The notes: generated from the sequence alone by a model not told the origin. 64,000 bases of DNA from an uncultured virus (IMG/VR IMGVR_UViG_3300043811_000020) (IMGVR_UViG_3300043811_000020), one strand, 5' to 3'; shown: positions 1-64,000, numbered from the stretch's first letter. Numbers and translations are program-made.

Positions 1-181
1 AAAACGGTTTTAGTTTGATCCGGAACCGGTTTAGTTTCTGCCGAAGGAGAGATCGCCGAGTTTTTTACCGCGGCGGTAACCGCCGACGCCCCGCGGTCAC
101 CCACCACCGCTGGCGGGGCCGCTGGGGCGCGACAAGCGGGACACGCTGTCATCGGGTCCCACCAGTTGTGTTTCGCGCAGA

Positions 182-418
182 TCATCGTTTGGCCTTTACG
201 AACTTTTGGGGCTTACAGCGTCGGTCGTGGGTACGTTTCTTGTTACGTCGCACCCGCACCCAGAGCTTCACTTCACCGGTGCGTCGGTTCACCTTTACAC
301 GTGTCTGATGCGTGTGAACAAGACCGCAGTCACAACAGGAGAGGTGCATGAGCCGGTACCATGGCAACCACTGTGACCAGCCGTACGTCGTTTCCGTAAC
401 ATATTTTCGGTATCTCAT
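182..418 (-). CDS. Small basic Cys/His protein (CCDCGLVH motif), putative Zn-binding
   Basis: ATG at 418 overlaps the PolA stop (ATGA); same CCDCGLVH motif as 54164..54400. Confidence 0.7.
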   Translation of the reverse strand: MRYRKYVTETTYGWSQWLPWYRLMHLSCCDCGLVHTHQTRVKVNRRTGEVKLWVRVRRNKKRTHDRRCKPQKFVKAKR

Positions 419-2397
419 TTGGCGTCCCCGTAGCTCTGCCCGAACCCGACTTCGCAGTCCAGCGGAATGGTCGGTGCCCACGACGGGCGCCGTACAAGCT
501 CCTGCTTCACAAGGGTGATAAAGTCCTGCACCGCGGCGTCAGGCACGATCCATGCGAGTTCGTCGTGTGACTGGAGCGCAAAGTCGATGTGCGTCCGGTC
601 GCCGATCCTGAGAGCCGCGTTCATGATCACGATGCGCGCCAGGAACTGCACGATGTTCTCTAGGAACTTTGAGCCGTAAATCTTGTGTTTCCGTCGGCCG
701 TAGTCGAACCAGTATTCACCTTCCTCCTGCCGGGGATTACCGTACTTCATGGTGAGACCACCAGGGCCTTCCACGCTGCCGGGTCCGATCAGCACCGGGC
801 CAAAGCGTACAGGTAACGTCTGCCCCATCCATACGGTGCGCAGGTGGCTGTCCAGCGTGCGCCACGCTTGCACGATTGGCTGGTGCGACGCTCGGTACAC
901 ATTCACAGAGTGCGCCGCAAGGTCCTGTGTCCACACGGTGAGCAGCTTCTTCACGTCCATTCCAAGGACACGAGCAGAGCGTACCACCATGTTGTAGAAC
1001 TTCTCGTCACCACAACCGAAACCCAACCCAAGCTCGCCAGACTTTCCGATAAAGCGCGGAGTGCCGGCATCAGTCTTCTTATCGACCGGCTTCCCAAATA
1101 TCTTTGAAGCAAGCACGCTGTACGCATCCTGCCCATTCGCGAACAGATTGAGAAGATCGTACTGGCCACAGATATACGCATTGATGCGACACTCGATTTG
1201 AGACAGATCGCCCACCACAACTTTGTGCCCAGGCGACGCGATCAGCGCCTTACGAAGCTTCGAATGGTTGGTCCCACGCCCGGCAGGGAGGTTCTGCATG
1301 TTGAGCAGCCAGTCGCCCGAGAGCCGGTGCGTGTGCGCGCCAGAGTACCGGAGCGGGATCGGCATCGAATGCTGCGACCAGAACGCGTTACCGTCGCGGT
1401 AATGGTTCTCCCACGGAAGCTCCGCGATTGAGAGCATCCGCGCCCCGCGCTTCTCTTCGATGGTCGAGCGCTCGCCCAAGCGCGCACTTGCGAGTGCCTG
1501 GATAACCGGGTCTTCGTGCTCCAGCAAGTCCGACATGAACTCGTCGGTCTTCGCGAACGCCGGTATCTGGCGGCTAGGGTCGCTGGTCGATGGCTTGTAC
1601 TGGATGTCCACGCCGTGCTGGATCAAAAGTTCTTCGAACTTGGCAGGGCTGCGAACTTTCTTCGCAAAGGCATCCAGGGCCGCGGTGAGTTGTGTGTCGT
1701 CTTGCAGGTCTAGCGCTCCCGTGCCGTTATCGGGAGGCATGCCAGCTGCAAGCCGTAGCGCCTTGATCTTTTCCACCTTCAGGTCGGCGAGGTGATCGCG
1801 GAGCATGTTCACGTCCACCATGAACTGGGGACACACCGCCATCCGTATCACCTTGTCCATGACGCGGCGCTCGCCCGTCGGGAACTCTTTCCACAGGTGT
1901 GCAAGGATGCCAGCGCTCAGTTCGTTGTCGTTGTTGGCGTAGGCTTGATACGCGCGCCATAGCCCAGGGTTCGCAATGAGAGCGGCTCTCCGGAGCCCCT
2001 TAGCATCTTGTATTGTCGTCCCCTTGACACCCAGTCCAAGGCTTTTTCCGACGATGGCCAAGGAAGCACCTGACAGCACGTGGCCTCGGAGGGCCACAGC
2101 CATCCGCATCGTGCACAGCATGCGGGCCGGAACAAATCCGTAATGCCACGCAAGGATACAATTATCAAACAGGGCATTAAACGCGACAGTCGTGGTTGTC
2201 TTGGGGTCGAACTGGGCGATATAGGCAGCAAAGTCTGGCCCATCGACAAAGTGAGATGCTTCGCCGTCAACCTTGCAGGCGCACCCGATAAGCTCCCATC
2301 GGGGGTCAAGGATGTAGTTCGGCGGCGCCATTTTTTTGAGACTGTACTCATTGTCGTAGTAGGTCTCAAAGTCCAGGAACAGAAGACGGTGCGGCAT
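415..2397 (-). CDS. polA: DNA polymerase family A with 3'-5' exonuclease domain
   Basis: ExoI LDFETY, ExoII FNALFD, motif A GDLSQIECR, motif B RFIGKSGELGLGFG, motif C SHDEL; start placed at MPHRLLFLD. Confidence 0.95.
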   Translation of the reverse strand: MPHRLLFLDFETYYDNEYSLKKMAPPNYILDPRWELIGCACKVDGEASHFVDGPDFAAYIAQFDPKTTTTVAFNALFDNCILAWHYGFVPARMLCTMRMAVALRGHVLSGASLAIVGKSLGLGVKGTTIQDAKGLRRAALIANPGLWRAYQAYANNDNELSAGILAHLWKEFPTGERRVMDKVIRMAVCPQFMVDVNMLRDHLADLKVEKIKALRLAAGMPPDNGTGALDLQDDTQLTAALDAFAKKVRSPAKFEELLIQHGVDIQYKPSTSDPSRQIPAFAKTDEFMSDLLEHEDPVIQALASARLGERSTIEEKRGARMLSIAELPWENHYRDGNAFWSQHSMPIPLRYSGAHTHRLSGDWLLNMQNLPAGRGTNHSKLRKALIASPGHKVVVGDLSQIECRINAYICGQYDLLNLFANGQDAYSVLASKIFGKPVDKKTDAGTPRFIGKSGELGLGFGCGDEKFYNMVVRSARVLGMDVKKLLTVWTQDLAAHSVNVYRASHQPIVQAWRTLDSHLRTVWMGQTLPVRFGPVLIGPGSVEGPGGLTMKYGNPRQEEGEYWFDYGRRKHKIYGSKFLENIVQFLARIVIMNAALRIGDRTHIDFALQSHDELAWIVPDAAVQDFITLVKQELVRRPSWAPTIPLDCEVGFGQSYGDAK

Positions 2398-2578
2398 GGC
2401 GGCGTTTACCCCAAAAATGTAGTAGACACACGGACCGCCACCCGTTGTACCAACGAACGTAGGCGTCCCAGTGTTCATCCGAAAGGCTGATCAGCTTCAG
2501 CTTCCGGTGCCGCTCGTCATAGCCGTGCAGCACGCCTATGGCAAGCATTTCTTCGGGCGTTAAAGCGTCGTCTTTCAT
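2366..2578 (-). CDS. Hypothetical protein
   Basis: 70-aa ORF coupled (ATGA) to the upstream gene in the leftward operon. Confidence 0.55.
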   Translation of the reverse strand: MKDDALTPEEMLAIGVLHGYDERHRKLKLISLSDEHWDAYVRWYNGWRSVCLLHFWGKRRHAAPSSVPGL

Positions 2579-3321
2579 TTGAGCATGAACCGCTGCGAGT
2601 ACGCCAAGTACACAGAGGTGGCGTCCTCTACTTTAGTGCCGTCGGCAACGTCCACACCCCACGTGGTAAGACCCTTGGCCTGCGCGGACATATTGAGCGT
2701 AATGATGCCCGACGCCAGGATGCCAGCGCACTCACGCATCATGGGGATCACCTTGTCCATGGGCGCGCTCGGCTCCTTGTACCGGATACCGTCTGCATGA
2801 TTGATCGGGTGCTCTGCCGGCAGGAGAGCGCACATGGCGGGGAAGTAGAACCGTGCTGCACCGGGCGTGGCGTTATCTTCCAGCCACGCGAGCACCGTTC
2901 GCACTTTGTTGAACTGCTTGTGGATATGCTCCACTTCCTTGAGTATGTTACAAATCGTGTTGTGCATCGGGTAGTCGGCGCGTGGCTCGGGCTTCTCTGC
3001 CGGTGGCAGAAAGTGCAGTCGATTATCCCCAAGCGACAAGTTGAAGTAGAACCTGCACACGGGGCCAGCGGGCACAATGATACCCGGGAAGTCGCAGTTT
3101 CCTTGGCCAACGGTTTCCCTGGTCAGGTCGTACGCTTCCAAGAGCGTATCGACCGTGCGCGCCGGCCACAGCCAGTACAGCAAGTCGTGCACCGTGAACT
3201 CGTCGCACGGTGTTACCGTGCGGTAAACCACCGCGGCCTCCATGCGGTTCAACGCTTCATTGGCGCCGCCAAACACAACGGGCGTCGCGCGGATACCTCG
3301 GCTATTTCGTCTTCGTGCCAT
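2575..3321 (-). CDS. Hypothetical protein
   Basis: 248-aa ORF, tightly packed in operon, AAGGA RBS. Confidence 0.75.
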   Translation of the reverse strand: MARRRNSRGIRATPVVFGGANEALNRMEAAVVYRTVTPCDEFTVHDLLYWLWPARTVDTLLEAYDLTRETVGQGNCDFPGIIVPAGPVCRFYFNLSLGDNRLHFLPPAEKPEPRADYPMHNTICNILKEVEHIHKQFNKVRTVLAWLEDNATPGAARFYFPAMCALLPAEHPINHADGIRYKEPSAPMDKVIPMMRECAGILASGIITLNMSAQAKGLTTWGVDVADGTKVEDATSVYLAYSQRFMLK

Positions 3322-3694
3322 TCGCGGGGGTTCCTTTCTTTCCGAATATCTCCACTAGAGCTTTGATTGCGTCGCCAAACGACGGATGCCCGGGCGGCGG
3401 TATGGAGGCGGGCTTGATAGTGCGTGGGGACTGCACCGAATTTTGGTACGTGTTGATGGGCGGGGAGGCGGCGCCCGGTTGTAACGTGCCAGCACCAGCT
3501 TGCTGTGCGTTCTGGTTCGCGGCTTCCGGCTCGGGCTCAGCATCTTTGGCAGCGCGTGCGACATTCTGGTATATGGTCTTAGCGTCGAGCGTGGCCATCC
3601 AGGCATCCTCGCGCTCGAAGCCCGGGCGGAACACATGCGCCCGGGCCACGATGTATCGCTCAGCGAATGAGCGGAAGCGATCATAATCAGGCAT
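3302..3694 (-). CDS. Hypothetical protein
   Basis: 130-aa ORF preceded by GGAG RBS. Confidence 0.7.
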   Translation of the reverse strand: MPDYDRFRSFAERYIVARAHVFRPGFEREDAWMATLDAKTIYQNVARAAKDAEPEPEAANQNAQQAGAGTLQPGAASPPINTYQNSVQSPRTIKPASIPPPGHPSFGDAIKALVEIFGKKGTPANGTKTK

Positions 3695-3703
3695 CGGTGT
3701 CTC

Positions 3704-3841
3704 CTAATCCATCGCCCAAACGATCAGCAGGAACACCCCGACACCAGTCAGTGTCCAACCACCGGCGCCGCCGATCCACAAGCCCAGGGCAAGCAACCCC
3801 AGGCCACAGATAAGGGCTTTCGGATCAAATCTGTACCTCAT
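3704..3841 (-). CDS. Small membrane protein (45 aa, two hydrophobic segments)
   Basis: Translated by hand: MRYRFDPKALICGLGLLALGLWIGGAGGWTLTGVGVFLLIVWAMD; fills the gap with an ATGA overlap; below the ORF-track cutoff. Confidence 0.65.
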   Translation of the reverse strand: MRYRFDPKALICGLGLLALGLWIGGAGGWTLTGVGVFLLIVWAMD

Positions 3842-5256
3842 GGTGTACGTCCTTTCTTGTTGACGCGGACAACCTGCCCGTACGGGTATTTGTGGTCCGT
3901 GCTGCTCGCCCAGATTACGGGGAACCGCGGCTCCTTGAGGAAGTTCACGTACCCGTCAGTGAACCCGATGAACAAGTCCGGATCGCCATGGTTGTTCTTG
4001 GCGATCCACTCGAACACGGGCTCCATACTCGTTCCGCCACCGCCCGCCGTGCCGCGGTGCCGGATACGCTCCAGGTCCATCGGGTCGTCGATCTCGTCCA
4101 CGTAGTCGATAGCCGCGTCGCACCAGATCACGGTGAGCCTTGCCGGGTTCACATCGGCCATGATGCCAGCAAGCTCTGCCATATTAGAAGCAATTTCATC
4201 GTCACCGCGAGAGCCACTGGTATCACCCCAAACAACGATCCAGCCAGCACCAGTTCCAGTAGGGCTCGGCTGATAGATGTCCAGCACGCCATACCACGGG
4301 TCTGGTGTCGTCCAGTCATAGCCGCCGTCTCCTGTCACTCGGTTGATCAAGGTCTGGATGTGGTCGACCCACGGCACCTCGGGCTCTAGGATTTCCGCGA
4401 ACATCCTCTTGAGCGCGCCGGCCATCTTGCCCTGCGCCTTGGCGCTCTCGATCACCTGCGCCGCGGCAATCTCCACTGCCCACTGTTGCGGATTACGTGA
4501 ACTCGCAGCCTGCGCAGGGTTCTGACCCGTCGTGTTCCCCGGAGCCAGAAGTTGATCGAACCCGCCCGGGTTGTTACCGCCCGGTAAATCGCCGGGGCCA
4601 CCGCCGTCGCCGTCCTGTTCCTTCTTTTTCTTGTAGTAGGTCTGGTACACGTCCAGGACACTATCGTTGGCTTTCACCTTGTCATCGTAGTGCCCGCAGT
4701 CCTTGCCGTCGCACTTGCGCGGTGCTTTACCTATGCGGCTCTCGATCAAGAGCGCGTTGATCCGCGCATCCATGGCCTTCTGCATCGTCTCGTTGTCGAA
4801 CGGCAGAGAAGACCCGTCGTGCAGCGGCACCTTGCCGGCCTGCACGCACCGGTGAAGCAACTCCACGTCGCCGTAGACGTTGTGCACGATCTCGTGCGCC
4901 GCCACGAACACACGCTCGGGCAAGCTCCACTTGAAGAACGTGTCCGGGTTGAGGATCATGTTACCGCCGTCGGTCGCAGCATAGGGCACGCTGCGCGACA
5001 TGACGGCAGTGTACTTGCTCTTACCCTCGTTGTGCGTCTTCGACAGCATCTTGTAGAAGATGTGCCGGAAGCCCGGGGCAGTCCATGCCATCATTGACAT
5101 GGTATCGTTCCACTTCGCCTCGTCTTGCGGCGAGAGCGTCAAGGGTTGGACAAGCCCCGGCTGCTGTGGCGAAGCGGTATCTGGGGTTGGTTGCGGGCCA
5201 ACCGTAGGTGCGCTCGCACCAGTCGAAGACTTCGGTATAAGTGTCGTGGATGTCAT
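3838..5256 (-). CDS. Metallopeptidase-like (HExxH) + vWA domain protein (DUF2201-like)
   Basis: AATDG..HEIVH motif; MIDAS DTSGS, GGGGT, FTDGY; AAGGA RBS before 5256. Confidence 0.9.
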   Translation of the reverse strand: MTSTTLIPKSSTGASAPTVGPQPTPDTASPQQPGLVQPLTLSPQDEAKWNDTMSMMAWTAPGFRHIFYKMLSKTHNEGKSKYTAVMSRSVPYAATDGGNMILNPDTFFKWSLPERVFVAAHEIVHNVYGDVELLHRCVQAGKVPLHDGSSLPFDNETMQKAMDARINALLIESRIGKAPRKCDGKDCGHYDDKVKANDSVLDVYQTYYKKKKEQDGDGGGPGDLPGGNNPGGFDQLLAPGNTTGQNPAQAASSRNPQQWAVEIAAAQVIESAKAQGKMAGALKRMFAEILEPEVPWVDHIQTLINRVTGDGGYDWTTPDPWYGVLDIYQPSPTGTGAGWIVVWGDTSGSRGDDEIASNMAELAGIMADVNPARLTVIWCDAAIDYVDEIDDPMDLERIRHRGTAGGGGTSMEPVFEWIAKNNHGDPDLFIGFTDGYVNFLKEPRFPVIWASSTDHKYPYGQVVRVNKKGRTP

Positions 5257-5461
5257 CTGCGATTTTCCTTTCCCAGTCTGATAACGATATGGAGACCTGA
5301 ATATCAACGAGACACATGTGGTGGTGGCGTTTCAGGTACGCCGTGTACCGGTTAAAGGCGGCGATCCGGTGGCGGTTCCAACACTCGCGCCACGTCGCGC
5401 ATCGCCGCCGCGTCGCACCGTCGGCCGAAAGGACGCAACCCATGCCTTGTACCTTTCCCAG

Positions 5462-5740
5462 TCAGCGTCCGGCATACCGGGCAACGCCCACATCACCCAC
5501 AGCCGGTGCCGATTGCGATATTCTTCGACTATTCGTAGGTGCGGTGGGGCGTAGGAAGTCCGCTTCCCACTCTTGGAACGCGCGCCACTCATCGAAGCTC
5601 CAATTGATACGCAGCACGTTATGAACGCGTTCATGCCGGCGCAGGTAACGGTTGATCAACTGCTGACGCTTCTTCGTCAGCACGATGCCGTGTTTCACCT
5701 TGACGCCGCTAGGCCGCTCACGTGCCGTTGTTCTTGTCAT
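5462..5740 (-). CDS. Hypothetical protein
   Basis: 92-aa ORF filling the operon gap; alternative frames overlap. Confidence 0.45.
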   Translation of the reverse strand: MTRTTARERPSGVKVKHGIVLTKKRQQLINRYLRRHERVHNVLRINWSFDEWRAFQEWEADFLRPTAPTNSRRISQSAPAVGDVGVARYAGR

Positions 5741-6245
5741 GCTGCATGTCCCGCAGCGCGCTCAGCATTTCCTCGCTGACAGGAGCCTCGCCTCCCACCG
5801 TGTCACCATGGTCTTCGATGGCTTTGCCGAGCTTGTCCTCCATGAGGTCGATTTCATCATGGCCGGTGAAGAAGTCGTCACTGAAAGCCACGACCTGCGG
5901 CTTGATCCCATCCGCCAAGAGCGCGATGGTTGCGTAAATATGTACCGCGGCGCGTCGCACCGCCTCTGTGATGGCCTCGTTCTTCTCCTGGTCGGCGAAG
6001 TCGGCACGGGCCTCAATGGTCCACTGTCGTTGCATCTGTATCCCTTTCACTTGGTTGTCGCGGTCTGTGTACCGCGGATCGTTCATACGCCACAGGACCA
6101 TCCGGTCAAGGATGTCTGGGTTACCGAGTATCTCTGGGCACTGCGACGTAGCATGTGCCCAGGCTTTGATTTGGTTGCGCCCCACGGTTTTGTATCCTGC
6201 TGTTAGCGCGTAAGGCGCAATTTCGTCACTGCGAAAGCGACGCAA
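5718..6245 (-). CDS. Hypothetical protein
   Basis: 175-aa ORF overlapping the ATPase stop; acidic C-terminus. Confidence 0.75.
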   Translation of the reverse strand: MRRFRSDEIAPYALTAGYKTVGRNQIKAWAHATSQCPEILGNPDILDRMVLWRMNDPRYTDRDNQVKGIQMQRQWTIEARADFADQEKNEAITEAVRRAAVHIYATIALLADGIKPQVVAFSDDFFTGHDEIDLMEDKLGKAIEDHGDTVGGEAPVSEEMLSALRDMQHDKNNGT

Positions 6246-7377
6246 TGATGCTCACCATCGCAGCGTTCTTGCTGATCCACGCCTGCATCGCCGGCTCGTT
6301 GATAATCTTCTTGTAGTCCCGGCGCAACAGGCTGGAGATGAACGTGACGCTCATGTCCTTCGGCAGCCTGCCGACGTACTGGATCACTTCGGCAAGGTGC
6401 TCAACGCGGCACCGGCCCGCAAGCTCATACGCCATGAGCATCTGCAAGTCGGCCTTGGTGGGCACCGGCGTACCTTTCGGGTCCTTCACCACGTCCTCGT
6501 AGTGCGGAAGCTCCAGCATGAACTTCAACTCCGAGGTGTAGCTCATCATGGCCGGCGTGCCGATATGCCCGGCAAGGCTCTCCATGAACGCGCTGTCGTT
6601 GGCCGGTGCTTGGCCGCCGTTGTCGTCAGTGGCCACCTGCACGTACCGGTCTGCGTTGGTGATGGTGCGCGGGTTGCACCACGGTCCCTGCTTCTCGGGC
6701 TTGCTCTCGAAGAGGATTTCCGGATGGTTGCGCGCCCAAGCCTTCGTGAACGGGGTCACGAACCACTGCTTCCCCTGCCACGAATACGGCTTGTCCGCAA
6801 AGTCCTCGATCCACACGTCCACGTCACCCGTGATCTCGATCTCACCACGCCGCCCGATGATGAAATCGAACTCCTTGGTGACGCCGTCACGGGCGTCCAC
6901 GTTCGTGAGAGCGATGCGAGGCGAGCCAGCCGGCAGATAGAACGGAGGCGTGCCGCCAGCCCGCAGGACCTCTGCACCGGCCCGCTTGGTCTCTGCTGAA
7001 CCTTGGCCCCACTCTTCGATGACCAAGACCACGCTGTCGAAGCAGCACGCCGGCAGGCGGTCGCCAGTGTCCAGGCACGTGGCCATGTACCACTGCGGAA
7101 TGGCCGGGTCGGTCACCGTGAACTGGTGGTCGACGCCAGCTTGGTCCTTCCACGTGGCGCTGCCCTTCCACGGCAGGCCAGTGAACCCGATTGGGCTCTG
7201 GGTCGCCATGAAAAAGCACGACAAGCCCACGCGCTTGCCGGGGTTCTGCTGCCGCCACCATGCGGCGAGCTTGGCCATCAGGTCCGTCTTGCCGAAGCCC
7301 GGCGGACCCTTGAGGATCGTGGCGTTCCCCGCCAGAATGTTGTAGCGGAGTTGCTTGAACGCGTCTCGAAGGTTCAT
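6226..7377 (-). CDS. AAA+ ATPase (MoxR-like)
   Basis: Walker A GPPGFGKT, Walker B LVIEE, sensor-like CNPRT; AAGGAG RBS; near the vWA gene. Confidence 0.9.
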   Translation of the reverse strand: MNLRDAFKQLRYNILAGNATILKGPPGFGKTDLMAKLAAWWRQQNPGKRVGLSCFFMATQSPIGFTGLPWKGSATWKDQAGVDHQFTVTDPAIPQWYMATCLDTGDRLPACCFDSVVLVIEEWGQGSAETKRAGAEVLRAGGTPPFYLPAGSPRIALTNVDARDGVTKEFDFIIGRRGEIEITGDVDVWIEDFADKPYSWQGKQWFVTPFTKAWARNHPEILFESKPEKQGPWCNPRTITNADRYVQVATDDNGGQAPANDSAFMESLAGHIGTPAMMSYTSELKFMLELPHYEDVVKDPKGTPVPTKADLQMLMAYELAGRCRVEHLAEVIQYVGRLPKDMSVTFISSLLRRDYKKIINEPAMQAWISKNAAMVSIIASLSQ

Positions 7378-7548
7378 GTAGTCGCTCCTTTCGTTGTGCA
7401 GTTTCACGCCAATCGGTGGTGGCATCGTTCTCACCGGGCTCGTAGGTTACATGATCGCCCATGCAACCAAACCCACGATGCCACCGCCGATGGGCGCGGC
7501 GTTACCGCGCGGTAACGCCATCGCCGCGTCGCACGCTCTTAGGTGGGA

Positions 7549-8019
7549 TTAAGTCCCCCTGATATTGCCCTTGCCCTTCTTCTCGATCCACGCGTGCTTC
7601 GGGTAAACCTGCTTGATGTACGCACGGACGAGCTTGCGCACATAAGGCGAAGATTGGAACACGGCGCAAACACGCTTAAGCTCGGTTCGCGACGCAGCTA
7701 GCGCCTGAAAATGATGCTCGATGGCTCTGGCCTGCTCGGAGGTATACCCGGTACGTAAGAGCTTAGTATCCCACATCTGCTTGATCACGCGTTCGATACG
7801 CGTCATTTCGTTGAGAACCGGGCAATCGGCAAGGCTGATCATGTTCAGCAGCCGTACCTTTACCTCGTTCTTGGGCTTGTGGGACCTAATATAAGCCGCG
7901 CGCTCCATCACATCCTCGCCGTACTCGAACAATACTGTGTGATGCAGCATGGCGAAGTAGCCTTCCTTAGGACCGACATAGTTCGGCCGGCCGGGAAACA
8001 ACTTGTTGGGTTTCTGCAT
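7549..8019 (-). CDS. Hypothetical protein
   Basis: ORF with GAAAGGA RBS before ATG 8019. Confidence 0.7.
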   Translation of the reverse strand: MQKPNKLFPGRPNYVGPKEGYFAMLHHTVLFEYGEDVMERAAYIRSHKPKNEVKVRLLNMISLADCPVLNEMTRIERVIKQMWDTKLLRTGYTSEQARAIEHHFQALAASRTELKRVCAVFQSSPYVRKLVRAYIKQVYPKHAWIEKKGKGNIRGT

Positions 8020-8065
8020 AGTAGTCCTTTCTTTGGTTGATCTGTAATCCCTTTCAAAACGTGGT

Positions 8066-8106
8066 TGGGCTCCCCGGGCGAAAGGAATAAACTCCCGGGG
8101 AGCCCA
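8066..8106. terminator. 13-bp perfect stem-loop (terminator or regulatory hairpin)
   Basis: TGGGCTCCCCGGG / CCCGGGGAGCCCA with a 15-nt loop, intergenic. Confidence 0.55.
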
Positions 8107-8137
8107 GCAGCTGCCGCTTGGCCCTTTCATGGGGCTA

Positions 8138-9118
8138 CTAGGCAGCCGCAGTCGTACTCGCCTGCGTGCTCATGGTAGTCTGCGCACCGCCGGGAGCGCG
8201 AGCCTTGGCGATGGCGGCGAGGCGTTTGGTGCACAGCTGCGCGATCTGCTTGACCTCGGCAGAGGCGTCGAGATCGGGGCAGTTTGACACCTTGCCGCTG
8301 GCGAGGTTGTTGGCCAGCTTCCTGATGGCTTCGAGCACTTCCTCGCCAGTCCGTGCCTCAGGGTCCTTCTTGAAGCAGAACGTGCGAAGCTCGCTGTCAT
8401 CCATCAGCGTGTCGCGCTTGAGTTGCTGTGTGGCGAAGCGCATCAGCGTGTTGTGCGCATCGTCCAGCTTCTTGGCGTGAGCCGGGTCCTTGCGCAGCGC
8501 CTGCCTGATGCTCATGAGCTTGCCCACAGTCTGCATGGGCTCGCCCTGACCCCACTTCGGCGTAGTGCCGAGCTTGATCATCTTGCGCGTGGTGCTGATC
8601 AACTTGCGCTGATTGGCAGCCTTGACGTCGAAGATCAGCGCCTTGTTGGCCGCAGTGGCGTACGCCTCAGAGAGCTTGGTAGCGTCGTCCACGTCGTCGC
8701 CATGACGGTTCCTGTCCAGGTTCAGCGAGCCGAGATACGCCGCCTCGCACACCTTGAGATCGAACTTGATCTGGCCGTCTTTCGCTTCGCCAAAGGTTTT
8801 CCCGAGCGCAGCAACGTCCTCCATGAGGGACTGGAGTGTTGGTGCGTTCGCACCGGGGGCCTGTGAGGCCACCGTACCAGTAACACCGAGAGTGCTCATG
8901 CTTGCTCCTTTCGTTCTGCGCCGTGTCTTGGTCGGAACTGTGGGGGCGGCCGGCGCGGGCGCCACCGTTTCGCCGCGTCGCACCGCCTCGGCCTTCTGGT
9001 CGAGAGTATCCAGAAGACTTTTCACAGTGCCCTGCGTAGTCTCGTCGGTCAGAAGGGCGCGGATGCGCTCGATCTGAGTATCTTCGGTGCTTCGCACCGT
9101 ATTCGCGCTCGTGTTCAT
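8138..9118 (-). CDS. Hypothetical early protein (helical)
   Basis: Long ORF with GC-rich codon usage and GGAG RBS; possible internal start at 8899 (AAGGAG). Confidence 0.8.
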   Translation of the reverse strand: MNTSANTVRSTEDTQIERIRALLTDETTQGTVKSLLDTLDQKAEAVRRGETVAPAPAAPTVPTKTRRRTKGASMSTLGVTGTVASQAPGANAPTLQSLMEDVAALGKTFGEAKDGQIKFDLKVCEAAYLGSLNLDRNRHGDDVDDATKLSEAYATAANKALIFDVKAANQRKLISTTRKMIKLGTTPKWGQGEPMQTVGKLMSIRQALRKDPAHAKKLDDAHNTLMRFATQQLKRDTLMDDSELRTFCFKKDPEARTGEEVLEAIRKLANNLASGKVSNCPDLDASAEVKQIAQLCTKRLAAIAKARAPGGAQTTMSTQASTTAAA

Positions 9119-9372
9119 TGTCGTGCTCCGTGGTTGCTCGGGGTTTAGACGCCCGATTAACGACGGATATAACACTTGGTTGCACGCCCGCTGTTCAATA
9201 TTGCTCACCCCCCGATCACACCTTCGTGATAAGTGTGAAGAACGTGACCAACAACAAAAACACGATTACCGCGGCGGTAACCGCGAGCGTGCGACGGCAC
9301 GACGTATTAGTGTGTGCCAGCAGGCGCGACGGAACATCGTCTCGCATCAGGCTCATGAGCCGCACTAAGCCG

Positions 9373-9684
9373 TCACTCACTATTAGCCTCCTCTTTGCGC
9401 TTCGGGAAACACGCGTCGGCAAAGCGGTGCCGGTCGAACTTGGGGTTGTCAGCTGCGAACTCCCTGGCGAACGCTGCGCTCACGTGCGCCAGCACTGATG
9501 TGGAGACCACGCTATTGGCCGCACCCTTGCGGAACATTGCAGCCGTGTCGCGTATCACCGTCGCTGCGAGTTCGTAGTCGCGCTGCGAGAACTTTGGAAC
9601 TGCGCCACTCAGTCGGCTCATGCTGCTCATTCTCCCTGTGTACACACCGCCGTAAATCATCGAAAACGCAAACGGCTCATTCAC
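9373..9684 (-). CDS. Small conserved-type phage protein (DNPKFDRHRF motif)
   Basis: DNPxFDxxRF is a motif I recognise from small phage early proteins; start uncertain. Confidence 0.65.
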   Translation of the reverse strand: MNEPFAFSMIYGGVYTGRMSSMSRLSGAVPKFSQRDYELAATVIRDTAAMFRKGAANSVVSTSVLAHVSAAFAREFAADNPKFDRHRFADACFPKRKEEANSE

Positions 9685-9941
9685 GACGGATCACCCTTGG
9701 GCTTGCGCAGCACCTTCACGTCGATGTACGGGCGCTGCAAGCGTATCGTGCTCTGTAGGTACACGGCAGCTGCCGGGTTATGCGCTGTCACGCCGTACGC
9801 CCATGCGCTGGTCCCCCTTGCGCGTATGAATAGGTCGTAGTCATGCTTGCCGCGGTGCGCATTGTCCACCTTTTCACCTTCGAGCGGCTCAGCGACTTCC
9901 AGGAACACGCTGCGCGCTGCATTCACTGCTGACATGAACAA
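9681..9941 (-). CDS. Hypothetical protein
   Basis: 86-aa ORF in the early operon. Confidence 0.55.
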   Translation of the reverse strand: MFMSAVNAARSVFLEVAEPLEGEKVDNAHRGKHDYDLFIRARGTSAWAYGVTAHNPAAAVYLQSTIRLQRPYIDVKVLRKPKGDPS

Positions 9942-9970
9942 GCCCCTGTTGTTTGAGTAAATGAAAACCC

Positions 9971-10198
9971 TTACCCTCTAGGCGTATCGTCAGCCTTAAC
10001 GAAAGTCAAGATCGCTTCGATACGCGTAAGTATCGGCTCAAACGGCCCATAGCCGCCACCGTGCATACGCTTCAGGTCGTGGTTGCACGACCAACATACG
10101 ACAAGGCCGATGGCCTTGTCAGAGAAGCACCGCGGGCAGAACTTGAGCTTGCGGATCATCGGCTGGTTCGCTTGATCGGGCTTCGGTCGCTCGGTCAT
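9971..10198 (-). CDS. Small Zn-finger protein
   Basis: CPRC...CWSC; GGAG RBS. Confidence 0.6.
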   Translation of the reverse strand: MTERPKPDQANQPMIRKLKFCPRCFSDKAIGLVVCWSCNHDLKRMHGGGYGPFEPILTRIEAILTFVKADDTPRG

Positions 10199-10431
10199 GG
10201 AACAACTCTCCTGCGTTGCGTGCGTTGATGCGCTCGATGGCGCGTGTGAAGCACTCTCGCTCCACACGCGCCATCTCAATCGCGATGTCCTCTTGGGTGG
10301 GGGGACGGCCAATGAACATCGCGATTTAGTCCCGCGGATCAGCCCAGTGCAGCGGACCGTCTACGTCCGCCACACCGTGCTTCTCCTGCCTGAAGACACG
10401 TGCCGTGGTGCGATATGAGGGGCGGTTCATG

Positions 10432-10629
10432 TTACTGGCCCTCCCTGGTGATCCAGCGCGCCATACTGAGAGCGTCCTGCTCGGCAGTGGGCAGGTCCAC
10501 AACCTTGCTGTAATCGCCAACCATGAAGGCCAGCAGGTTCTCCGCGCGCGCTCTCCGGGCGAATGCTCCAACGCCCATGCGGGCAAAGTCACGTTCGAGG
10601 TCGTTTCGGTCTTTCCAGGTCTTGCTCAT
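10432..10629 (-). CDS. Hypothetical protein (first leftward early gene)
   Basis: AAAGGA RBS before ATG 10629. Confidence 0.6.
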   Translation of the reverse strand: MSKTWKDRNDLERDFARMGVGAFARRARAENLLAFMVGDYSKVVDLPTAEQDALSMARWITREGQ

Positions 10630-10739
10630 GGTCCGGTTCCTTTCAACCGTCTCGGCGGTTACCGCTGCGGTAACCAGGGGGGCGCCGCGGCGCGGATTTT
10701 GGGCGTCGGCGGCATCGCCGCCGCGTCGCACGCGCCCCG

Positions 10740-11530
10740 CTAGCGCGGTCTATCCCCAATACGGCAAGGAGAACAAGGACTTGGAGGGTGTGTGCGCAAG
10801 CACACACCCCTTGTACGGTCTCAAGGTGGCGCTTGCGCGCCTTGCATAGCTCAGACTAATGTCCCACATGAATGTGGCTTTTGTATGGGAGATCAACACA
10901 ATCTAATGGACAAAATGGCCTGGTTTTTTACACAGTGGGGGTAGGGCGTGGGGAGGTCATTAGAACCATTGGGGTGTATCGCGCATAGGTTGCAAAGGTG
11001 CGAAATGAGTACGATGTTCTTGTTGCGTTACTTGTTTTGTTCTCCTATTGAGGATATACCTTGCAACCTTTTGGCATTACAACCGGTTGCTGCTACTCTC
11101 GTCCCCGCGCTCTAGGCTGCTCTGCCGAAAAAGTGAGGCATTTTGGCATTACCCAGAACAAACCCGGAAACAAACGTTGAAAACATTGAACTTTTAATGT
11201 CCGAGCGCTTTCGGCCAATTGTCCATTAGTCGGCCATTAGATTTCAAATTGTCCGATATTTTCCCTTTACACCGTGCTACTCTGCGGTGAAAATGTGGCA
11301 CACCAGCAAGGTACTGAGGCGATAGGACTTTCGCCGTCTTATATGGCTCCTGATCGAGGCTGGGCGTAAACGCGCGTTTACGCCGAGCTATGCGTTTCGC
11401 GCATGGGTGGAACCGGCGTGTGTGAGGCGCGCAAGCGCGAGGCGGTGCGACGCAGCGACGGCGACCGGCAAGTCCGGACCGGCAAGTCCGCCGGCCGGCA
11501 AGTCCGCCGGCCGAACCCGAAAGGAACGCG
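10740..11530. promoter_or_regulatory. Non-coding divergence region (early promoters, origin or genome-end candidate)
   Basis: No convincing ORF; locally AT-richer; hairpins plus direct and inverted repeats; gene strand switches here. Confidence 0.65.
11465..11506 (+). repeat. 3 x CCGGCAAGTCCG direct repeats
   Basis: Copies at 11465, 11479, 11495. Confidence 0.9.
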
Positions 11531-11533
11531 ACA

Positions 11534-11719
11534 ATGACGAACGTGCATGTGGAACGCAAAGGCGACAAGCTGGTCCTGACCATCGACATTAGCGACGCGA
11601 TGCGTGCGAAGGCGGAGCCTTCGAAGTCTGGCAAGACCAAGGTACTCGCGAGCACGCACGGCTTTACCCCGGTCGAGGGTGTGGGCATCAGCCTCAACCT
11701 CAACGCTACGGTGAAGTGA
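11534..11719 (+). CDS. Small conserved-type protein (PSKSGKTKVLASTHG)
   Basis: AAGGA RBS; PS.SGK..vAST motif recurrent in small phage proteins. Confidence 0.75.
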   Translation: MTNVHVERKGDKLVLTIDISDAMRAKAEPSKSGKTKVLASTHGFTPVEGVGISLNLNATVK

Positions 11720-11738
11720 GACCGTGCGACGCGGCGAT

Positions 11739-11763
11739 GGTGAGACCCCGAAAGGGTCTCACC
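11739..11763 (+). terminator. 10-bp stem-loop downstream of 11534..11719
   Basis: GGTGAGACCC-CGAAA-GGGTCTCACC. Confidence 0.55.
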
Positions 11764-11870
11764 TTCCCACCCTGGTCTAGGCGAGGGTACTCCACCCCCC
11801 GCCTGTCCAGGGGCGTGTTTGCGCTTTGCGCAAACCCCACGCGCAAATCTGTAGCCCCAATTTTAGCTTG

Positions 11871-11885
11871 TTAATCTTATGTTAA
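11871..11885. promoter_or_regulatory. CtrA-type box TTAA-N7-TTAA
   Basis: TTAA TCTTATG TTAA, intergenic, upstream of the rightward late genes. Confidence 0.75.
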
Positions 11886-11933
11886 GGTGACACGGTAACG
11901 GTCCATTCACACTTGAACCCCAGGAGCTTCCCA

Positions 11934-12224
11934 ATGTCCTACTCGTTCAGCATCCAATATGCCACGAAGGAAGGCGCCATCGCCGGCGTCGTCACCGAAT
12001 TGAACAAGGTCGTTGCCAACCAGCCTGAGCACGCCAAGGACGTGCCGGCGGTGAAGGAGGCAGCGAAGACGTTCATCAACAGACTGGCCGATCCAGGAGA
12101 CAAGGACGAAGTACGGGTCGTGATGCACGGCTCGCTCGGATGGCGCGCCGACAGATCGATCTATAGCGCGAACGTGTCCATCAGCTGCGGCATCAGTCAG
12201 GGCGACCCAGTTACCGCACGGTAA
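11934..12224 (+). CDS. Hypothetical protein
   Basis: AGGAG RBS; its stop codon lies inside a copy of the palindromic motif. Confidence 0.75.
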   Translation: MSYSFSIQYATKEGAIAGVVTELNKVVANQPEHAKDVPAVKEAAKTFINRLADPGDKDEVRVVMHGSLGWRADRSIYSANVSISCGISQGDPVTAR

Positions 12225-12295
12225 CAGATCGCGCCGATACTCTCCCGGCGCGCTTGCGCGCCCCCTTTCACGCGTAGAGCCTTCGGGAGAGTTCC

Positions 12296-12682
12296 ATGTC
12301 GCCACCCCTTACGTCAGAGCCGGTCGAGAACCAGTATTATCCCGGCGGCCCGCTCCAGCAGGTCATGGACTGGGCGCAAGCCAACTTTGGTAACACAGGC
12401 GCCACCGGCCCGGCTTCATCGGGGGGCATCACCGGTCCGACCGGCGGCTTCCAGATCGGCAACATCAAGTTCAACTGGGGCACCATTGCCGCGCAGCCCA
12501 CCGTCGCGACTGGGCCGACCGGCGTGTTCGCCATCCCGTACACGGACGGCGCACCCATGGTCATCGTGTCGGACATGCCCTTCCTGCCGACTGGCACAAC
12601 GGGCGGCCTTGTCACCGTGTCGAAGACGGGCTTGCAGATCAACGGTACCGGACCGGCGAACTGGATCGCCGTCGGGACGTAA
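12296..12682 (+). CDS. Virion/fibre-associated protein (short Gly-X-Thr stretch, fibre C-terminal-like domain)
   Basis: GATGP/GITGPTG repeats; IKFNWG...FAIPY resembles LILQWG...FPIAF of 35651..36430. Confidence 0.65.
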   Translation: MSPPLTSEPVENQYYPGGPLQQVMDWAQANFGNTGATGPASSGGITGPTGGFQIGNIKFNWGTIAAQPTVATGPTGVFAIPYTDGAPMVIVSDMPFLPTGTTGGLVTVSKTGLQINGTGPANWIAVGT

Positions 12683-12705
12683 CGGGGGCGCGCCGGGAGT
12701 AGCCC

Positions 12706-12954
12706 ATGAGCACGCTCGTCGACCATCGCAAACCGGTGCGGATCGTCGCGTTAAACGTGAAGAACGTGCAGCACCTCAAGACGGTGAACATCCTGGCGAG
12801 TGCCCCTGCCGGCGTTCGGCAGAGCATTAAAGAATGCCTCCAACTCACCGCGGCGCAAGCGCAGGTGCAGCACCAGCCGACGTACATGGACGGATCGGCA
12901 AGCCCTTCGGGCTTGCCTACCATCTTCATCAACGGGTACACTGCGCCGAATTGA
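12706..12954 (+). CDS. Hypothetical protein
   Basis: GGGAG RBS, 82 aa. Confidence 0.65.
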   Translation: MSTLVDHRKPVRIVALNVKNVQHLKTVNILASAPAGVRQSIKECLQLTAAQAQVQHQPTYMDGSASPSGLPTIFINGYTAPN

Positions 12955-12976
12955 CCGCTCCATACAGGAGGCTCTC

Positions 12977-13396
12977 ATGCGCAGGTGGCTCCGATGGCAC
13001 GAAGGTGAAATCATCCTCGGCGTGTTTGTTGTCGTGATGACGCTGTGGTTTTTCCCGGCGCATGCTCGGGGCGGTGATGCGGGGCGATGGGGTTGGGTCG
13101 ACCCTGAAACGCGTAAATGGTTTGCGGAAGTGACTATTCCGGGCAACGGCAAGCAGTCCTGTTGCGGTCTCGGGGACGCCGTGCAGGTGGAGATACTGTC
13201 CAGCACCGAGAACGAGTTCCTCGTGCGAGTAGTCGACGGTCAAGGTGTCGTGGTCGACGGGACCGAGATCAGCGTGCCACGCGGGAAGCTTCAAACAGCG
13301 TATGGTAATCCCATCGGCGTGCTGATACTGTTCGTCGGCACGGGTGACGAAGGCGAGATCAATCCGCTCTGCCTGATCCCGTTGCCTGGAACCTAA
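12977..13396 (+). CDS. Exported/membrane-anchored Cys-containing protein
   Basis: AGGAGG RBS; N-terminal hydrophobic segment ending AHA; SCC motif. Confidence 0.7.
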   Translation: MRRWLRWHEGEIILGVFVVVMTLWFFPAHARGGDAGRWGWVDPETRKWFAEVTIPGNGKQSCCGLGDAVQVEILSSTENEFLVRVVDGQGVVVDGTEISVPRGKLQTAYGNPIGVLILFVGTGDEGEINPLCLIPLPGT

Positions 13397-13408
13397 AAGG
13401 AGGGTACA

Positions 13409-13744
13409 ATGGAGGCCAAGCGATACGTTGCGATGATAATCGCCGCGGCCATGCTGGTGGTCGGCGGCCGGATGATCGAGCGCGCGTGGGGACAGGGTCA
13501 GCCGCGCGAGGAATGGACCGTCGAGGTTGACGTACAGATCGACGCTGGCGAGCCGGACAAACTGTACCGCAGCGCGCACTTCCCGAGCGAAGGCGCGTGT
13601 ACCGAGTTCGTGCTCAGCCCCGCGTTCCAGACGGAGCTTCTCGCGCTCCTGAACGCGATCCAGGACAATACTGTCGGCGGCCACGGGGTCAGCGTGAGCA
13701 ACTTCACGTGCGTGAAGGTGCCGGACGAGGGCGAGCCCGCATAA
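13409..13744 (+). CDS. Exported hypothetical protein
   Basis: AGGAGG RBS; signal-peptide-like N-terminus. Confidence 0.7.
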
Positions 13745-13754
13745 GAAGGTTCCA

Positions 13755-15731
<1,977 letters not shown>

Positions 15732-15898
15732 GGCATTCGTTACCGTCACGGTAATAGCGTTCCGGGGCTGGCCGCGGCCGAGTTGCATCGAGCGGCCTCC
15801 CGGATGAACCCGGCGCAGCCGGCATCCGTTGGGGAGAGGCCCGCTGCGGCCAGCACTTGCCCTTGACGTGCGGAGAATGAAGGACTTAATCTCCGCAC

Positions 15899-16471
15899 AT
15901 GGTTGAGGACCCTAACGAGGGCTTGGTCAAGCTCAGCGTTCGCGCCGCGAACGAGGGTATTCCCATTTCCGCCATCGGCCGGATACTTTCGGCGACGTTT
16001 GAAGACGTGCACGAGTGGCTGAGCTATGCGCTGAGCATTGGACAGATCGGGCAGATGCCGCGACCGGACTGGCCGCCGGCGGCGAAGTGGTCAGACCGGC
16101 TCCCTGGGGCGCCGCGGTGCCTGAACCCCGACGACGCTGAACTCCAGTGTACGAAAGTGTTCCGGCTCACGCCATTGGAGAGCGGCTTTCTCAAAGCGCT
16201 CCTCCAGCACAGTTTCGTCTCCAAGGAAACCCTCCATGGCATCGCGAAGCACCAGCGCTTTACGCGCATGTCGATGCCGAACTCCACGGAAGATACCGAC
16301 CCCAAGATCGTGGATGTCATCATCTGCAAGCTGCGCAAGAAGCTCCGGGAGTACGACCCGGAGTTCGAAATTCAGACGATCCGTAGTAAGGGTTACTACT
16401 TCGACCCGGGCGTGAAGCAGAAGCTCTTTGACAAGGTGACGGACCATGAGTGCGGCGCCAGTCGGAACTGA
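15899..16471 (+). CDS. OmpR/PhoB-type winged-helix regulator, CtrA-like DNA-binding domain, no receiver domain
   Basis: TDPKIVDVIICKLRKKL...IQTIRSKGYY parallels the CtrA recognition helix KIIDVFICKLRKKL and wing IETVWGRGY. Confidence 0.85.
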   Translation: MVEDPNEGLVKLSVRAANEGIPISAIGRILSATFEDVHEWLSYALSIGQIGQMPRPDWPPAAKWSDRLPGAPRCLNPDDAELQCTKVFRLTPLESGFLKALLQHSFVSKETLHGIAKHQRFTRMSMPNSTEDTDPKIVDVIICKLRKKLREYDPEFEIQTIRSKGYYFDPGVKQKLFDKVTDHECGASRN

Positions 16472-16835
16472 TCCGAAGATCAACGAGCAGGGCCTTCTCA
16501 TGCTCCTGCGGGACGAGGGCACGCCGCTCACCCCAAACGGCGTTCGAACGGCCCTCTCCCTTATGGTGCTCGGGTGCTACGACCGTAGCGTGAAGCGCCG
16601 CTTCTTTTCCGAAGTGCTGGATATGGCTGCGCTGGTGGGCGTCACGATTGCGGACATGGAGAGTGCGATGCGCCTGCGCGCCGTTCTATTGAAGGTTGAT
16701 CCCGACCGACACCCAGAAGTGCTCGACGCCGAGATTGCGAAGCTCCAGTCCAAGTGGAAGGGGCAGCGCCGCGAACTCGCCGAGAAGTGGGCGCTGGTGT
16801 GTGAATGCCCCACATCCCAGGATAGTATCTCTTAA
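16446..16835 (+). CDS. Hypothetical protein
   Basis: 129-aa ORF overlapping the regulator gene. Confidence 0.65.
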   Translation: MSAAPVGTDPKINEQGLLMLLRDEGTPLTPNGVRTALSLMVLGCYDRSVKRRFFSEVLDMAALVGVTIADMESAMRLRAVLLKVDPDRHPEVLDAEIAKLQSKWKGQRRELAEKWALVCECPTSQDSIS

Positions 16836-16872
16836 CTCTCCCGCATCTAAGGTTCGGGAAAGTGAGGGCGTC

Positions 16873-17214
16873 ATGGGCAGCCACCCCGTAGGTTACACGC
16901 TGGACGCGGCCGGGCTTCTTGCGATCCTGGGAGCGCTCCTTGGCTGGATTTCGCCGATAGCGGCCCTGATCGCTATTCTCTGGTACAGCATTCAGATTTG
17001 GGAGAGCCGCACGGTCCAGACGTGGGTACAGAAACGCCACGAGCGCCGGCTTGTGCGGTTGGCGGCTAAACTGGCAGCGCTCCAGCTGCGCACAGCGGCC
17101 TCAGCGGCCAGCATGGAATTGAAGGGTGCGGCTCAAGCGGCTGCGCAGACATTGAGACAGGACGCGAAGAAAGCCGTGTCCGACGCCGAGCAGGCTCCTA
17201 AGTCCATCCCCTAG
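16873..17214 (+). CDS. Membrane protein (holin-like) with C-terminal coiled coil
   Basis: Hydrophobic N-terminal half, then IQIWESRTVQ; GAGG RBS. Confidence 0.7.
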   Translation: MGSHPVGYTLDAAGLLAILGALLGWISPIAALIAILWYSIQIWESRTVQTWVQKRHERRLVRLAAKLAALQLRTAASAASMELKGAAQAAAQTLRQDAKKAVSDAEQAPKSIP

Positions 17215-18691
17215 CGCTGATACCGGCTGTGTTCCCCGGGCGCCGCGGCGCCATGTAGGACCGAATGTACGGCATCATTCCGCCGTGAACCACCAACGAC
17301 ACGTACTGCAAGTCATCCACCACGTGCGAGAACGCCACGATCTGCCCGTTTATCGTCGTGCCGTTGAGCTTGTCCGGCACCGGCTTGAGCGTCCCGGTCT
17401 TCTCCTTGGTGAACCTGTAGCCGCCCGAGAGCGCCCGGATAAGGTGCGGGCACCCGTGGCGGTTGATCATGAGAGTAGGTCCGCCATTCGTCTGACGGCC
17501 AAGTAACGCCTCCACTGCGCGTAGTCGAGGTTCAATATCGTTCGTCGGCGCCGGGAAGGCAGGGAAGCCCATACGCTTGATCGCATCAAAGCAGCTTTCC
17601 TCCGAGATTGAGTTCTTGGCGACACCCGACGGGTCGCCGACGATGGCGACTTTGAACCCGAGATACTGGTCGCGCATGAGCGCGGGACGGAGCGATTGTG
17701 CAACATGTTTTTCAAGCCCTACATTGAGGCCGGGGACTTCCTCGTGCACGATCAGGCGACCCATGTGATCCGGCTGGCAGATCAGCGACCACGGGTTCCT
17801 GCCGAAGTCCTGGCCGATCAGGAGCGGAAACCCTGGTATGAGCAGCGTCTCGTCCACGATGTGGAAGTTCGAGCGAAAGGTGTTCTTGAAGACCGCTTGG
17901 CCAGACGGGTCATCGCCGTACTGGGCGTAGACATAGCGCTTCACCCAGTCGCTCTCGGCGCCGTACATGTTGATGAAGCGCTCGTAGTATTTGCGCCCTT
18001 GCGCGATGCGCACCGGGTGGTTTGGCGGAAGCTTGATGGTCTGGTCGGTCTGCACGAGCCACTCAAGGTTCTCGGCGTCCAGCGCGATGCCGCTCGGCTG
18101 GAAAAACCGCATCCAGTCCGGCGGGAGGTTTTCGAGGAAGTTATGCCAGGGCGTCATCTCGGTCGGCATGTTCGTGTCGGCGACCATACCGAACCACGAC
18201 GGGTTGCCGCGCGCTCCGCTTGGGTAGCGCCCGAGCCGGCCTGATACGGGGCCGAGGATGCTGATGTCCATCTCGATGCACTCGGACAACCATGCGCCGG
18301 TCAGCTGCATCGACAGGAGCCGGGCTTGGTCTTCGGCGTCTTCGAGAGGCAGGAAGACCCATTCGCTGCGAATGTCGTCAAAGAGCACGTGGTAGGTGCT
18401 GTCGCTGACCTTCCAGGAGCCCAGGCCGTGGGAGCCTAGCCACGTCTCGCAGTCCTTGAGCACGGTGTCTTTCAGCTGCTTTAGCGTTTGTCGCACGACC
18501 GCGAAGCGGGTGTACCGATACCCGTCATGTCCCGGGGCTTGGCCTAGCGCCCGGCGCAGAAGTTCCATCATGCAGGCGGTGGTCTTGCCCGAGCCGACCG
18601 GGCCGGCGATGATCCGGCCGTAGGCGTTGGACTTCATGAAGCTCGCGGCGGTGGGGGACGCTGTGAACTCTAAGTCTGCCACGTCATCCAC
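17198..18691 (-). CDS. terL: Terminase large subunit
   Basis: Walker A GPVGSGKT, Walker B-like GAWLSE, DTN, RNase-H-like GQDFG and SHVVDDLQY. Confidence 0.93.
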   Translation of the reverse strand: MDDVADLEFTASPTAASFMKSNAYGRIIAGPVGSGKTTACMMELLRRALGQAPGHDGYRYTRFAVVRQTLKQLKDTVLKDCETWLGSHGLGSWKVSDSTYHVLFDDIRSEWVFLPLEDAEDQARLLSMQLTGAWLSECIEMDISILGPVSGRLGRYPSGARGNPSWFGMVADTNMPTEMTPWHNFLENLPPDWMRFFQPSGIALDAENLEWLVQTDQTIKLPPNHPVRIAQGRKYYERFINMYGAESDWVKRYVYAQYGDDPSGQAVFKNTFRSNFHIVDETLLIPGFPLLIGQDFGRNPWSLICQPDHMGRLIVHEEVPGLNVGLEKHVAQSLRPALMRDQYLGFKVAIVGDPSGVAKNSISEESCFDAIKRMGFPAFPAPTNDIEPRLRAVEALLGRQTNGGPTLMINRHGCPHLIRALSGGYRFTKEKTGTLKPVPDKLNGTTINGQIVAFSHVVDDLQYVSLVVHGGMMPYIRSYMAPRRPGNTAGISARGWT

Positions 18692-19776
18692 TCCTTGCCC
18701 ATAAGCTCGGCTTGCTTACGGCCTTCGAGGTATACTTGCCAGTGGGCAGTGATGCCGTGCTCGGGGTGGGTGAACCACAGGGCCTGCGACGGCCGCGAGT
18801 ACGGTGCGCGCAGCTGTAGGTGGGCATATTCGTCGAACCCCTTGAGGCTGTTGTTCACGACCAGTCCCGGCAGCGTGATGTACTGGTGCCAATGACAGCA
18901 GATCAGCGTATCGAACTCACGCCCGAGTTGGTGCTCACTCCTGCCGACTTTGAGGGAGCCGCGCATGATCGGGCCGAGCGCGCCAATAATCCCATCGCCG
19001 CCTTTAACTCCCAGGCTGTCACCATGCGTGAGGAGATAGCGGTGCCCGTACATGGTGAAGCGGGCGTCGGCTTCGTTGGGGACGAGGAACTTGATGCGTT
19101 TTTCACGGCGGAAGTCTCGTTCCAGGTTGCAGTAGATCGACCAGTCGTAGTTGGTGAAGACGCGGTTCTTCATCCGCATCTTGTGAGTGCTGCGCCCATG
19201 ATTACCAACAACACAAGGAACGAAGACACGTCCAAACTTACCCGCCATGGTTTCAAGGCCGGCGCCCAGGAGATCGGTAAGGTCGTGTACTGATTGGTGT
19301 GGAGTTCGATCATTCGTCGCAAGAAGTTCTTCATGGATGTCGCCTCCGATCATATCGCCGCCGAGACAGACGACGATCCCGGGGTACGCGACGCTGGCGC
19401 GCCCCATGTGATTGAAGCACAGGTCTATGGTGGTGTCGACCAGCCGGTGGAACCGGTCCCTGGCGACGTTCATATTGAACTTGTTGACACCGCCAACCTG
19501 ATCCGGGTCGATCACCTCGCCGTAGTGGAAGTCCGACCAGACGGTGATGGGGCCGCCGCGGGAGCCGTTCTTGACGCCCTTTCCGCTGATCCAGTCAGGC
19601 GGGTCGACGGAGTGCGCCGCGAGGTTCCAAATCTCCTGCCGGATGGCCTCGGCAGTGTCTTCTTTGCGTTGAAGGTCCTGGGTTTGCTTCTTCAAGCTGT
19701 TGATTTCGATGTTTTTCTTGCGCAGAAGCTCATTGGCGTCCATGAGCATTTCAGTTTCAGTCTTTCGAAAGGACAT
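18670..19776 (-). CDS. Calcineurin-like metallophosphoesterase with N-terminal coiled coil
   Basis: SDFH, GGDMIGGD, GNHG, THGD and CHWH motifs. Confidence 0.85.
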   Translation of the reverse strand: MSFRKTETEMLMDANELLRKKNIEINSLKKQTQDLQRKEDTAEAIRQEIWNLAAHSVDPPDWISGKGVKNGSRGGPITVWSDFHYGEVIDPDQVGGVNKFNMNVARDRFHRLVDTTIDLCFNHMGRASVAYPGIVVCLGGDMIGGDIHEELLATNDRTPHQSVHDLTDLLGAGLETMAGKFGRVFVPCVVGNHGRSTHKMRMKNRVFTNYDWSIYCNLERDFRREKRIKFLVPNEADARFTMYGHRYLLTHGDSLGVKGGDGIIGALGPIMRGSLKVGRSEHQLGREFDTLICCHWHQYITLPGLVVNNSLKGFDEYAHLQLRAPYSRPSQALWFTHPEHGITAHWQVYLEGRKQAELMGKEWMTWQT

Positions 19777-19999
19777 GAGCTTTGCTCCTAAACCGGTAGG
19801 TGCGTTCGATACCTAGCGGACTTGTATTGTAGCTCCGATGACGTTCTCGATACCGTGGGGACGTACGTTGCATGTCCCGCCCTCGTGGCGAATGTCTATA
19901 TTTCTTAGACCGTTGGCGGTTACTTTCTACACCGCGTGGTGACGTGGCCCATGCCTTTTCCTTTGCTCTATTGAGGGGGTTCAAGCGATAAAGTCTCAT
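19757..19999 (-). CDS. Basic protein with SPR/SPxG repeats (possible homing-endonuclease remnant)
   Basis: TSPRG, HSPRG, TSPRY, TSPLG repeats; lower GC; start uncertain. Confidence 0.45.
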   Translation of the reverse strand: MRLYRLNPLNRAKEKAWATSPRGVESNRQRSKKYRHSPRGRDMQRTSPRYRERHRSYNTSPLGIERTYRFRSKAHVLSKD

Positions 20000-20567
20000 G
20001 CGCTCCCTCTGGCGCTGTAATATTTGGTCCCGTGTCAATTTGGATGACGGGTCGTCGTTCTTTCTCGAATTTCTCAACGTCGGCCCCGAGATTAATGGTG
20101 ATTTTGAACTTCTCGCCCGGCGTAGCGGTTTGGGCTTGTTCGCCGAGGCCGCCGATTTTCGCGAGGAAGGCTGCGAGTTGAACGACACTGGACAGCGGCT
20201 CCGTTTTGGTCCCCAGGCGGGCGACTACATCCGGGAGCTTGTCCTCTAGCGCAATCAGTGCTTCGAGCGCAAGACGTTTGGGGGTATTCGCCGCCGTATT
20301 CCATTCGGTGGTCATGGCGTCGAGGGTGCGCTTGAAGTAGTCGTTGGCGCACATCATGGCGTACTGCGCTTCCGTCACGTTATGCTTCTTCAGGATTTCG
20401 GGGAGCGGGAACATCTGTTGCGCCAGTTCGCGCATGAACGCGAATGAGCGCTTCAAGTCCCATCCGGCGGGCAGCGCCCCTGCCGGGATTGCCGCGGCGG
20501 GTACCGGGAGAGGCGCCGGGTTTGGAGTTCCGCTAAGAAGTCCAGTGTCAATGAGCGTATCGGACAT
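19968..20567 (-). CDS. Putative terminase small subunit
   Basis: Same strand as and upstream of terL; helical with C-terminal FKITINLG. Confidence 0.65.
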   Translation of the reverse strand: MSDTLIDTGLLSGTPNPAPLPVPAAAIPAGALPAGWDLKRSFAFMRELAQQMFPLPEILKKHNVTEAQYAMMCANDYFKRTLDAMTTEWNTAANTPKRLALEALIALEDKLPDVVARLGTKTEPLSSVVQLAAFLAKIGGLGEQAQTATPGEKFKITINLGADVEKFEKERRPVIQIDTGPNITAPEGAHETLSLEPPQ

Positions 20568-20570
20568 TTC

Positions 20571-20888
20571 TTAAACCTCGAAGTAGGCCGCCAGCATTCG
20601 AAGTGCGATTGGGTTCTCGTTCATATGGCCGCCTGCGATGTTGCAACCGCGGCATAGTACACCTCTATAGGCACCTGACCAGTGGTCGTGATCCAGATGC
20701 CACCCGGCCCTTGAACCCGGGTCACCGGTGCCACATGCGGCGCATTTGTTCCCTTGGAGCCATAGCAGACTTTCCTTTAACAAACGGCGTCGAGTGGCAG
20801 CGCGCCTATGTTGCGCCTGCGCGGCAGCTGCGGCGGCGTCCGGGTGCGCCCGTCGCCAGCGGCGTACTCTTTGGGTAGGGCTAAGCAT
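20571..20888 (-). CDS. Endonuclease VII-family (HNH-like) protein
   Basis: QGNKCAAC...LDHDH...RGVLCRGCN. Confidence 0.85.
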   Translation of the reverse strand: MLSPTQRVRRWRRAHPDAAAAAAQAQHRRAATRRRLLKESLLWLQGNKCAACGTGDPGSRAGWHLDHDHWSGAYRGVLCRGCNIAGGHMNENPIALRMLAAYFEV

Positions 20889-20902
20889 TAACGCACCATT
20901 AA
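20888..20902. promoter_or_regulatory. CtrA-type box TTAA-N7-TTAA
   Basis: TTAA CGCACCA TTAA between the divergent terminase and portal operons. Confidence 0.75.
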
Positions 20903-20947
20903 AGGCGGCCACTTACCGTGCGGTAACAGATTTTCGGGTCCGCGGCA

Positions 20948-23236
20948 ATGAACCAACTCGGGCAACAGGGGGTGCTGCAAGTCATCCCCCCGGCGCAGCT
21001 TGAACAGCAGCTTCAACAGCGCGCGTCTGAGCAGGCGAACGCGAACGCTGTCGACCAGAACCAGGACCCGTCGCAACTCGCGAATTACATCCGCGCGCGG
21101 TACGAGATTTTCCGCAACCACCGCAACACGGTGGCAGGGTGGAGCGAGCGCCTGATGCACTCGCTGCGCACGTTCAACGGCCAGTACGACGAGACACAAC
21201 TCCACGAAATCAGAAAGTTCGGCGGGTCCGACATTTACGTCCGGACCACGGCGCAGAAGTGCCGCGCCGCGTCCAGTCTCCTGCGCGACGTGTACCTGTC
21301 CCAGGATCGCCCGTGGGCTGTGCGACCGCCGAGTTCCCCCGACGTTCCGCCCGAGATTATCCAGTCGATCAACACGTTGATCCAGCAGGAGGGCATGCAG
21401 ATCACCCAGACGCTTGGGCGCCCTCCGAGCGCGTCGGATGAACAGCAGCGCAAGATGACGCTGATGGAGAGCGCTGAGGACGCCGTCAAGAAGAAGGTGG
21501 CCCAGCAAGCGCGCGACAGCGAGGACAAGATTGAGGACATGCTGCGCGCCGGCGGGTTCTACCACGCCCTTGCCGAGTTCATCGTCGACCTGCCGATATT
21601 TCCGTTCGCGGTGCTGAAAGGCCCCGTCGTGAAGGTCATTCCAACCGTGACGTGGCCGCCGGGTGGCGGCGAGCCGACCATCAAGATGAAGCCGACGCTG
21701 ACATGGAACCGGGTGTCGCCGTTCGATATTTGGTTCACTCCCGGTGTGGCGGACATCGAAAATGCCGAGGTTATTGAGAAACTTCGCGTCACGCGTGCTG
21801 AACTCAATGATCTCCTGGACTTGCCCGGCTACAACACTGATGAAATTTACGCCGTTCTGGATGAGTACGGCCGTGGCGGTCTCTATGATGCGTGGGATAC
21901 GACGGACGCTGAGCGCGCGGTCCTCGAAAGCCGGGAAAACCCGGCCTGGAACCGCTCCCAGATGATCACGATGTTCGAGTACAACGGCAACGTTCAGGGC
22001 CGCATCCTCCAGGATTACGGCCTCGCCGTGCCGGACGAACTGCGCGACTATAATGTGAACGTCTGGGTCGTCGGGGCGCACGTGATCAAGGCGCACTTGA
22101 ACCCGAACCCGCGGCAACGTCACCCGTATTTTGTCACCAGTTTCGAGAAGGTCCCGGGGACGCCCGTGGGCAATTCGCTGGTTGACTTGCTGAGCGACAT
22201 CCAGCAGGCGTCGAACGCCACGATGCGCGCGCTGATCAACAACATGTCCATCGCGTCGGGGCCGCAGGTGGTCATCAATGACGACCGCATGACGCCGGAC
22301 GAGGACATGAGCCTGTACCCGTGGAAGCGCTGGCACATGCGCAATGATCCCGTCGGGAACAATGCGCAGGTACCGGTCTCGTTCTTCATGCCGACCAGCA
22401 ACGCGCAGGCGCTCATGCAGGTCTACCAGGAGCTTGTCACGATTGCGGATGACGTGAGCGCCATCCCTAAATATGTCGGTGGGCAGGGTTCAAGCGGCGG
22501 CGCCGGACGGACGGCCAGCGGTTTGGCCATGCTGATGGGCAATGCCTCGAAGATTTTGCAGACCGTATCGGCCAACATCGACCGCGATGTTGTCGAGCCC
22601 GCGTTGCTGCAACTCTCCGACTTGATCCTCCTCACCGACACTACCGGCATCCTTACGGGCGAAGAGAGCATCAGCGTTCTCGGTGTGAGCGTTGCGATCC
22701 AGCGTGAGACGATCCGTCAGCGCCAGATTGAGTTCCTGCAAGCCACCATGAACCCGACCGATCAGAAGATCGTCGGCATCAAGGGCCGCGGCTCGGTGCT
22801 GCGCGCCGTGTCCCAGACTATCGGTTTGAACGGCGAGGAAGTTGTGCCCAGCGACGACGTGTTGGAGCGCATGCAGCAAGCGCAGCAACAGCAGGAGGCC
22901 CAGGGACCGGTCGCCGAGCAGGTTCAGAAGGGCGTCGCGAAGGGTGTCGAGCTTGGCATTCAGGCGGTTACGAAGGACTTGACCGCAGGCGAGATCGCTG
23001 CGCAGATAGGGATGCCCGAGGGACCGCCGGCGCACGTCGGCACGATCCCAGGAGAGGGTCAGCCACCTGCGACGAACAACCCCTCGATGGACCTTGGGTC
23101 CGGCGCGCGCGACGCGGCGATGGGGCAAGGAACGAAGCAGGGACCGCTGGCCGGCGGCGGAATGGGTCCGCAGACGCATCTGGTCGGTTCCCAGCCCGGC
23201 CCCGGTGCGAAGCCAATAAGTCCTGGCGTTGGATAA
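20948..23236 (+). CDS. Portal protein
   Basis: 762 aa; VLKGP, RVSPFDIW and GRTASGLAMLM motifs typical of podoviral portals; position. Confidence 0.88.
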   Translation: MNQLGQQGVLQVIPPAQLEQQLQQRASEQANANAVDQNQDPSQLANYIRARYEIFRNHRNTVAGWSERLMHSLRTFNGQYDETQLHEIRKFGGSDIYVRTTAQKCRAASSLLRDVYLSQDRPWAVRPPSSPDVPPEIIQSINTLIQQEGMQITQTLGRPPSASDEQQRKMTLMESAEDAVKKKVAQQARDSEDKIEDMLRAGGFYHALAEFIVDLPIFPFAVLKGPVVKVIPTVTWPPGGGEPTIKMKPTLTWNRVSPFDIWFTPGVADIENAEVIEKLRVTRAELNDLLDLPGYNTDEIYAVLDEYGRGGLYDAWDTTDAERAVLESRENPAWNRSQMITMFEYNGNVQGRILQDYGLAVPDELRDYNVNVWVVGAHVIKAHLNPNPRQRHPYFVTSFEKVPGTPVGNSLVDLLSDIQQASNATMRALINNMSIASGPQVVINDDRMTPDEDMSLYPWKRWHMRNDPVGNNAQVPVSFFMPTSNAQALMQVYQELVTIADDVSAIPKYVGGQGSSGGAGRTASGLAMLMGNASKILQTVSANIDRDVVEPALLQLSDLILLTDTTGILTGEESISVLGVSVAIQRETIRQRQIEFLQATMNPTDQKIVGIKGRGSVLRAVSQTIGLNGEEVVPSDDVLERMQQAQQQQEAQGPVAEQVQKGVAKGVELGIQAVTKDLTAGEIAAQIGMPEGPPAHVGTIPGEGQPPATNNPSMDLGSGARDAAMGQGTKQGPLAGGGMGPQTHLVGSQPGPGAKPISPGVG

Positions 23237-23239
23237 CGG

Positions 23240-24049
23240 ATGTTCCACTTCATCAGCGGTCTGCCGCGTGCGGGGACTACGCTTCTTGCGTCTATCTTAC
23301 GCCAGAACCCCGCCTGTCATGCGTCGATCATGTCCCCGGTCGGACATCTTCTTACCAGCGCGCACACAGCCATGGGGCCGGCCAATGAAGCGGATCGATA
23401 TATAACGGACGACCAACGCCGGCGTATCCTGCGTGGCATTGTTGAGAACTATTATGCGCCGGTTGACCCGTATCATTCTCGTTCGGTGATCTTTGACAAC
23501 AACCGCCGGTGGACAGCGAACGCATCGTTGCTTCACGAGCTTTTCCCGGAGAGCAAGATCATCTGTTGTCTGCGCACGCCGGCGGCGATTGTGGACAGCT
23601 TCGAGCGTCTGTTTCAGAGCCATCCGCTCGCGCTCAGTCACATCTACGGCAGCACGTCGAACTCGACCGTTTACGAGCGCGTGAGCGGCATCATGGGGGC
23701 GCAAGGCGTTCTCGGGTTTGCGCTCAATGGGCTCCGCAGCGCCTTCTTCGGGCCACACCGGGACAAACTGCTTGGCGTGCAATATGACGACCTATGCCGC
23801 TTCCCTGCCGCCGTTCTGAAGGACCTGACCGAGGCTTTGGGGTTGCCCCACCACAACTACAACTTCGCCAAGATTGAGCAAATTCCGGGTGCGACTGAGT
23901 TCGACCAGGATGTGGCGACCCCGGGGCTTCATGACCTAAAACCGGAAGTGGTATACGAACAGCGGCCTTCTGTGTTGCCGCCCGACATCTGGAACAGTTT
24001 GCCGGCTCCGTTTTGGCTGGTTAAGGAAGGGGAAACCGACGCGAAGTAG
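23240..24049 (+). CDS. PAPS-dependent sulfotransferase
   Basis: 5'-PSB loop FISGLPRAGTTLL; 3'-PB LRTPAAIVDSF; VQYDDL. Confidence 0.88.
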   Translation: MFHFISGLPRAGTTLLASILRQNPACHASIMSPVGHLLTSAHTAMGPANEADRYITDDQRRRILRGIVENYYAPVDPYHSRSVIFDNNRRWTANASLLHELFPESKIICCLRTPAAIVDSFERLFQSHPLALSHIYGSTSNSTVYERVSGIMGAQGVLGFALNGLRSAFFGPHRDKLLGVQYDDLCRFPAAVLKDLTEALGLPHHNYNFAKIEQIPGATEFDQDVATPGLHDLKPEVVYEQRPSVLPPDIWNSLPAPFWLVKEGETDAK

Positions 24050-24079
24050 CGTTGGCACAATCCTTCGAAGGGCTACGCC

Positions 24080-24658
24080 ATGGGTATCCTCTCGTCCAGC
24101 AACTACGACCGGAATGTGCGCGGCGTTGTGCTGCGGGCGTGCGTTGAGGCGCTCGCCGGCGCGACCGGCGGCCTCCCCACTGGGCCGACTGGCCCCACCG
24201 GCTCTGCGACTGGTGCCACCGGCCCTGCCGGCCCCGGTGTCACAGGTCCGACCGGTCCCGTTGGACAAAACACCGGCCCCCAAGGATCGATTGGTTTCCA
24301 GGGTCCGACCGGCGCCACAGGCCCGACCGGCCCGACCGGCCCCACTTCTCTCGCCGGCCCAGCTGGGCCGCTGGGTCCGACTGGTCCGCTTTTCGGCGTG
24401 ACCGGCCCCACCGGACCGACAGGGTCCTCGACTGGCATCACCGGTCCCACTGGCAAGACTGGCCCGACCGGGTTCACCGGCTTTACGGGTGCCACAGGTC
24501 TCACTGGCGGCCCCGGGCCTTACGGGCAGACCGGCCCGACTGGCCCGACCGGGCGCGTCATCACGGTCTTCATTCCGCCCACGTCCAGCCCGGGCGTGAC
24601 TGGACAGGTGTGGAACAAGAACGGTATCCTCACCGTCTCGCAAGGCCCCGGAACGTAA
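24080..24658 (+). CDS. Collagen-like (Gly-Pro-Thr) protein 1
   Basis: G-X-T repeats; C-terminal [13 protein letters not shown]. Confidence 0.88.
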
Positions 24659-25252
<594 letters not shown>

Positions 25253-25255
25253 GCC

Positions 25256-25864
<609 letters not shown>

Positions 25865-25896
25865 TGCGTTGACTTCTTCGTGCGCGTGCTCTACCT

Positions 25897-25928
25897 GGGG
25901 ACCGATGCAATTCGGTCCCCTTTTTCTT
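25897..25928 (+). terminator. Rho-independent terminator
   Basis: GGGGACCGA-TGCAAT-TCGGTCCCC followed by TTTTTCTT. Confidence 0.8.
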
Positions 25929-25941
25929 GTGGAGCCCCACC

Positions 25942-27984
25942 ATGAGACTGTGTTGGAACGCCATCGTGAAAAACGAGGGCGAACGTATTCTCCGTGCCGC
26001 CGCAAGCGTGGCTCCGTACATTACCAGCTGGGTGATTGTTGACACTGGTAGCACCGACGACACCAAACAGAAGGTGCAGGATTTCTTCCAGGAGAAGGGT
26101 ATTCCCGGCGAGTTTCACGACGAGCCGTTTGAGGATTGGTCCCAGGCGCGCAACGCTGCCCTGTCGTGGGCGCGGCGGCAGCGCTACGCTTACCCCTGGG
26201 ACTATTTGCTCCTGATGGACGCCGACATGGAGCTTGTGATCAAAGACGATGCCCAGTTCCAACGGATGATGTGTCCGCCGGCGATGGACATGTATCAGGT
26301 CGCGGGTCCTACCCACTACCAGAACCGCCGCCTTATATCCTCAGGCGCAACGGGCCTGTACCGCGGTGTGACCCACGAGTACCTGGACGTGCCGAGCGCC
26401 GGTCTTATCGGTGAGGACGTTGCATACTTTGTAGACCACACCGACGGCGCCAATCGTCCGGAGAAGTTTAAGCGCGACATCCGGTTGCTCAAGGCCGGGC
26501 TCAAGCAGGAGCCCAACAACGAACGCTACTTCTACTATCTTGCCGGGTCCTATCGAGACGCTGGCGACCACCGGAACGCGGCGAAATGGTTCAAGCGCCG
26601 GGTGGACGCCGGCGGATGGGACGAGGAGCGATGGAGCGCGCAGGTGAACTACGCACACGCCCTGCACGCGCTCGGCGACGAAGGTGCCTTCGTTCGTGAA
26701 TTGCTGGTTGCGTACAGCATGCGCCCGTCGCGCGCGGAGCCCATGTACGATCTCGCGCACCACTATCGGAACAAGGACAACATGCAGCCTGCGGCTCTGG
26801 CGTTTGCTGAGGCTGTAGAGCACCTACCGCCGTCGAAGGACGCGCTGTTCGTCAATGATTTCGTATACCGCGCGGGGATCAAGGAGGAGATTTCGATCTG
26901 TTCGTTCTATGTCCCCGAAAAACGCGAAAAAGGTTTCAAGGTTACGGACCATCTCTCGTTACAGCCGGGACCGTATTGGTGGTCGCGTGAACTCGCGCGC
27001 AGCAACATCTACCACTACGTGTCGCCGCTCCTGAAGTTCTGCCCATCCTTCCAGTGGAAGGACATCGGCTTCAACCTGACCGAGCCGGGTTGGACGCCGA
27101 TGAACCCGAGCATCACGGCGCCGTTGAACGCGAACATGATCTGCAATGTGCGGTTCGTGAACTACCGGATAGACGACCGCGGTGCTTATTTGATCCGCGG
27201 GACCGATGGCACGGTCAACCGTGAGAACCCGATCCGCACGCGGAACTTCCTCGTGAAGATTAAGGGCGACCTGTCGGTCGACCTATCGGTCTCCCCGCCG
27301 GCGGTCGAGTTGTTACCGCCCGGTAATTTGCCGTGTGAGTTCCCGCTCGTGGTGGGGTTCGAGGACGTGCGGTTGTTCCCGCACGAGGACGAGCTTTGGT
27401 CTTCTGCGACGGTGCGGCAGATACATCCGGACGGTAACTGCGAGCAAGTGTTGTCTCGATTGCAGCTTTGTATCACGCCCGAGCGTCACTACCGGCACAT
27501 GGACGTGAAGCGCATGCTGCGCGAGCCGCGCGAGACCGAGAAGAACTGGGCGCCGATCTGCGGCTTGCCCACCAAGAACTGGATGTGGCGCCCTGGCACC
27601 GTTGTGAACGAGACCGGTGAGTTCGTGTACAAGCACGACACCGGCCTCGCGACCGGGCACATCAGCGGCGGATCGCAGCTGATCCCCTTCAGGAAGGGGT
27701 GGCTCAGCGTGGTGCACGAAGCTCGTCCCCTGCCGGGTGAGAGCTACAAGCGGTACTACTACCACCGGTTCGCGCTCTATGATCAGGATTTCAAGCTCGC
27801 GAAGTTGTCGCCGCCGTTCGTGTTCCACGACCGCACTATCGAGTTCTGTGCCGGCATGTGTTGGAACCCAAATGTTGACTATCGCACCGAGTTGGTGCTT
27901 TCGTACGGCGTGAAGGACGAGTGCGCGCGCGTGGCGCGGATTAAGGACGACGAAGTGGAGAGGTTCCTGTGGCTGCATTTGTGA
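25942..27984 (+). CDS. GT2 glycosyltransferase + TPR + C-terminal glycosidase-like beta-propeller
   Basis: IVKNE, VDTGSTD, ARNAAL, DAD, THE (GT2); YYLAGSY TPR; EDVRL, EKNW and IEFCAG (GH130/GH43-like propeller). Confidence 0.88.
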   Translation: MRLCWNAIVKNEGERILRAAASVAPYITSWVIVDTGSTDDTKQKVQDFFQEKGIPGEFHDEPFEDWSQARNAALSWARRQRYAYPWDYLLLMDADMELVIKDDAQFQRMMCPPAMDMYQVAGPTHYQNRRLISSGATGLYRGVTHEYLDVPSAGLIGEDVAYFVDHTDGANRPEKFKRDIRLLKAGLKQEPNNERYFYYLAGSYRDAGDHRNAAKWFKRRVDAGGWDEERWSAQVNYAHALHALGDEGAFVRELLVAYSMRPSRAEPMYDLAHHYRNKDNMQPAALAFAEAVEHLPPSKDALFVNDFVYRAGIKEEISICSFYVPEKREKGFKVTDHLSLQPGPYWWSRELARSNIYHYVSPLLKFCPSFQWKDIGFNLTEPGWTPMNPSITAPLNANMICNVRFVNYRIDDRGAYLIRGTDGTVNRENPIRTRNFLVKIKGDLSVDLSVSPPAVELLPPGNLPCEFPLVVGFEDVRLFPHEDELWSSATVRQIHPDGNCEQVLSRLQLCITPERHYRHMDVKRMLREPRETEKNWAPICGLPTKNWMWRPGTVVNETGEFVYKHDTGLATGHISGGSQLIPFRKGWLSVVHEARPLPGESYKRYYYHRFALYDQDFKLAKLSPPFVFHDRTIEFCAGMCWNPNVDYRTELVLSYGVKDECARVARIKDDEVERFLWLHL

Positions 27985-28730
27985 AGAAGCTCGTCACCGG
28001 CTACGTTCCGATCTGCGGCCACCCGCGCACCTCGAAAGAATATGGGGAGCTTGGTGAGAACCTGTTCAGCAAGCTGGACTGTGCTGGCGGCGACTTTACG
28101 ATCCACCCGTTCTATGAGCGCGTTGAGGACACGTGGCTATGGAAGATGCTCAACGACCCCAAAAACCCGATGGGCGAAGTGTCTCACTCGGTGGCGGACA
28201 ACCCGGCGAAGAACTCCCTCGCGTATCACTGTGTTCAGCACCAGAAGTTCGGCTGGCTGCTGAAGGCGCACATGACCGGGAAGCCGGCGGACACGTATGT
28301 CTGGATGGACTACGGAATAGGCCATGTTCCTGGTGTTACCCCGGCTGTCGTCAACGAGTTCATGGCTTCTGTGAAGCCCGACGACTTTGCAATACCGGGT
28401 TGTTGGGATGACCGCGGCCTAGTGATCAACGACTATTTCCCGTGCTGGCGCTTCTGCGGCGGTCTGATGGTGGTGCCCGCGTCGTGGGTCGGCGCGCTCT
28501 ACCTGACGATGAAGAAGGTGGTGCGCAAGCACGTCGAGAAGACCCGCAACGTCACCTGGGAGGTAAACTCCGTTGCCTCTGCCGAACAATATTTCCGTCC
28601 GCACCTGCGCTGGTACTACGCGGATCACGATCAAACCATGTTCACCAACTATGGAGCTACCAATGTCTGTGTCCCCGGAAAAGCTGACGCTTACGCCCCT
28701 GTGCAACCTCGCGAGGAAGCATCAGACTGA
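27981..28730 (+). CDS. Putative glycosyltransferase (HtrL/WlaTC-like) A
   Basis: YVWMDYG and WRFCGG motifs; GTG start overlapping the upstream stop. Confidence 0.65.
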   Translation: MKKLVTGYVPICGHPRTSKEYGELGENLFSKLDCAGGDFTIHPFYERVEDTWLWKMLNDPKNPMGEVSHSVADNPAKNSLAYHCVQHQKFGWLLKAHMTGKPADTYVWMDYGIGHVPGVTPAVVNEFMASVKPDDFAIPGCWDDRGLVINDYFPCWRFCGGLMVVPASWVGALYLTMKKVVRKHVEKTRNVTWEVNSVASAEQYFRPHLRWYYADHDQTMFTNYGATNVCVPGKADAYAPVQPREEASD

Positions 28731-29310
28731 CAAAGGCGGCTGGCACTTGAAGTACGGCGGCGCTGACAGCGACACGTGTCACAACTACACGCCATTCTAC
28801 CACCAGCTGCTCGGCGACAAGCGCGAGAATATCCAGCGTGTGCTGGAGATCGGCATCAATGCTGGTAGCAGCCTCCGCATGTGGGAGGAGTATTTCCCGC
28901 GCGCGAGCATCTACGGGATCGACATCCGGCCCGAGACCTTGATTAATGAGGGCCGCATTCACTCGTTCCTCGCCGATGCCGGCAACGGCGCGAGCATCGA
29001 GAATGCGCTATGGCAAATGGGCAACCCGAAGTTCGACCTGATCGTGGACGACGGCTCGCACGAGCTTCATCATCAGGTGTTCTCGTGCAATGCGCTCATG
29101 CCCAGCCTGCGCGAGGACGGCCTCTACATCATCGAGGACATGTGCCTCGACTGCCAGCCAGAGGTTGTCGGCAACAAGCTCGACCTGGACCATTACAAGT
29201 GGGAGGCCGTCGACTGCGGCCACGGCATCGGGAAGGCGCACTGCGACTGGCAGTGCCCCAAATGCCACGGTCACGAAGGCGAGCGGCTGCTTGTGGTGCG
29301 TCACCGATAG
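28663..29310 (+). CDS. Class I SAM-dependent methyltransferase (sugar O-methyltransferase-like)
   Basis: TDK..H.Y, VLEIGI, GIDI, DLIVDDGSH, YIIED. Confidence 0.88.
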   Translation: MSVSPEKLTLTPLCNLARKHQTDKGGWHLKYGGADSDTCHNYTPFYHQLLGDKRENIQRVLEIGINAGSSLRMWEEYFPRASIYGIDIRPETLINEGRIHSFLADAGNGASIENALWQMGNPKFDLIVDDGSHELHHQVFSCNALMPSLREDGLYIIEDMCLDCQPEVVGNKLDLDHYKWEAVDCGHGIGKAHCDWQCPKCHGHEGERLLVVRHR

Positions 29311-29387
29311 GAGACCAGCGTGTGGACTGCGATTATCGTGATCGGGGTGCTATTCTGGCTGCTCGTTATGCTTGAGCTTGGGAGGCC

Positions 29388-30086
29388 GTGATGTGGTTTC
29401 TTCAGGACCGCTATGAGGTTACGCGCGCGGTAAACAACGAGTTTTACGCGCGTAGCCCCTTCAATTACGTCGTCATGGACGGGTTCTTCAAGTGGAGCGT
29501 GGCTGACGAACTGTATAGCGAGTTCATGGCGTTCGAAGACCCTCGGTGGTTGTCGTACACGAGCGACGTGCAGATCAAGAAGGCGTGCAACAACTGGAAC
29601 GCCTTTCCGCCGACCACGTACCGTGTTTTCCAGGACCTTATGAGCAAGGAGTTCATCAACCTTATCGACTACTCTCTCCTGCCGGATTACGGGCTACATG
29701 GCGGAGGGTGGCATGCGCACCGTAACGGCGGTAGGCTTGGGCCGCACTTGGACTACAGCATCCACCCCAAGCTGGGGAAGGAGCGCAAGCTTAACCTGCT
29801 TGTGTATCTGACGCCGGGCATGCGCCCGGAGTACGGCGGCCACCTCGGGCTCTACTACGGAAACGCGACGGCGCCGGGTGAGGTGGCTGCTGAAATCGAG
29901 CCGAAGTTCAACCGCGCTGTGCTGTTCGACACAACTCAGAACTCGTGGCACGGTATGAGCCGCGAACTCGCGATGCCGGACTGCACCTGGGTCCGGCGCA
30001 GCTTGGCGACGTACTACCTGTCCGAGCCCGGCGCGAGTGCGGTACAAGAGCGGCAGCACGCGCATTTTCATGGAGACGGCATATGA
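29388..30086 (+). CDS. 2OG-Fe(II) oxygenase (prolyl-hydroxylase-like fold)
   Basis: HxD (HLD), GGHL, PKFNRAVLF, WHG, RRSL. Confidence 0.88.
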   Translation: MMWFLQDRYEVTRAVNNEFYARSPFNYVVMDGFFKWSVADELYSEFMAFEDPRWLSYTSDVQIKKACNNWNAFPPTTYRVFQDLMSKEFINLIDYSLLPDYGLHGGGWHAHRNGGRLGPHLDYSIHPKLGKERKLNLLVYLTPGMRPEYGGHLGLYYGNATAPGEVAAEIEPKFNRAVLFDTTQNSWHGMSRELAMPDCTWVRRSLATYYLSEPGASAVQERQHAHFHGDGI

Positions 30087-30781
30087 GCGGCGTTCGAGTG
30101 TTCAACGGGTTCGTGCCCGACGCGTTTCCGGCCAAGCACCAGAGTGCGGCGCAGATGAACGAGTGGCGCGACCGGCTTCGTGACGCGGTGCCCGATTTGA
30201 CCACTTACGTTACGCCGCTCGATCAGTGTTGGCTTTGGGAGATGCTGCGGGACATTCCCAACGTGTTTTCGGCTGACCACCCGAACGAGCCGGCAGACCG
30301 GTATCCGACCCCGCGTGACGCTGTGATCTCGCAGTGCGTGCTGCACCAGCGCTTCCGTTGGTTGATGGAGGCCGCGATGGATCAGCCCAGCGTCAACACG
30401 TGGGTATGGCTGGAGCCCACCATCTTCAAGCAGCGCGGCATTACTGGCGACGTGATCCGGCAGTTCCTTCAGGATGTGGAGACCTATCCGGTCGACGCTA
30501 TCTCCCTGCCGGGCGTCTGGGACAAGGTTCCGGTCCGAGACCATATCAACCATTGGCGTTTCTGTGGGTCGGCGTGGGTCTGTCCGCGGAAGTACGTTGG
30601 TCCGGTATGGCAGGCGGTGGCGACGTTGGTTCCGATGCGCACACGCCTGACGCACCGCATCTGCTGGGACAACAGCACGTGGTCTTACCTCGAACTGCTG
30701 AATATTCTTCCGATGCGCTGGTACCCAGGCAACCACGACGAAACCCAGCTGACCGGCTATTTGACCGGGATCACACGTTAA
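30083..30781 (+). CDS. Putative glycosyltransferase (HtrL/WlaTC-like) B, paralog of 27981..28730
   Basis: CVLHQRF.WL, WVWLE, PGVWD, WRFCG, RWY..HD.T shared with paralog A. Confidence 0.65.
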   Translation: MSGVRVFNGFVPDAFPAKHQSAAQMNEWRDRLRDAVPDLTTYVTPLDQCWLWEMLRDIPNVFSADHPNEPADRYPTPRDAVISQCVLHQRFRWLMEAAMDQPSVNTWVWLEPTIFKQRGITGDVIRQFLQDVETYPVDAISLPGVWDKVPVRDHINHWRFCGSAWVCPRKYVGPVWQAVATLVPMRTRLTHRICWDNSTWSYLELLNILPMRWYPGNHDETQLTGYLTGITR

Positions 30782-30792
30782 GCAAGCGTTTA
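30778..30792. promoter_or_regulatory. Near-consensus CtrA box
   Basis: TTAA GCAAGCG TTTA (1 mismatch) upstream of the head-gene block. Confidence 0.5.
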
Positions 30793-30844
30793 CGGCGCCC
30801 GCCTAGGCTCCCGTAGGTGATCATATCCCTACGGGAGAATTTCG

Positions 30845-31180
30845 ATGGCCAAGTCCCAGTCCAAGGGCGGCTCGAACGTCAGTTCGGGCAGCGGTTCCAA
30901 GTCCGGTGCGAAGGACAGCGGCAGCGTCGGTGACATGAACACCGCTGCCAAGGTGACCCACAACGAGACCTCGCACGACGTGGAGTTTGCCAAGGGTGGC
31001 AAGACCCACATGTTCGGCGAGCAGGTTGCGGGTTCGCGGACCGCTTCCGACAAGTCCCCCTCCACCGGCAAACCGGATAGCTCCGGGCCGGGTGAGGAGT
31101 TCGCCAAGGGCGGCTCCACCAAGATGTTCGGCTTCCAGGGCTCCGTCCCGGCGCAGGCGGGCATTACCAGCGCTCGCTAA
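30845..31180 (+). CDS. Small low-complexity virion protein (FAKGG x2)
   Basis: GGGAG RBS; G/S/K-rich. Confidence 0.75.
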   Translation: MAKSQSKGGSNVSSGSGSKSGAKDSGSVGDMNTAAKVTHNETSHDVEFAKGGKTHMFGEQVAGSRTASDKSPSTGKPDSSGPGEEFAKGGSTKMFGFQGSVPAQAGITSAR

Positions 31181-31191
31181 GGGAGGCTCCC

Positions 31192-31422
31192 ATGGCGCGC
31201 GGTATGACTTCAGTGAAGGGTCCGACCAAGGTGCCGGACCCGAGTTCCGGGATGCGATCTGACTTTGTGCTCGGGTCGCGCCCCGGTGTGCTGCGTGCAC
31301 CGCCGATCAACCGCCCCACGATCAAGCCCCAGGGTGCCGGCACCCGCGACTACGGCAAGAGCCAGCCAGCGCCGTTCAGCACTCTCGGCCAAGGCAACAC
31401 CGGCCAAGGAGGGCTTTCCTGA
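31192..31422 (+). CDS. Small hypothetical protein
   Basis: GGGAGG RBS. Confidence 0.65.
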   Translation: MARGMTSVKGPTKVPDPSSGMRSDFVLGSRPGVLRAPPINRPTIKPQGAGTRDYGKSQPAPFSTLGQGNTGQGGLS

Positions 31423-31667
31423 TGTTCACCAAGCACATGAAGCCCCTCAGCAAGGGCGGCCAGACTATCAACCACAAGGGCAAGGGGTCCTCGATGGCCT
31501 CAATGCCGAACCGCAGCGCGATTTCCCAGATGGCGAACGCCCCCGGCGCCGCCATGAACAATTACGCCAAGGCAACCCCCATGCCTCAGCCGTCGCCTGC
31601 TTCTGCGCCAGGAATTGGTTCCGGGAACTTCACAGGTGGGAGTTCGGGTGGAGGCTATGGCGGTTGA
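31422..31667 (+). CDS. Small hypothetical protein
   Basis: AGGAGG RBS, TGATG coupling. Confidence 0.65.
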   Translation: MFTKHMKPLSKGGQTINHKGKGSSMASMPNRSAISQMANAPGAAMNNYAKATPMPQPSPASAPGIGSGNFTGGSSGGGYGG

Positions 31668-31884
31668 TCACCGGAAGCTCTCGGCGTGCGCCGAGCGCAT
31701 GAAGAACCAAGACCCCACCCTATACGAGCAGTTTCTGCGCCTTCTCGACGCGTACACGACGGAACTTACCGTGGCGGTAACAGAGGCCCCTGCGGACCAA
31801 ATTCTGACGTGCCAGGGGCGGGCGCAGCAAGCCCGCAAGTTCTTTCAGCTGATGTCACAGTTCCCCGCCCAGCCCTCGCCGTAG
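31657..31884 (+). CDS. Small helical protein upstream of scaffold
   Basis: GGAGG RBS; QGRAQ motif common at this position in podoviral head modules. Confidence 0.7.
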   Translation: MAVDHRKLSACAERMKNQDPTLYEQFLRLLDAYTTELTVAVTEAPADQILTCQGRAQQARKFFQLMSQFPAQPSP

Positions 31885-31915
31885 ACCACCGCGAGCGCTA
31901 ACAGGAGTACGTGCG

Positions 31916-32989
31916 ATGCCCGACACTCACCTCGCGCCGGTTGATACCAGCGTTGTCCTCCCGCCGTCCGTCGTGAGGGCCGCCGCCGCCGCTGCCGAGC
32001 TTCACAAGCAGGCGTACCAGCCGGCCACCCCCCAGCCGTCACCGCCCTCACCGCAGCCTGATCCGGCGCCTGTCGCGCCCTCACCGCAGCCTGATCCGGC
32101 GCCGCAGCCCCAGCCTCAAGCGCAGCCGCAGCCCGCTCCCCAGCCGGCGCCCCAACCGGAGCCGGACGACGACAGTGTGACGCCCGATCAGTGGCGCCAC
32201 CGCTATCTGTCCATGAAGGGCCGGTATGAGGCGGCGCAGGTCAACCTCGGCCAGATGCAGGAGATGAACTCCCAGCTGGCGGACGAGCTTATGCGCGCGC
32301 AGCCGACGACACAGCCGCAGCCTCAGCAGCAACAGCGCCAGCAGCGGCCACAGCCCATTATCCGGCGCGTGACGCCGGACGATGTGAAGACCTACGGCCC
32401 GGAGTTGATCGATCTGGTGCAGCGCGCCGCGGTAGACGCCGTCGCTCCTGAAATCCAGAAGGTCAGTCAGGAGACCCAGCAGACCCGCCAGCAGATCACC
32501 CAGACGGCGAAGCAGGCGATGTTCGCGGCCCTGGACACTCTCGTGCCGACCTGGAAGGCCATCAACATCAATCCGCGGTTTAAGGAGTGGTGTCGGAAAC
32601 CAGATGTTTACTCTGGCATGCTACGTGGACAATTACTGAACAACGCTGTCGCAGCGGCAGATGCCCCTAGGGCAGCGGCGTTCTTCAACGGGTTCCTCGC
32701 AGAGGAGCAAGCCACGGGTCAAGCGCCCGCACCGCAGTCAGGCCAGCAGGCTTCCCAGCCTCCTCGTCAAGCAGCGGTTGCCCTGGAAGCGCTCGCCGCC
32801 CCTGGCAGGCCAAAGCCAGCCGCCGGTTCTGTACCGGCTTCAGCTGCCGACAAGCCGATCTACACCCGCGCCCAGATCACGTGGTTCTACTCGCAAGCAG
32901 GTCGCGCGTACTACGCGGGCCGCGAGGACGAACGCAAGAGCGACGAGCAGTCGCTGTTCCTTGCTCAGCGTGAAGGTCGCGTCCGATAA
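31916..32989 (+). CDS. Putative scaffolding protein
   Basis: P/Q-rich, coiled coil, C-terminal AQREGRVR, directly before the capsid gene. Confidence 0.8.
   Translation: MPDTHLAPVDTSVVLPPSVVRAAAAAAELHKQAYQPATPQPSPPSPQPDPAPVAPSPQPDPAPQPQPQAQPQPAPQPAPQPEPDDDSVTPDQWRHRYLSMKGRYEAAQVNLGQMQEMNSQLADELMRAQPTTQPQPQQQQRQQRPQPIIRRVTPDDVKTYGPELIDLVQRAAVDAVAPEIQKVSQETQQTRQQITQTAKQAMFAALDTLVPTWKAININPRFKEWCRKPDVYSGMLRGQLLNNAVAAADAPRAAAFFNGFLAEEQATGQAPAPQSGQQASQPPRQAAVALEALAAPGRPKPAAGSVPASAADKPIYTRAQITWFYSQAGRAYYAGREDERKSDEQSLFLAQREGRVR
32043..32103 (+). repeat. 28-bp direct repeat (period 33) in the scaffold linker
   Basis: CGCCCTCACCGCAGCCTGATCCGGCGCC at 32043 and 32076. Confidence 0.85.
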
Positions 32990-33045
32990 TCCAGGGGCGT
33001 CTGAACATGGTGTTCTGACGCTCCGCAACCTGAGTGGAGCGTCAG

Positions 33046-34056
33046 ATGCCCATTCCGTCGTCTGGTTTCCCCGGCGCAACAGCTGGTTCCAGCCCCGCGC
33101 TATATCCGGTCGGATCGTCCGGCAACTCCCTCCAGGCTACGGGGTTCATCCCCGAAATCTGGTCGGGAAAGCTGGTCGAGAAGTTCTACGCCTCGACCGT
33201 CCTGTCCGCGATCTCGAACACTGACTACGAGGGCGAGATCAAGAACAAGGGCGACCGCGTCAAAATCCGCACCAAGCCGACCATCACCATCCACAACTAC
33301 TCGTCCGACGGCCTGCTCGGTCTCGACCGACCGACCGGCGGCACCGTGGAGTTGTACATCGGGAACGGCAAGTATTTCTCGCTGATCCTCGATGACGTGA
33401 TGGAAATCCAGTCCGATCTGAACATCCTCTCGATGTGGTCGGACGACGCGGCTCAGCAACTGAAGATCGTGGTCGACCAGGATGTCCTGGACGGCATTGT
33501 CAACCAGATGGCCGCCGCGAACCAAGGTGTGGCTGCCGGTGTCATCACCGGCTCGCTGAACCTCGGTGCGCACGGCTCGCCGCTGTCCGTGGTCGGCCGC
33601 AACCCTGGCGCCGGGCAGGTCGAACTTCTCGACGTGCTCATGCGTCTGGGTCAGACCCTGGACGAGCAGAACATTCCGGAGGTTGGTCGCTGGATCGTTA
33701 TGCCCGCGTGGGCTGGCCGTCAGATCAAGCAGTCGGAACTCCGTCAGGCGTATCTGTCCGGTGACAGCGTCTCGATGCTGCGCAACGGGCGCCTCGGCAT
33801 GGTGGATCGGTTCACCATCTACATCTCGAACCTCCTGCCGAACAACAGCACCGACAGCACCAACTTCGCTGCCGGTGAGTGGCCGATCTACGCGGGTCAC
33901 CCCCATGGGCTGACCTTCGCCTCGCAGATCAGCAAGGTGGAGACCCTCCGTTCCGAACTGACCTTTGGTCAAATCCTGCGCGGCTTGCAGGTGTACGGCT
34001 ATCAGGTCGTGGACGGAAAGGCGCTGGTCCAGGCGTACGTTACCCCGGCCTCGTAA
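33046..34056 (+). CDS. Major capsid protein
   Basis: FIPEIWSGKL..NTDYEGEI..GDRVKI, RGLQVYG; followed by a terminator. Confidence 0.92.
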   Translation: MPIPSSGFPGATAGSSPALYPVGSSGNSLQATGFIPEIWSGKLVEKFYASTVLSAISNTDYEGEIKNKGDRVKIRTKPTITIHNYSSDGLLGLDRPTGGTVELYIGNGKYFSLILDDVMEIQSDLNILSMWSDDAAQQLKIVVDQDVLDGIVNQMAAANQGVAAGVITGSLNLGAHGSPLSVVGRNPGAGQVELLDVLMRLGQTLDEQNIPEVGRWIVMPAWAGRQIKQSELRQAYLSGDSVSMLRNGRLGMVDRFTIYISNLLPNNSTDSTNFAAGEWPIYAGHPHGLTFASQISKVETLRSELTFGQILRGLQVYGYQVVDGKALVQAYVTPAS

Positions 34057-34068
34057 TACGGGCCTCTC

Positions 34069-34083
34069 TTAACGAGTGATTAA
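34069..34083. promoter_or_regulatory. CtrA-type box TTAA-N7-TTAA
   Basis: TTAA CGAGTGA TTAA between the capsid and neck genes. Confidence 0.75.
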
Positions 34084-34084
34084 A

Positions 34085-34115
34085 GCCGGCGGGAGTAACA
34101 TCCCGCCGGTTTCAT
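34085..34115 (+). terminator. Terminator-like hairpin after the capsid gene
   Basis: CCGGCGGGA-GTAACA-TCCCGCCGG followed by TTTCAT. Confidence 0.65.
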
Positions 34116-34132
34116 ATTGGGAAGTGGACACA

Positions 34133-34537
34133 ATGTCGCTCGATCTGCATACGGTGCAGGGCTTCGTGAAGGGCGTCCGTGGCCTTCTCCTCGACAAGGT
34201 TCAGCCCTATCGCTACAGCGACGATGCTATTCTCGCAGCGCTCAACCTCGCGCTCTTGGATGGGCGCCGGCTGCGCGCGGACCTGTTCGTCTGCCGATAC
34301 GGTAACGAGGTGCCCGAGTTCAATCAGGTCAGCGGTGACGTAGTGCCGATTGAGCCCCAGTTCCGGTTGGCGTTCGAGTACGGCATCGCTGCGCATGTTC
34401 TTCTGCGCGACGAAGAAGACGTGCAGGATGCGCGCGCGAACGCGTTCCGCGATATGTTCGAGAGCGGCTTGCTCGGGGTACGTCAGGCCCCGCTTCAAGG
34501 TGGCACGCCGAACCCGCAACAGGCTGCTAAGGGGTAA
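34133..34537 (+). CDS. Putative head-tail adaptor
   Basis: VRGLLLD..PYRYSD..L..LN..RADLF pattern; position after capsid. Confidence 0.7.
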   Translation: MSLDLHTVQGFVKGVRGLLLDKVQPYRYSDDAILAALNLALLDGRRLRADLFVCRYGNEVPEFNQVSGDVVPIEPQFRLAFEYGIAAHVLLRDEEDVQDARANAFRDMFESGLLGVRQAPLQGGTPNPQQAAKG

Positions 34538-34542
34538 GATCA

Positions 34543-35235
34543 ATGCCGCTTGACCCGCGCGAGTTCGACATGTTCATGAACCAATGCCGCATCAAGCTGC
34601 CGGGGTCTTCTGACGCTGGCATCAAGGCCGAGTTCTACGACGTGGTGAAAGAGTTTTTCCAGGACAGCAACGCGTGGCGCGAGGATATTCAGTTCACGCC
34701 AAACGTCGGAACGCCGCCAGTGAACGGCGATCCGTTCATCAGTTCGAACCAGGACTATCCGCTCACGTCTCAAGACGGCACCGGCGGTCAGATCATCCGG
34801 TTGATCTCGGTGTACGACGACAAGGGCATTCCTGTTCCATCCGTGATGCACAACTTCGGGACGGTCCACCTCATTCATCCGGTCGGCACCATGCCGGCCA
34901 ACCCGTGGGTGGCGCGCGTTGTGAAGAACGTCACGGTTCCGTTGCTGCGCGATGACATCCCGAACGCGCCTTCGTGGCTACTGCGTGTCTACAGCCTCTT
35001 CCTGACGGACGGCGTTCTCGGCAAGATGATGGCCCAGCCGAGCAAGTCCTACAGCAACGAGACCCAGAGCACTTATCACCTGCGGCGCTTCCGGTCCGGT
35101 ATCGCGACCGCTCGCACTGCCGCGGAGCGCGAGAACCTTCGCGGCGGTCAGGAGTGGTCGTATCCGCGCGGTTGGGAAGGGCGCACTCAGCGCGTCAGCG
35201 GCATAAGTACAGCGTGGCCCACTCGGGCGTTTTAA
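34543..35235 (+). CDS. Putative adaptor / tail tubular protein
   Basis: VKEFFQDSNAWRE, MMAQPSKSYSN; position. Confidence 0.65.
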   Translation: MPLDPREFDMFMNQCRIKLPGSSDAGIKAEFYDVVKEFFQDSNAWREDIQFTPNVGTPPVNGDPFISSNQDYPLTSQDGTGGQIIRLISVYDDKGIPVPSVMHNFGTVHLIHPVGTMPANPWVARVVKNVTVPLLRDDIPNAPSWLLRVYSLFLTDGVLGKMMAQPSKSYSNETQSTYHLRRFRSGIATARTAAERENLRGGQEWSYPRGWEGRTQRVSGISTAWPTRAF

Positions 35236-35247
35236 TGGGGCATTCTG

Positions 35248-36430
<1,183 letters not shown>

Positions 36431-36433
36431 GAT

Positions 36434-36979
36434 ATGATCGAGTTCGAAGTCGCCGATGACAGCGGCTACCTCGGCGTCCAGCCGATCATGGCCGGCAACT
36501 TGGAGCGCTACCGCGCGCGCTTTGACGCGTTCCTCCTGCGCGGCCAGTTCATCACGTCTGCTACCGCCACGGTAACAAGCCCGAACAGCACCGTTACGGC
36601 GCCGACGCTCGCTGACGACCGCAAGTCGATCTACTGGTATATCCAGAGCACGATGACCAGCGAGGCGTTTACGCTCTCGTTTAGCGTCACAACCAACGAT
36701 GGTCAGACGCTCAACTACACGCTGACGTACCAAGTCGGTTCTCCGATTGTCACGTCAACCGTGCCGAACCCGAAGCCTTTGATCATCGGCCCCACGGGTC
36801 CGAGCGGCGGACCGACTGGCCCCACCGGCGTAACCGGTAACACTGGCCCGAGCGGCGGCCCGACTGGCAGCACTGGTCCGACCGGGCCGGCGCCGTCCAA
36901 TAACATCAGCGGACAGTTTACTTCCGCCGACGGGCATACTATTACGGTGACGAATGGATTGATCACGTTGATCCACTGA
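36434..36979 (+). CDS. Short collagen-like fibre/adaptor protein
   Basis: N-terminal domain paralogous to 13755..15731; short GPT run; ITVTNGLIT tail. Confidence 0.8.
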   Translation: MIEFEVADDSGYLGVQPIMAGNLERYRARFDAFLLRGQFITSATATVTSPNSTVTAPTLADDRKSIYWYIQSTMTSEAFTLSFSVTTNDGQTLNYTLTYQVGSPIVTSTVPNPKPLIIGPTGPSGGPTGPTGVTGNTGPSGGPTGSTGPTGPAPSNNISGQFTSADGHTITVTNGLITLIH

Positions 36980-36998
36980 CCCCAGGTGGGAGTGTGCC

Positions 36999-37796
36999 AT
37001 GCAGGTTGACTATGTCCCGTTTGTGAACGGCCTCATGATCCCTGACTACGAGGGCGGCTACGGCTGGGACAAGGGCGACAGCGGCGGACCGACCAAGTAT
37101 GGGATCACGTGCTACGATCTCGCGGAACACCGCGGCCAGAAGATGAACAGCATGTCCGCCTGGGCACCGCTCGTGCAGGCGATGACGTTGTCCGAAGCAG
37201 ACGACATTTATCGGACGAAGTATGCGACGGCGATTGGGTTCGATGGGCTCCCTGCCGGTCCAGACTGTTGCGAGATGGACTATGGGGTGAACTCCGGACT
37301 TGGGCGTGTGAAGCTAGTGCGCGCCGAACTGCTCAAGAAGGCCGGCAAGCCCAGCGTCGACGCGTGCGACCCGAAGTGGTACGTGGATGCGATGTGCCAG
37401 GAGCGGCAGGCGTTCCTTAACGGGCTCGGGCAGCGCATGCCGCAGTTTCTCAAAGGCTGGACTGCGCGCGTGAACAATCTGCGCAGCTACTGTGAGCACC
37501 TTGCGGCGAACCAGCCCGCGCCGGCGCTGCCCGTGCCGGTGCCTTCGGTTGTGCAGGCGGCGCCGAAGGCGAGCCACACCGATCCGAACCTCTCGACGCA
37601 TGTTACCACCGCGGTAACCGGCGTCGGCGCCGGCACCGGTACCGCCATTCATCAGGGGCTCTCGCTTCCCGAGGCAGTGGCGCTCGGCGTCGTGGGCGGC
37701 ACCGCGCTCCTGCTGTGGGCGGCGTGGCGCGCGCACCAGAACGAAGTCCTCAACACAACGGTGGTGCTGCCGGCCACGATCCCGCCGCATCCGTAG
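36999..37796 (+). CDS. Endolysin, glycoside hydrolase family 108, with C-terminal membrane segment
   Basis: YEGGY..DSGGPTKYGIT, DYGVNSG, FLKGWTARV. Confidence 0.88.
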   Translation: MQVDYVPFVNGLMIPDYEGGYGWDKGDSGGPTKYGITCYDLAEHRGQKMNSMSAWAPLVQAMTLSEADDIYRTKYATAIGFDGLPAGPDCCEMDYGVNSGLGRVKLVRAELLKKAGKPSVDACDPKWYVDAMCQERQAFLNGLGQRMPQFLKGWTARVNNLRSYCEHLAANQPAPALPVPVPSVVQAAPKASHTDPNLSTHVTTAVTGVGAGTGTAIHQGLSLPEAVALGVVGGTALLLWAAWRAHQNEVLNTTVVLPATIPPHP

Positions 37797-37805
37797 GAGT
37801 GTGCT

Positions 37806-38036
37806 ATGCTTGAGCGTTTCCGTGGAATGCGCACGTTCTTCCACTGCACGTGGATCACCATTGCCGGGCTCGTCCTCGCGTTTAAAGATCAGCTGGACGT
37901 GTTCGGCGTCGACGTAAAGTCTCTCGTGGGTGAGTATGTGCCAACGCCGTACGTCGGTTTGACGATGGTCGGGCTTGCCGCGCTTTTTGCGATCATGCGC
38001 GCGGATACCCACACCGGCCCGTTCAAGTCGGAGTAA
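37806..38036 (+). CDS. Putative holin
   Basis: 76 aa, two hydrophobic helices, directly after the endolysin. Confidence 0.7.
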   Translation: MLERFRGMRTFFHCTWITIAGLVLAFKDQLDVFGVDVKSLVGEYVPTPYVGLTMVGLAALFAIMRADTHTGPFKSE

Positions 38037-38039
38037 CCC

Positions 38040-38447
38040 ATGCTCAGTCTGATTGCGTCCGTAGTCGGGCTTATCCCCGGCTTGGAAAACCTCGCCTCGT
38101 CTTGGCATTCGAGTGATCTCGAAGCCAAGGTGAAAATGTACATGGCGAAGACGGGCGCTGACCGGGACATGGCAGTCGCTATCGTGCAGGCACAGGCACA
38201 GGTACAAACACGTTGGTGGTTCGTCGCCGTGATCCCTGTCTTGTGGGCGCTCCCGTTTGTGGCCTACGTCTGGAAGGGTGTCTTTTTTGACAACTTCCTG
38301 GCGTTGATTTTCGGCACCTGCGACGCGCGCGGGAACTGTATCCTTTGGGGTATCCCCAACACGACGCCGCCCCTTGGCGGAACCTTTGGCGTTATGCTAC
38401 TCATGATCGTGACGTTCTATTTTGCAGCAGGAAGGCAACAGTCATGA
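38040..38447 (+). CDS. Holin-like membrane protein
   Basis: Hydrophobic segments, C-terminal IVTFYF. Confidence 0.7.
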   Translation: MLSLIASVVGLIPGLENLASSWHSSDLEAKVKMYMAKTGADRDMAVAIVQAQAQVQTRWWFVAVIPVLWALPFVAYVWKGVFFDNFLALIFGTCDARGNCILWGIPNTTPPLGGTFGVMLLMIVTFYFAAGRQQS

Positions 38448-39397
38448 AACTGATCTTCGCCCTTGCGGTCGCTATGTTCGCAACGTCGGCGCACGCGTTC
38501 ACCTGCGATGAAGTCAAGGTGTGGCACGCGCTCGGGTTCACCGAGGAAACCGCTGTGAAGTTCGGGCATACGGTCACACCAGCTGAACGCGCGCAGGCCG
38601 CGAAGTGCCTTGCTGCGCCCGCACAAAAGGCGGCTGCGGCTCCCGCGAAAAAGACCGCCACCAAGAAACCCGCCAAGGTGGCGGCCAAGGTCCCTACCCC
38701 GGCGCCGGCTCCCCTGCCGAAGTGTTATATCGTGGGCGACAGCATCGCACTCGGTACGGCGACGGCCGAAGGGCTCCCCGCGAAATACAAGCCAGACTGC
38801 GAGGTGGACGCTAAGATCGGTATTCCGTCGTCTGCGATTATCGAACGCGCGCACGACGCGCAGCTGGTGGTGATCTCGGCAGGCAGCAACGACCCAACCA
38901 ATCCCGAGTTGGTCAAGAACCTGGAAGCGATCCGCGTGGTGGCTACGCAGAACGTGCTATGGATCATTCCAGCCGTGAGCCCGGTAGCGGCAGCCGCCGT
39001 GAAAAAGGTCGCAGCTGACCACGGTGACGACACGATTGCGTTTACGCCGGGACCGGACCATACTCACCCGCACACCTATCTGCCCATCATTACGCGTGTG
39101 AACGCCGACATGGGCGCCGCTTTAGAGAAGGTAAACCAGCCTGTGGTAGAACAGGCTCCACCGCAGGAGGTTCCGATGTCTGCCTCATGGCTTGTTCCCG
39201 TCTTCGCTGTCTTCGGTGCGCTCGCGTTCACGTACGCCGTCGGCAAGTACGGCGTCGTGCCGGTGTTCTCCAAGGTCACGTCCTGGTGGAACTCCGGAAA
39301 GGCGGACCTTCAGGCGCTCGAACAGCGTGTGAAGAACCTCGAAGCGAAGGTGGCACCGGTAGTGCACCCTTCGGGGGCGACCGGGGCCGCCGTGTAA
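38444..39397 (+). CDS. Exported SGNH/GDSL hydrolase with C-terminal TM and coiled coil
   Basis: Signal peptide (SAHA), GDS, GSND, DHTHP; internal RBS and ATG at 39176. Confidence 0.75.
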   Translation: MKLIFALAVAMFATSAHAFTCDEVKVWHALGFTEETAVKFGHTVTPAERAQAAKCLAAPAQKAAAAPAKKTATKKPAKVAAKVPTPAPAPLPKCYIVGDSIALGTATAEGLPAKYKPDCEVDAKIGIPSSAIIERAHDAQLVVISAGSNDPTNPELVKNLEAIRVVATQNVLWIIPAVSPVAAAAVKKVAADHGDDTIAFTPGPDHTHPHTYLPIITRVNADMGAALEKVNQPVVEQAPPQEVPMSASWLVPVFAVFGALAFTYAVGKYGVVPVFSKVTSWWNSGKADLQALEQRVKNLEAKVAPVVHPSGATGAAV

Positions 39398-39654
39398 TGA
39401 TGTCCCGTGAACTCTCCCTATTGTTGTACATCGCAGAGAGGATCAAAGTGATGACCGTGCAGACCCAAGCTCTCACCGCAGCCGTTTCCAAGCTCTCGAC
39501 CGACGTGGACAGCCTTGTGGCCGCCCACTCCGACACGAGCGCCCAGGCGGCGGTTGACGCTGCAACTGCGGCCCTCGAAGCTGAGGACGCCAAGGTCGTA
39601 GCGGCTCTCAACCCTCCGGTCGCGCCGACTGGCGCTACTGGGCCGGCGGCGTAA
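39397..39654 (+). CDS. Small coiled-coil protein
   Basis: TAATG coupling; Ala-rich heptads. Confidence 0.65.
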   Translation: MMSRELSLLLYIAERIKVMTVQTQALTAAVSKLSTDVDSLVAAHSDTSAQAAVDAATAALEAEDAKVVAALNPPVAPTGATGPAA

Positions 39655-39655
39655 C

Positions 39656-39874
39656 ATGCCCGCCGGCGCCAACAAAGCGTTCCAGGATGCCGCCTTCGCT
39701 GACGGGGGCGGCATCCATATCAAGCCCTCCCACAAGGGCCTGATGCACCGCGACCTTGGCAAGGCGCCCGATGCCCCGATCACTTCGTCCGACATCGCCA
39801 AGGAAAAGGCGAAGGGCGGCGCCGCCAAGAAGCGTGCTGTCTTCGCCGAGAACGCGAAGAAGTGGCATCACTAA
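39656..39874 (+). CDS. Small basic protein (FADGG; RAVFAENAKKW)
   Basis: IKP.HKG..H...RA.FA.N pattern recurrent in phage late regions. Confidence 0.75.
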   Translation: MPAGANKAFQDAAFADGGGIHIKPSHKGLMHRDLGKAPDAPITSSDIAKEKAKGGAAKKRAVFAENAKKWHH

Positions 39875-40057
39875 GGGTCCGGTTAATGGCCCGTAAAGCT
39901 TCCCTGCCTACTCTCGCGAGTGCGATGGCGGAAGCCCTTCGGCCTCCAACCATTGGCGTCTCACAGGGCCGCGGCAGTCGTATAGACCGCGGCTTCAAAG
40001 AGGCGGCGGTGGGATCGGACCCGAAGCGCATGACTGGCCAAGTAGCAGGAGACGAAA

Positions 40058-40585
40058 ATGGACAACTCCCCCCAGGAAGCGGTGACGACCGGGCTAGCTC
40101 CCCAGGCACCGAGCCCGCAGACGCCGCCCGCCGCCGAGGCGGCGCCCCCCAGTGAGCCCATCAAGGTCAGTATCCCCGACGATTTGACCGTACGCGTGTC
40201 CGAGATCAATCATCCCGAGGCCGTTGCCGCTGCGCAGCAAGCGGCGCCCGCGACGCCGCAACAGAACTTCGGGCGCGACATCCAGGAGCAAGCCGAGGCC
40301 GACAACCTCAAGCGCGACTTCTTGGGGCGCCTTGCAGCTGCCCAGCATCCGGCGCCTGCGCCATATGTCCCGCCGCCGGTTTCCGAGCGCATCGCCGAGC
40401 AGACGCGCCAGGAGATCGAGGCTGGCCGGCGCACCGTCGCCATGCACGAGGAACGTCAGAAGTTCCGGCCTAAGCCGGTAGCTGACCCGCGCGAGGGGTC
40501 GACCAAGAGCATTCTCCGTCCGGAAGACTTCGTACCGAAGTTCCACCAGGGGCACGTGCCGACGAACTCTTATCGGCCCGCGTAA
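40058..40585 (+). CDS. Hypothetical P/A/Q-rich protein
   Basis: AGGAG RBS. Confidence 0.7.
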   Translation: MDNSPQEAVTTGLAPQAPSPQTPPAAEAAPPSEPIKVSIPDDLTVRVSEINHPEAVAAAQQAAPATPQQNFGRDIQEQAEADNLKRDFLGRLAAAQHPAPAPYVPPPVSERIAEQTRQEIEAGRRTVAMHEERQKFRPKPVADPREGSTKSILRPEDFVPKFHQGHVPTNSYRPA

Positions 40586-40591
40586 TGTCCG

Positions 40592-43393
40592 ATGCCGGCG
40601 ATCAAGCTCGAACAGTTCGGCGGGGAGTTGCCGGCATGGGACGCTCACCTCCTGCCGACTGGGCAGGCCGCGCGAACGGTCAACACGTACCTGTTCTCGG
40701 GCGCCCTTGAAGGCTGGCGTCAGCCCAAAGTGCTGCGCGCGTTGCAGAACCCGAGCGCCCGCTTCGCGTATCGCGTCCCAACTGTGAGCGAGACGCAAGC
40801 GCGCGCATACCTCCTGTTCAAAGCCAACCCGGTGCAGGGCGACACGGTTGTCGTCGGCGATTTGACGTACACGTTCGTCGTCGGGCTTTCGCCTATTGGC
40901 AGCAAGGGACTACCTGGGCAGGTGGTGATCGGGGCCAACCCATCGGTAACTGCCGCGAATTTCGCCGCGGCGCTCACTGCCGACAACGGTACGAACGCGA
41001 ACATGGGCGTCCTGTACGGGAACAACACGGAGGCCAACGGTGACGTATTCTATCCTCTGCCGAACACCACGCCACCGACAGGCATTTTGCCGGTCTCGTC
41101 CTTTCTCGTTTCAATTGCGAGCGTGAATTACTCCGTGGTGCTGTTTGGTTCCGTGAGTTTTGGTGCTTCGTTCAACACGATAAACGTGTCCGAGAGCACG
41201 GGCGCCGCGCGCACGACCATGCTCGGTGACGTATTGTCGCTTGCGCACACGACGCTGACAATGGTCGGCGGCAGCAACCCGACGTTTGGCTCTGGGATCA
41301 CTGCGCCGAGCACATGGTTGGAGTTTAACGACCCCGACACGAACGTGATCAAGTCGCCTGTCGTGGACGACACGTTCAACCGGTACTACTCGGCGAGCCC
41401 GAGCCAGATGCCACAGTACAACACGTACGACCGGATTACCGCGGGGCTTCCAGCGTGGCTCCTTGGCGTGCCGCCGCCTGGGTGCGCGCCGGTGGTCGGT
41501 GTTACCGGCGGCGGTAACAATTTGACGCTTGGAAATTATTCGCAAAATTCCAATGAAGTGCCATACCCCGGCAACGCGGTCTATCTGATCCCGTTCACGA
41601 CACCGGGTGCGACCATTATCCAGGACGTGCAGTTCCGGCTCGGCGCGTCGACCGGTATCGTGGATACGACCGCGAAGTTTGCCGCGGTGATCTATGAGGA
41701 CAACGCCGGTGTGCCCGGTACGCTCTTGAATACTGGCGAGGTGGTTGACGGAGTGACCACCGTCAATCCGAACATCAGCAGCTTCGTCAACCCTAGCGCC
41801 TTGGTCGCCAACACCCAGTATTGGCTCGGCATCATCGTGTCCGCGCAGAACGCATTCCAGGCCGGCCCTGGCGACAACACAGCCAACGTCAAGACGTTCT
41901 CGGCGCCATTCACGAACGGCCCCCCTGGCACGGCCCCTGCCGCGACTTCAAGCGCCGGCATCAACATGTGGGGCGACTTCGTTACATCCGACGTGGTTGA
42001 GAGCCGCGCCTACGTGTACACGTGGGTGTCGGCCTACAACGAGGAAGGGCCGCCGTCGCCGCCTACGCTCGTGGATGGCTGGTCGAATGGCACGTGGTCA
42101 GTCGGGCTCTGGCAACCGCCACCTGACGACCTGGGTATCCTGCGCAATCTCAAGAACATAAACATCTACCGTACTGTCCCGGGGCAGGGCGGCGCCACCG
42201 TGTTCTTTTTCGTAGCGACAGTACCCATCGGGACGCCGTCATACACGGATGCGAACCCGAACAATACGGTGGCACTCAACGATCAGTTGAGCAGCACGAA
42301 TTGGTTCCCGCCGCCCGAGAACCTGCAAGGTCTTACGGTGATGCAAAACGGCATGGTGGCCGGCTTCATCGGGACCGAAATTTGGTTCTGTGAACCGTAC
42401 CGACCCCATGCTTGGCCGCCGGGGTATGTGATCACGGTGGACTATCCCATCGTCGGGCTCGGGATGACCAACGGCACGCTGGTGGTTGCTACCGGAGCCA
42501 ACCCGTTCATCGTGACGGGTCAGACACCGGGCAACATGTCGCAGCTAAAGTGCGCCAACGCGCACCCGTGTTTGTCGCGGGGCTCGATCTTGGATGGCGA
42601 TGGCGCCGTGAGCTACATGAGCCAGAACGGCTTGATCCAGGTGAACCCGCAGGGCACTGCGACGAACACCACGGACCTGTGGTTCACGCGCGAGAAGTGG
42701 CAGCAGAACACGCCGCAGAAGTACACGCACGCGATCTTTCTCGCGTCATGCTACTACTGCTTGGGCACCGACAGCCCGCCGTCTGTCTCTCCTGCGGACA
42801 CAAGCGTGGCGCAGCAGGGGTTCACGGTCGAGCTTGACCAGGACAACGCGAGCTTCACCATCTGGCCGCAGCCCGGCGGTCACCGGCTAGGGTTCAACCC
42901 GCTCACCAGCCCTACCGGGTTCGACATCCAGAATGTCATGTCGGACCCGTGGACGGGGACCGGCTTGCTCATTTCAAACGGCGACGTGTACTACTTCGAC
43001 TTCTCGGACCCGGCGCCGGCTATGGTGCCGTACACGTGGGTGTCGAAGATTTACCAACAGAACGCCAAACGCAATTACGAGGCGATGAAGGTCTTCTTCA
43101 CCGTGCCGACGAACACGCCTTCGTTGGGCCAGTACAGGAACGAGGCCGTTGCGTCGGACCCATCGTGGAGCGCTCTCGGTCCCAACCAATACGGGATTAT
43201 TAAAACCTTCGCGGACAGCGACGGTTCCGGCAATATGGTGCTCATGGACTGCCGCGAGATCAGAGCCTCGGGGGAACTCCTGCGCCTGATCGACGGGTTC
43301 AAGGCTGAGCAGTGGCAGTGGGAGATTGACGCGCGCGTGCGCATCAGCAATATTCAGATCGCGACGACGGCAAAAGAACTGGCAAGCGTGTAA
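40592..43393 (+). CDS. Tail nozzle / stabilisation-like structural protein
   Basis: 933 aa, beta-rich; FGGELP N-terminus, SRAYVYTWV..EEGPPS, FCEPYRPHAWP, YTWVSK. Confidence 0.8.
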   Translation: MPAIKLEQFGGELPAWDAHLLPTGQAARTVNTYLFSGALEGWRQPKVLRALQNPSARFAYRVPTVSETQARAYLLFKANPVQGDTVVVGDLTYTFVVGLSPIGSKGLPGQVVIGANPSVTAANFAAALTADNGTNANMGVLYGNNTEANGDVFYPLPNTTPPTGILPVSSFLVSIASVNYSVVLFGSVSFGASFNTINVSESTGAARTTMLGDVLSLAHTTLTMVGGSNPTFGSGITAPSTWLEFNDPDTNVIKSPVVDDTFNRYYSASPSQMPQYNTYDRITAGLPAWLLGVPPPGCAPVVGVTGGGNNLTLGNYSQNSNEVPYPGNAVYLIPFTTPGATIIQDVQFRLGASTGIVDTTAKFAAVIYEDNAGVPGTLLNTGEVVDGVTTVNPNISSFVNPSALVANTQYWLGIIVSAQNAFQAGPGDNTANVKTFSAPFTNGPPGTAPAATSSAGINMWGDFVTSDVVESRAYVYTWVSAYNEEGPPSPPTLVDGWSNGTWSVGLWQPPPDDLGILRNLKNINIYRTVPGQGGATVFFFVATVPIGTPSYTDANPNNTVALNDQLSSTNWFPPPENLQGLTVMQNGMVAGFIGTEIWFCEPYRPHAWPPGYVITVDYPIVGLGMTNGTLVVATGANPFIVTGQTPGNMSQLKCANAHPCLSRGSILDGDGAVSYMSQNGLIQVNPQGTATNTTDLWFTREKWQQNTPQKYTHAIFLASCYYCLGTDSPPSVSPADTSVAQQGFTVELDQDNASFTIWPQPGGHRLGFNPLTSPTGFDIQNVMSDPWTGTGLLISNGDVYYFDFSDPAPAMVPYTWVSKIYQQNAKRNYEAMKVFFTVPTNTPSLGQYRNEAVASDPSWSALGPNQYGIIKTFADSDGSGNMVLMDCREIRASGELLRLIDGFKAEQWQWEIDARVRISNIQIATTAKELASV

Positions 43394-43398
43394 GGTGT

Positions 43399-44055
43399 GT
43401 GATGCCGTACGAGTTCGGCTTCCTGGACACGCTAGTGGGGATCAACTTCGGGTCCTCGTCCGCCGCCGCGGTGAACGCAACCGCCATCCTATGGCTTGAA
43501 ATTCAGTACGGCAACGCCAACCCGCCTGTGGTACAGGGACCGGAAGGTAGCACGACCATCTCGTTTCTGGACAAGGGACCGGTGGTTATTCCGGACCCTG
43601 TTTTCCCGGGCACTATTTCATACCGTCAGGACTTGCTCACGGCGAAGCTTGTCAACCGTAAGGGGGAGTTTGTCCCCGAGCAGTTCGCGATCACGATCAC
43701 GGTGCCGGTGCTAAGCTCCGTCGACGTGGAGATCGGGTGCTTCCTGGACACGGTGACTACTCCTGCCGATTTCAAATCCGTGAGCTATAGCGGGGCGCCG
43801 AGCCAGTTTCAGATAGAAGTCAGTGAGCAGTTTCAGAGCGGACCAATCCTCACCACGAAGGTGCTACATGGGACGGTGGCAACGGGCGGCGTCGGGCGGC
43901 TTGCAAACCCGGCGGCGATCAAGGTCCCGGCTTTCATGGGGAAGAAATTCGGGTTTGCGTTCCCCGAGCTTGTCCGTGTGGGGAACTTCCAGGCGACCAT
44001 CCACGGCACGATCAATTCAGATTTGTCGTGTAGGCTAGTGGCCACCGAACCCTGA
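43399..44055 (+). CDS. Beta-rich structural protein
   Basis: 218-aa ORF in the tail block. Confidence 0.65.
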   Translation: MMPYEFGFLDTLVGINFGSSSAAAVNATAILWLEIQYGNANPPVVQGPEGSTTISFLDKGPVVIPDPVFPGTISYRQDLLTAKLVNRKGEFVPEQFAITITVPVLSSVDVEIGCFLDTVTTPADFKSVSYSGAPSQFQIEVSEQFQSGPILTTKVLHGTVATGGVGRLANPAAIKVPAFMGKKFGFAFPELVRVGNFQATIHGTINSDLSCRLVATEP

Positions 44056-44065
44056 GGATACGTCG

Positions 44066-44365
44066 ATGGCCAACGCCCCCTTCTGTAACGTCTCAATCGC
44101 GAACCCGCCGGGTGCGCCGGCGAAACCTGTCGGACTCAAGATGCTGCCGCCAGGGGCCTCCTTGCAGACGGTGATCAACACCCTCAATAACAACTTCCAG
44201 CTGCTTCAGAAGGGGAACTTCGTCGAGAACCGGGCGGCTCGGCGGTTCACGATCACAAGGATATTCGACACGGCGAACCCGCAGAACTTCGTGGACGTGA
44301 AGCAGATCACGGCGATCCAGCTGGTTAACCCCGCCACGGGGCAGTTAATCACTTGGCAACAATGA
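44066..44365 (+). CDS. Small structural protein
   Basis: GAGGA RBS. Confidence 0.65.
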   Translation: MANAPFCNVSIANPPGAPAKPVGLKMLPPGASLQTVINTLNNNFQLLQKGNFVENRAARRFTITRIFDTANPQNFVDVKQITAIQLVNPATGQLITWQQ

Positions 44366-44409
44366 AGCTTTAGCCTTCGCCCGGAGTACGTTTTCAGGGG
44401 TATAAGGCC

Positions 44410-46014
44410 ATGGCCCTTCCCGGCGGCTACAGTCAATCGCAGTCCAACACGTCCTCCACCCCTTCTGCGATCCAGACGCCGCAGAGCGAGTGGGGCACCC
44501 AGCTGTCTCAGATGCTCGCTGCGCTCGGCCAGTATCAATACAACTGGGCGCAACAGCAGTTCAATCAGGGCATGGGCGTCACTGACCAGAATATCAATAA
44601 TTACATGAAGTTGGCGGGATACGGCGCCGGCCTTGCGCAGAACCTGCTCGGACGGTACGTCAACACGTTCGAGCCGATGATGGATCAGTACATCCAGCAG
44701 GCCGGCTCGTACAACAGTCAAGACCGCCAGCAGTTCATGATGGGGCAAGCCGAAAGCACGGCTGCCCAAGCTGACAAGGCCGCCATGGACAGCGCCCAGC
44801 GCCAGCTACAGAGCTTCGGCGTGAACCCGAACTCGGGCCGGTATCAGGACCTTCTCCTTACGCAGCGTACCCAGGATGCGGCCACTCGTGCCGGTGCCGG
44901 TACCCAGGCGTCCGTGAATACTGCCGCTATCGGGCGGCAGATGACCCAGACCGCGGCGCAGATGGGGCAGAACATCCCCGGTATGACCGTCAACGCGTTG
45001 CAGAGCGCCTACACTGGTGTGACCGGCTCCGAGAACGCTGAACTGGGAGCGCTCAACACCGGGGTGAACCTGACGAACAGCGCGGCCAATTTCGAGAACG
45101 CCGCCGCGAATGCGAACCGGCTTCCGCCCGTCGGCAACAACAGCGTCGGGCAGTCCACGAGCCAGTCGCACCAGCTGTCGCCTCCGTTCAATGCTGGGTC
45201 GCAGGCCAGCCGGTCTCCGGGCAACAACAACTCGCGCAGCAACTACGGCCAGTACCGGCCGTCGGCAGCGAACCAAACAACTGCGGGGCAGTCCACGTTC
45301 CAAGGTGCGAACGCGAACGGCGGCGATCAAGCGGCGCAGGGGCAGCCATCGTTTGGCGGCGCCAAGGGATTTACGCAGCCTAACGCCGGTATCATCAACG
45401 TGAACGATCAAGGCAGCCCAGGCAACTACGGACAAAACCCCGATCAAGGGGCATATACCAGCCCCGTCGAAGAGGGGGGCAGCGGGCAGGTATTTGATCC
45501 GAACCAGGGAGCGTTCGGGCCGAACAATGGCAGCAATAGCTCTCCGTGGGCGCCTGATCCGAACAGCGGCGAGATGCAGGGGTTCAGCCAGCCCGACACT
45601 AGTGGTGCAGGTAGCGGCCAGTACGCCGGTCAGTACGAACAGCAGGCAGGCAACGCCGCCAGTTCGATACAAAACCCGGGCGGAAATTACGGTGCCGGTG
45701 GTGGAGGCGGGGGGAACTATGGCGGCTACGCGGAGGGTGGCGTGATCAAGCATGCTACCAGCGGCGGCTACGTTCCACGGTCCGCCAGCCCGAGCCAGGG
45801 TCGACAGACCGATGACATCCCAGCACGGCTCAACGCGAAGGAGTTCGTGATCCCGCGGGACGTGACCGAGCACAAGGGGACCGAGTTCTTCCAGAACTTG
45901 ATCAAGAAATCGCGCCAAGCCCGGCTTGGCGTATCAGGCCCCCCTGCCCAGCCGAAGATGAAGCCGGCGCTTCGCCTGAAGCCCACATTCACTTCGCACT
46001 ACGTTGGAGGCTGA
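44410..46014 (+). CDS. Putative ejection / internal virion protein 1
   Basis: Q/A/G-rich; GVNPNSGRY; C-terminal DDIPARLNAKEFVIP. Confidence 0.75.
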   Translation: MALPGGYSQSQSNTSSTPSAIQTPQSEWGTQLSQMLAALGQYQYNWAQQQFNQGMGVTDQNINNYMKLAGYGAGLAQNLLGRYVNTFEPMMDQYIQQAGSYNSQDRQQFMMGQAESTAAQADKAAMDSAQRQLQSFGVNPNSGRYQDLLLTQRTQDAATRAGAGTQASVNTAAIGRQMTQTAAQMGQNIPGMTVNALQSAYTGVTGSENAELGALNTGVNLTNSAANFENAAANANRLPPVGNNSVGQSTSQSHQLSPPFNAGSQASRSPGNNNSRSNYGQYRPSAANQTTAGQSTFQGANANGGDQAAQGQPSFGGAKGFTQPNAGIINVNDQGSPGNYGQNPDQGAYTSPVEEGGSGQVFDPNQGAFGPNNGSNSSPWAPDPNSGEMQGFSQPDTSGAGSGQYAGQYEQQAGNAASSIQNPGGNYGAGGGGGGNYGGYAEGGVIKHATSGGYVPRSASPSQGRQTDDIPARLNAKEFVIPRDVTEHKGTEFFQNLIKKSRQARLGVSGPPAQPKMKPALRLKPTFTSHYVGG

Positions 46015-46015
46015 G

Positions 46016-48427
46016 ATGGCCGGTCGCTTTGGTCAGTGGGGCGGGGGTTCGATGGCGCTGGTTGGATCGGCGCCTGACGAACCGCTTACCGGTACGGTAA
46101 CAACGCCGCCGTCGACGCCGTCCGCGCCCAGCGCGAGTTCCGCGCCGACCAGCGGGCAGATACTCACTTCGCCCGGTGGCGGCGGTAGCAGCGGAGGTGC
46201 CGGCGGCGACAGCATCCCCGCCGGCGGCCTGTATGGCGCCGGCTATACCCCAAGCACGCCGTCCGAAAGTGGGGGCGGCGTCACCGACCCGTCGGGTGGG
46301 TTTTCGCCCAACATGAGCGCGAGCGCAGGCGCGGCGTACTTCGACGAAGGCGGTGTGGTGCCGACCGGAAACGATACCGACGACACCAACAGCCCGTCCA
46401 CTATCGACCCCATGCAGGCGCTGACGTTCGGGCGCCAGCAAATGGGTCTCCCGAGCAGCTTTTACGGAGGTAGCAGCGGCGCCGCGGCGTCGCAGCCCGC
46501 TATGTTCGACGGCGGCGTGGTGCCTGATCCCAACAATGGTCAAGGCCAGGATCAGAACCAGGACCCGAGCGCGGGCACGGGCCAAGCGGTCAACCCGCAG
46601 AGCGCCGTGCAGTACCTCGCCGGCGCGGGCGGGGTCTCACCTGACATCGCAGACGCCATGGAGAAGCGCGCCGACCCGCAGGGACAGCTATCTCCTGCCG
46701 AGCGCGTGATGGCAGCCATTCAGTCGGCAGGGAACCCGAAGGATGCGTTCGGGCTCATGCAGCACTACCGTACCAAGTTCAACGCTTATGGCGGGGCGGC
46801 GCGGGCGGCGCTTGACCAGGGTGATCTCGGGCAGGCAGCTGCGCACGCCACGAGTGCGATGGCGAACGTGCCCACCGGGTACAATGTGCAGTTCGCTCCC
46901 GCGCGCGGCGGCATCGCCATGTCCGCGAGCAAGATCAAACAGCAGGCCCAGCAACAAGGGTTCGACAACGGCGGGGAGACGGACGAAGACAACCCGTCGA
47001 TCCTCATGCGCGAGGGCTATGAAGACGGCGGGCAGGTGCGTACGGATGATGACGATGAAGCCGGGCCGCCGCTCAGCAAGAACATCGAGGATCGCCGCGG
47101 TGAAGCTACGCCTGACGACATCAGAGCCAGCGACAACGCGTACGAAGGCCAGATGCAGAATGTGCGCAACCAGTCGAAGCAGATGTTGAACTCGAAGTGG
47201 AGCGGCCTTCAGGACAAGCTCGGGTCTATGCCGGGCTTCGACGACGGCGGTGTTGTCCCGACAGGTGACGATGGAGACGAGGACGACGACCCGAACAACA
47301 CCAACGCCGCCAACGGCATCGAGCCGGATGACGACACGGACGAGCAGGCCCAATACAACACCCCGACCGGTGGTGCTGGTGCAGCGCCTGCCCAAGGCGA
47401 TGACACGCAGACGACCATTCTCAACCCCGACCAATTCAAGAAGGCCCTGACCAGCGGGTATGACGCCCCCGTGGAGAAAGGCTGGACGAACTTCCTCAGT
47501 GAACTTCTCGGCGGGATGCTTGGTCCGTCACAGGCCCAAGCTGCGGAACCACAGGGTCAGCAGCAGACAGGTACACCGGCGCCCGGCAACGGCAGCACGA
47601 CGCCGTCTCCGTCCGGGTATAACAGTTCGACGCTCAACGACATCCACGCGCAGGGCGGCCTCTTGAAGTACGGCGCGAACAAGCTCAGCAGCCTTCTCGG
47701 GAGCCGTGGACAGGAGGCGGCAGCTGCGGTCGCCCCTGCGTTCGATCCGAATGCCCAGACCACGTTCCACGACGATCCAAACGCCCAGGGCCAGGGCAAT
47801 TTCCCCAGTCTTGCCGACCGGCAGAAGATGCAATTCGGCCAGAAGACCCCGGGTCAGCAAGGTCAAGTCGGCGGCAATGACGAGAATGCGATGATCGACC
47901 GCTTGAACCAGCAGGCGTCGAAGATTTGGCCGTGGGCCAGCCAAGCCGCTCAGCGCCAGCAGTACGTCCAGCAGTCGCTTGAAGCCGCGCGCGGCAACGT
48001 CGCAAAGCTGCAACAGACCCAGGCGATGTGGGGCAACCGCGGGCAGATCGAGCAGAACAAGGAGCAGGGACGTAACCAGCGCAGCGAGAACGCGATCCAG
48101 GGACGCGTCACGATGCAGAACATGCGGGACATGACCAGCCGCATGAATGCGACCCAGCGTGCGCAGCTTGATCTCTTGAAGTCCCGATGGGCCTCGCAGC
48201 CGAACCTGACGCCTGATGACCTGATCAAGCAGGTAACGCCAATCGCCAACCAGATCGGGGTGCACCCGGCTGATCTTCTGACGGCGATGGCCGGCGGAAA
48301 TCAGCAACCCGGCCAGAGCCAGCAGCCCCAGCAACAGAACCAAGGCGGTCCACAGGTAGGCGACCGTAAACAGATCAATGGTAAGTGGTATGTGTGGGAC
48401 GGGCACCAAGGTGTTCCCGCTCAGTAA
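46016..48427 (+). CDS. Putative ejection / internal virion protein 2
   Basis: GGAGG RBS; low complexity; repeated F/Y-D/E-x-GG. Confidence 0.75.
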   Translation: MAGRFGQWGGGSMALVGSAPDEPLTGTVTTPPSTPSAPSASSAPTSGQILTSPGGGGSSGGAGGDSIPAGGLYGAGYTPSTPSESGGGVTDPSGGFSPNMSASAGAAYFDEGGVVPTGNDTDDTNSPSTIDPMQALTFGRQQMGLPSSFYGGSSGAAASQPAMFDGGVVPDPNNGQGQDQNQDPSAGTGQAVNPQSAVQYLAGAGGVSPDIADAMEKRADPQGQLSPAERVMAAIQSAGNPKDAFGLMQHYRTKFNAYGGAARAALDQGDLGQAAAHATSAMANVPTGYNVQFAPARGGIAMSASKIKQQAQQQGFDNGGETDEDNPSILMREGYEDGGQVRTDDDDEAGPPLSKNIEDRRGEATPDDIRASDNAYEGQMQNVRNQSKQMLNSKWSGLQDKLGSMPGFDDGGVVPTGDDGDEDDDPNNTNAANGIEPDDDTDEQAQYNTPTGGAGAAPAQGDDTQTTILNPDQFKKALTSGYDAPVEKGWTNFLSELLGGMLGPSQAQAAEPQGQQQTGTPAPGNGSTTPSPSGYNSSTLNDIHAQGGLLKYGANKLSSLLGSRGQEAAAAVAPAFDPNAQTTFHDDPNAQGQGNFPSLADRQKMQFGQKTPGQQGQVGGNDENAMIDRLNQQASKIWPWASQAAQRQQYVQQSLEAARGNVAKLQQTQAMWGNRGQIEQNKEQGRNQRSENAIQGRVTMQNMRDMTSRMNATQRAQLDLLKSRWASQPNLTPDDLIKQVTPIANQIGVHPADLLTAMAGGNQQPGQSQQPQQQNQGGPQVGDRKQINGKWYVWDGHQGVPAQ

Positions 48428-48436
48428 GGTGACACC

Positions 48437-51400
48437 GTGGCACTCGACACTGTGAGCGCTGACGACTGGAACAACGCCCCCGACACTGTGAGCGCGGACG
48501 ACTGGAACCGTGCGTCTTCTTCCCCTCAACAGGCCGGCGCTATCAGCGCGGACGACTGGAACAACGCCGAGGGCGAGACCGTCGCGGCGCCCTCTGCCGC
48601 AGGTTCAGCCATCCGCCGCGGTATCATGAACGCGCCCGTCGGTGCCGCGGCTGGCGTGGGCACTATTGGCGGCGCCGCCCTTGGAACGCTAACCGATCCG
48701 GTGACCGGCCCAGCTGGTACTTTCGTCGGCGGGCTCGCCGGCGGTATCGGCGCAGGTATGCTCGCCCAGAAGGGCGAGGACTGGATTTTGGAGAAGCTCG
48801 GGCTCGACCAGGGTTCCGGGTTTGCGTCCAAGAGCCAGCGTCTCGCCGACGAACTGGCGCACCCGCACGCGTCCTTCGCCGGGGAACTCGCGGGGAACAT
48901 CCTGCCATCGTTCGGCGCCGGCAGCGGGCGTATGGTGGCGCAGCGCGCGCTTGGCGCCGGGCTCCAAGGCGGCCTCGAAGCCGGGCAGGAAGTCTACCAG
49001 GGCAACGGCATTGACCCGACGAAAGTGGGGATCGCCACCGCGGCGGGTGCTGCCTTTCCGAGCTTCAACCGTGCCGGCCGTGCTCTTGAGAGCAGGCTCG
49101 CCGCGCGCATGGCGCCGCGCACTCCCGGCACACCGGGTCAACAGCCGCCAGGGCAACCGCCCCCTGCCGGCACACCGGCGCCCGAAGCGGATTTGGGCGA
49201 CGTGTCCGAGGACACCGGACAGCCAGCGCAGGCAGCGCCGTCGCCGGAACTCGCGTTCGCGCAACAGCAGCGCGACAAGCTCGGCCAGGGACACCCGCTG
49301 TACGATTACTGGGATGCGCATGCGCGCATGCTCGAAGCCCAGGAGGGCGGGCACGCCAGCCCTGACAGCGACAACGACGCGGTCTATGGACCCTTCGGCG
49401 ACCAGCATGTGTTCCGTCCGGAAGATGCCGACCGCGCCAATGACGTGACTACATACGCGCGGGGTATCGCCGCGGAGAATGCGCCGGCGCCGCAGATCGA
49501 GGGCGCGGGAAACCCTATCGGTTCCCCGATGCTCCAACGCACGGCGCAGCGTCCGAGCGGCGACCAACGCGACTATCGCAAGAACCGACCTGTCACCGCG
49601 CCGTCAGGTGAGACCAGCCAGCCGTTGAGCACAGACCCGGTGCACGAGGACGTGGCGCGCGCCCTCGCAGTAGACGAGCCCCAGACCGGGTTCGACCAGC
49701 AGACGACGCGTGAACCAGAACCGACGCCACCTCCTGCGCAAGAAGGACCACCGCCTCCTGTCGAGACCGGACTTGGGCGCCCGCTGAACGGTGGCGTGGA
49801 CGCCACGATCCAGCAGGCCACCCAGCTGGCGATGCGCCGGCCCATCGTGGAAGCACCCATGCCGTCGGGTGCGAACTCCACCAAGGACATGAACGGCCCC
49901 GTGGTTGTGGACCCACGTGTGCCGCCCGAGCTACGCCGCCCGGTTGCCGTGCACGAGACCGTTGAACAGACGCTAATGGCGCAGGGAATGCCCTATGCGC
50001 AGGCGCACAAGATCGCCACTCGGGCCGAACAGCAGGCCGTCGAGGCGGCAGGGATGAACTGGAAGGAGTATCAGGACCGGTGGGCCGGTATCCTGCCTGA
50101 GATCGGGCGTACACCGGTCACCCCGGAGATGCGCCAGCAGTGGGCGCAGGCGGGGCTACACGTGGACCCGGAGGAAGCGATTGGACACTATCACCAAGCG
50201 GCCGAGGATCAGGCCGTCGCCGGTGCGGAGCAGGCGCCGGTTACCGCGGCGGTAACGCCGGCCCAACAGCGCGTGCTCGCTGCGACCCGCGAGCAGCTGA
50301 AGGGGATGCCGCGTGCGCTCCAGGCATTCGACGCGCTCGACCCGCAGGCGCAGCTGGCGGCCATTGAGCGCATGCGTGCGGAGCTACAGACTGGTGCACC
50401 GGCCGAGGGTGAGCCTACGCCGGTGATCCCCACCGAGACAACTGTGGGCCGCGCCCCGCGCCAGAAGGTTGATGTAGAGGGCACAAAGGTCTCCACGCGT
50501 TCCAAGGCGGACGCCGAGCGCAAAGGTGGCGCGGTGAAAGCCTGGGACGCTGCCGTGGCGCAGTTCGGTGAGGCCGATAAGGAAGGGGTTATTCCAACCA
50601 CGACTTCTGATAAGGCGGCCCTCGTGGAACGGCTCAAGCAGATGGTGCAGCACGCCGCCGACGCGACAGGCAACGCCAACCCGATCAAGGCATACCGGCC
50701 CAACGTGAAGCCAGCGTCCTACAACATCCTCAAGGCCGCGCAGCGCGTGATCGCCAAGCCCACGCCGGCGAACATCCGGGATTACTTTGCCGCGGTGCGA
50801 CTTGGCAAGGAGGGCGCCAAGGACCTCCAGCAGACCTCCCGGATCGACAGCGACATCGCCTACAAGCCGCAGATCGAGGAGGCGCCTGCCGAAGCTATGA
50901 CGGCGCAGGCCGCCCCGCCGGATGCGCGCGAGTTCCACGAGCCGTTTGACAACTCCAGTGGAGACGAGAGCCAGCAGTACACCGTGGGCCAGAACCGGCT
51001 GCGCGACTGGCTCAACGGGCTCAGCGACGATACGTATTCCAAGCTCGCAGACATTCACCCCGAGTTGAAAACCGACATCGCAGCGACCCAGGACCCGGTC
51101 GAGTTGATGCGGAATTATATGGATGATCTAGCCGAACAGGAGGGCAAGCGCCCCGGCAAGATCGAGCTTGTCCCTGCCGAGGACGTGAAGGGTAAGCCGC
51201 AGCCTGTGCGTACCGCCGCTGACGTGGACCGGTTTGCTCCTACACCGGAAGGTGGCGCCGCTGGCACTGGCAAGTCGCTCAAGAATGACCCGCGGTTCGC
51301 CGAGCTTGTGGCCAAGTACGCGAGCGCTGCCCCTGCCAAGAAGGGCCTCAGACTCGAAGCGCTTGAAACCCCTGAAGCAAGTGAAGCCCGCAGCGCGACT

Positions 51401-53743
51401 GTGGACGGTAGTGACCAGAGCTTCCTGGACAAGGTGAAAGCCTTCGGCTCAGACGAGAGCGGCGCCTTGAGTGGACAGGCTGTGGCGTCGATAGGGAACT
51501 GGCTCAAGAACTCCACGAGCTACTTCTCGCCGCGTACCCAAGCTCAACCAGGGAACCCGATCAAGGACTATGGCGACCAGCTGGGCGGGTGGTTCACTCG
51601 CATGGGCGCGCGCATGAGCCGCGCGACCGCGGACCTGATCGCCAACCTGCACAGTACGCCAGACATCGGTCAAGCCAACGCCGGGCAGGTGTACCGCGCC
51701 ATGGAGCGCGGCGAGATCGCTCAGCTGCCGAGCGACCTGCGCGACTGGTACAACAACTACATTAAGCCCATCGCGGATCAGTACGGCCCGAAGTATGACG
51801 AACTGCGCACCCTCGCGCAGAAGTACGGGCTCGCCGGCGGCGCGGACATGCCCGAGCGAAAGAGTAACCCCGGCAACGGATGGATGAACTGGGTGTCGCG
51901 TATCCGTAAGGACGACACCCCTTCGTCGGAAAACCAAGACGTGTTTGCCGGCAAGACGCTCGCTGCCTGGAGCCCCACCACTCAGGACCGCGACTTCTTC
52001 GCGTTGCAGAACTCGCAGGGACAGCGGATCATCTATAAGCCGGGCGATGGCGAGATCACCATTATGCGGAACGGGTCTCCGCAGAATGTCAAGGTGAGCA
52101 ACTTCAACCCGACCGACATCGGCGCCACGGTACGCTTGAAGGTCAAGGGACAGAGCGACGTGTGGACTGTCGACCACGCGGCCATTGACGAGATCAAGGC
52201 TGCGACTGCCGGCAAGGTGCAGTACCATGACAACCCGGCTTACACGGTCAACATGTCGTTGAACGGGCTCAACAACGCGCTTGAGCGTGCCCGCCAGTAC
52301 CGTGACATCGTGGAGAGCCCCGAGTTCTCGACGATGACCGCAACGAACCGTGCTGGCAAGGACGCGCTTGAAGCGGCGTACCCGAGCGAGCGTTTCATCC
52401 AGCCGCAGCTGCCGCAGTTCAAGGATACATGGATGCCCGAGAAGTGGGCATGGATCATGAACGATTACCACAAGAGAGGTATCTTTTCTGACAGCGCCGC
52501 TGAAAAGCAGACTGTTGACAACCTCTCGATGATGGCCGCGAAGACGTTCCTGACGTTTGGCCCGCAAATTCACACGCTCAATGAAGCAGACAAGTGGGCC
52601 ACCTCGCGCGGGTTCAAGTGGATCAGTCCGAGCGGCTGGGGCGCGCTGGTGAAGACGGCACCGCAGGCCATCAAGGCAGCGTACACGCTGGACCCTGCCA
52701 TCTACCGAGAGATCACGGAGGCCGGCGGGAACCCGATGGCCATGCACGCCGTTGCGCGGAACTTCAGCGAGCAAGCGGCGAAGCTTACCGGCGTAGACAT
52801 TGCGCAAAATCCGTCTAAGTGGGACTACCTCGGGAAATACTGGGGCATGACGATCCCACAACTTGCTGACGCCGCCTACCAAAAAAGCACCAAGTTCATG
52901 TGGCGCACCACGGACGCGATGTACATCCAGCGCTACCTCGAAGAACGGGATAACGGCTACGCTCCTGAAGACGCTGTGAAGAGGGTGGAGAAGTTCATCG
53001 ACAGCTACCAGATGGGTCCGACCATCGGCGGCTCCCGGCTGGCCAAGCAGGTCCTCTCTGACCCGAGCGTGTCGTACTTCGCGCCATACCACTACGGAGT
53101 GTTCCGCTCGTGGGGAAACATGGCCAAGGGTCTCATGGCGCCGAGTTCAACCATGGCCGAGCGCAAGGAGGCCGCCGGGCAGTTCCTCGTGCAGTTGGCA
53201 CTGGGCTATGCGTTCTACCCCGCCATGAGCGCCGCTTACCGTGCGGTAACGGGCGAGCAGGATGCCGAGTTCAAGCCCCGCGGTATGAGTGCGCTCGCGC
53301 ATAGTGCTTCTCAGGTCGCCCAGGGCCAAGCCGGCCCCGAGCAGGTGCTCCGGGACGTGTGGATGCCCGGAGTACCGGCACAGATGGCCATCGAGGGGTT
53401 CAACAATAAGGACTGGCGTGGCCAGCCTATCGTCCCGCCGCGCGCGTACAACGGCCCCAGCGCTGTAGCCAAGAGCGCCTCCGACGTGGCCGACTGGGCC
53501 GCGCGCAGCACGGTGGCACCCTACAACACCATCAGCTATGCGGCCAACGCCCCAGGAGGGGGTATCGCCAAAGGCGCCCAGCGGTTCGCCGAGGATCAGC
53601 TGAACATCCACAACCCGAGCAGCGGGGAACTCAAGCACAACGCCCTGATCGACAAGATCAACGCCGCCGCCGAGCGCGCGCGCCAGAAGCGTCCAGGCGG
53701 ATTGATCGAGCGAGGCGTTAACGCAGTCCTTCCAGGGGGTTAG
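48437..53743 (+). CDS. Large putative ejection / internal virion protein (1768 aa)
   Basis: Last large late gene; SADDWN x3 at the N-terminus, Gly/Ala-rich membrane-like region, VAVHETVE. Confidence 0.8.
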   Translation: MALDTVSADDWNNAPDTVSADDWNRASSSPQQAGAISADDWNNAEGETVAAPSAAGSAIRRGIMNAPVGAAAGVGTIGGAALGTLTDPVTGPAGTFVGGLAGGIGAGMLAQKGEDWILEKLGLDQGSGFASKSQRLADELAHPHASFAGELAGNILPSFGAGSGRMVAQRALGAGLQGGLEAGQEVYQGNGIDPTKVGIATAAGAAFPSFNRAGRALESRLAARMAPRTPGTPGQQPPGQPPPAGTPAPEADLGDVSEDTGQPAQAAPSPELAFAQQQRDKLGQGHPLYDYWDAHARMLEAQEGGHASPDSDNDAVYGPFGDQHVFRPEDADRANDVTTYARGIAAENAPAPQIEGAGNPIGSPMLQRTAQRPSGDQRDYRKNRPVTAPSGETSQPLSTDPVHEDVARALAVDEPQTGFDQQTTREPEPTPPPAQEGPPPPVETGLGRPLNGGVDATIQQATQLAMRRPIVEAPMPSGANSTKDMNGPVVVDPRVPPELRRPVAVHETVEQTLMAQGMPYAQAHKIATRAEQQAVEAAGMNWKEYQDRWAGILPEIGRTPVTPEMRQQWAQAGLHVDPEEAIGHYHQAAEDQAVAGAEQAPVTAAVTPAQQRVLAATREQLKGMPRALQAFDALDPQAQLAAIERMRAELQTGAPAEGEPTPVIPTETTVGRAPRQKVDVEGTKVSTRSKADAERKGGAVKAWDAAVAQFGEADKEGVIPTTTSDKAALVERLKQMVQHAADATGNANPIKAYRPNVKPASYNILKAAQRVIAKPTPANIRDYFAAVRLGKEGAKDLQQTSRIDSDIAYKPQIEEAPAEAMTAQAAPPDAREFHEPFDNSSGDESQQYTVGQNRLRDWLNGLSDDTYSKLADIHPELKTDIAATQDPVELMRNYMDDLAEQEGKRPGKIELVPAEDVKGKPQPVRTAADVDRFAPTPEGGAAGTGKSLKNDPRFAELVAKYASAAPAKKGLRLEALETPEASEARSATVDGSDQSFLDKVKAFGSDESGALSGQAVASIGNWLKNSTSYFSPRTQAQPGNPIKDYGDQLGGWFTRMGARMSRATADLIANLHSTPDIGQANAGQVYRAMERGEIAQLPSDLRDWYNNYIKPIADQYGPKYDELRTLAQKYGLAGGADMPERKSNPGNGWMNWVSRIRKDDTPSSENQDVFAGKTLAAWSPTTQDRDFFALQNSQGQRIIYKPGDGEITIMRNGSPQNVKVSNFNPTDIGATVRLKVKGQSDVWTVDHAAIDEIKAATAGKVQYHDNPAYTVNMSLNGLNNALERARQYRDIVESPEFSTMTATNRAGKDALEAAYPSERFIQPQLPQFKDTWMPEKWAWIMNDYHKRGIFSDSAAEKQTVDNLSMMAAKTFLTFGPQIHTLNEADKWATSRGFKWISPSGWGALVKTAPQAIKAAYTLDPAIYREITEAGGNPMAMHAVARNFSEQAAKLTGVDIAQNPSKWDYLGKYWGMTIPQLADAAYQKSTKFMWRTTDAMYIQRYLEERDNGYAPEDAVKRVEKFIDSYQMGPTIGGSRLAKQVLSDPSVSYFAPYHYGVFRSWGNMAKGLMAPSSTMAERKEAAGQFLVQLALGYAFYPAMSAAYRAVTGEQDAEFKPRGMSALAHSASQVAQGQAGPEQVLRDVWMPGVPAQMAIEGFNNKDWRGQPIVPPRAYNGPSAVAKSASDVADWAARSTVAPYNTISYAANAPGGGIAKGAQRFAEDQLNIHNPSSGELKHNALIDKINAAAERARQKRPGGLIERGVNAVLPGG

Positions 53744-53745
53744 CC

Positions 53746-54141
53746 ATGCCGTTCACCAAGCAGGGGGAAAATGATTACACTGGACCGTCCGGCCGGCATT
53801 TCAATCTTAAACAGGTCCGGTTATACTACGCTCACGGACAGAAATTCCCCGGTCAGCAAGGCTTCGCAGGAGGTGGTGTCGTGGCAAGCATGGGCAACAA
53901 GGGTCACATGAGCAAGGACTGCGCGTACGCCGAAGGGGGACAAGTCCTCGGGCGCTCTGCCGATTTCATGAAGGCGCCGGACCGGTTCCGGCAGCAAGGC
54001 CCTGATGGGAAGTTCTCGGCGCCGCCTTCTGTCGAGAAGACTTCGGACGAATGGGGCAAGGGGTCTTCGACCCCGACCGGGTCGGTTTCTGCGCCGCCGG
54101 CGAAGGGCAAGCAACTCAAGGCCGTCAAGCCGCGTCAGTAA
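53746..54141 (+). CDS. Small virion-associated protein (FAGGG, YAEGG)
   Basis: Coupled to the upstream gene; SGRHFNLKQVRLYYA. Confidence 0.7.
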   Translation: MPFTKQGENDYTGPSGRHFNLKQVRLYYAHGQKFPGQQGFAGGGVVASMGNKGHMSKDCAYAEGGQVLGRSADFMKAPDRFRQQGPDGKFSAPPSVEKTSDEWGKGSSTPTGSVSAPPAKGKQLKAVKPRQ

Positions 54142-54163
54142 TCCTCGCATGGAGGGGCGTGCC

Positions 54164-54400
54164 ATGCGCAGCCATATCTACGACGGCGAGTGGTACCGTC
54201 CGAAGCCGATGCGTGGCCACCGGGAAATTTGCTGCGACTGCGGGCTTGTACATGTCACCGACTTCAAGATCATCAAAGGTGAAATTCACATCCGCTCGTA
54301 CCGCGACGACAAGCTCACTGCGAAAGAACGCGCACGGCTACGTCGTCAAGGTCGGGGAACCGCTGGCGTGGCCAGAGCCCGCCAGCGAAGAGGACGGTGA
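54164..54400 (+). CDS. Small basic Cys/His protein (CCDCGLVH)
   Basis: GGAGG RBS; paralog of 182..418. Confidence 0.7.
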   Translation: MRSHIYDGEWYRPKPMRGHREICCDCGLVHVTDFKIIKGEIHIRSYRDDKLTAKERARLRRQGRGTAGVARARQRRGR

Positions 54401-54454
54401 GTGGTGGGACGGCTTTGAGCCGATCCCCGTCTGTCTCAAGATTTGGATGAGCGG

Positions 54455-54694
54455 CTAGTTCAGCGGCGACGGCCTGCGCTCGCGAATAGTCTGTAGAGCT
54501 TGGGGAGCATGATCACGCGTGAACACTGCCCAGGGATACACACCCCCTCCCACAAACGCCACACAACACCCTATATCCCCGTCAGCGTCTATAGCGTTCT
54601 CAGGGATATAGGTTACTGGAAGCCACCGGCCTTCAAAGAAAATTTCGTAGCGCGCGTTCTTAACGTCGAGTTCGTCCTCAGGCGATAGGTCCAT
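54455..54694 (-). CDS. Hypothetical protein
   Basis: AGGAG RBS; AT-richer. Confidence 0.6.
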   Translation of the reverse strand: MDLSPEDELDVKNARYEIFFEGRWLPVTYIPENAIDADGDIGCCVAFVGGGVYPWAVFTRDHAPQALQTIRERRPSPLN

Positions 54695-57600
54695 TAGTCG
54701 CTCCTGTCATACCCTGCACCAACGCTAGATCACTGCGCGCCTGCGTTACCGCGGCGGTAATCGTGTCGTCCGTGATCTCAGCCTCGTCCTCCTCGGCGAC
54801 CGGCCGCTCCGTGATTGCCGTCTGTCGGAACAGCATACTCTCAAACGGTGAACCCGCCGGCACAGGGATACGCATGACGGTCTCGCGCAGGCCGCCGACG
54901 CCGGTGCCAACGGCCAAGTCCACCTTGTGAACCGTCTTCGCGTCGTAGTGCCGCTCCATCGACTTGATCACCATGAGCGGGCTGGTTGTCTGGAGCTTCG
55001 CCAGTTCCACCTCCAGGCGCTTCTTGGAGATGTCGATTACCCGGTCGTTGACCGAGCACCGAATATTGATCGGTGCAGGGCGGTCCTTGCTCGGGCCGGC
55101 AAGGTGAACGATGGCGTCCGGGAAACCCTTCTTGCGCGACGGCATGGACTGCACCCAGAGGGTGTTACCCACGAGCGCCTTGGTGACCTGGGCGAGCAGG
55201 TTGAGCGTGTTCGCCGCGGTGCCGCCGACGATCTCTGCGCGCGCCACCGTCTGCCGCTGGGCGAAATACTGTTCCTTCAGCCACGTCCAGAGGTTTTCCA
55301 GGTGGAACTCGCACCCTAATTGGTTGGCGAGTTCAGCGCCGCAGAAGATCGCCGTGGCAATGGCCGAGTGGAACCGTTCTTCATTCGAGTGATCAACCTC
55401 GCGGTTGAACTGCGCGCGCTTGGCGCGCACGTACTTACCGATCCCTTCCGGGTCCGATCCCAGGAGGTGACCGTAGGCGAGACCCATGTGCCCGTAGTTG
55501 TGGTCCAAAGAAGCCATCAAACGGGACACGTCTGCCTCGGGAATATTACTGGGCCGGCGCGCCACACGGAACTCGAAGATACGTTGCAGTGTCGCGTCGG
55601 TGCCGTTGGTCTTCCGCATGATGTTGTCGGAGAGCGACTGGTTGCTCGCCACAACCATGAGCGTCTGCCAGTCCTCGACGTGGAACATCTCCCGGGATTG
55701 TTTCAACCTTGACGCCCCGCCGCCCTCGGTCAGCATGCCGAGCATGTCCCTGATTTCGTCCATCTTGTCCTCGGTGCTGATCTCGTCCCAGAACACCGGG
55801 AGGTTTTTTATACAATCCAGCTTCTTGAGGATGCCTTTCTGGGACGACAACGGCCGCTCCTTGGTGAGCTTGGGGCATCCCCACGCGCTGGCGCCGACCT
55901 GGATCGCTGTGCTCTTGCCGGCGCCGCTCTCGGGCGACCATGGCGCCAGGATCGCGTTGTACTGGTCGCAGAACGTCATGAGCGGCGCGCCAAAACCCGA
56001 CGCGGTGATAGCTTCACCGGGGGCGTAGTTCTGATCCGTGATGATCTTGCACGCACGCGTCCAGAGGGTGCCGTCGCCGACGGGCTTGTAGGCCATCTCG
56101 ATCTCTTGATCGGAGAACCCGGAAATCTGTACCTCGCCGCCTGCGCGCACGACACGGCCGCCGTACGCGAACCCGACAGGAACGTCGCCGCCCTTTTCTT
56201 TGTCGTACAGCCAGCCAAAGGGGATGGTGTCAAGACGCCGCTGTGCGCCGTCTAGCTTCTCTGTCCAGGAAGTCATGAAGTGAGCGATCCTACGCTGGTT
56301 GGGAACGTACGGCTTCACGCCGAAGCTCCGCAGGGATTTGATGAGCGTCTGCTCGGTGGCCAGATCAGTCTCGAATATCGCTACAGGCCCCCACGTACCA
56401 CCATCGAGCGAAGTCTCAAACATGATCTTGCGGGAACCACGTTGGAGTATCGGCTTCCGCAGCTGGCACATGAACAGCGTCGCAAGCTGGTTGGCGTCGA
56501 CCCCGTTATTCAGGTCCTTGGTGACGATCTCGCAAATGTACCCAGTCTCACGGTCCACCGTAAACCCGGCAGGGAGCATCAGGTCCTCCGGGGGAGGCGG
56601 CGCTGCGTTGATGGTGATAGATGGCGGCTGGACGCGCTCGGCGAGATTAAGCGGGCTGCGTAGTTTGCCATGGTAGGGACAAGTCTTGCAGGATTTACAT
56701 CCCTCGCTCTCGAACGCGACGCACGACGGCCAGCCTAGAGTGCCCTCCCGCTCGCGGAGCTTGCGATCATACATCGCGTCTGTCTCGTCTCGCGTGTACG
56801 TCGGGTACCCCTTCGAGAAATAATGTGCCCACTGCCGGCCGTCCTCGAACCACGTAGACGCCAGCATGGTCAGCATCCATAGGCCCTGTCCGTGGTCCTT
56901 GCCGTGATGCAAGGCGCTGTCCTGGAAGTGCCCGCAGTGCTTGAACACTTCGTCAGGGTTCAGCGGCAGGTCGTTGTGAAGGTTGATCCCTTCGGCGAGG
57001 CTGTCATACTGCGGCAGGGGCAGGTTCGCCGCCAATAGAGCGTTCATGCCCCGCCCGGTGAACTGCGCAAGATCGAACGGAAGTACCGTCTTCGCGCTTA
57101 CCGCCGCGGTAACAGCAAGTGGGGCTTTCTGTGGAGCCAGCGCTGAAAGGTGCGCCAGAGCGGTTTTAAAATCATAACTTGCTCCGAGGTGAACCAACCT
57201 AACGGGGCGCGAGGGAATTTGTTTGTTGTTGAAAGTTCCCGGTACACGTAAAATCCGCGCTTCGTCCGTGGTGAGACCGGCATCGCACCGAAGACCCAAT
57301 CGCAGCATCTCAGCTTTGAGCCCTTCAGCGTAGGGCCGCCACTCAGGCACCATGAGGGGTTTGTCGCTGATCCAGTAGACGTGGACGCCGCCGCCTGTGA
57401 GCACCAGAGCCGACGGAGCCGGTAGTTTCGCCGCCCGATAGAACTGATCGATGCCGTCCAGTGCTTCCTTGAGCGTCGCATATCCCTTGTCCGGTTTCAC
57501 GTCTACGTCGATCCAGATGGCCTTGAGGCGCATAGAGGTGGGCTTGGAGCGCGCGGCGATGGCCTGCCCGTGTATCACCTTGCCGGTGCATGACTGTGTC

Positions 57601-57809
57601 GACAGGCAGAAGTAGATTTCTTTATACACGCTGGGCTTGGTCGCAGCGTACTGCGCCATGTCCATGAACTCGTGCACATCCTTGAAGGGCTTCCCACGGA
57701 GCCCGTGACCGCGGCTCTCGCTCGGCTTCCAATGAAGGTTCACGTAGCCGGGGCCATCAGGTCCCGGCCACGCAACAACTTGTTCCATGAACTCCTGAGG
57801 AGTAGGCAC
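54678..57809 (-). CDS. Primase-helicase (RepB/AEP-like primase + DUF927 P-loop domain)
   Basis: WIDVD, TGGGVHVYW, RILRVPGT; CxxC cluster; SGAGKST, VFWDE, HNYGH. Confidence 0.9.
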   Translation of the reverse strand: MPTPQEFMEQVVAWPGPDGPGYVNLHWKPSESRGHGLRGKPFKDVHEFMDMAQYAATKPSVYKEIYFCLSTQSCTGKVIHGQAIAARSKPTSMRLKAIWIDVDVKPDKGYATLKEALDGIDQFYRAAKLPAPSALVLTGGGVHVYWISDKPLMVPEWRPYAEGLKAEMLRLGLRCDAGLTTDEARILRVPGTFNNKQIPSRPVRLVHLGASYDFKTALAHLSALAPQKAPLAVTAAVSAKTVLPFDLAQFTGRGMNALLAANLPLPQYDSLAEGINLHNDLPLNPDEVFKHCGHFQDSALHHGKDHGQGLWMLTMLASTWFEDGRQWAHYFSKGYPTYTRDETDAMYDRKLREREGTLGWPSCVAFESEGCKSCKTCPYHGKLRSPLNLAERVQPPSITINAAPPPPEDLMLPAGFTVDRETGYICEIVTKDLNNGVDANQLATLFMCQLRKPILQRGSRKIMFETSLDGGTWGPVAIFETDLATEQTLIKSLRSFGVKPYVPNQRRIAHFMTSWTEKLDGAQRRLDTIPFGWLYDKEKGGDVPVGFAYGGRVVRAGGEVQISGFSDQEIEMAYKPVGDGTLWTRACKIITDQNYAPGEAITASGFGAPLMTFCDQYNAILAPWSPESGAGKSTAIQVGASAWGCPKLTKERPLSSQKGILKKLDCIKNLPVFWDEISTEDKMDEIRDMLGMLTEGGGASRLKQSREMFHVEDWQTLMVVASNQSLSDNIMRKTNGTDATLQRIFEFRVARRPSNIPEADVSRLMASLDHNYGHMGLAYGHLLGSDPEGIGKYVRAKRAQFNREVDHSNEERFHSAIATAIFCGAELANQLGCEFHLENLWTWLKEQYFAQRQTVARAEIVGGTAANTLNLLAQVTKALVGNTLWVQSMPSRKKGFPDAIVHLAGPSKDRPAPINIRCSVNDRVIDISKKRLEVELAKLQTTSPLMVIKSMERHYDAKTVHKVDLAVGTGVGGLRETVMRIPVPAGSPFESMLFRQTAITERPVAEEDEAEITDDTITAAVTQARSDLALVQGMTGATNGPIA

Positions 57810-57833
57810 GGTCGTCCACGCGTTCCAGCCTGA

Positions 57834-59042
57834 TCACTTGGCGGTGATCAGGGAAGCAATCCTGGCGTCGAGTTCCGCGTCCGTGTCCTCCGGTTCACCC
57901 GCGTCCTGTACCGTCTGCGCTGCCGGGGCCAATGGAGCGTCCGGTTGCGCAAGTCCGCCCAAGCCGGTCGGGGCAGCGCCCTGCTGGGTGGCAGGTGTCG
58001 CACCACCAAAGCCGGTGTCGACAATCCCCCCACTTGCCCCAGGTGCCTGTGTAGGCGTGCTCGGAGTTGCGCTCGGGGTCGAAGTAGCTGACGCGGATGG
58101 AGCGGGAGCTTGCGTGCTGGGTGTAGCAGGTTGGGCAAATGCGGTGACGCTTGAGGATGTGCCCAGGGTCGCCGTTTGGGAGGCCGCCGTTGATGCCGTA
58201 GATTGGGCGCCACCAACGCCTTGCGTAGCCGGTGCCGCAGGCGCAGTCAGGCCAGTTGCAGCTGTCTGGGTTAGCAAGGTTGTGGGCATTCCCGAGGGGG
58301 TCTCGATACCGGTAATCCTCCCCACCATCGGGTCGGATCGCACTTCCAGGATCACAGGGGCTTCCTGATCGGTCAAGCCCTGGAGCGGCCGAAACACCAT
58401 GCTGGGGTGCGCCTTGTTCGGGTCGAACACGATCCGCGTGATGTAGCTCGAATAGTGGTACCCCTGCGCCGCCATCGTCTCGCCCATGATCGCGAGCGAG
58501 TTCAGACTGTCCGGGGGCACCCGGAGAAACACCGGCTCGATCAACGGCGTGCCCAGGATCGGCTTGGTCTGGGTCGGCAGGATCAGGATGGCGAGGCGTT
58601 TGTAGTCGGTGCATTCGCGGCCTTTCTTGCCGTTGGGCATGTTCTTCCAGACATTGCGGGGGCACGTGGCGCAGTGATCGCTTTGCTGTTGTTGCACGTC
58701 CGCGTCCGGGGTGATCCCGTCGATGGACGAGCAGATCGGTCGGTCGCCATCGCTCGTGCCCGGCATGTACTGCTTGTAAAATGACTTGGATTTGGTCTTG
58801 GCTTGACCGAGGATGATCGCGTCGAGGTACGGGCTCGGAGCACCGGTGGCCGGGTCGAGGATATTGTGGCGCTCGCCCCTGATGCGAAGGGACCACGTCT
58901 TTCCCTTGTAGCCGACGACCCCGTACGACTGGCCGATGCCTTCAGCGAGGTTGTCATCCTGCGCGTCCAGGCCGGCGCCCGCGAAGGCTTTGGCCATGGC
59001 TTTGTTCTTGAAGCTGTCGGGGATTTGAAGCTCTTGACCCAT
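57834..59042 (-). CDS. Putative ssDNA-binding protein
   Basis: PICSS.DG, CATCPRN, GRECTDYKRL, LRVPPDSL; long Ala/Thr/Pro linker, acidic C-terminus. Confidence 0.7.
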   Translation of the reverse strand: MGQELQIPDSFKNKAMAKAFAGAGLDAQDDNLAEGIGQSYGVVGYKGKTWSLRIRGERHNILDPATGAPSPYLDAIILGQAKTKSKSFYKQYMPGTSDGDRPICSSIDGITPDADVQQQQSDHCATCPRNVWKNMPNGKKGRECTDYKRLAILILPTQTKPILGTPLIEPVFLRVPPDSLNSLAIMGETMAAQGYHYSSYITRIVFDPNKAHPSMVFRPLQGLTDQEAPVILEVRSDPMVGRITGIETPSGMPTTLLTQTAATGLTAPAAPATQGVGGAQSTASTAASQTATLGTSSSVTAFAQPATPSTQAPAPSASATSTPSATPSTPTQAPGASGGIVDTGFGGATPATQQGAAPTGLGGLAQPDAPLAPAAQTVQDAGEPEDTDAELDARIASLITAK

Positions 59043-59089
59043 GACGGGCACTCCTTCGTGAGGGGGTTGTTACCGCGACGGTAAAACGA

Positions 59090-59491
59090 TCAGTCCTTTT
59101 TGCCGCTCGGCCGTCGCACACCGAGCGTCTGGATGGCGTTGAGGTTGCATCCTGCGGGAAGTTGGTTGTGCTCGTTCACATAGTCCTTGACGGCCTGCGC
59201 GTTGGCGCGGCGCTCGATCAAATCCCAGTGACCCTCTTTGACGAAATTCATGAAGGCTTCCGCGTCCGCCACGCTGGCGGTCCATCTGGTGGAGAGGTAG
59301 CACGTACCGGCCCTGGACTTCAAGCCGTCCGTGATGTTGTTGATCTCCATGAATGCACGGATACGTCCTGACAGCTGTTCCTGAATATCGAGTAAAGGCT
59401 TCTTCTCAGCCTCGTACTTTTCGTCGACACGTTTGATCGCGTCACGAACTTGGATGTACTGCGCGATGCGCTTTTCGATGTCTTCCGCCAT
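59090..59491 (-). CDS. Conserved-type replication-module protein
   Basis: YIQVRD coiled coil, GTCY, DLIERR, PAG; GGAG RBS. Confidence 0.75.
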   Translation of the reverse strand: MAEDIEKRIAQYIQVRDAIKRVDEKYEAEKKPLLDIQEQLSGRIRAFMEINNITDGLKSRAGTCYLSTRWTASVADAEAFMNFVKEGHWDLIERRANAQAVKDYVNEHNQLPAGCNLNAIQTLGVRRPSGKKD

Positions 59492-59693
59492 GCTCGTCTC
59501 CTAGTGTCTGGTCTATGCGTGCGTTCAGCCGGCGACGGCGAATGAGTTCCCAGCCGGCTTTTTGTTTCTCCCACTCGCCGCGCCAATTCCAATAGGCCAC
59601 CGCGGCATCGAGGGTCTTAAAGGGCTTCTCCCACACGTGGCACACGCCGCGCGTCTTTAGGGCGTGCCGCCACGTCGCTACCATGCCGCTCAC
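59442..59693 (-). CDS. Hypothetical protein
   Basis: 83-aa ORF, GTGA coupling. Confidence 0.5.
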   Translation of the reverse strand: MSGMVATWRHALKTRGVCHVWEKPFKTLDAAVAYWNWRGEWEKQKAGWELIRRRRLNARIDQTLGDEHGGRHRKAHRAVHPSS

Positions 59694-59872
59694 TTCTTGC
59701 GCTTCCCACGCAGCGCCATGGCCAGCCGGCGCTCGCGCGCTGCCGCCTCACGGCGCTCATACGTTTCTCGGCTGTGCGTCACGTAGTGCGGGCGTCTCTG
59801 CGGCGGCAGGTGACGGTAGCCGCCCACTGCCTGTTTTCGCCTTCGCTTCGCCGTCGCTGCTGCGCAACCCAT
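59690..59872 (-). CDS. Small basic hypothetical protein
   Basis: GGGAG RBS. Confidence 0.5.
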   Translation of the reverse strand: MGCAAATAKRRRKQAVGGYRHLPPQRRPHYVTHSRETYERREAAARERRLAMALRGKRKK

Positions 59873-60038
59873 AGCCTGTTCTCCCGTCGAAAATCAGTAT
59901 CACTCGTGCACCACTCCAATAGCCATGGCCTCCGCGGTGCCACGCGTACCAGCGATTGTTATGTGTCCTGGGGTACACGCCGTGGGGGGGCCAAGGACTG
60001 GCCCTCCACACGTCGCCGCGTCGCACCGCCTGCACGGT

Positions 60039-60617
60039 TCAGTCCTTGCCGATCAAGTCCAGCACGTATCTCACTGCCATGGCAGCCACCTGGATCGCTT
60101 CCTCGCGCGCGACGGTGGCACGTCCGAAGTCGGCCTTCACGGTCTCCCAGAGTTCGTCCAGTTCCTCTTGGATCACGGCGTATCCCTCGTGAGGACTGTT
60201 GAAACTCTTCGGGTGCTTCTGCATGGCACGCACGATTTCCTCGTGCACCTCGTTGAGGATTTGCTCGACGTAGGGCTCCCCACCCGGCTGGTTCGCCGAC
60301 GCGGTACCACCACCCGCATCCCCTGCCGTTTCGGGGTCCTGCTCGCTGTCCGCCTTGCTGCCGAAGAGAGCCTTGAACATGTCCTCAAGGGTTGCTCCCG
60401 ATCCTGTCACGAACTGCACCGTCACATTCGGATCGTTCCGGTCGAAGCCGAATTGTTCCTTGATCGCGCCAGGATCGAATTGCGGCCCAGAGGTCTCCTG
60501 TTGCGGTTCCTGCTTGGAGGAGGGAGACGATCTCCTGCGGGGTTGCGAGTTCATACGTTCCGTCAGGCGCTCGAACACCTTGGAAAGATGGTTGTTGTCG
60601 TCGGGGTGCTGACCCAT
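60039..60617 (-). CDS. Protein with C-terminal MazG-like (all-alpha NTP pyrophosphohydrolase) domain
   Basis: SPHEGYAVIQEELDELW...REEAIQVAAMA. Confidence 0.7.
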   Translation of the reverse strand: MGQHPDDNNHLSKVFERLTERMNSQPRRRSSPSSKQEPQQETSGPQFDPGAIKEQFGFDRNDPNVTVQFVTGSGATLEDMFKALFGSKADSEQDPETAGDAGGGTASANQPGGEPYVEQILNEVHEEIVRAMQKHPKSFNSPHEGYAVIQEELDELWETVKADFGRATVAREEAIQVAAMAVRYVLDLIGKD

Positions 60618-60656
60618 TGCCTTGCTCCTGTGGTTGGCTGGTCTCACTCGTAGTGC

Positions 60657-62201
60657 TCATAGTGCGGTACCGGTAGCTTCCTCGACCAGTTCCAGGAAGC
60701 TGTTCTGCATCTTCTGGTGATCCCGCAACATTCGGTAGAGCTTTCGTTCAACCGGCGTGGCTTGAAGGTGTAGCAGTTGCTGTTTGTGCAGCTGTCCAAT
60801 CCGGGTGATACGCGCATTGAATTGGTCATACACGTCCAGCGACGCAAAAGGCAAGTACCAAATGATCATGTCCGCCGCTGTGAGCGTGAGCCCGTGGTGC
60901 ACACAGCCAGGGTGGGCAAGCATGGACTGATACTTGTCGGTGTTTTGAAACAGGTTGAACAGACGCTCCCGGTCCGGCGTGTCACCGTGCACGCAACAAT
61001 GGTCGATCTCCACGCCCTTCATGTTGAAAATCCGACTTATGCCGTCGATCATGTGCCGGTAAGGAACTGCGATCAGGACTTTGTTATTGGCGGACCTGAT
61101 CAGGTCCGCCATGGCCACGATCCTCGGGCTCGGGTCCACGCGCACGAACTCGGGGCGCTGTGTGTACACCCAGCCACCGGCGATCTGTAGGAGCTTGTTC
61201 ATCGCAGCACCGGCATTGAGCGCGGTGATACGCTTATCCTTGATGTCAGCCACCATGGCGGTCGCCACACGTTTGTACACCTTCTCTTGCTCTGCCGAGA
61301 GGGGCACGTCCACCGTGCGTGAGATAAGCGGCGGTAGCTCGACCACGTCCTCCAGGGCATACCGGCAGGAGGGCTGCATCCAGCCGAAGGCCCGCTTCTC
61401 AGCGTCAGGCTTGGGGCGCCAGAGATAATTACTCACGTGCGTCATGAGCATTTCGCGGGCGTGACCCTGGTACCGCGGCACTCGCCCAGGGGTGACGATC
61501 ATGCACTGCGCCCACACGTCGGTCGGCTCGTTGGGCATTGGCGCCCCGGTCATACCCCACACGATACTGAACCTGTTCGCGAATTTTCTCATTCGTTTTG
61601 AACGGTCAGAATTATTTCGGTATACAGCCAACTCGTCCAGGACCAACGTATCAATGTCAGCCCGGGTCCAAAGTTCAGTCTCAATGACCCTAAGCCCGTC
61701 GTGATTGATGACGTATATGTCTGCATCTCGTGATAAGGCGTCCAGGCGTGCTTGGCGCGAGCCATGCAAAATCTCCACGCGGCGTCCAGGGAGTGTACGG
61801 AAGGCTTCGGCTGCCCATACAAAGCGAAGCGTCGAGAGGGGAGCAACCACCAACAACTTTTTGGCGAGACCTTGCTTATTAAGATAATCCCACGCCCAAA
61901 GTGCAGTCTTAGTCTTGCCGGTCCCCATGTGATTGAGTACGTACGCATGCGGGTTCTCCGTGAGCATCCGACACGTGGCGCGCTGCACCGCGTACGGCGT
62001 GCCGCCGCACCAGTCGTAGTAGAAGTCGACAGGGTTCGGAACCTTGTAGCCCAGGTGCCGCAGCATCAGCACCTCGCGCAGGCCGTGCGGCACGACGCGG
62101 TTACCGTCCGGTAACACCGGCGCCGCAGGGAACATGCTCGCGACGCCGGGGCTGTCAGGCACCACCAGACATTGGTTCGCTCGTGACACCTTCACAGGCA
62201 T
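60657..62201 (-). CDS. SF2 (SNF2-like) helicase
   Basis: MGTGKT, VVAPLS, LVLDE, MTGAP, HGLTLT, QFNARITRIGQ. Confidence 0.92.
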   Translation of the reverse strand: MPVKVSRANQCLVVPDSPGVASMFPAAPVLPDGNRVVPHGLREVLMLRHLGYKVPNPVDFYYDWCGGTPYAVQRATCRMLTENPHAYVLNHMGTGKTKTALWAWDYLNKQGLAKKLLVVAPLSTLRFVWAAEAFRTLPGRRVEILHGSRQARLDALSRDADIYVINHDGLRVIETELWTRADIDTLVLDELAVYRNNSDRSKRMRKFANRFSIVWGMTGAPMPNEPTDVWAQCMIVTPGRVPRYQGHAREMLMTHVSNYLWRPKPDAEKRAFGWMQPSCRYALEDVVELPPLISRTVDVPLSAEQEKVYKRVATAMVADIKDKRITALNAGAAMNKLLQIAGGWVYTQRPEFVRVDPSPRIVAMADLIRSANNKVLIAVPYRHMIDGISRIFNMKGVEIDHCCVHGDTPDRERLFNLFQNTDKYQSMLAHPGCVHHGLTLTAADMIIWYLPFASLDVYDQFNARITRIGQLHKQQLLHLQATPVERKLYRMLRDHQKMQNSFLELVEEATGTAL

Positions 62202-62529
62202 TGGGCGGTCCTAGCTCGTCATACACACAGCCGAGACGAAAGAACTGACCCTTCGTGAGGGTCGTGATCATGTTCGTCACGTCATCCTTGGTGCGGACGG
62301 CGAATACCGCGCCGCCCGCGTTCGCGATCTGCTTGGCTGTCTCCCACTGCCTCGGGGTGAGCTTCTTCCCCGGGACCTTGGTCTCAATCGCGATAAACCA
62401 CCCTCGCCAGCACGTATAGAAGTCCAGGCCAGGAGCGCCCATGCCGTTCTGCACGGGCATGAAGTGGTAGAAGCCGTTAGCCTTTAGGGCCGCTTTGACC
62501 CAAGCCTTGACGCGTCCCTCGGGTGTCAT
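62155..62529 (-). CDS. VRR-NUC nuclease
   Basis: PEGRVK, GAPGLD, FIAIETK, TPRQ. Confidence 0.88.
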   Translation of the reverse strand: MTPEGRVKAWVKAALKANGFYHFMPVQNGMGAPGLDFYTCWRGWFIAIETKVPGKKLTPRQWETAKQIANAGGAVFAVRTKDDVTNMITTLTKGQFFRLGCVYDELGPPNACEGVTSEPMSGGA

Positions 62530-62710
62530 GCCAGAACTCCACTGCTTTCTGGCAGAACCATGCCCACCACTGCTCGCGGGCGTCAAGGGTCCGCAGTAGG
62601 TCGCGCAAGGCGCCGCGCTGCGTATAGAACGCGCGCGACACCTTGCCGTCTTCGTCACGCCAGTACCAGTAGCCGGCGTGCATGAAGGGATTGGGCTGTG
62701 GGGTGCTCAT
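62477..62710 (-). CDS. Hypothetical Trp-rich protein
   Basis: GGAG RBS, ATGA coupling. Confidence 0.55.
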   Translation of the reverse strand: MSTPQPNPFMHAGYWYWRDEDGKVSRAFYTQRGALRDLLRTLDAREQWWAWFCQKAVEFWHDTRGTRQGLGQSGPKG

Positions 62711-63066
62711 GCCACTCTCCGATCTGCGTAGTGCTTGTAGTTGGTCTCGCTCTTGCCGCGTGCCGGCATGATGTCCTTCGGGGCGTAACACCCCATCCAC
62801 ACCACGGGCTCATGCGGCGTCTTGCGCTTGACAGCGATGTAGCTCCAGATGCCGTCACTGAGTTTCTTCTGAACGAGTGTCACCTTGCCGGCCTCCATCG
62901 CTTCCCATGCCGCCTTGCGTGTATTCCACGCCTTCATGAAATCGATCCCGAAGTTGGTGTCCCACCACAAAAGCCCGACGTGGTAGATGATCTGGTCTCC
63001 GGGCTTCGCCGATGCGACGTATTCCTCAAACGTTGCTCGCGCCATCGTGACGGGCCGTGCGCTCAT
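62707..63066 (-). CDS. Hypothetical protein
   Basis: GGGAGG RBS; PGDQIIYHVG..LVQKK..YIA. Confidence 0.7.
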   Translation of the reverse strand: MSARPVTMARATFEEYVASAKPGDQIIYHVGLLWWDTNFGIDFMKAWNTRKAAWEAMEAGKVTLVQKKLSDGIWSYIAVKRKTPHEPVVWMGCYAPKDIMPARGKSETNYKHYADRRVA

Positions 63067-63134
63067 AACCAACCTCCCTATTTAATAACGATCCACCGCC
63101 GCAAACGAAAGACGCAAACCGTACCGAGCGCAAA

Positions 63135-63351
63135 TCAAGTTTTCGTGAACGGTGTGCGCTCGTGCCGGCGTCCCATCGTCCAGTTCTTCGGCAGGCGAAT
63201 TTCCGGGTTAGGGAATGTCCAACACTCTCCAGTCTCGTCCAGGAACACCACCCACATGAGGTGATGCTCTGTGTCGTAGTCCAGCAGGAAGTGTGCTTCC
63301 CCGACCCTTGGGTGTGTCGAGGGGCAGCGGCGGACTGATGCGTGTCAGCAC
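63135..63351 (-). pseudogene. Frameshifted small phage gene
   Basis: MLTRISPPLPLDTPKG in one frame, EAHFLLDYDTEHHLMWVVFLDETGECWTFPNPEIR in the next; span 217 nt (3n+1). Confidence 0.6.
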
Positions 63352-63692
63352 TGTGAAGTGCCTTCTACCTGCCGCTTCATGCGCTCACGGGTGCGCTGGT
63401 TGAGCCACATGAGGCCCTGCTCGATGTTGGTGATAGCGAGAGCGTTCTCGCGGCACGCGTACTTGCCCTTCTGGAAGTAGTTCAGCCGGTCCAGTACGAT
63501 GGCTAGGAGCGCTTCGTTGGTGATCCCGTTGATACCCACCTCGTTGATCGGGCCGAACTGGAAGTCCAGACGGTACATCCCCTGCGGGAACGTAAGGCTG
63601 TAGTGCACCGGCTCGCCGGTCGGCGCTTCGATTACCGTGACGGTAATCTGATCATTCACCGGGTTCACCTTGTGCTGGTCGAGGGTTCGCAT
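63345..63692 (-). CDS. tad1: Tad1-like anti-defence (immune-signal sponge) protein
   Basis: FQFGP..NGITNEALLAIVLDRL..FQKG...RENALAIT.IEQGLMWL..R..ER..R.VEGT matches the Tad1 pattern as I recall it; GGAG RBS. Confidence 0.8.
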   Translation of the reverse strand: MRTLDQHKVNPVNDQITVTVIEAPTGEPVHYSLTFPQGMYRLDFQFGPINEVGINGITNEALLAIVLDRLNYFQKGKYACRENALAITNIEQGLMWLNQRTRERMKRQVEGTSQC

Positions 63693-63809
63693 CGCGTTTT
63701 CTCCATGTCCATTGTCTAAGGCACTTGTAACACAGGTACCACCGGCGCCCATAATACTGGCTGACGTGCCAGTGACGGCGGTGGAACAGAAAGCATCTGG
63801 TGGCGGCGA

Positions 63810-64000
63810 TCATCGGTGCGACTTCCCGTGGAACGGGCACGACACCACCGGGCAGTAGCGCCCGCACAGCCGGTTCGGCTTGGGTTCGTACGTGAGCGTG
63901 CGCGCGGCTTCCTCCATACGCTTCACCTGCTCAAGGACAGGCGGCCACTCACGCATGATCGTAGCTCGGTTGAACACCTCGGGAGTGCACGCGTCCTCCT
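63810..64000 (-). CDS. C-terminus of a PD-(D/E)XK / Cas4-like exonuclease (partial)
   Basis: Translated by hand: ...EPKPNRLCGRYCPVVSCPFHGK; runs off the window edge. Confidence 0.7.
   Translation of the reverse strand, partial: EDACTPEVFNRATIMREWPPVLEQVKRMEEAARTLTYEPKPNRLCGRYCPVVSCPFHGKSHR

Follow-up and report, generated by a model that had tools for sequence, protein, structure and literature searches.

A short palindrome, TTACCG-N2-4-CGGTAA, recurs along the whole of the 64-kb stretch of DNA that we analyzed (the window, which belongs to a soil phage), and the array that it forms points to a genome-wide DNA-recognition system. The window has 21 exact matches to this motif, while there were none in each of 100 dinucleotide-preserving shuffles, and all 21 perfect copies reported in the first-pass annotation were found. 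Of the three one-mismatch variants listed with them, those at 36561 and 37603 stand and are the only two in the window (mononucleotide shuffles contained a mean of 0.37 such copies), whereas that at 29419 is, judging from the list of gaps between sites, probably a looser match to TTAC-N6-8-GTAA. The total is 21–23 copies in 64 kb, in coding and non-coding DNA, as follows (no strand assigned; G numbers and TM3_14A denote related genomes):

65–79: palindrome with a 3-nt spacer, outside called genes
1388–1402: palindrome within the DNA polymerase I gene; TM3_14A and G011 each have a site at this alignment column
3213–3226: palindrome within the gene for a 248-aa protein of the block described below
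4574–4587: palindrome within the vWA-metallopeptidase gene
7502–7515: palindrome, intergenic, upstream of the ATPase gene
9266–9280: palindrome just upstream of the gene at 8138–9208
10659–10673: palindrome in the large early non-coding region
12211–12224: palindrome whose final TAA is the stop codon of the ORF at 11913–12224
15740–15754: palindrome 8 nt past the collagen-like tail-fiber gene
20913–20926: palindrome 21 nt upstream of the portal gene; the TM3_14A copy is 15 nt upstream of its portal gene
27313–27326: palindrome in the glycosyltransferase gene; same column in G007
31766–31780: palindrome in a small ORF; kept in G008 and G015
36561–36575: one-mismatch copy, CTACCG...CGGTAA
37603–37617: one-mismatch copy, TTACCA...CGGTAA, in the endolysin gene
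41502–41517: palindrome with a 4-nt spacer, in an internal virion protein gene; G002 has a site at this column, as TTACAG
46086–46100: palindrome in the gene for an 807-aa ejection-protein-like product
50241–50255: palindrome in the gene for a 1768-aa protein; co-located with a G002 site
53236–53249: palindrome in the same 1768-aa gene
54746–54760: palindrome in the primase/helicase gene; G002 has a site at this column, as TTACAG
57098–57112: palindrome in the primase/helicase gene
59070–59084: palindrome, intergenic, 5 nt past the gene for a 133-aa protein
62101–62114: palindrome in the SNF2-type helicase gene; sites at this column also in G002, G007 and G011
63632–63646: palindrome in the Acb2/Tad1-like gene (a known counter-defense fold)

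The enrichment concerns the pair only and not lone half-sites, based on the fact that 21 of the 30 TTACCG and 21 of the 37 CGGTAA hexamers in the window lie inside the palindrome. G precedes TTAC in 63% of half-sites, and the form with seven-bp arms reads GTTACCG-N2-4-CGGTAAC. The spacer is 3 nt long in 12 of the exact copies, 2 nt in eight and 4 nt in one. Rough gene calling places 15 of the 21 perfect palindromes within genes, in line with the earlier claim that more than half are, and these use all three reading phases. The array also withstood the codon-preserving shuffles that had been suggested as a check: versus the 15 in-gene copies observed, 1000 synonymous-codon shuffles gave a mean of 0.117 (maximum 2) and 1000 codon permutations a mean of 0.004. 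Neighboring sites are 1323–6400 bp apart, and the smallest of these gaps exceeds that of all 5000 random placements.

Arrays of this type are carried by podoviruses of ~65 kb whose lineage is related to that of Rhizobium phage RHph_TM3_14A, with approximately 15–35 sites per genome (15–34 in the relatives). RHph_TM3_14A has 34 copies of TTACC-N5-6-GGTAA, and in other relatives the matches to TTAC-N6-8-GTAA versus those to a reversed-pattern control number 23 versus 2 (G001), 20 versus 1 (G002), 10 versus 4 (G003), 20 versus 5 (G007), 21 versus 2 (G008), 24 versus 3 (G011) and 15 versus 0 (G015). The TTAC...GTAA core is constant across genomes, while the inner and flanking bases are genome-specific (CG, GG, AG, TG, CT), and between genomes both arms always switch together. 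Positions are conserved among related phages, with the letters retuned: 23 pairs of sites from different genomes are ≤3 alignment columns apart, versus 1.92 expected (2000 permutations, maximum 8 pairs). At column 129 of PolA, for example, three genomes have TTACGA..CCGTAA, TTACTA..CAGTAA and TTACCA..CGGTAA. Such retuning alters the encoded protein (e.g., CCG to CAG, Pro to Gln), and the persistence of orthologous sites even though the motif change forces amino acid changes indicates that selection is on the DNA itself, as had been claimed, and not on the peptides. The sites also keep apart from each other, as the smallest gap is above chance (P < 0.03) in seven of nine genomes and the minimum separation across genomes is ~0.5–1.3 kb or more. 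Their density is greater in the replication arms, where the spacing is 1.3–3 kb.

The two halves of a site vary independently within a genome. Complementary inner positions numbered 12 in G002, versus 13.5 expected from free assortment of halves, and 34 versus 35.5 and 21 versus 24.2 in TM3_14A, with G003 as an exception (nine complementary pairs versus 5.7 expected at one position, P = 0.01). In G002, eight of 20 sites have a non-wobble mismatch at arm position 5. Predicted folding of the sites is weak (means of −4.3 kcal/mol for DNA and −6.7 for RNA; values range down to −1.6), a 2-nt spacer shortens the stem to 5 bp (−1.9 kcal/mol as DNA in one example), and no conservation of the loop sequence was seen across the array genomes. 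When 201 of 202 sites were aligned by transcription (one was too near a contig end), there was no oriented flank and no fixed −10-like or AT-rich element, nor was any strand asymmetry relative to transcription seen. The independence of the half-sites, along with the lack of an oriented flank, makes a dimeric protein that binds duplex DNA more likely than a hairpin, a promoter or a terminator. Of the structures envisaged in the first-pass annotation, the flexible dimer fits, while the hairpin or cruciform is disfavored by the lack of excess complementary pairs within genomes and by the weakness of the hairpins. Intrinsic terminators were rejected based on the lack of a T- or AT-rich stretch downstream (information content <0.15 bit at +2 to +40), as was a phage-polymerase or activator-dependent promoter motif, since the site is symmetric, has no fixed flank and is inside a gene in 72% of the 202 cases.

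Across 17 whole genomes (the window and 16 relatives), the array is found together with a block of genes that adjoins the DNA polymerase gene, at 2575–9208 of the window:

2575–3321, minus strand: 248-aa orphan protein with no known fold
3302–3694, minus strand: 130-aa protein, in five of eight array-bearing relatives
3838–5307, minus strand: metallopeptidase (HExxH) with a vWA domain (DUF2201_N and DUF2201), counterpart of N4 gp25
5718–6245, minus strand: 175-aa acidic protein
6226–7434, minus strand: P-loop ATPase, presumed counterpart of N4 gp24 (by gene order)
8138–9208, minus strand: 356-aa orphan protein (p356), basic and all-helical with no known fold, candidate site-binding protein

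The vWA-metallopeptidase and the ATPase are present in all eight array-bearing and none of the seven array-free whole relatives, a small count in which, given the mosaicism of phages, it is uncertain how many events are independent. By tblastn, the 248-aa protein and the 356-aa protein were each found in seven of the eight array-bearing relatives and in none of the seven array-free ones, and blastp adds TM3_14A to the 356-aa family. All nine further loci fetched via a relative of the 356-aa protein have TTACCG-class arrays, and in a tree based on TerL, portal and MCP the array-bearing and array-free genomes are interleaved. Neither of the binders proposed earlier (15899 and 16446) follows the array; the protein at 15899, for instance, is in six of eight array-bearing and seven of seven array-free relatives. 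The vWA-metallopeptidase matches the N4-like gp25 in 365 phage records. In the N4-like phage G7C, gp24, which we take to be the ATPase counterpart, is upstream of gp25 with a homing-endonuclease gene between them, the same order as that of the block ATPase and vWA genes. Over its first 50 kb, G7C shows no palindrome array that dominates, and hence a gp24/gp25-like pair is not by itself accompanied by an array.

Since the block genes all travel together, their co-occurrence with the array cannot single out one of them, but p356 appears to be the best candidate for the recognizer of the sites. In a test of nine genomes with one multi-member motif class, identity within the p356 family was 50.0% for same-motif genome pairs versus 39.5% for different-motif pairs, while in every one of 16 other families (block, replication and virion) the two values differed by ≤5.7 points; p356 is the only protein tested whose divergence follows motif class. 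G002 is the closest relative of the window in the ATPase, primase and helicase, and its p356 is the most distant among the metagenome relatives (30%). The conserved core of p356 is approximately its last 240 aa, the true start probably being later than 9208, and its pI is 8.9–9.9 in eight of nine genomes. Structure searches with p356 gave no PDB match in Foldseek at E ≤ 0.001, a best Z of 6.0 in VIA-align, and no recognizable DNA-binding fold.

An unlikely, although still credible, alternative is that the binder and sites are as proposed and the output is transcriptional, with the sites serving as genome-wide operators, roadblocks, insulators, or middle/late activator sites for the host RNA polymerase. 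Of the 202 sites pooled over genomes 28% are intergenic, versus roughly 10–13% non-coding DNA, and 28 of the 189 sites with a same-strand gene start downstream are 0–40 nt upstream of that start, an approximately threefold excess (chance ~5%, a rough estimate), so a regulatory role would fit too. In TM3_14A, 10 of 34 sites are intergenic, with eight more touching or ≤10 nt from a gene end, and a copy is located just upstream of the portal gene both there and in the window. No phage RNA polymerase was detected among 60 ORFs, making control of the host polymerase by phage factors plausible. However, the sites are symmetric and therefore carry no direction, no oriented element accompanies them at a fixed distance, many of those within genes are mid-gene at conserved columns, and the block is located among replication genes. 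It is more doubtful still that single-stranded DNA or RNA forms functional hairpins at the sites, whether in lagging-strand priming or nicking, as N4-style promoters, as RNA-processing or -stabilizing stem-loops, or as cruciforms. A loop easily tolerates a variable spacer (2–4 nt in the window; 4–6 between TTACC and GGTAA), the arms change together between genomes, and the spacing of 1.3–3 kb in the replication arms is comparable to the lengths of Okazaki fragments. In addition, the early promoters of N4-like phages are hairpins, and relatives of the block ATPase and vWA protein are core genes of those phages. Nevertheless, a homodimer equally predicts symmetric arm change between genomes, and the independence of the arms within genomes, including the position 5 mismatches in G002, is as expected without selected pairing; the weak stems, the lack of a conserved loop and the lack of strand asymmetry argue in the same direction. 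The N4 hairpin promoters are, moreover, three sites read by a giant virion RNA polymerase, and no polymerase of this type was detected among the 60 ORFs scanned.

We consider it very improbable that a host factor or host defense reads the sites, as decoys, Chi-like protective sites or targets countered by the block, with motif classes that mirror hosts. This would be compatible with the differing motif classes among the phages, with the Acb2/Tad1-like counter-defense fold encoded in the window, and with a weak match of the block ATPase (E 0.0011) to one PADLOC defense-protein model, MkoA. Yet the array follows the phage gene block and not virion-gene phylogeny, one of the block proteins has diverged in parallel with the motif, and no relative of the vWA protein was found in 185,579 species genomes. 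At least 120 bacterial stretches match the motif, but among the matches listed no contig is in more than one stretch, and three of the bacterial stretches listed hold two copies close together. The least probable reading is that the array is a functionless by-product, either a small mobile palindrome or a mutation/repair bias tied to a block enzyme, even though over-represented short palindromes of unproven role occur in other genomes, such as HIP1 of cyanobacteria. The sites arise by substitution and not by insertion: alignment to the array-free G006 was possible for two window sites, without gaps for one and with a 3-nt gap for the other, and these alignments, the conserved positions and the lack of a transposase family among the scanned ORFs led us to reject a REP/MITE-like mobile palindrome. 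Orthologous columns are held across deep divergence, the sites are mutually spaced, and a specificity of 16–17 bp is far above known repair biases.

Among known systems, the stoperators of Cluster A mycobacteriophages resemble the window array in having tens of genome-wide copies of one short motif, and they are bound by a phage protein with a specificity that co-evolves and differs between relatives. Stoperators, which serve the immunity repressor of temperate phages, lack symmetry, follow the direction of transcription and are largely intergenic, whereas the window sites are palindromic and lie mainly within genes, and no integrase or immunity repressor family was recognized among 60 ORFs (PHROGs) or 25 ORFs (Pfam). 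The parS-like option raised earlier draws on the repABC ParB-parS system, in which a 16-bp palindrome with GTT...AAC ends is dimer-bound and diversifies in specificity between replicons. It finds little support here, since parS sites are few in number and grouped close to the par genes, unlike the 15–35 dispersed, mutually spaced array sites with their variable spacer length, and no ParB-like family was matched in the part of the window ORFs scanned. The closest precedent is the 17-bp palindrome of the Cluster O mycobacteriophages (PMC4351075), a likeness of kind and not of family. The first-pass annotation had known of no described system; this holds for the motif, which was not found in the literature searched, but not for the kind of array. 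According to PMC4351075, the dyad repeat of Corndog is TGTTCGG-NNN-CCGAACA (7-bp arms and a 3-bp spacer of variable sequence), with 34 copies per ~70-kb genome, a count that we reproduced for Corndog; the repeats are intergenic, near gene starts and inside genes, their positions are mostly kept among relatives, and the host genome lacks the motif. The authors of that paper suggest that a dimeric DNA-binding protein is involved and, since promoters are not found close to most of the sites, consider a role in transcription unlikely, a doubt that counts against a transcriptional output in our lineage as well. Both arrays consist of inverted 7-bp arms with a short spacer, in tens of copies in coding and non-coding DNA, and both lineages carry glycosyltransferase and O-methyltransferase genes close to the portal gene (for Cluster O, from PMC4351075). 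They differ in motif sequence, host phylum and phage type (siphovirus versus podovirus-like here), and regarding common descent a tblastn search of the window ORFs against Corndog (E ≤ 0.01) gave only one weak match of 37 aa (E 0.004). Corndog sites are crowded at one genome end and, with a smallest gap of 35 bp (P = 0.57), show no mutual spacing, unlike the window sites; their spacer is fixed at 3 bp versus 2–4 nt in the window. Neither motif retuning among relatives nor a linked gene block has been reported for Cluster O, and the window lineage shows both.

On balance we lean toward the explanation that a phage-encoded, sequence-specific, dimer-like protein recognizes the palindromes as cis sites in duplex DNA, and that this protein is encoded in the polymerase-adjacent block and co-evolves with its sites. 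Enrichment, lineage motif classes, positional conservation, mutual spacing, block co-occurrence and half-site independence were observed directly. The half-site would be ~8–9 bp (n-G-TTAC-x-y-z), and the half-site centers would be 9–11 bp apart, about one helical turn, placing both halves on the same side of the helix. The recognizer would be encoded within 2575–9208, with p356 as the best candidate, and as its specificity drifts the 15–35 sites per genome would be retuned in place. Counting against this explanation are the lack of a recognizable DNA-binding fold in p356, the 1–2-bp variation in the spacer, which is unusual for a rigid dimer, the excess complementary pairs of G003 and the 10 TTAC-N6-8-GTAA matches in the block-free G006 (versus two in the control, at positions different from those of the window). 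The neighboring N4 gp24/gp25-like ATPase and vWA-metallopeptidase may possibly work on the sites. Transcription initiation or termination is a less likely role for the array, which would most likely function in the DNA metabolism or chromosome organization of the infecting phage, for example by giving replication or recombination proteins spaced points at which to load or to be anchored.

The first-pass annotation had reported 21 exact copies of a palindrome, TTACCG-N2-4-CGGTAA, dispersed along the genome, and this observation is confirmed: the pattern matches the 64-kb window 21 times, position for position. Among the one-mismatch copies that it had added, those at 36561 and 37603 hold, and that at 29419 is merely a looser TTAC-N-GTAA match. 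No copy arose in any of 100 dinucleotide-preserving shuffles. The spacers of the exact copies are 2 nt (eight copies), 3 nt (12) or 4 nt (one) long, with a pyrimidine as first base in 19/21 and a purine as last base in 18/21. Palindromes account for 21 of the window's 30 TTACCG hexamers and for 21 of its 37 CGGTAA hexamers, the leftover ones being close to the base-composition expectation (about 13.5 by our own arithmetic); the enrichment is of paired half-sites only, not of lone hexamers. Based on gene calls from a simple GC3-based rule, corrected with PHROG hits, 15 of the 21 copies are intragenic, with all three phases used. As proposed in the first-pass annotation, this number was checked against codon-preserving randomisation, and it stood up to 1000 synonymous-codon shuffles in which every protein and each gene's codon usage were kept (mean 0.117 in-gene copies, maximum 2), and to codon permutations (mean 0.004).

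PHROG and Pfam scans indicate that the phage is podovirus-like, with genes for internal virion proteins, several collagen-like fibre genes and the following features:

415-2478, DNA polymerase I
17198-18691, large terminase
20948-23236, portal
33034-34056, major capsid protein
54678-57809, DUF927 primase/helicase
60657-62201, SNF2-type helicase
63345-63752 (-), Acb2/Tad1-like gene

A sequencing-run search found its DNA in soil metagenomes only, with no RNA data set among the matches, and soil-metagenome contigs aligned to the window revealed no molecule ends and few variants. Megablast with 20 kb of the window matched no known phage; among named phages, RHph_TM3_14A, TM27A, TM27B and TM29 of Rhizobium come closest (capsid identity 66.8%), and the capsid protein has at least 598 matches in IMG/VR. 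The 135-aa protein at 63345-63752 (-) has an Acb2/Tad1 hairpin domain (PF24729, E 1e-6) and is likely a sponge for defence signalling nucleotides; tblastn did not find it in any of the 16 whole relatives. Five collagen-like (Gly-X-Y) fibre genes, three of which are tandem paralogues, lie at 13755-15731, 24080-25864 and 35651-36430 (+). The codon repeats of such genes produce spurious palindromes, which swamp simple repeat scans of this group of phages, and we rejected ACCGG..CCGGT and GGGCC..GGCCC, apparently enriched in relatives, as artefacts of them.

Whole IMG/VR relatives (G001-G015) were scored by their counts of the looser pattern TTAC-N6-8-GTAA against the same pattern read backwards.

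Palindrome counts in IMG/VR relatives (genome: pattern, control; class)
G001: 23, 2; array-bearing
G002: 20, 1; array-bearing
G003: 10, 4; array-bearing
G007: 20, 5; array-bearing
G008: 21, 2; array-bearing
G011: 24, 3; array-bearing
G015: 15, 0; array-bearing
G004: 0, 2; array-free
G005: 1, 1; array-free
G009: 5, 5; array-free
G010: 1, 6; array-free
G012: 0, 4; array-free
G013: 3, 1; array-free
G014: 6, 6; array-free
G006: 10, 2; intermediate

The motif itself differs among the array-bearing genomes. The half-site logo is G-TTAC-C-G-Y in the window, G007, G008 and G015, T-G-TTAC-C-G-R in G011, TTAC-G-G in G001, C-G-TTAC-A/C-G in G002, TTAC-T-G in G003 and G-TTAC-C-T in RHph_TM3_14A. The last has no TTACCG..CGGTAA, and 34 copies of TTACC-N5-6-GGTAA, usually as gTTACCT-N4-AGGTAAc. 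The inner spacing also varies: depending on the genome it is 6 or 7, always 7, or 7 or 8.

When orthologous proteins were aligned, sites of different genomes fell within three alignment columns of each other in 23 pairs; 1.92 would be expected by chance, and none of 2000 permutations gave more than 8. At these shared columns each genome has its own motif class (its inner and flanking bases), and at least six classes occur at the same genomic positions. The motif class can force an amino-acid change, as at the helicase site, which reads LPDGN in the window and LQGGN in G002. Co-location of sites that keep the motif class of their own genome, even where the protein changes, supports the earlier claim that selection acts on the nucleic acid, and further implies that the sites are old and that all those of one genome change in concert. 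Such concerted change is the signature of a trans-acting reader with evolving specificity.

By capsid (94%) and portal (82%), no relative is closer to the window than the intermediate genome, G006, which lacks the gene block described below, yet has 10 copies of the looser pattern against two in the control, several with one inner mismatch. We considered that it carries a decaying relic of the array; this is unsupported, its few sites not being at the window's positions. Repeated 9-mers in two array-free genomes were likewise rejected as genome-wide arrays. In G009, iteron runs of CATTCGCCA(a) at both ends (54-103 and 68763-68832) lie within the terminal repeats. In G010, 11 copies of the non-palindromic ACGTTGCCA(c) at about 53.5-59.1 kb, mostly in one 6-kb early region, may represent a different regulatory motif.

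Both arms of the palindrome change together between genomes, which is predicted equally by a homodimer and by a stem. At positions polymorphic within a genome, the two arms assort independently: the number of complementary sites was 12 versus 13.5 expected at position 5 in G002, 34 versus 35.5 and 21 versus 24.2 in RHph_TM3_14A, and 18 versus 18.1 in G008, with G003 the sole exception (9 versus 5.7, P=0.01). In eight of the 20 G002 sites TTACAG is paired with a CGGTAA-type arm, giving a non-wobble mismatch. Predicted hairpins are weak (mean -4.3 kcal/mol as DNA, -6.7 as RNA), and the half-site centres are 9-11 bp apart, which by our arithmetic is about one helical turn. Based on the independence of the arms, the weak hairpins and this spacing, we favour the palindrome being two half-sites on duplex DNA, which would be read by a somewhat flexible dimer.

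A block of genes (2575-9208) beside the DNA polymerase gene accompanies the array. It was traced by tblastn of the window's ORFs against the 16 whole relatives, eight of them array-bearing, seven array-free and G006 intermediate.

Occurrence of block genes and an exonuclease (array-bearing; array-free)
2575-3321, 248-aa protein: 7/8; 0/7
130-aa protein: 5/8; 0/7
3838-5307, metallopeptidase+vWA protein (DUF2201_N + DUF2201): 8/8; 0/7
175-aa protein: 6/8; 0/7
6226-7434, P-loop ATPase: 8/8; 0/7
8138-9208 (-), 356-aa protein: 7/8; 0/7
18670-19776 (-), exonuclease outside the block: 7/8; 1/7

The block keeps its place beside the polymerase gene and is absent from G006 in the same search; blastp detected the 356-aa family also in RHph_TM3_14A, elsewhere in that genome (18372-19100 of its record). 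Each of the seven array-free genomes has a completeness rating of 100%. A tree built from the terminase, portal and capsid proteins shows genomes with and without the array intermixed, and the link between block and array therefore rests on more than a single split, the number of independent events being uncertain owing to phage mosaicism. Nine further IMG/VR loci, fetched via a relative of the 356-aa protein in a search that reached close relatives only, all have TTACCG-class arrays (0.22-0.58 sites per kb). The exonuclease follows the array partly, as does a 133-aa protein at 59090-59491 (-) with weak similarity to Mu Gam / DUF7307 (array-bearing 8/8, array-free 5/7).

Among N4-like phages, gp25 corresponds to the vWA protein (365 phage records). 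In phage G7C, gp24 is upstream of gp25 with a homing-endonuclease gene between them, the same order as that of the block's ATPase and vWA genes, and from this order the ATPase is the probable gp24 counterpart. Gps 24 and 25 are core proteins of the N4-like phages, in which the pair is conserved and widespread. No dominant palindrome was found in the first 50 kb of G7C, indicating that a pair of this type alone does not explain the array. Searches of the block proteins against NCBIfam and PADLOC gave weak P-loop matches only; PDB-sequence profile searches yielded no significant match for the vWA, 356-aa or 248-aa family and P-loop-level matches only for the ATPase; and no named family exceeded 0.9 in the ESM Atlas.

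Of 17 protein families compared, that of the 356-aa protein is the only one in which genomes of one motif class are clearly more alike: its identity is 50.0% within a class and 39.5% between classes, a difference that ranges from -1.6 to +5.7 points in the other families. G002, whose motif is the most deviant, is the window's closest relative in the ATPase (61%), primase (53%) and helicase (67%), and its 356-aa protein (30%) is the most distant from the window's among the metagenome relatives. With a pI of 8.9-9.9 in eight of nine genomes the family is basic, and a library search over 1.8 billion representatives gave 343 clusters of it. Its conserved core is modelled confidently as all-helical (pLDDT 92.2); the model of the 248-aa protein is fair (pLDDT 80.8). 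Foldseek found no PDB fold for either at E<=0.001, nor did VIA-align (best Z 6.0 and 4.8, respectively), and sigma-factor entries among the structure matches, being weak (E>1), were discounted. BFVD returned just two uncharacterised phage proteins for the 356-aa model, and tblastn of the core matched no known phage. Both proteins are orphans, and our lead is that the 356-aa protein is a candidate reader of the palindromes.

The first-pass annotation had named the protein at 15899 as a possible binder; its presence in array-bearing and array-free relatives alike rules it out as array reader. This 190-aa protein (15899-16471, +) has an OmpR/PhoB-type winged-helix domain (Trans_reg_C, E 2.7e-8) and may be a small terminase; about 730 bp separate its gene from the 3' end of that for the large terminase, which is on the opposite strand. 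A 68-aa ORF at 9216-9422 (-), which contains the site at 9266, weakly matches Corndog gp76 by tblastn (35% over 37 aa, E 0.004), an HTH protein listed as a candidate binder by the Cluster O authors (PMC4351075). None of the 16 relatives has a counterpart of this ORF, so the match is probably due to chance.

For placement we pooled 202 sites from nine genomes, of which 201 could be oriented by local transcription, one being too near a contig end. The oriented sites have no conserved or AT-rich element beyond the position adjoining the core, and 146 of the 202 are in genes and 56 between genes; the lack of a fixed flank and the mostly intragenic placement speak against composite promoters and intrinsic terminators. 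In non-coding DNA and shortly before gene starts, sites are about three times as frequent as a rough estimate of chance would have them, and this excess may reflect only weaker constraint there, or regulation. The sites keep their distance from one another: in the window, the smallest gap (1323 bp) exceeds that of all 5000 random placements, and the smallest gap is above chance (P<0.03) in seven of nine genomes. From the gap lists, the virion-gene arm has about one third of the site density of the replication and early arms.

Mutual spacing, arm density and the position of the block among replication genes lead us to favour a function in DNA metabolism or in organising the chromosome, in which the sites would be spaced loading or anchoring points. 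We place a stoperator-like regulon second and hairpin signals third. Reading by a host factor is weakened by the array's link to genes of the phage. In bacteria, the matches listed (at least 120 scattered stretches with the motif) include no contig more than once, and no relative of the vWA protein was found in bacterial genomes.

The earlier statement that no such system is described holds for this array, of which the openly accessible literature, searched also for follow-up studies of the Cluster O repeat, gave no description, but not for its kind. Dispersed palindromes inside phage genes have been described once before, and never explained: Cluster O mycobacteriophages have a 17-bp repeat with 7-bp arms and a 3-bp spacer, with 34 copies in Corndog (14 between genes, 10 near 5' ends and 10 within genes), for which absence from the host was noted and a dimeric binder suggested (PMC4351075). 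We reproduced the 34 copies. The likeness to the present array lies in the arms, the spacer, the tens of copies and their partly intragenic placement; the array differs in lineage, motif and variable spacer, and its sites are mutually spaced whereas those of Corndog are not. No proteins shared by Corndog and the window phage were found. In the window, a 685-aa glycosyltransferase and a class I methyltransferase (25927-29310, +) are encoded downstream of the portal and upstream of the capsid gene, with a 269-aa ORF and three collagen-like fibre genes between them and the portal; the Cluster O paper reports O-methyltransferase and glycosyltransferase genes in the same odd placement (PMC4351075). 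New beyond the Cluster O repeat, besides the other lineage and motif and the variable spacer, are a motif retuned where positions stay fixed, sites that are mutually spaced, and a gene block, linked to the array, that includes a candidate reader.

The array is a real, conserved and co-evolving cis/trans system, whose function we infer. Tentatively, lytic soil phages of this lineage might possess a private genome-wide "address" system, in which the orphan 356-aa family reads 15-35 evenly spaced intragenic palindromes, in a code retuned from phage to phage, and acts with an N4 gp24/gp25-type ATPase and vWA-metallopeptidase in marking, organising or replicating the chromosome of the phage itself. 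Linkage of the block to the array, together with one protein that drifts with the motif, provides candidate machinery and makes the question testable; the six or more motif classes at the same positions are natural specificity variants that offer ready-made swaps, and a cultured relative, RHph_TM3_14A of the non-pathogen Rhizobium etli with its 34 sites, could serve as model phage. If the block reads the sites, this would offer an initial hint of what the gp24/gp25 pair does in N4-like phages, and would show how a DNA code spread over many sites can evolve while the proteins underneath stay intact. Should the "address" system prove true, it would be a new class of cis/trans system and would open a first functional approach to the N4 core genes gp24/gp25 as well as to the Cluster O repeats.
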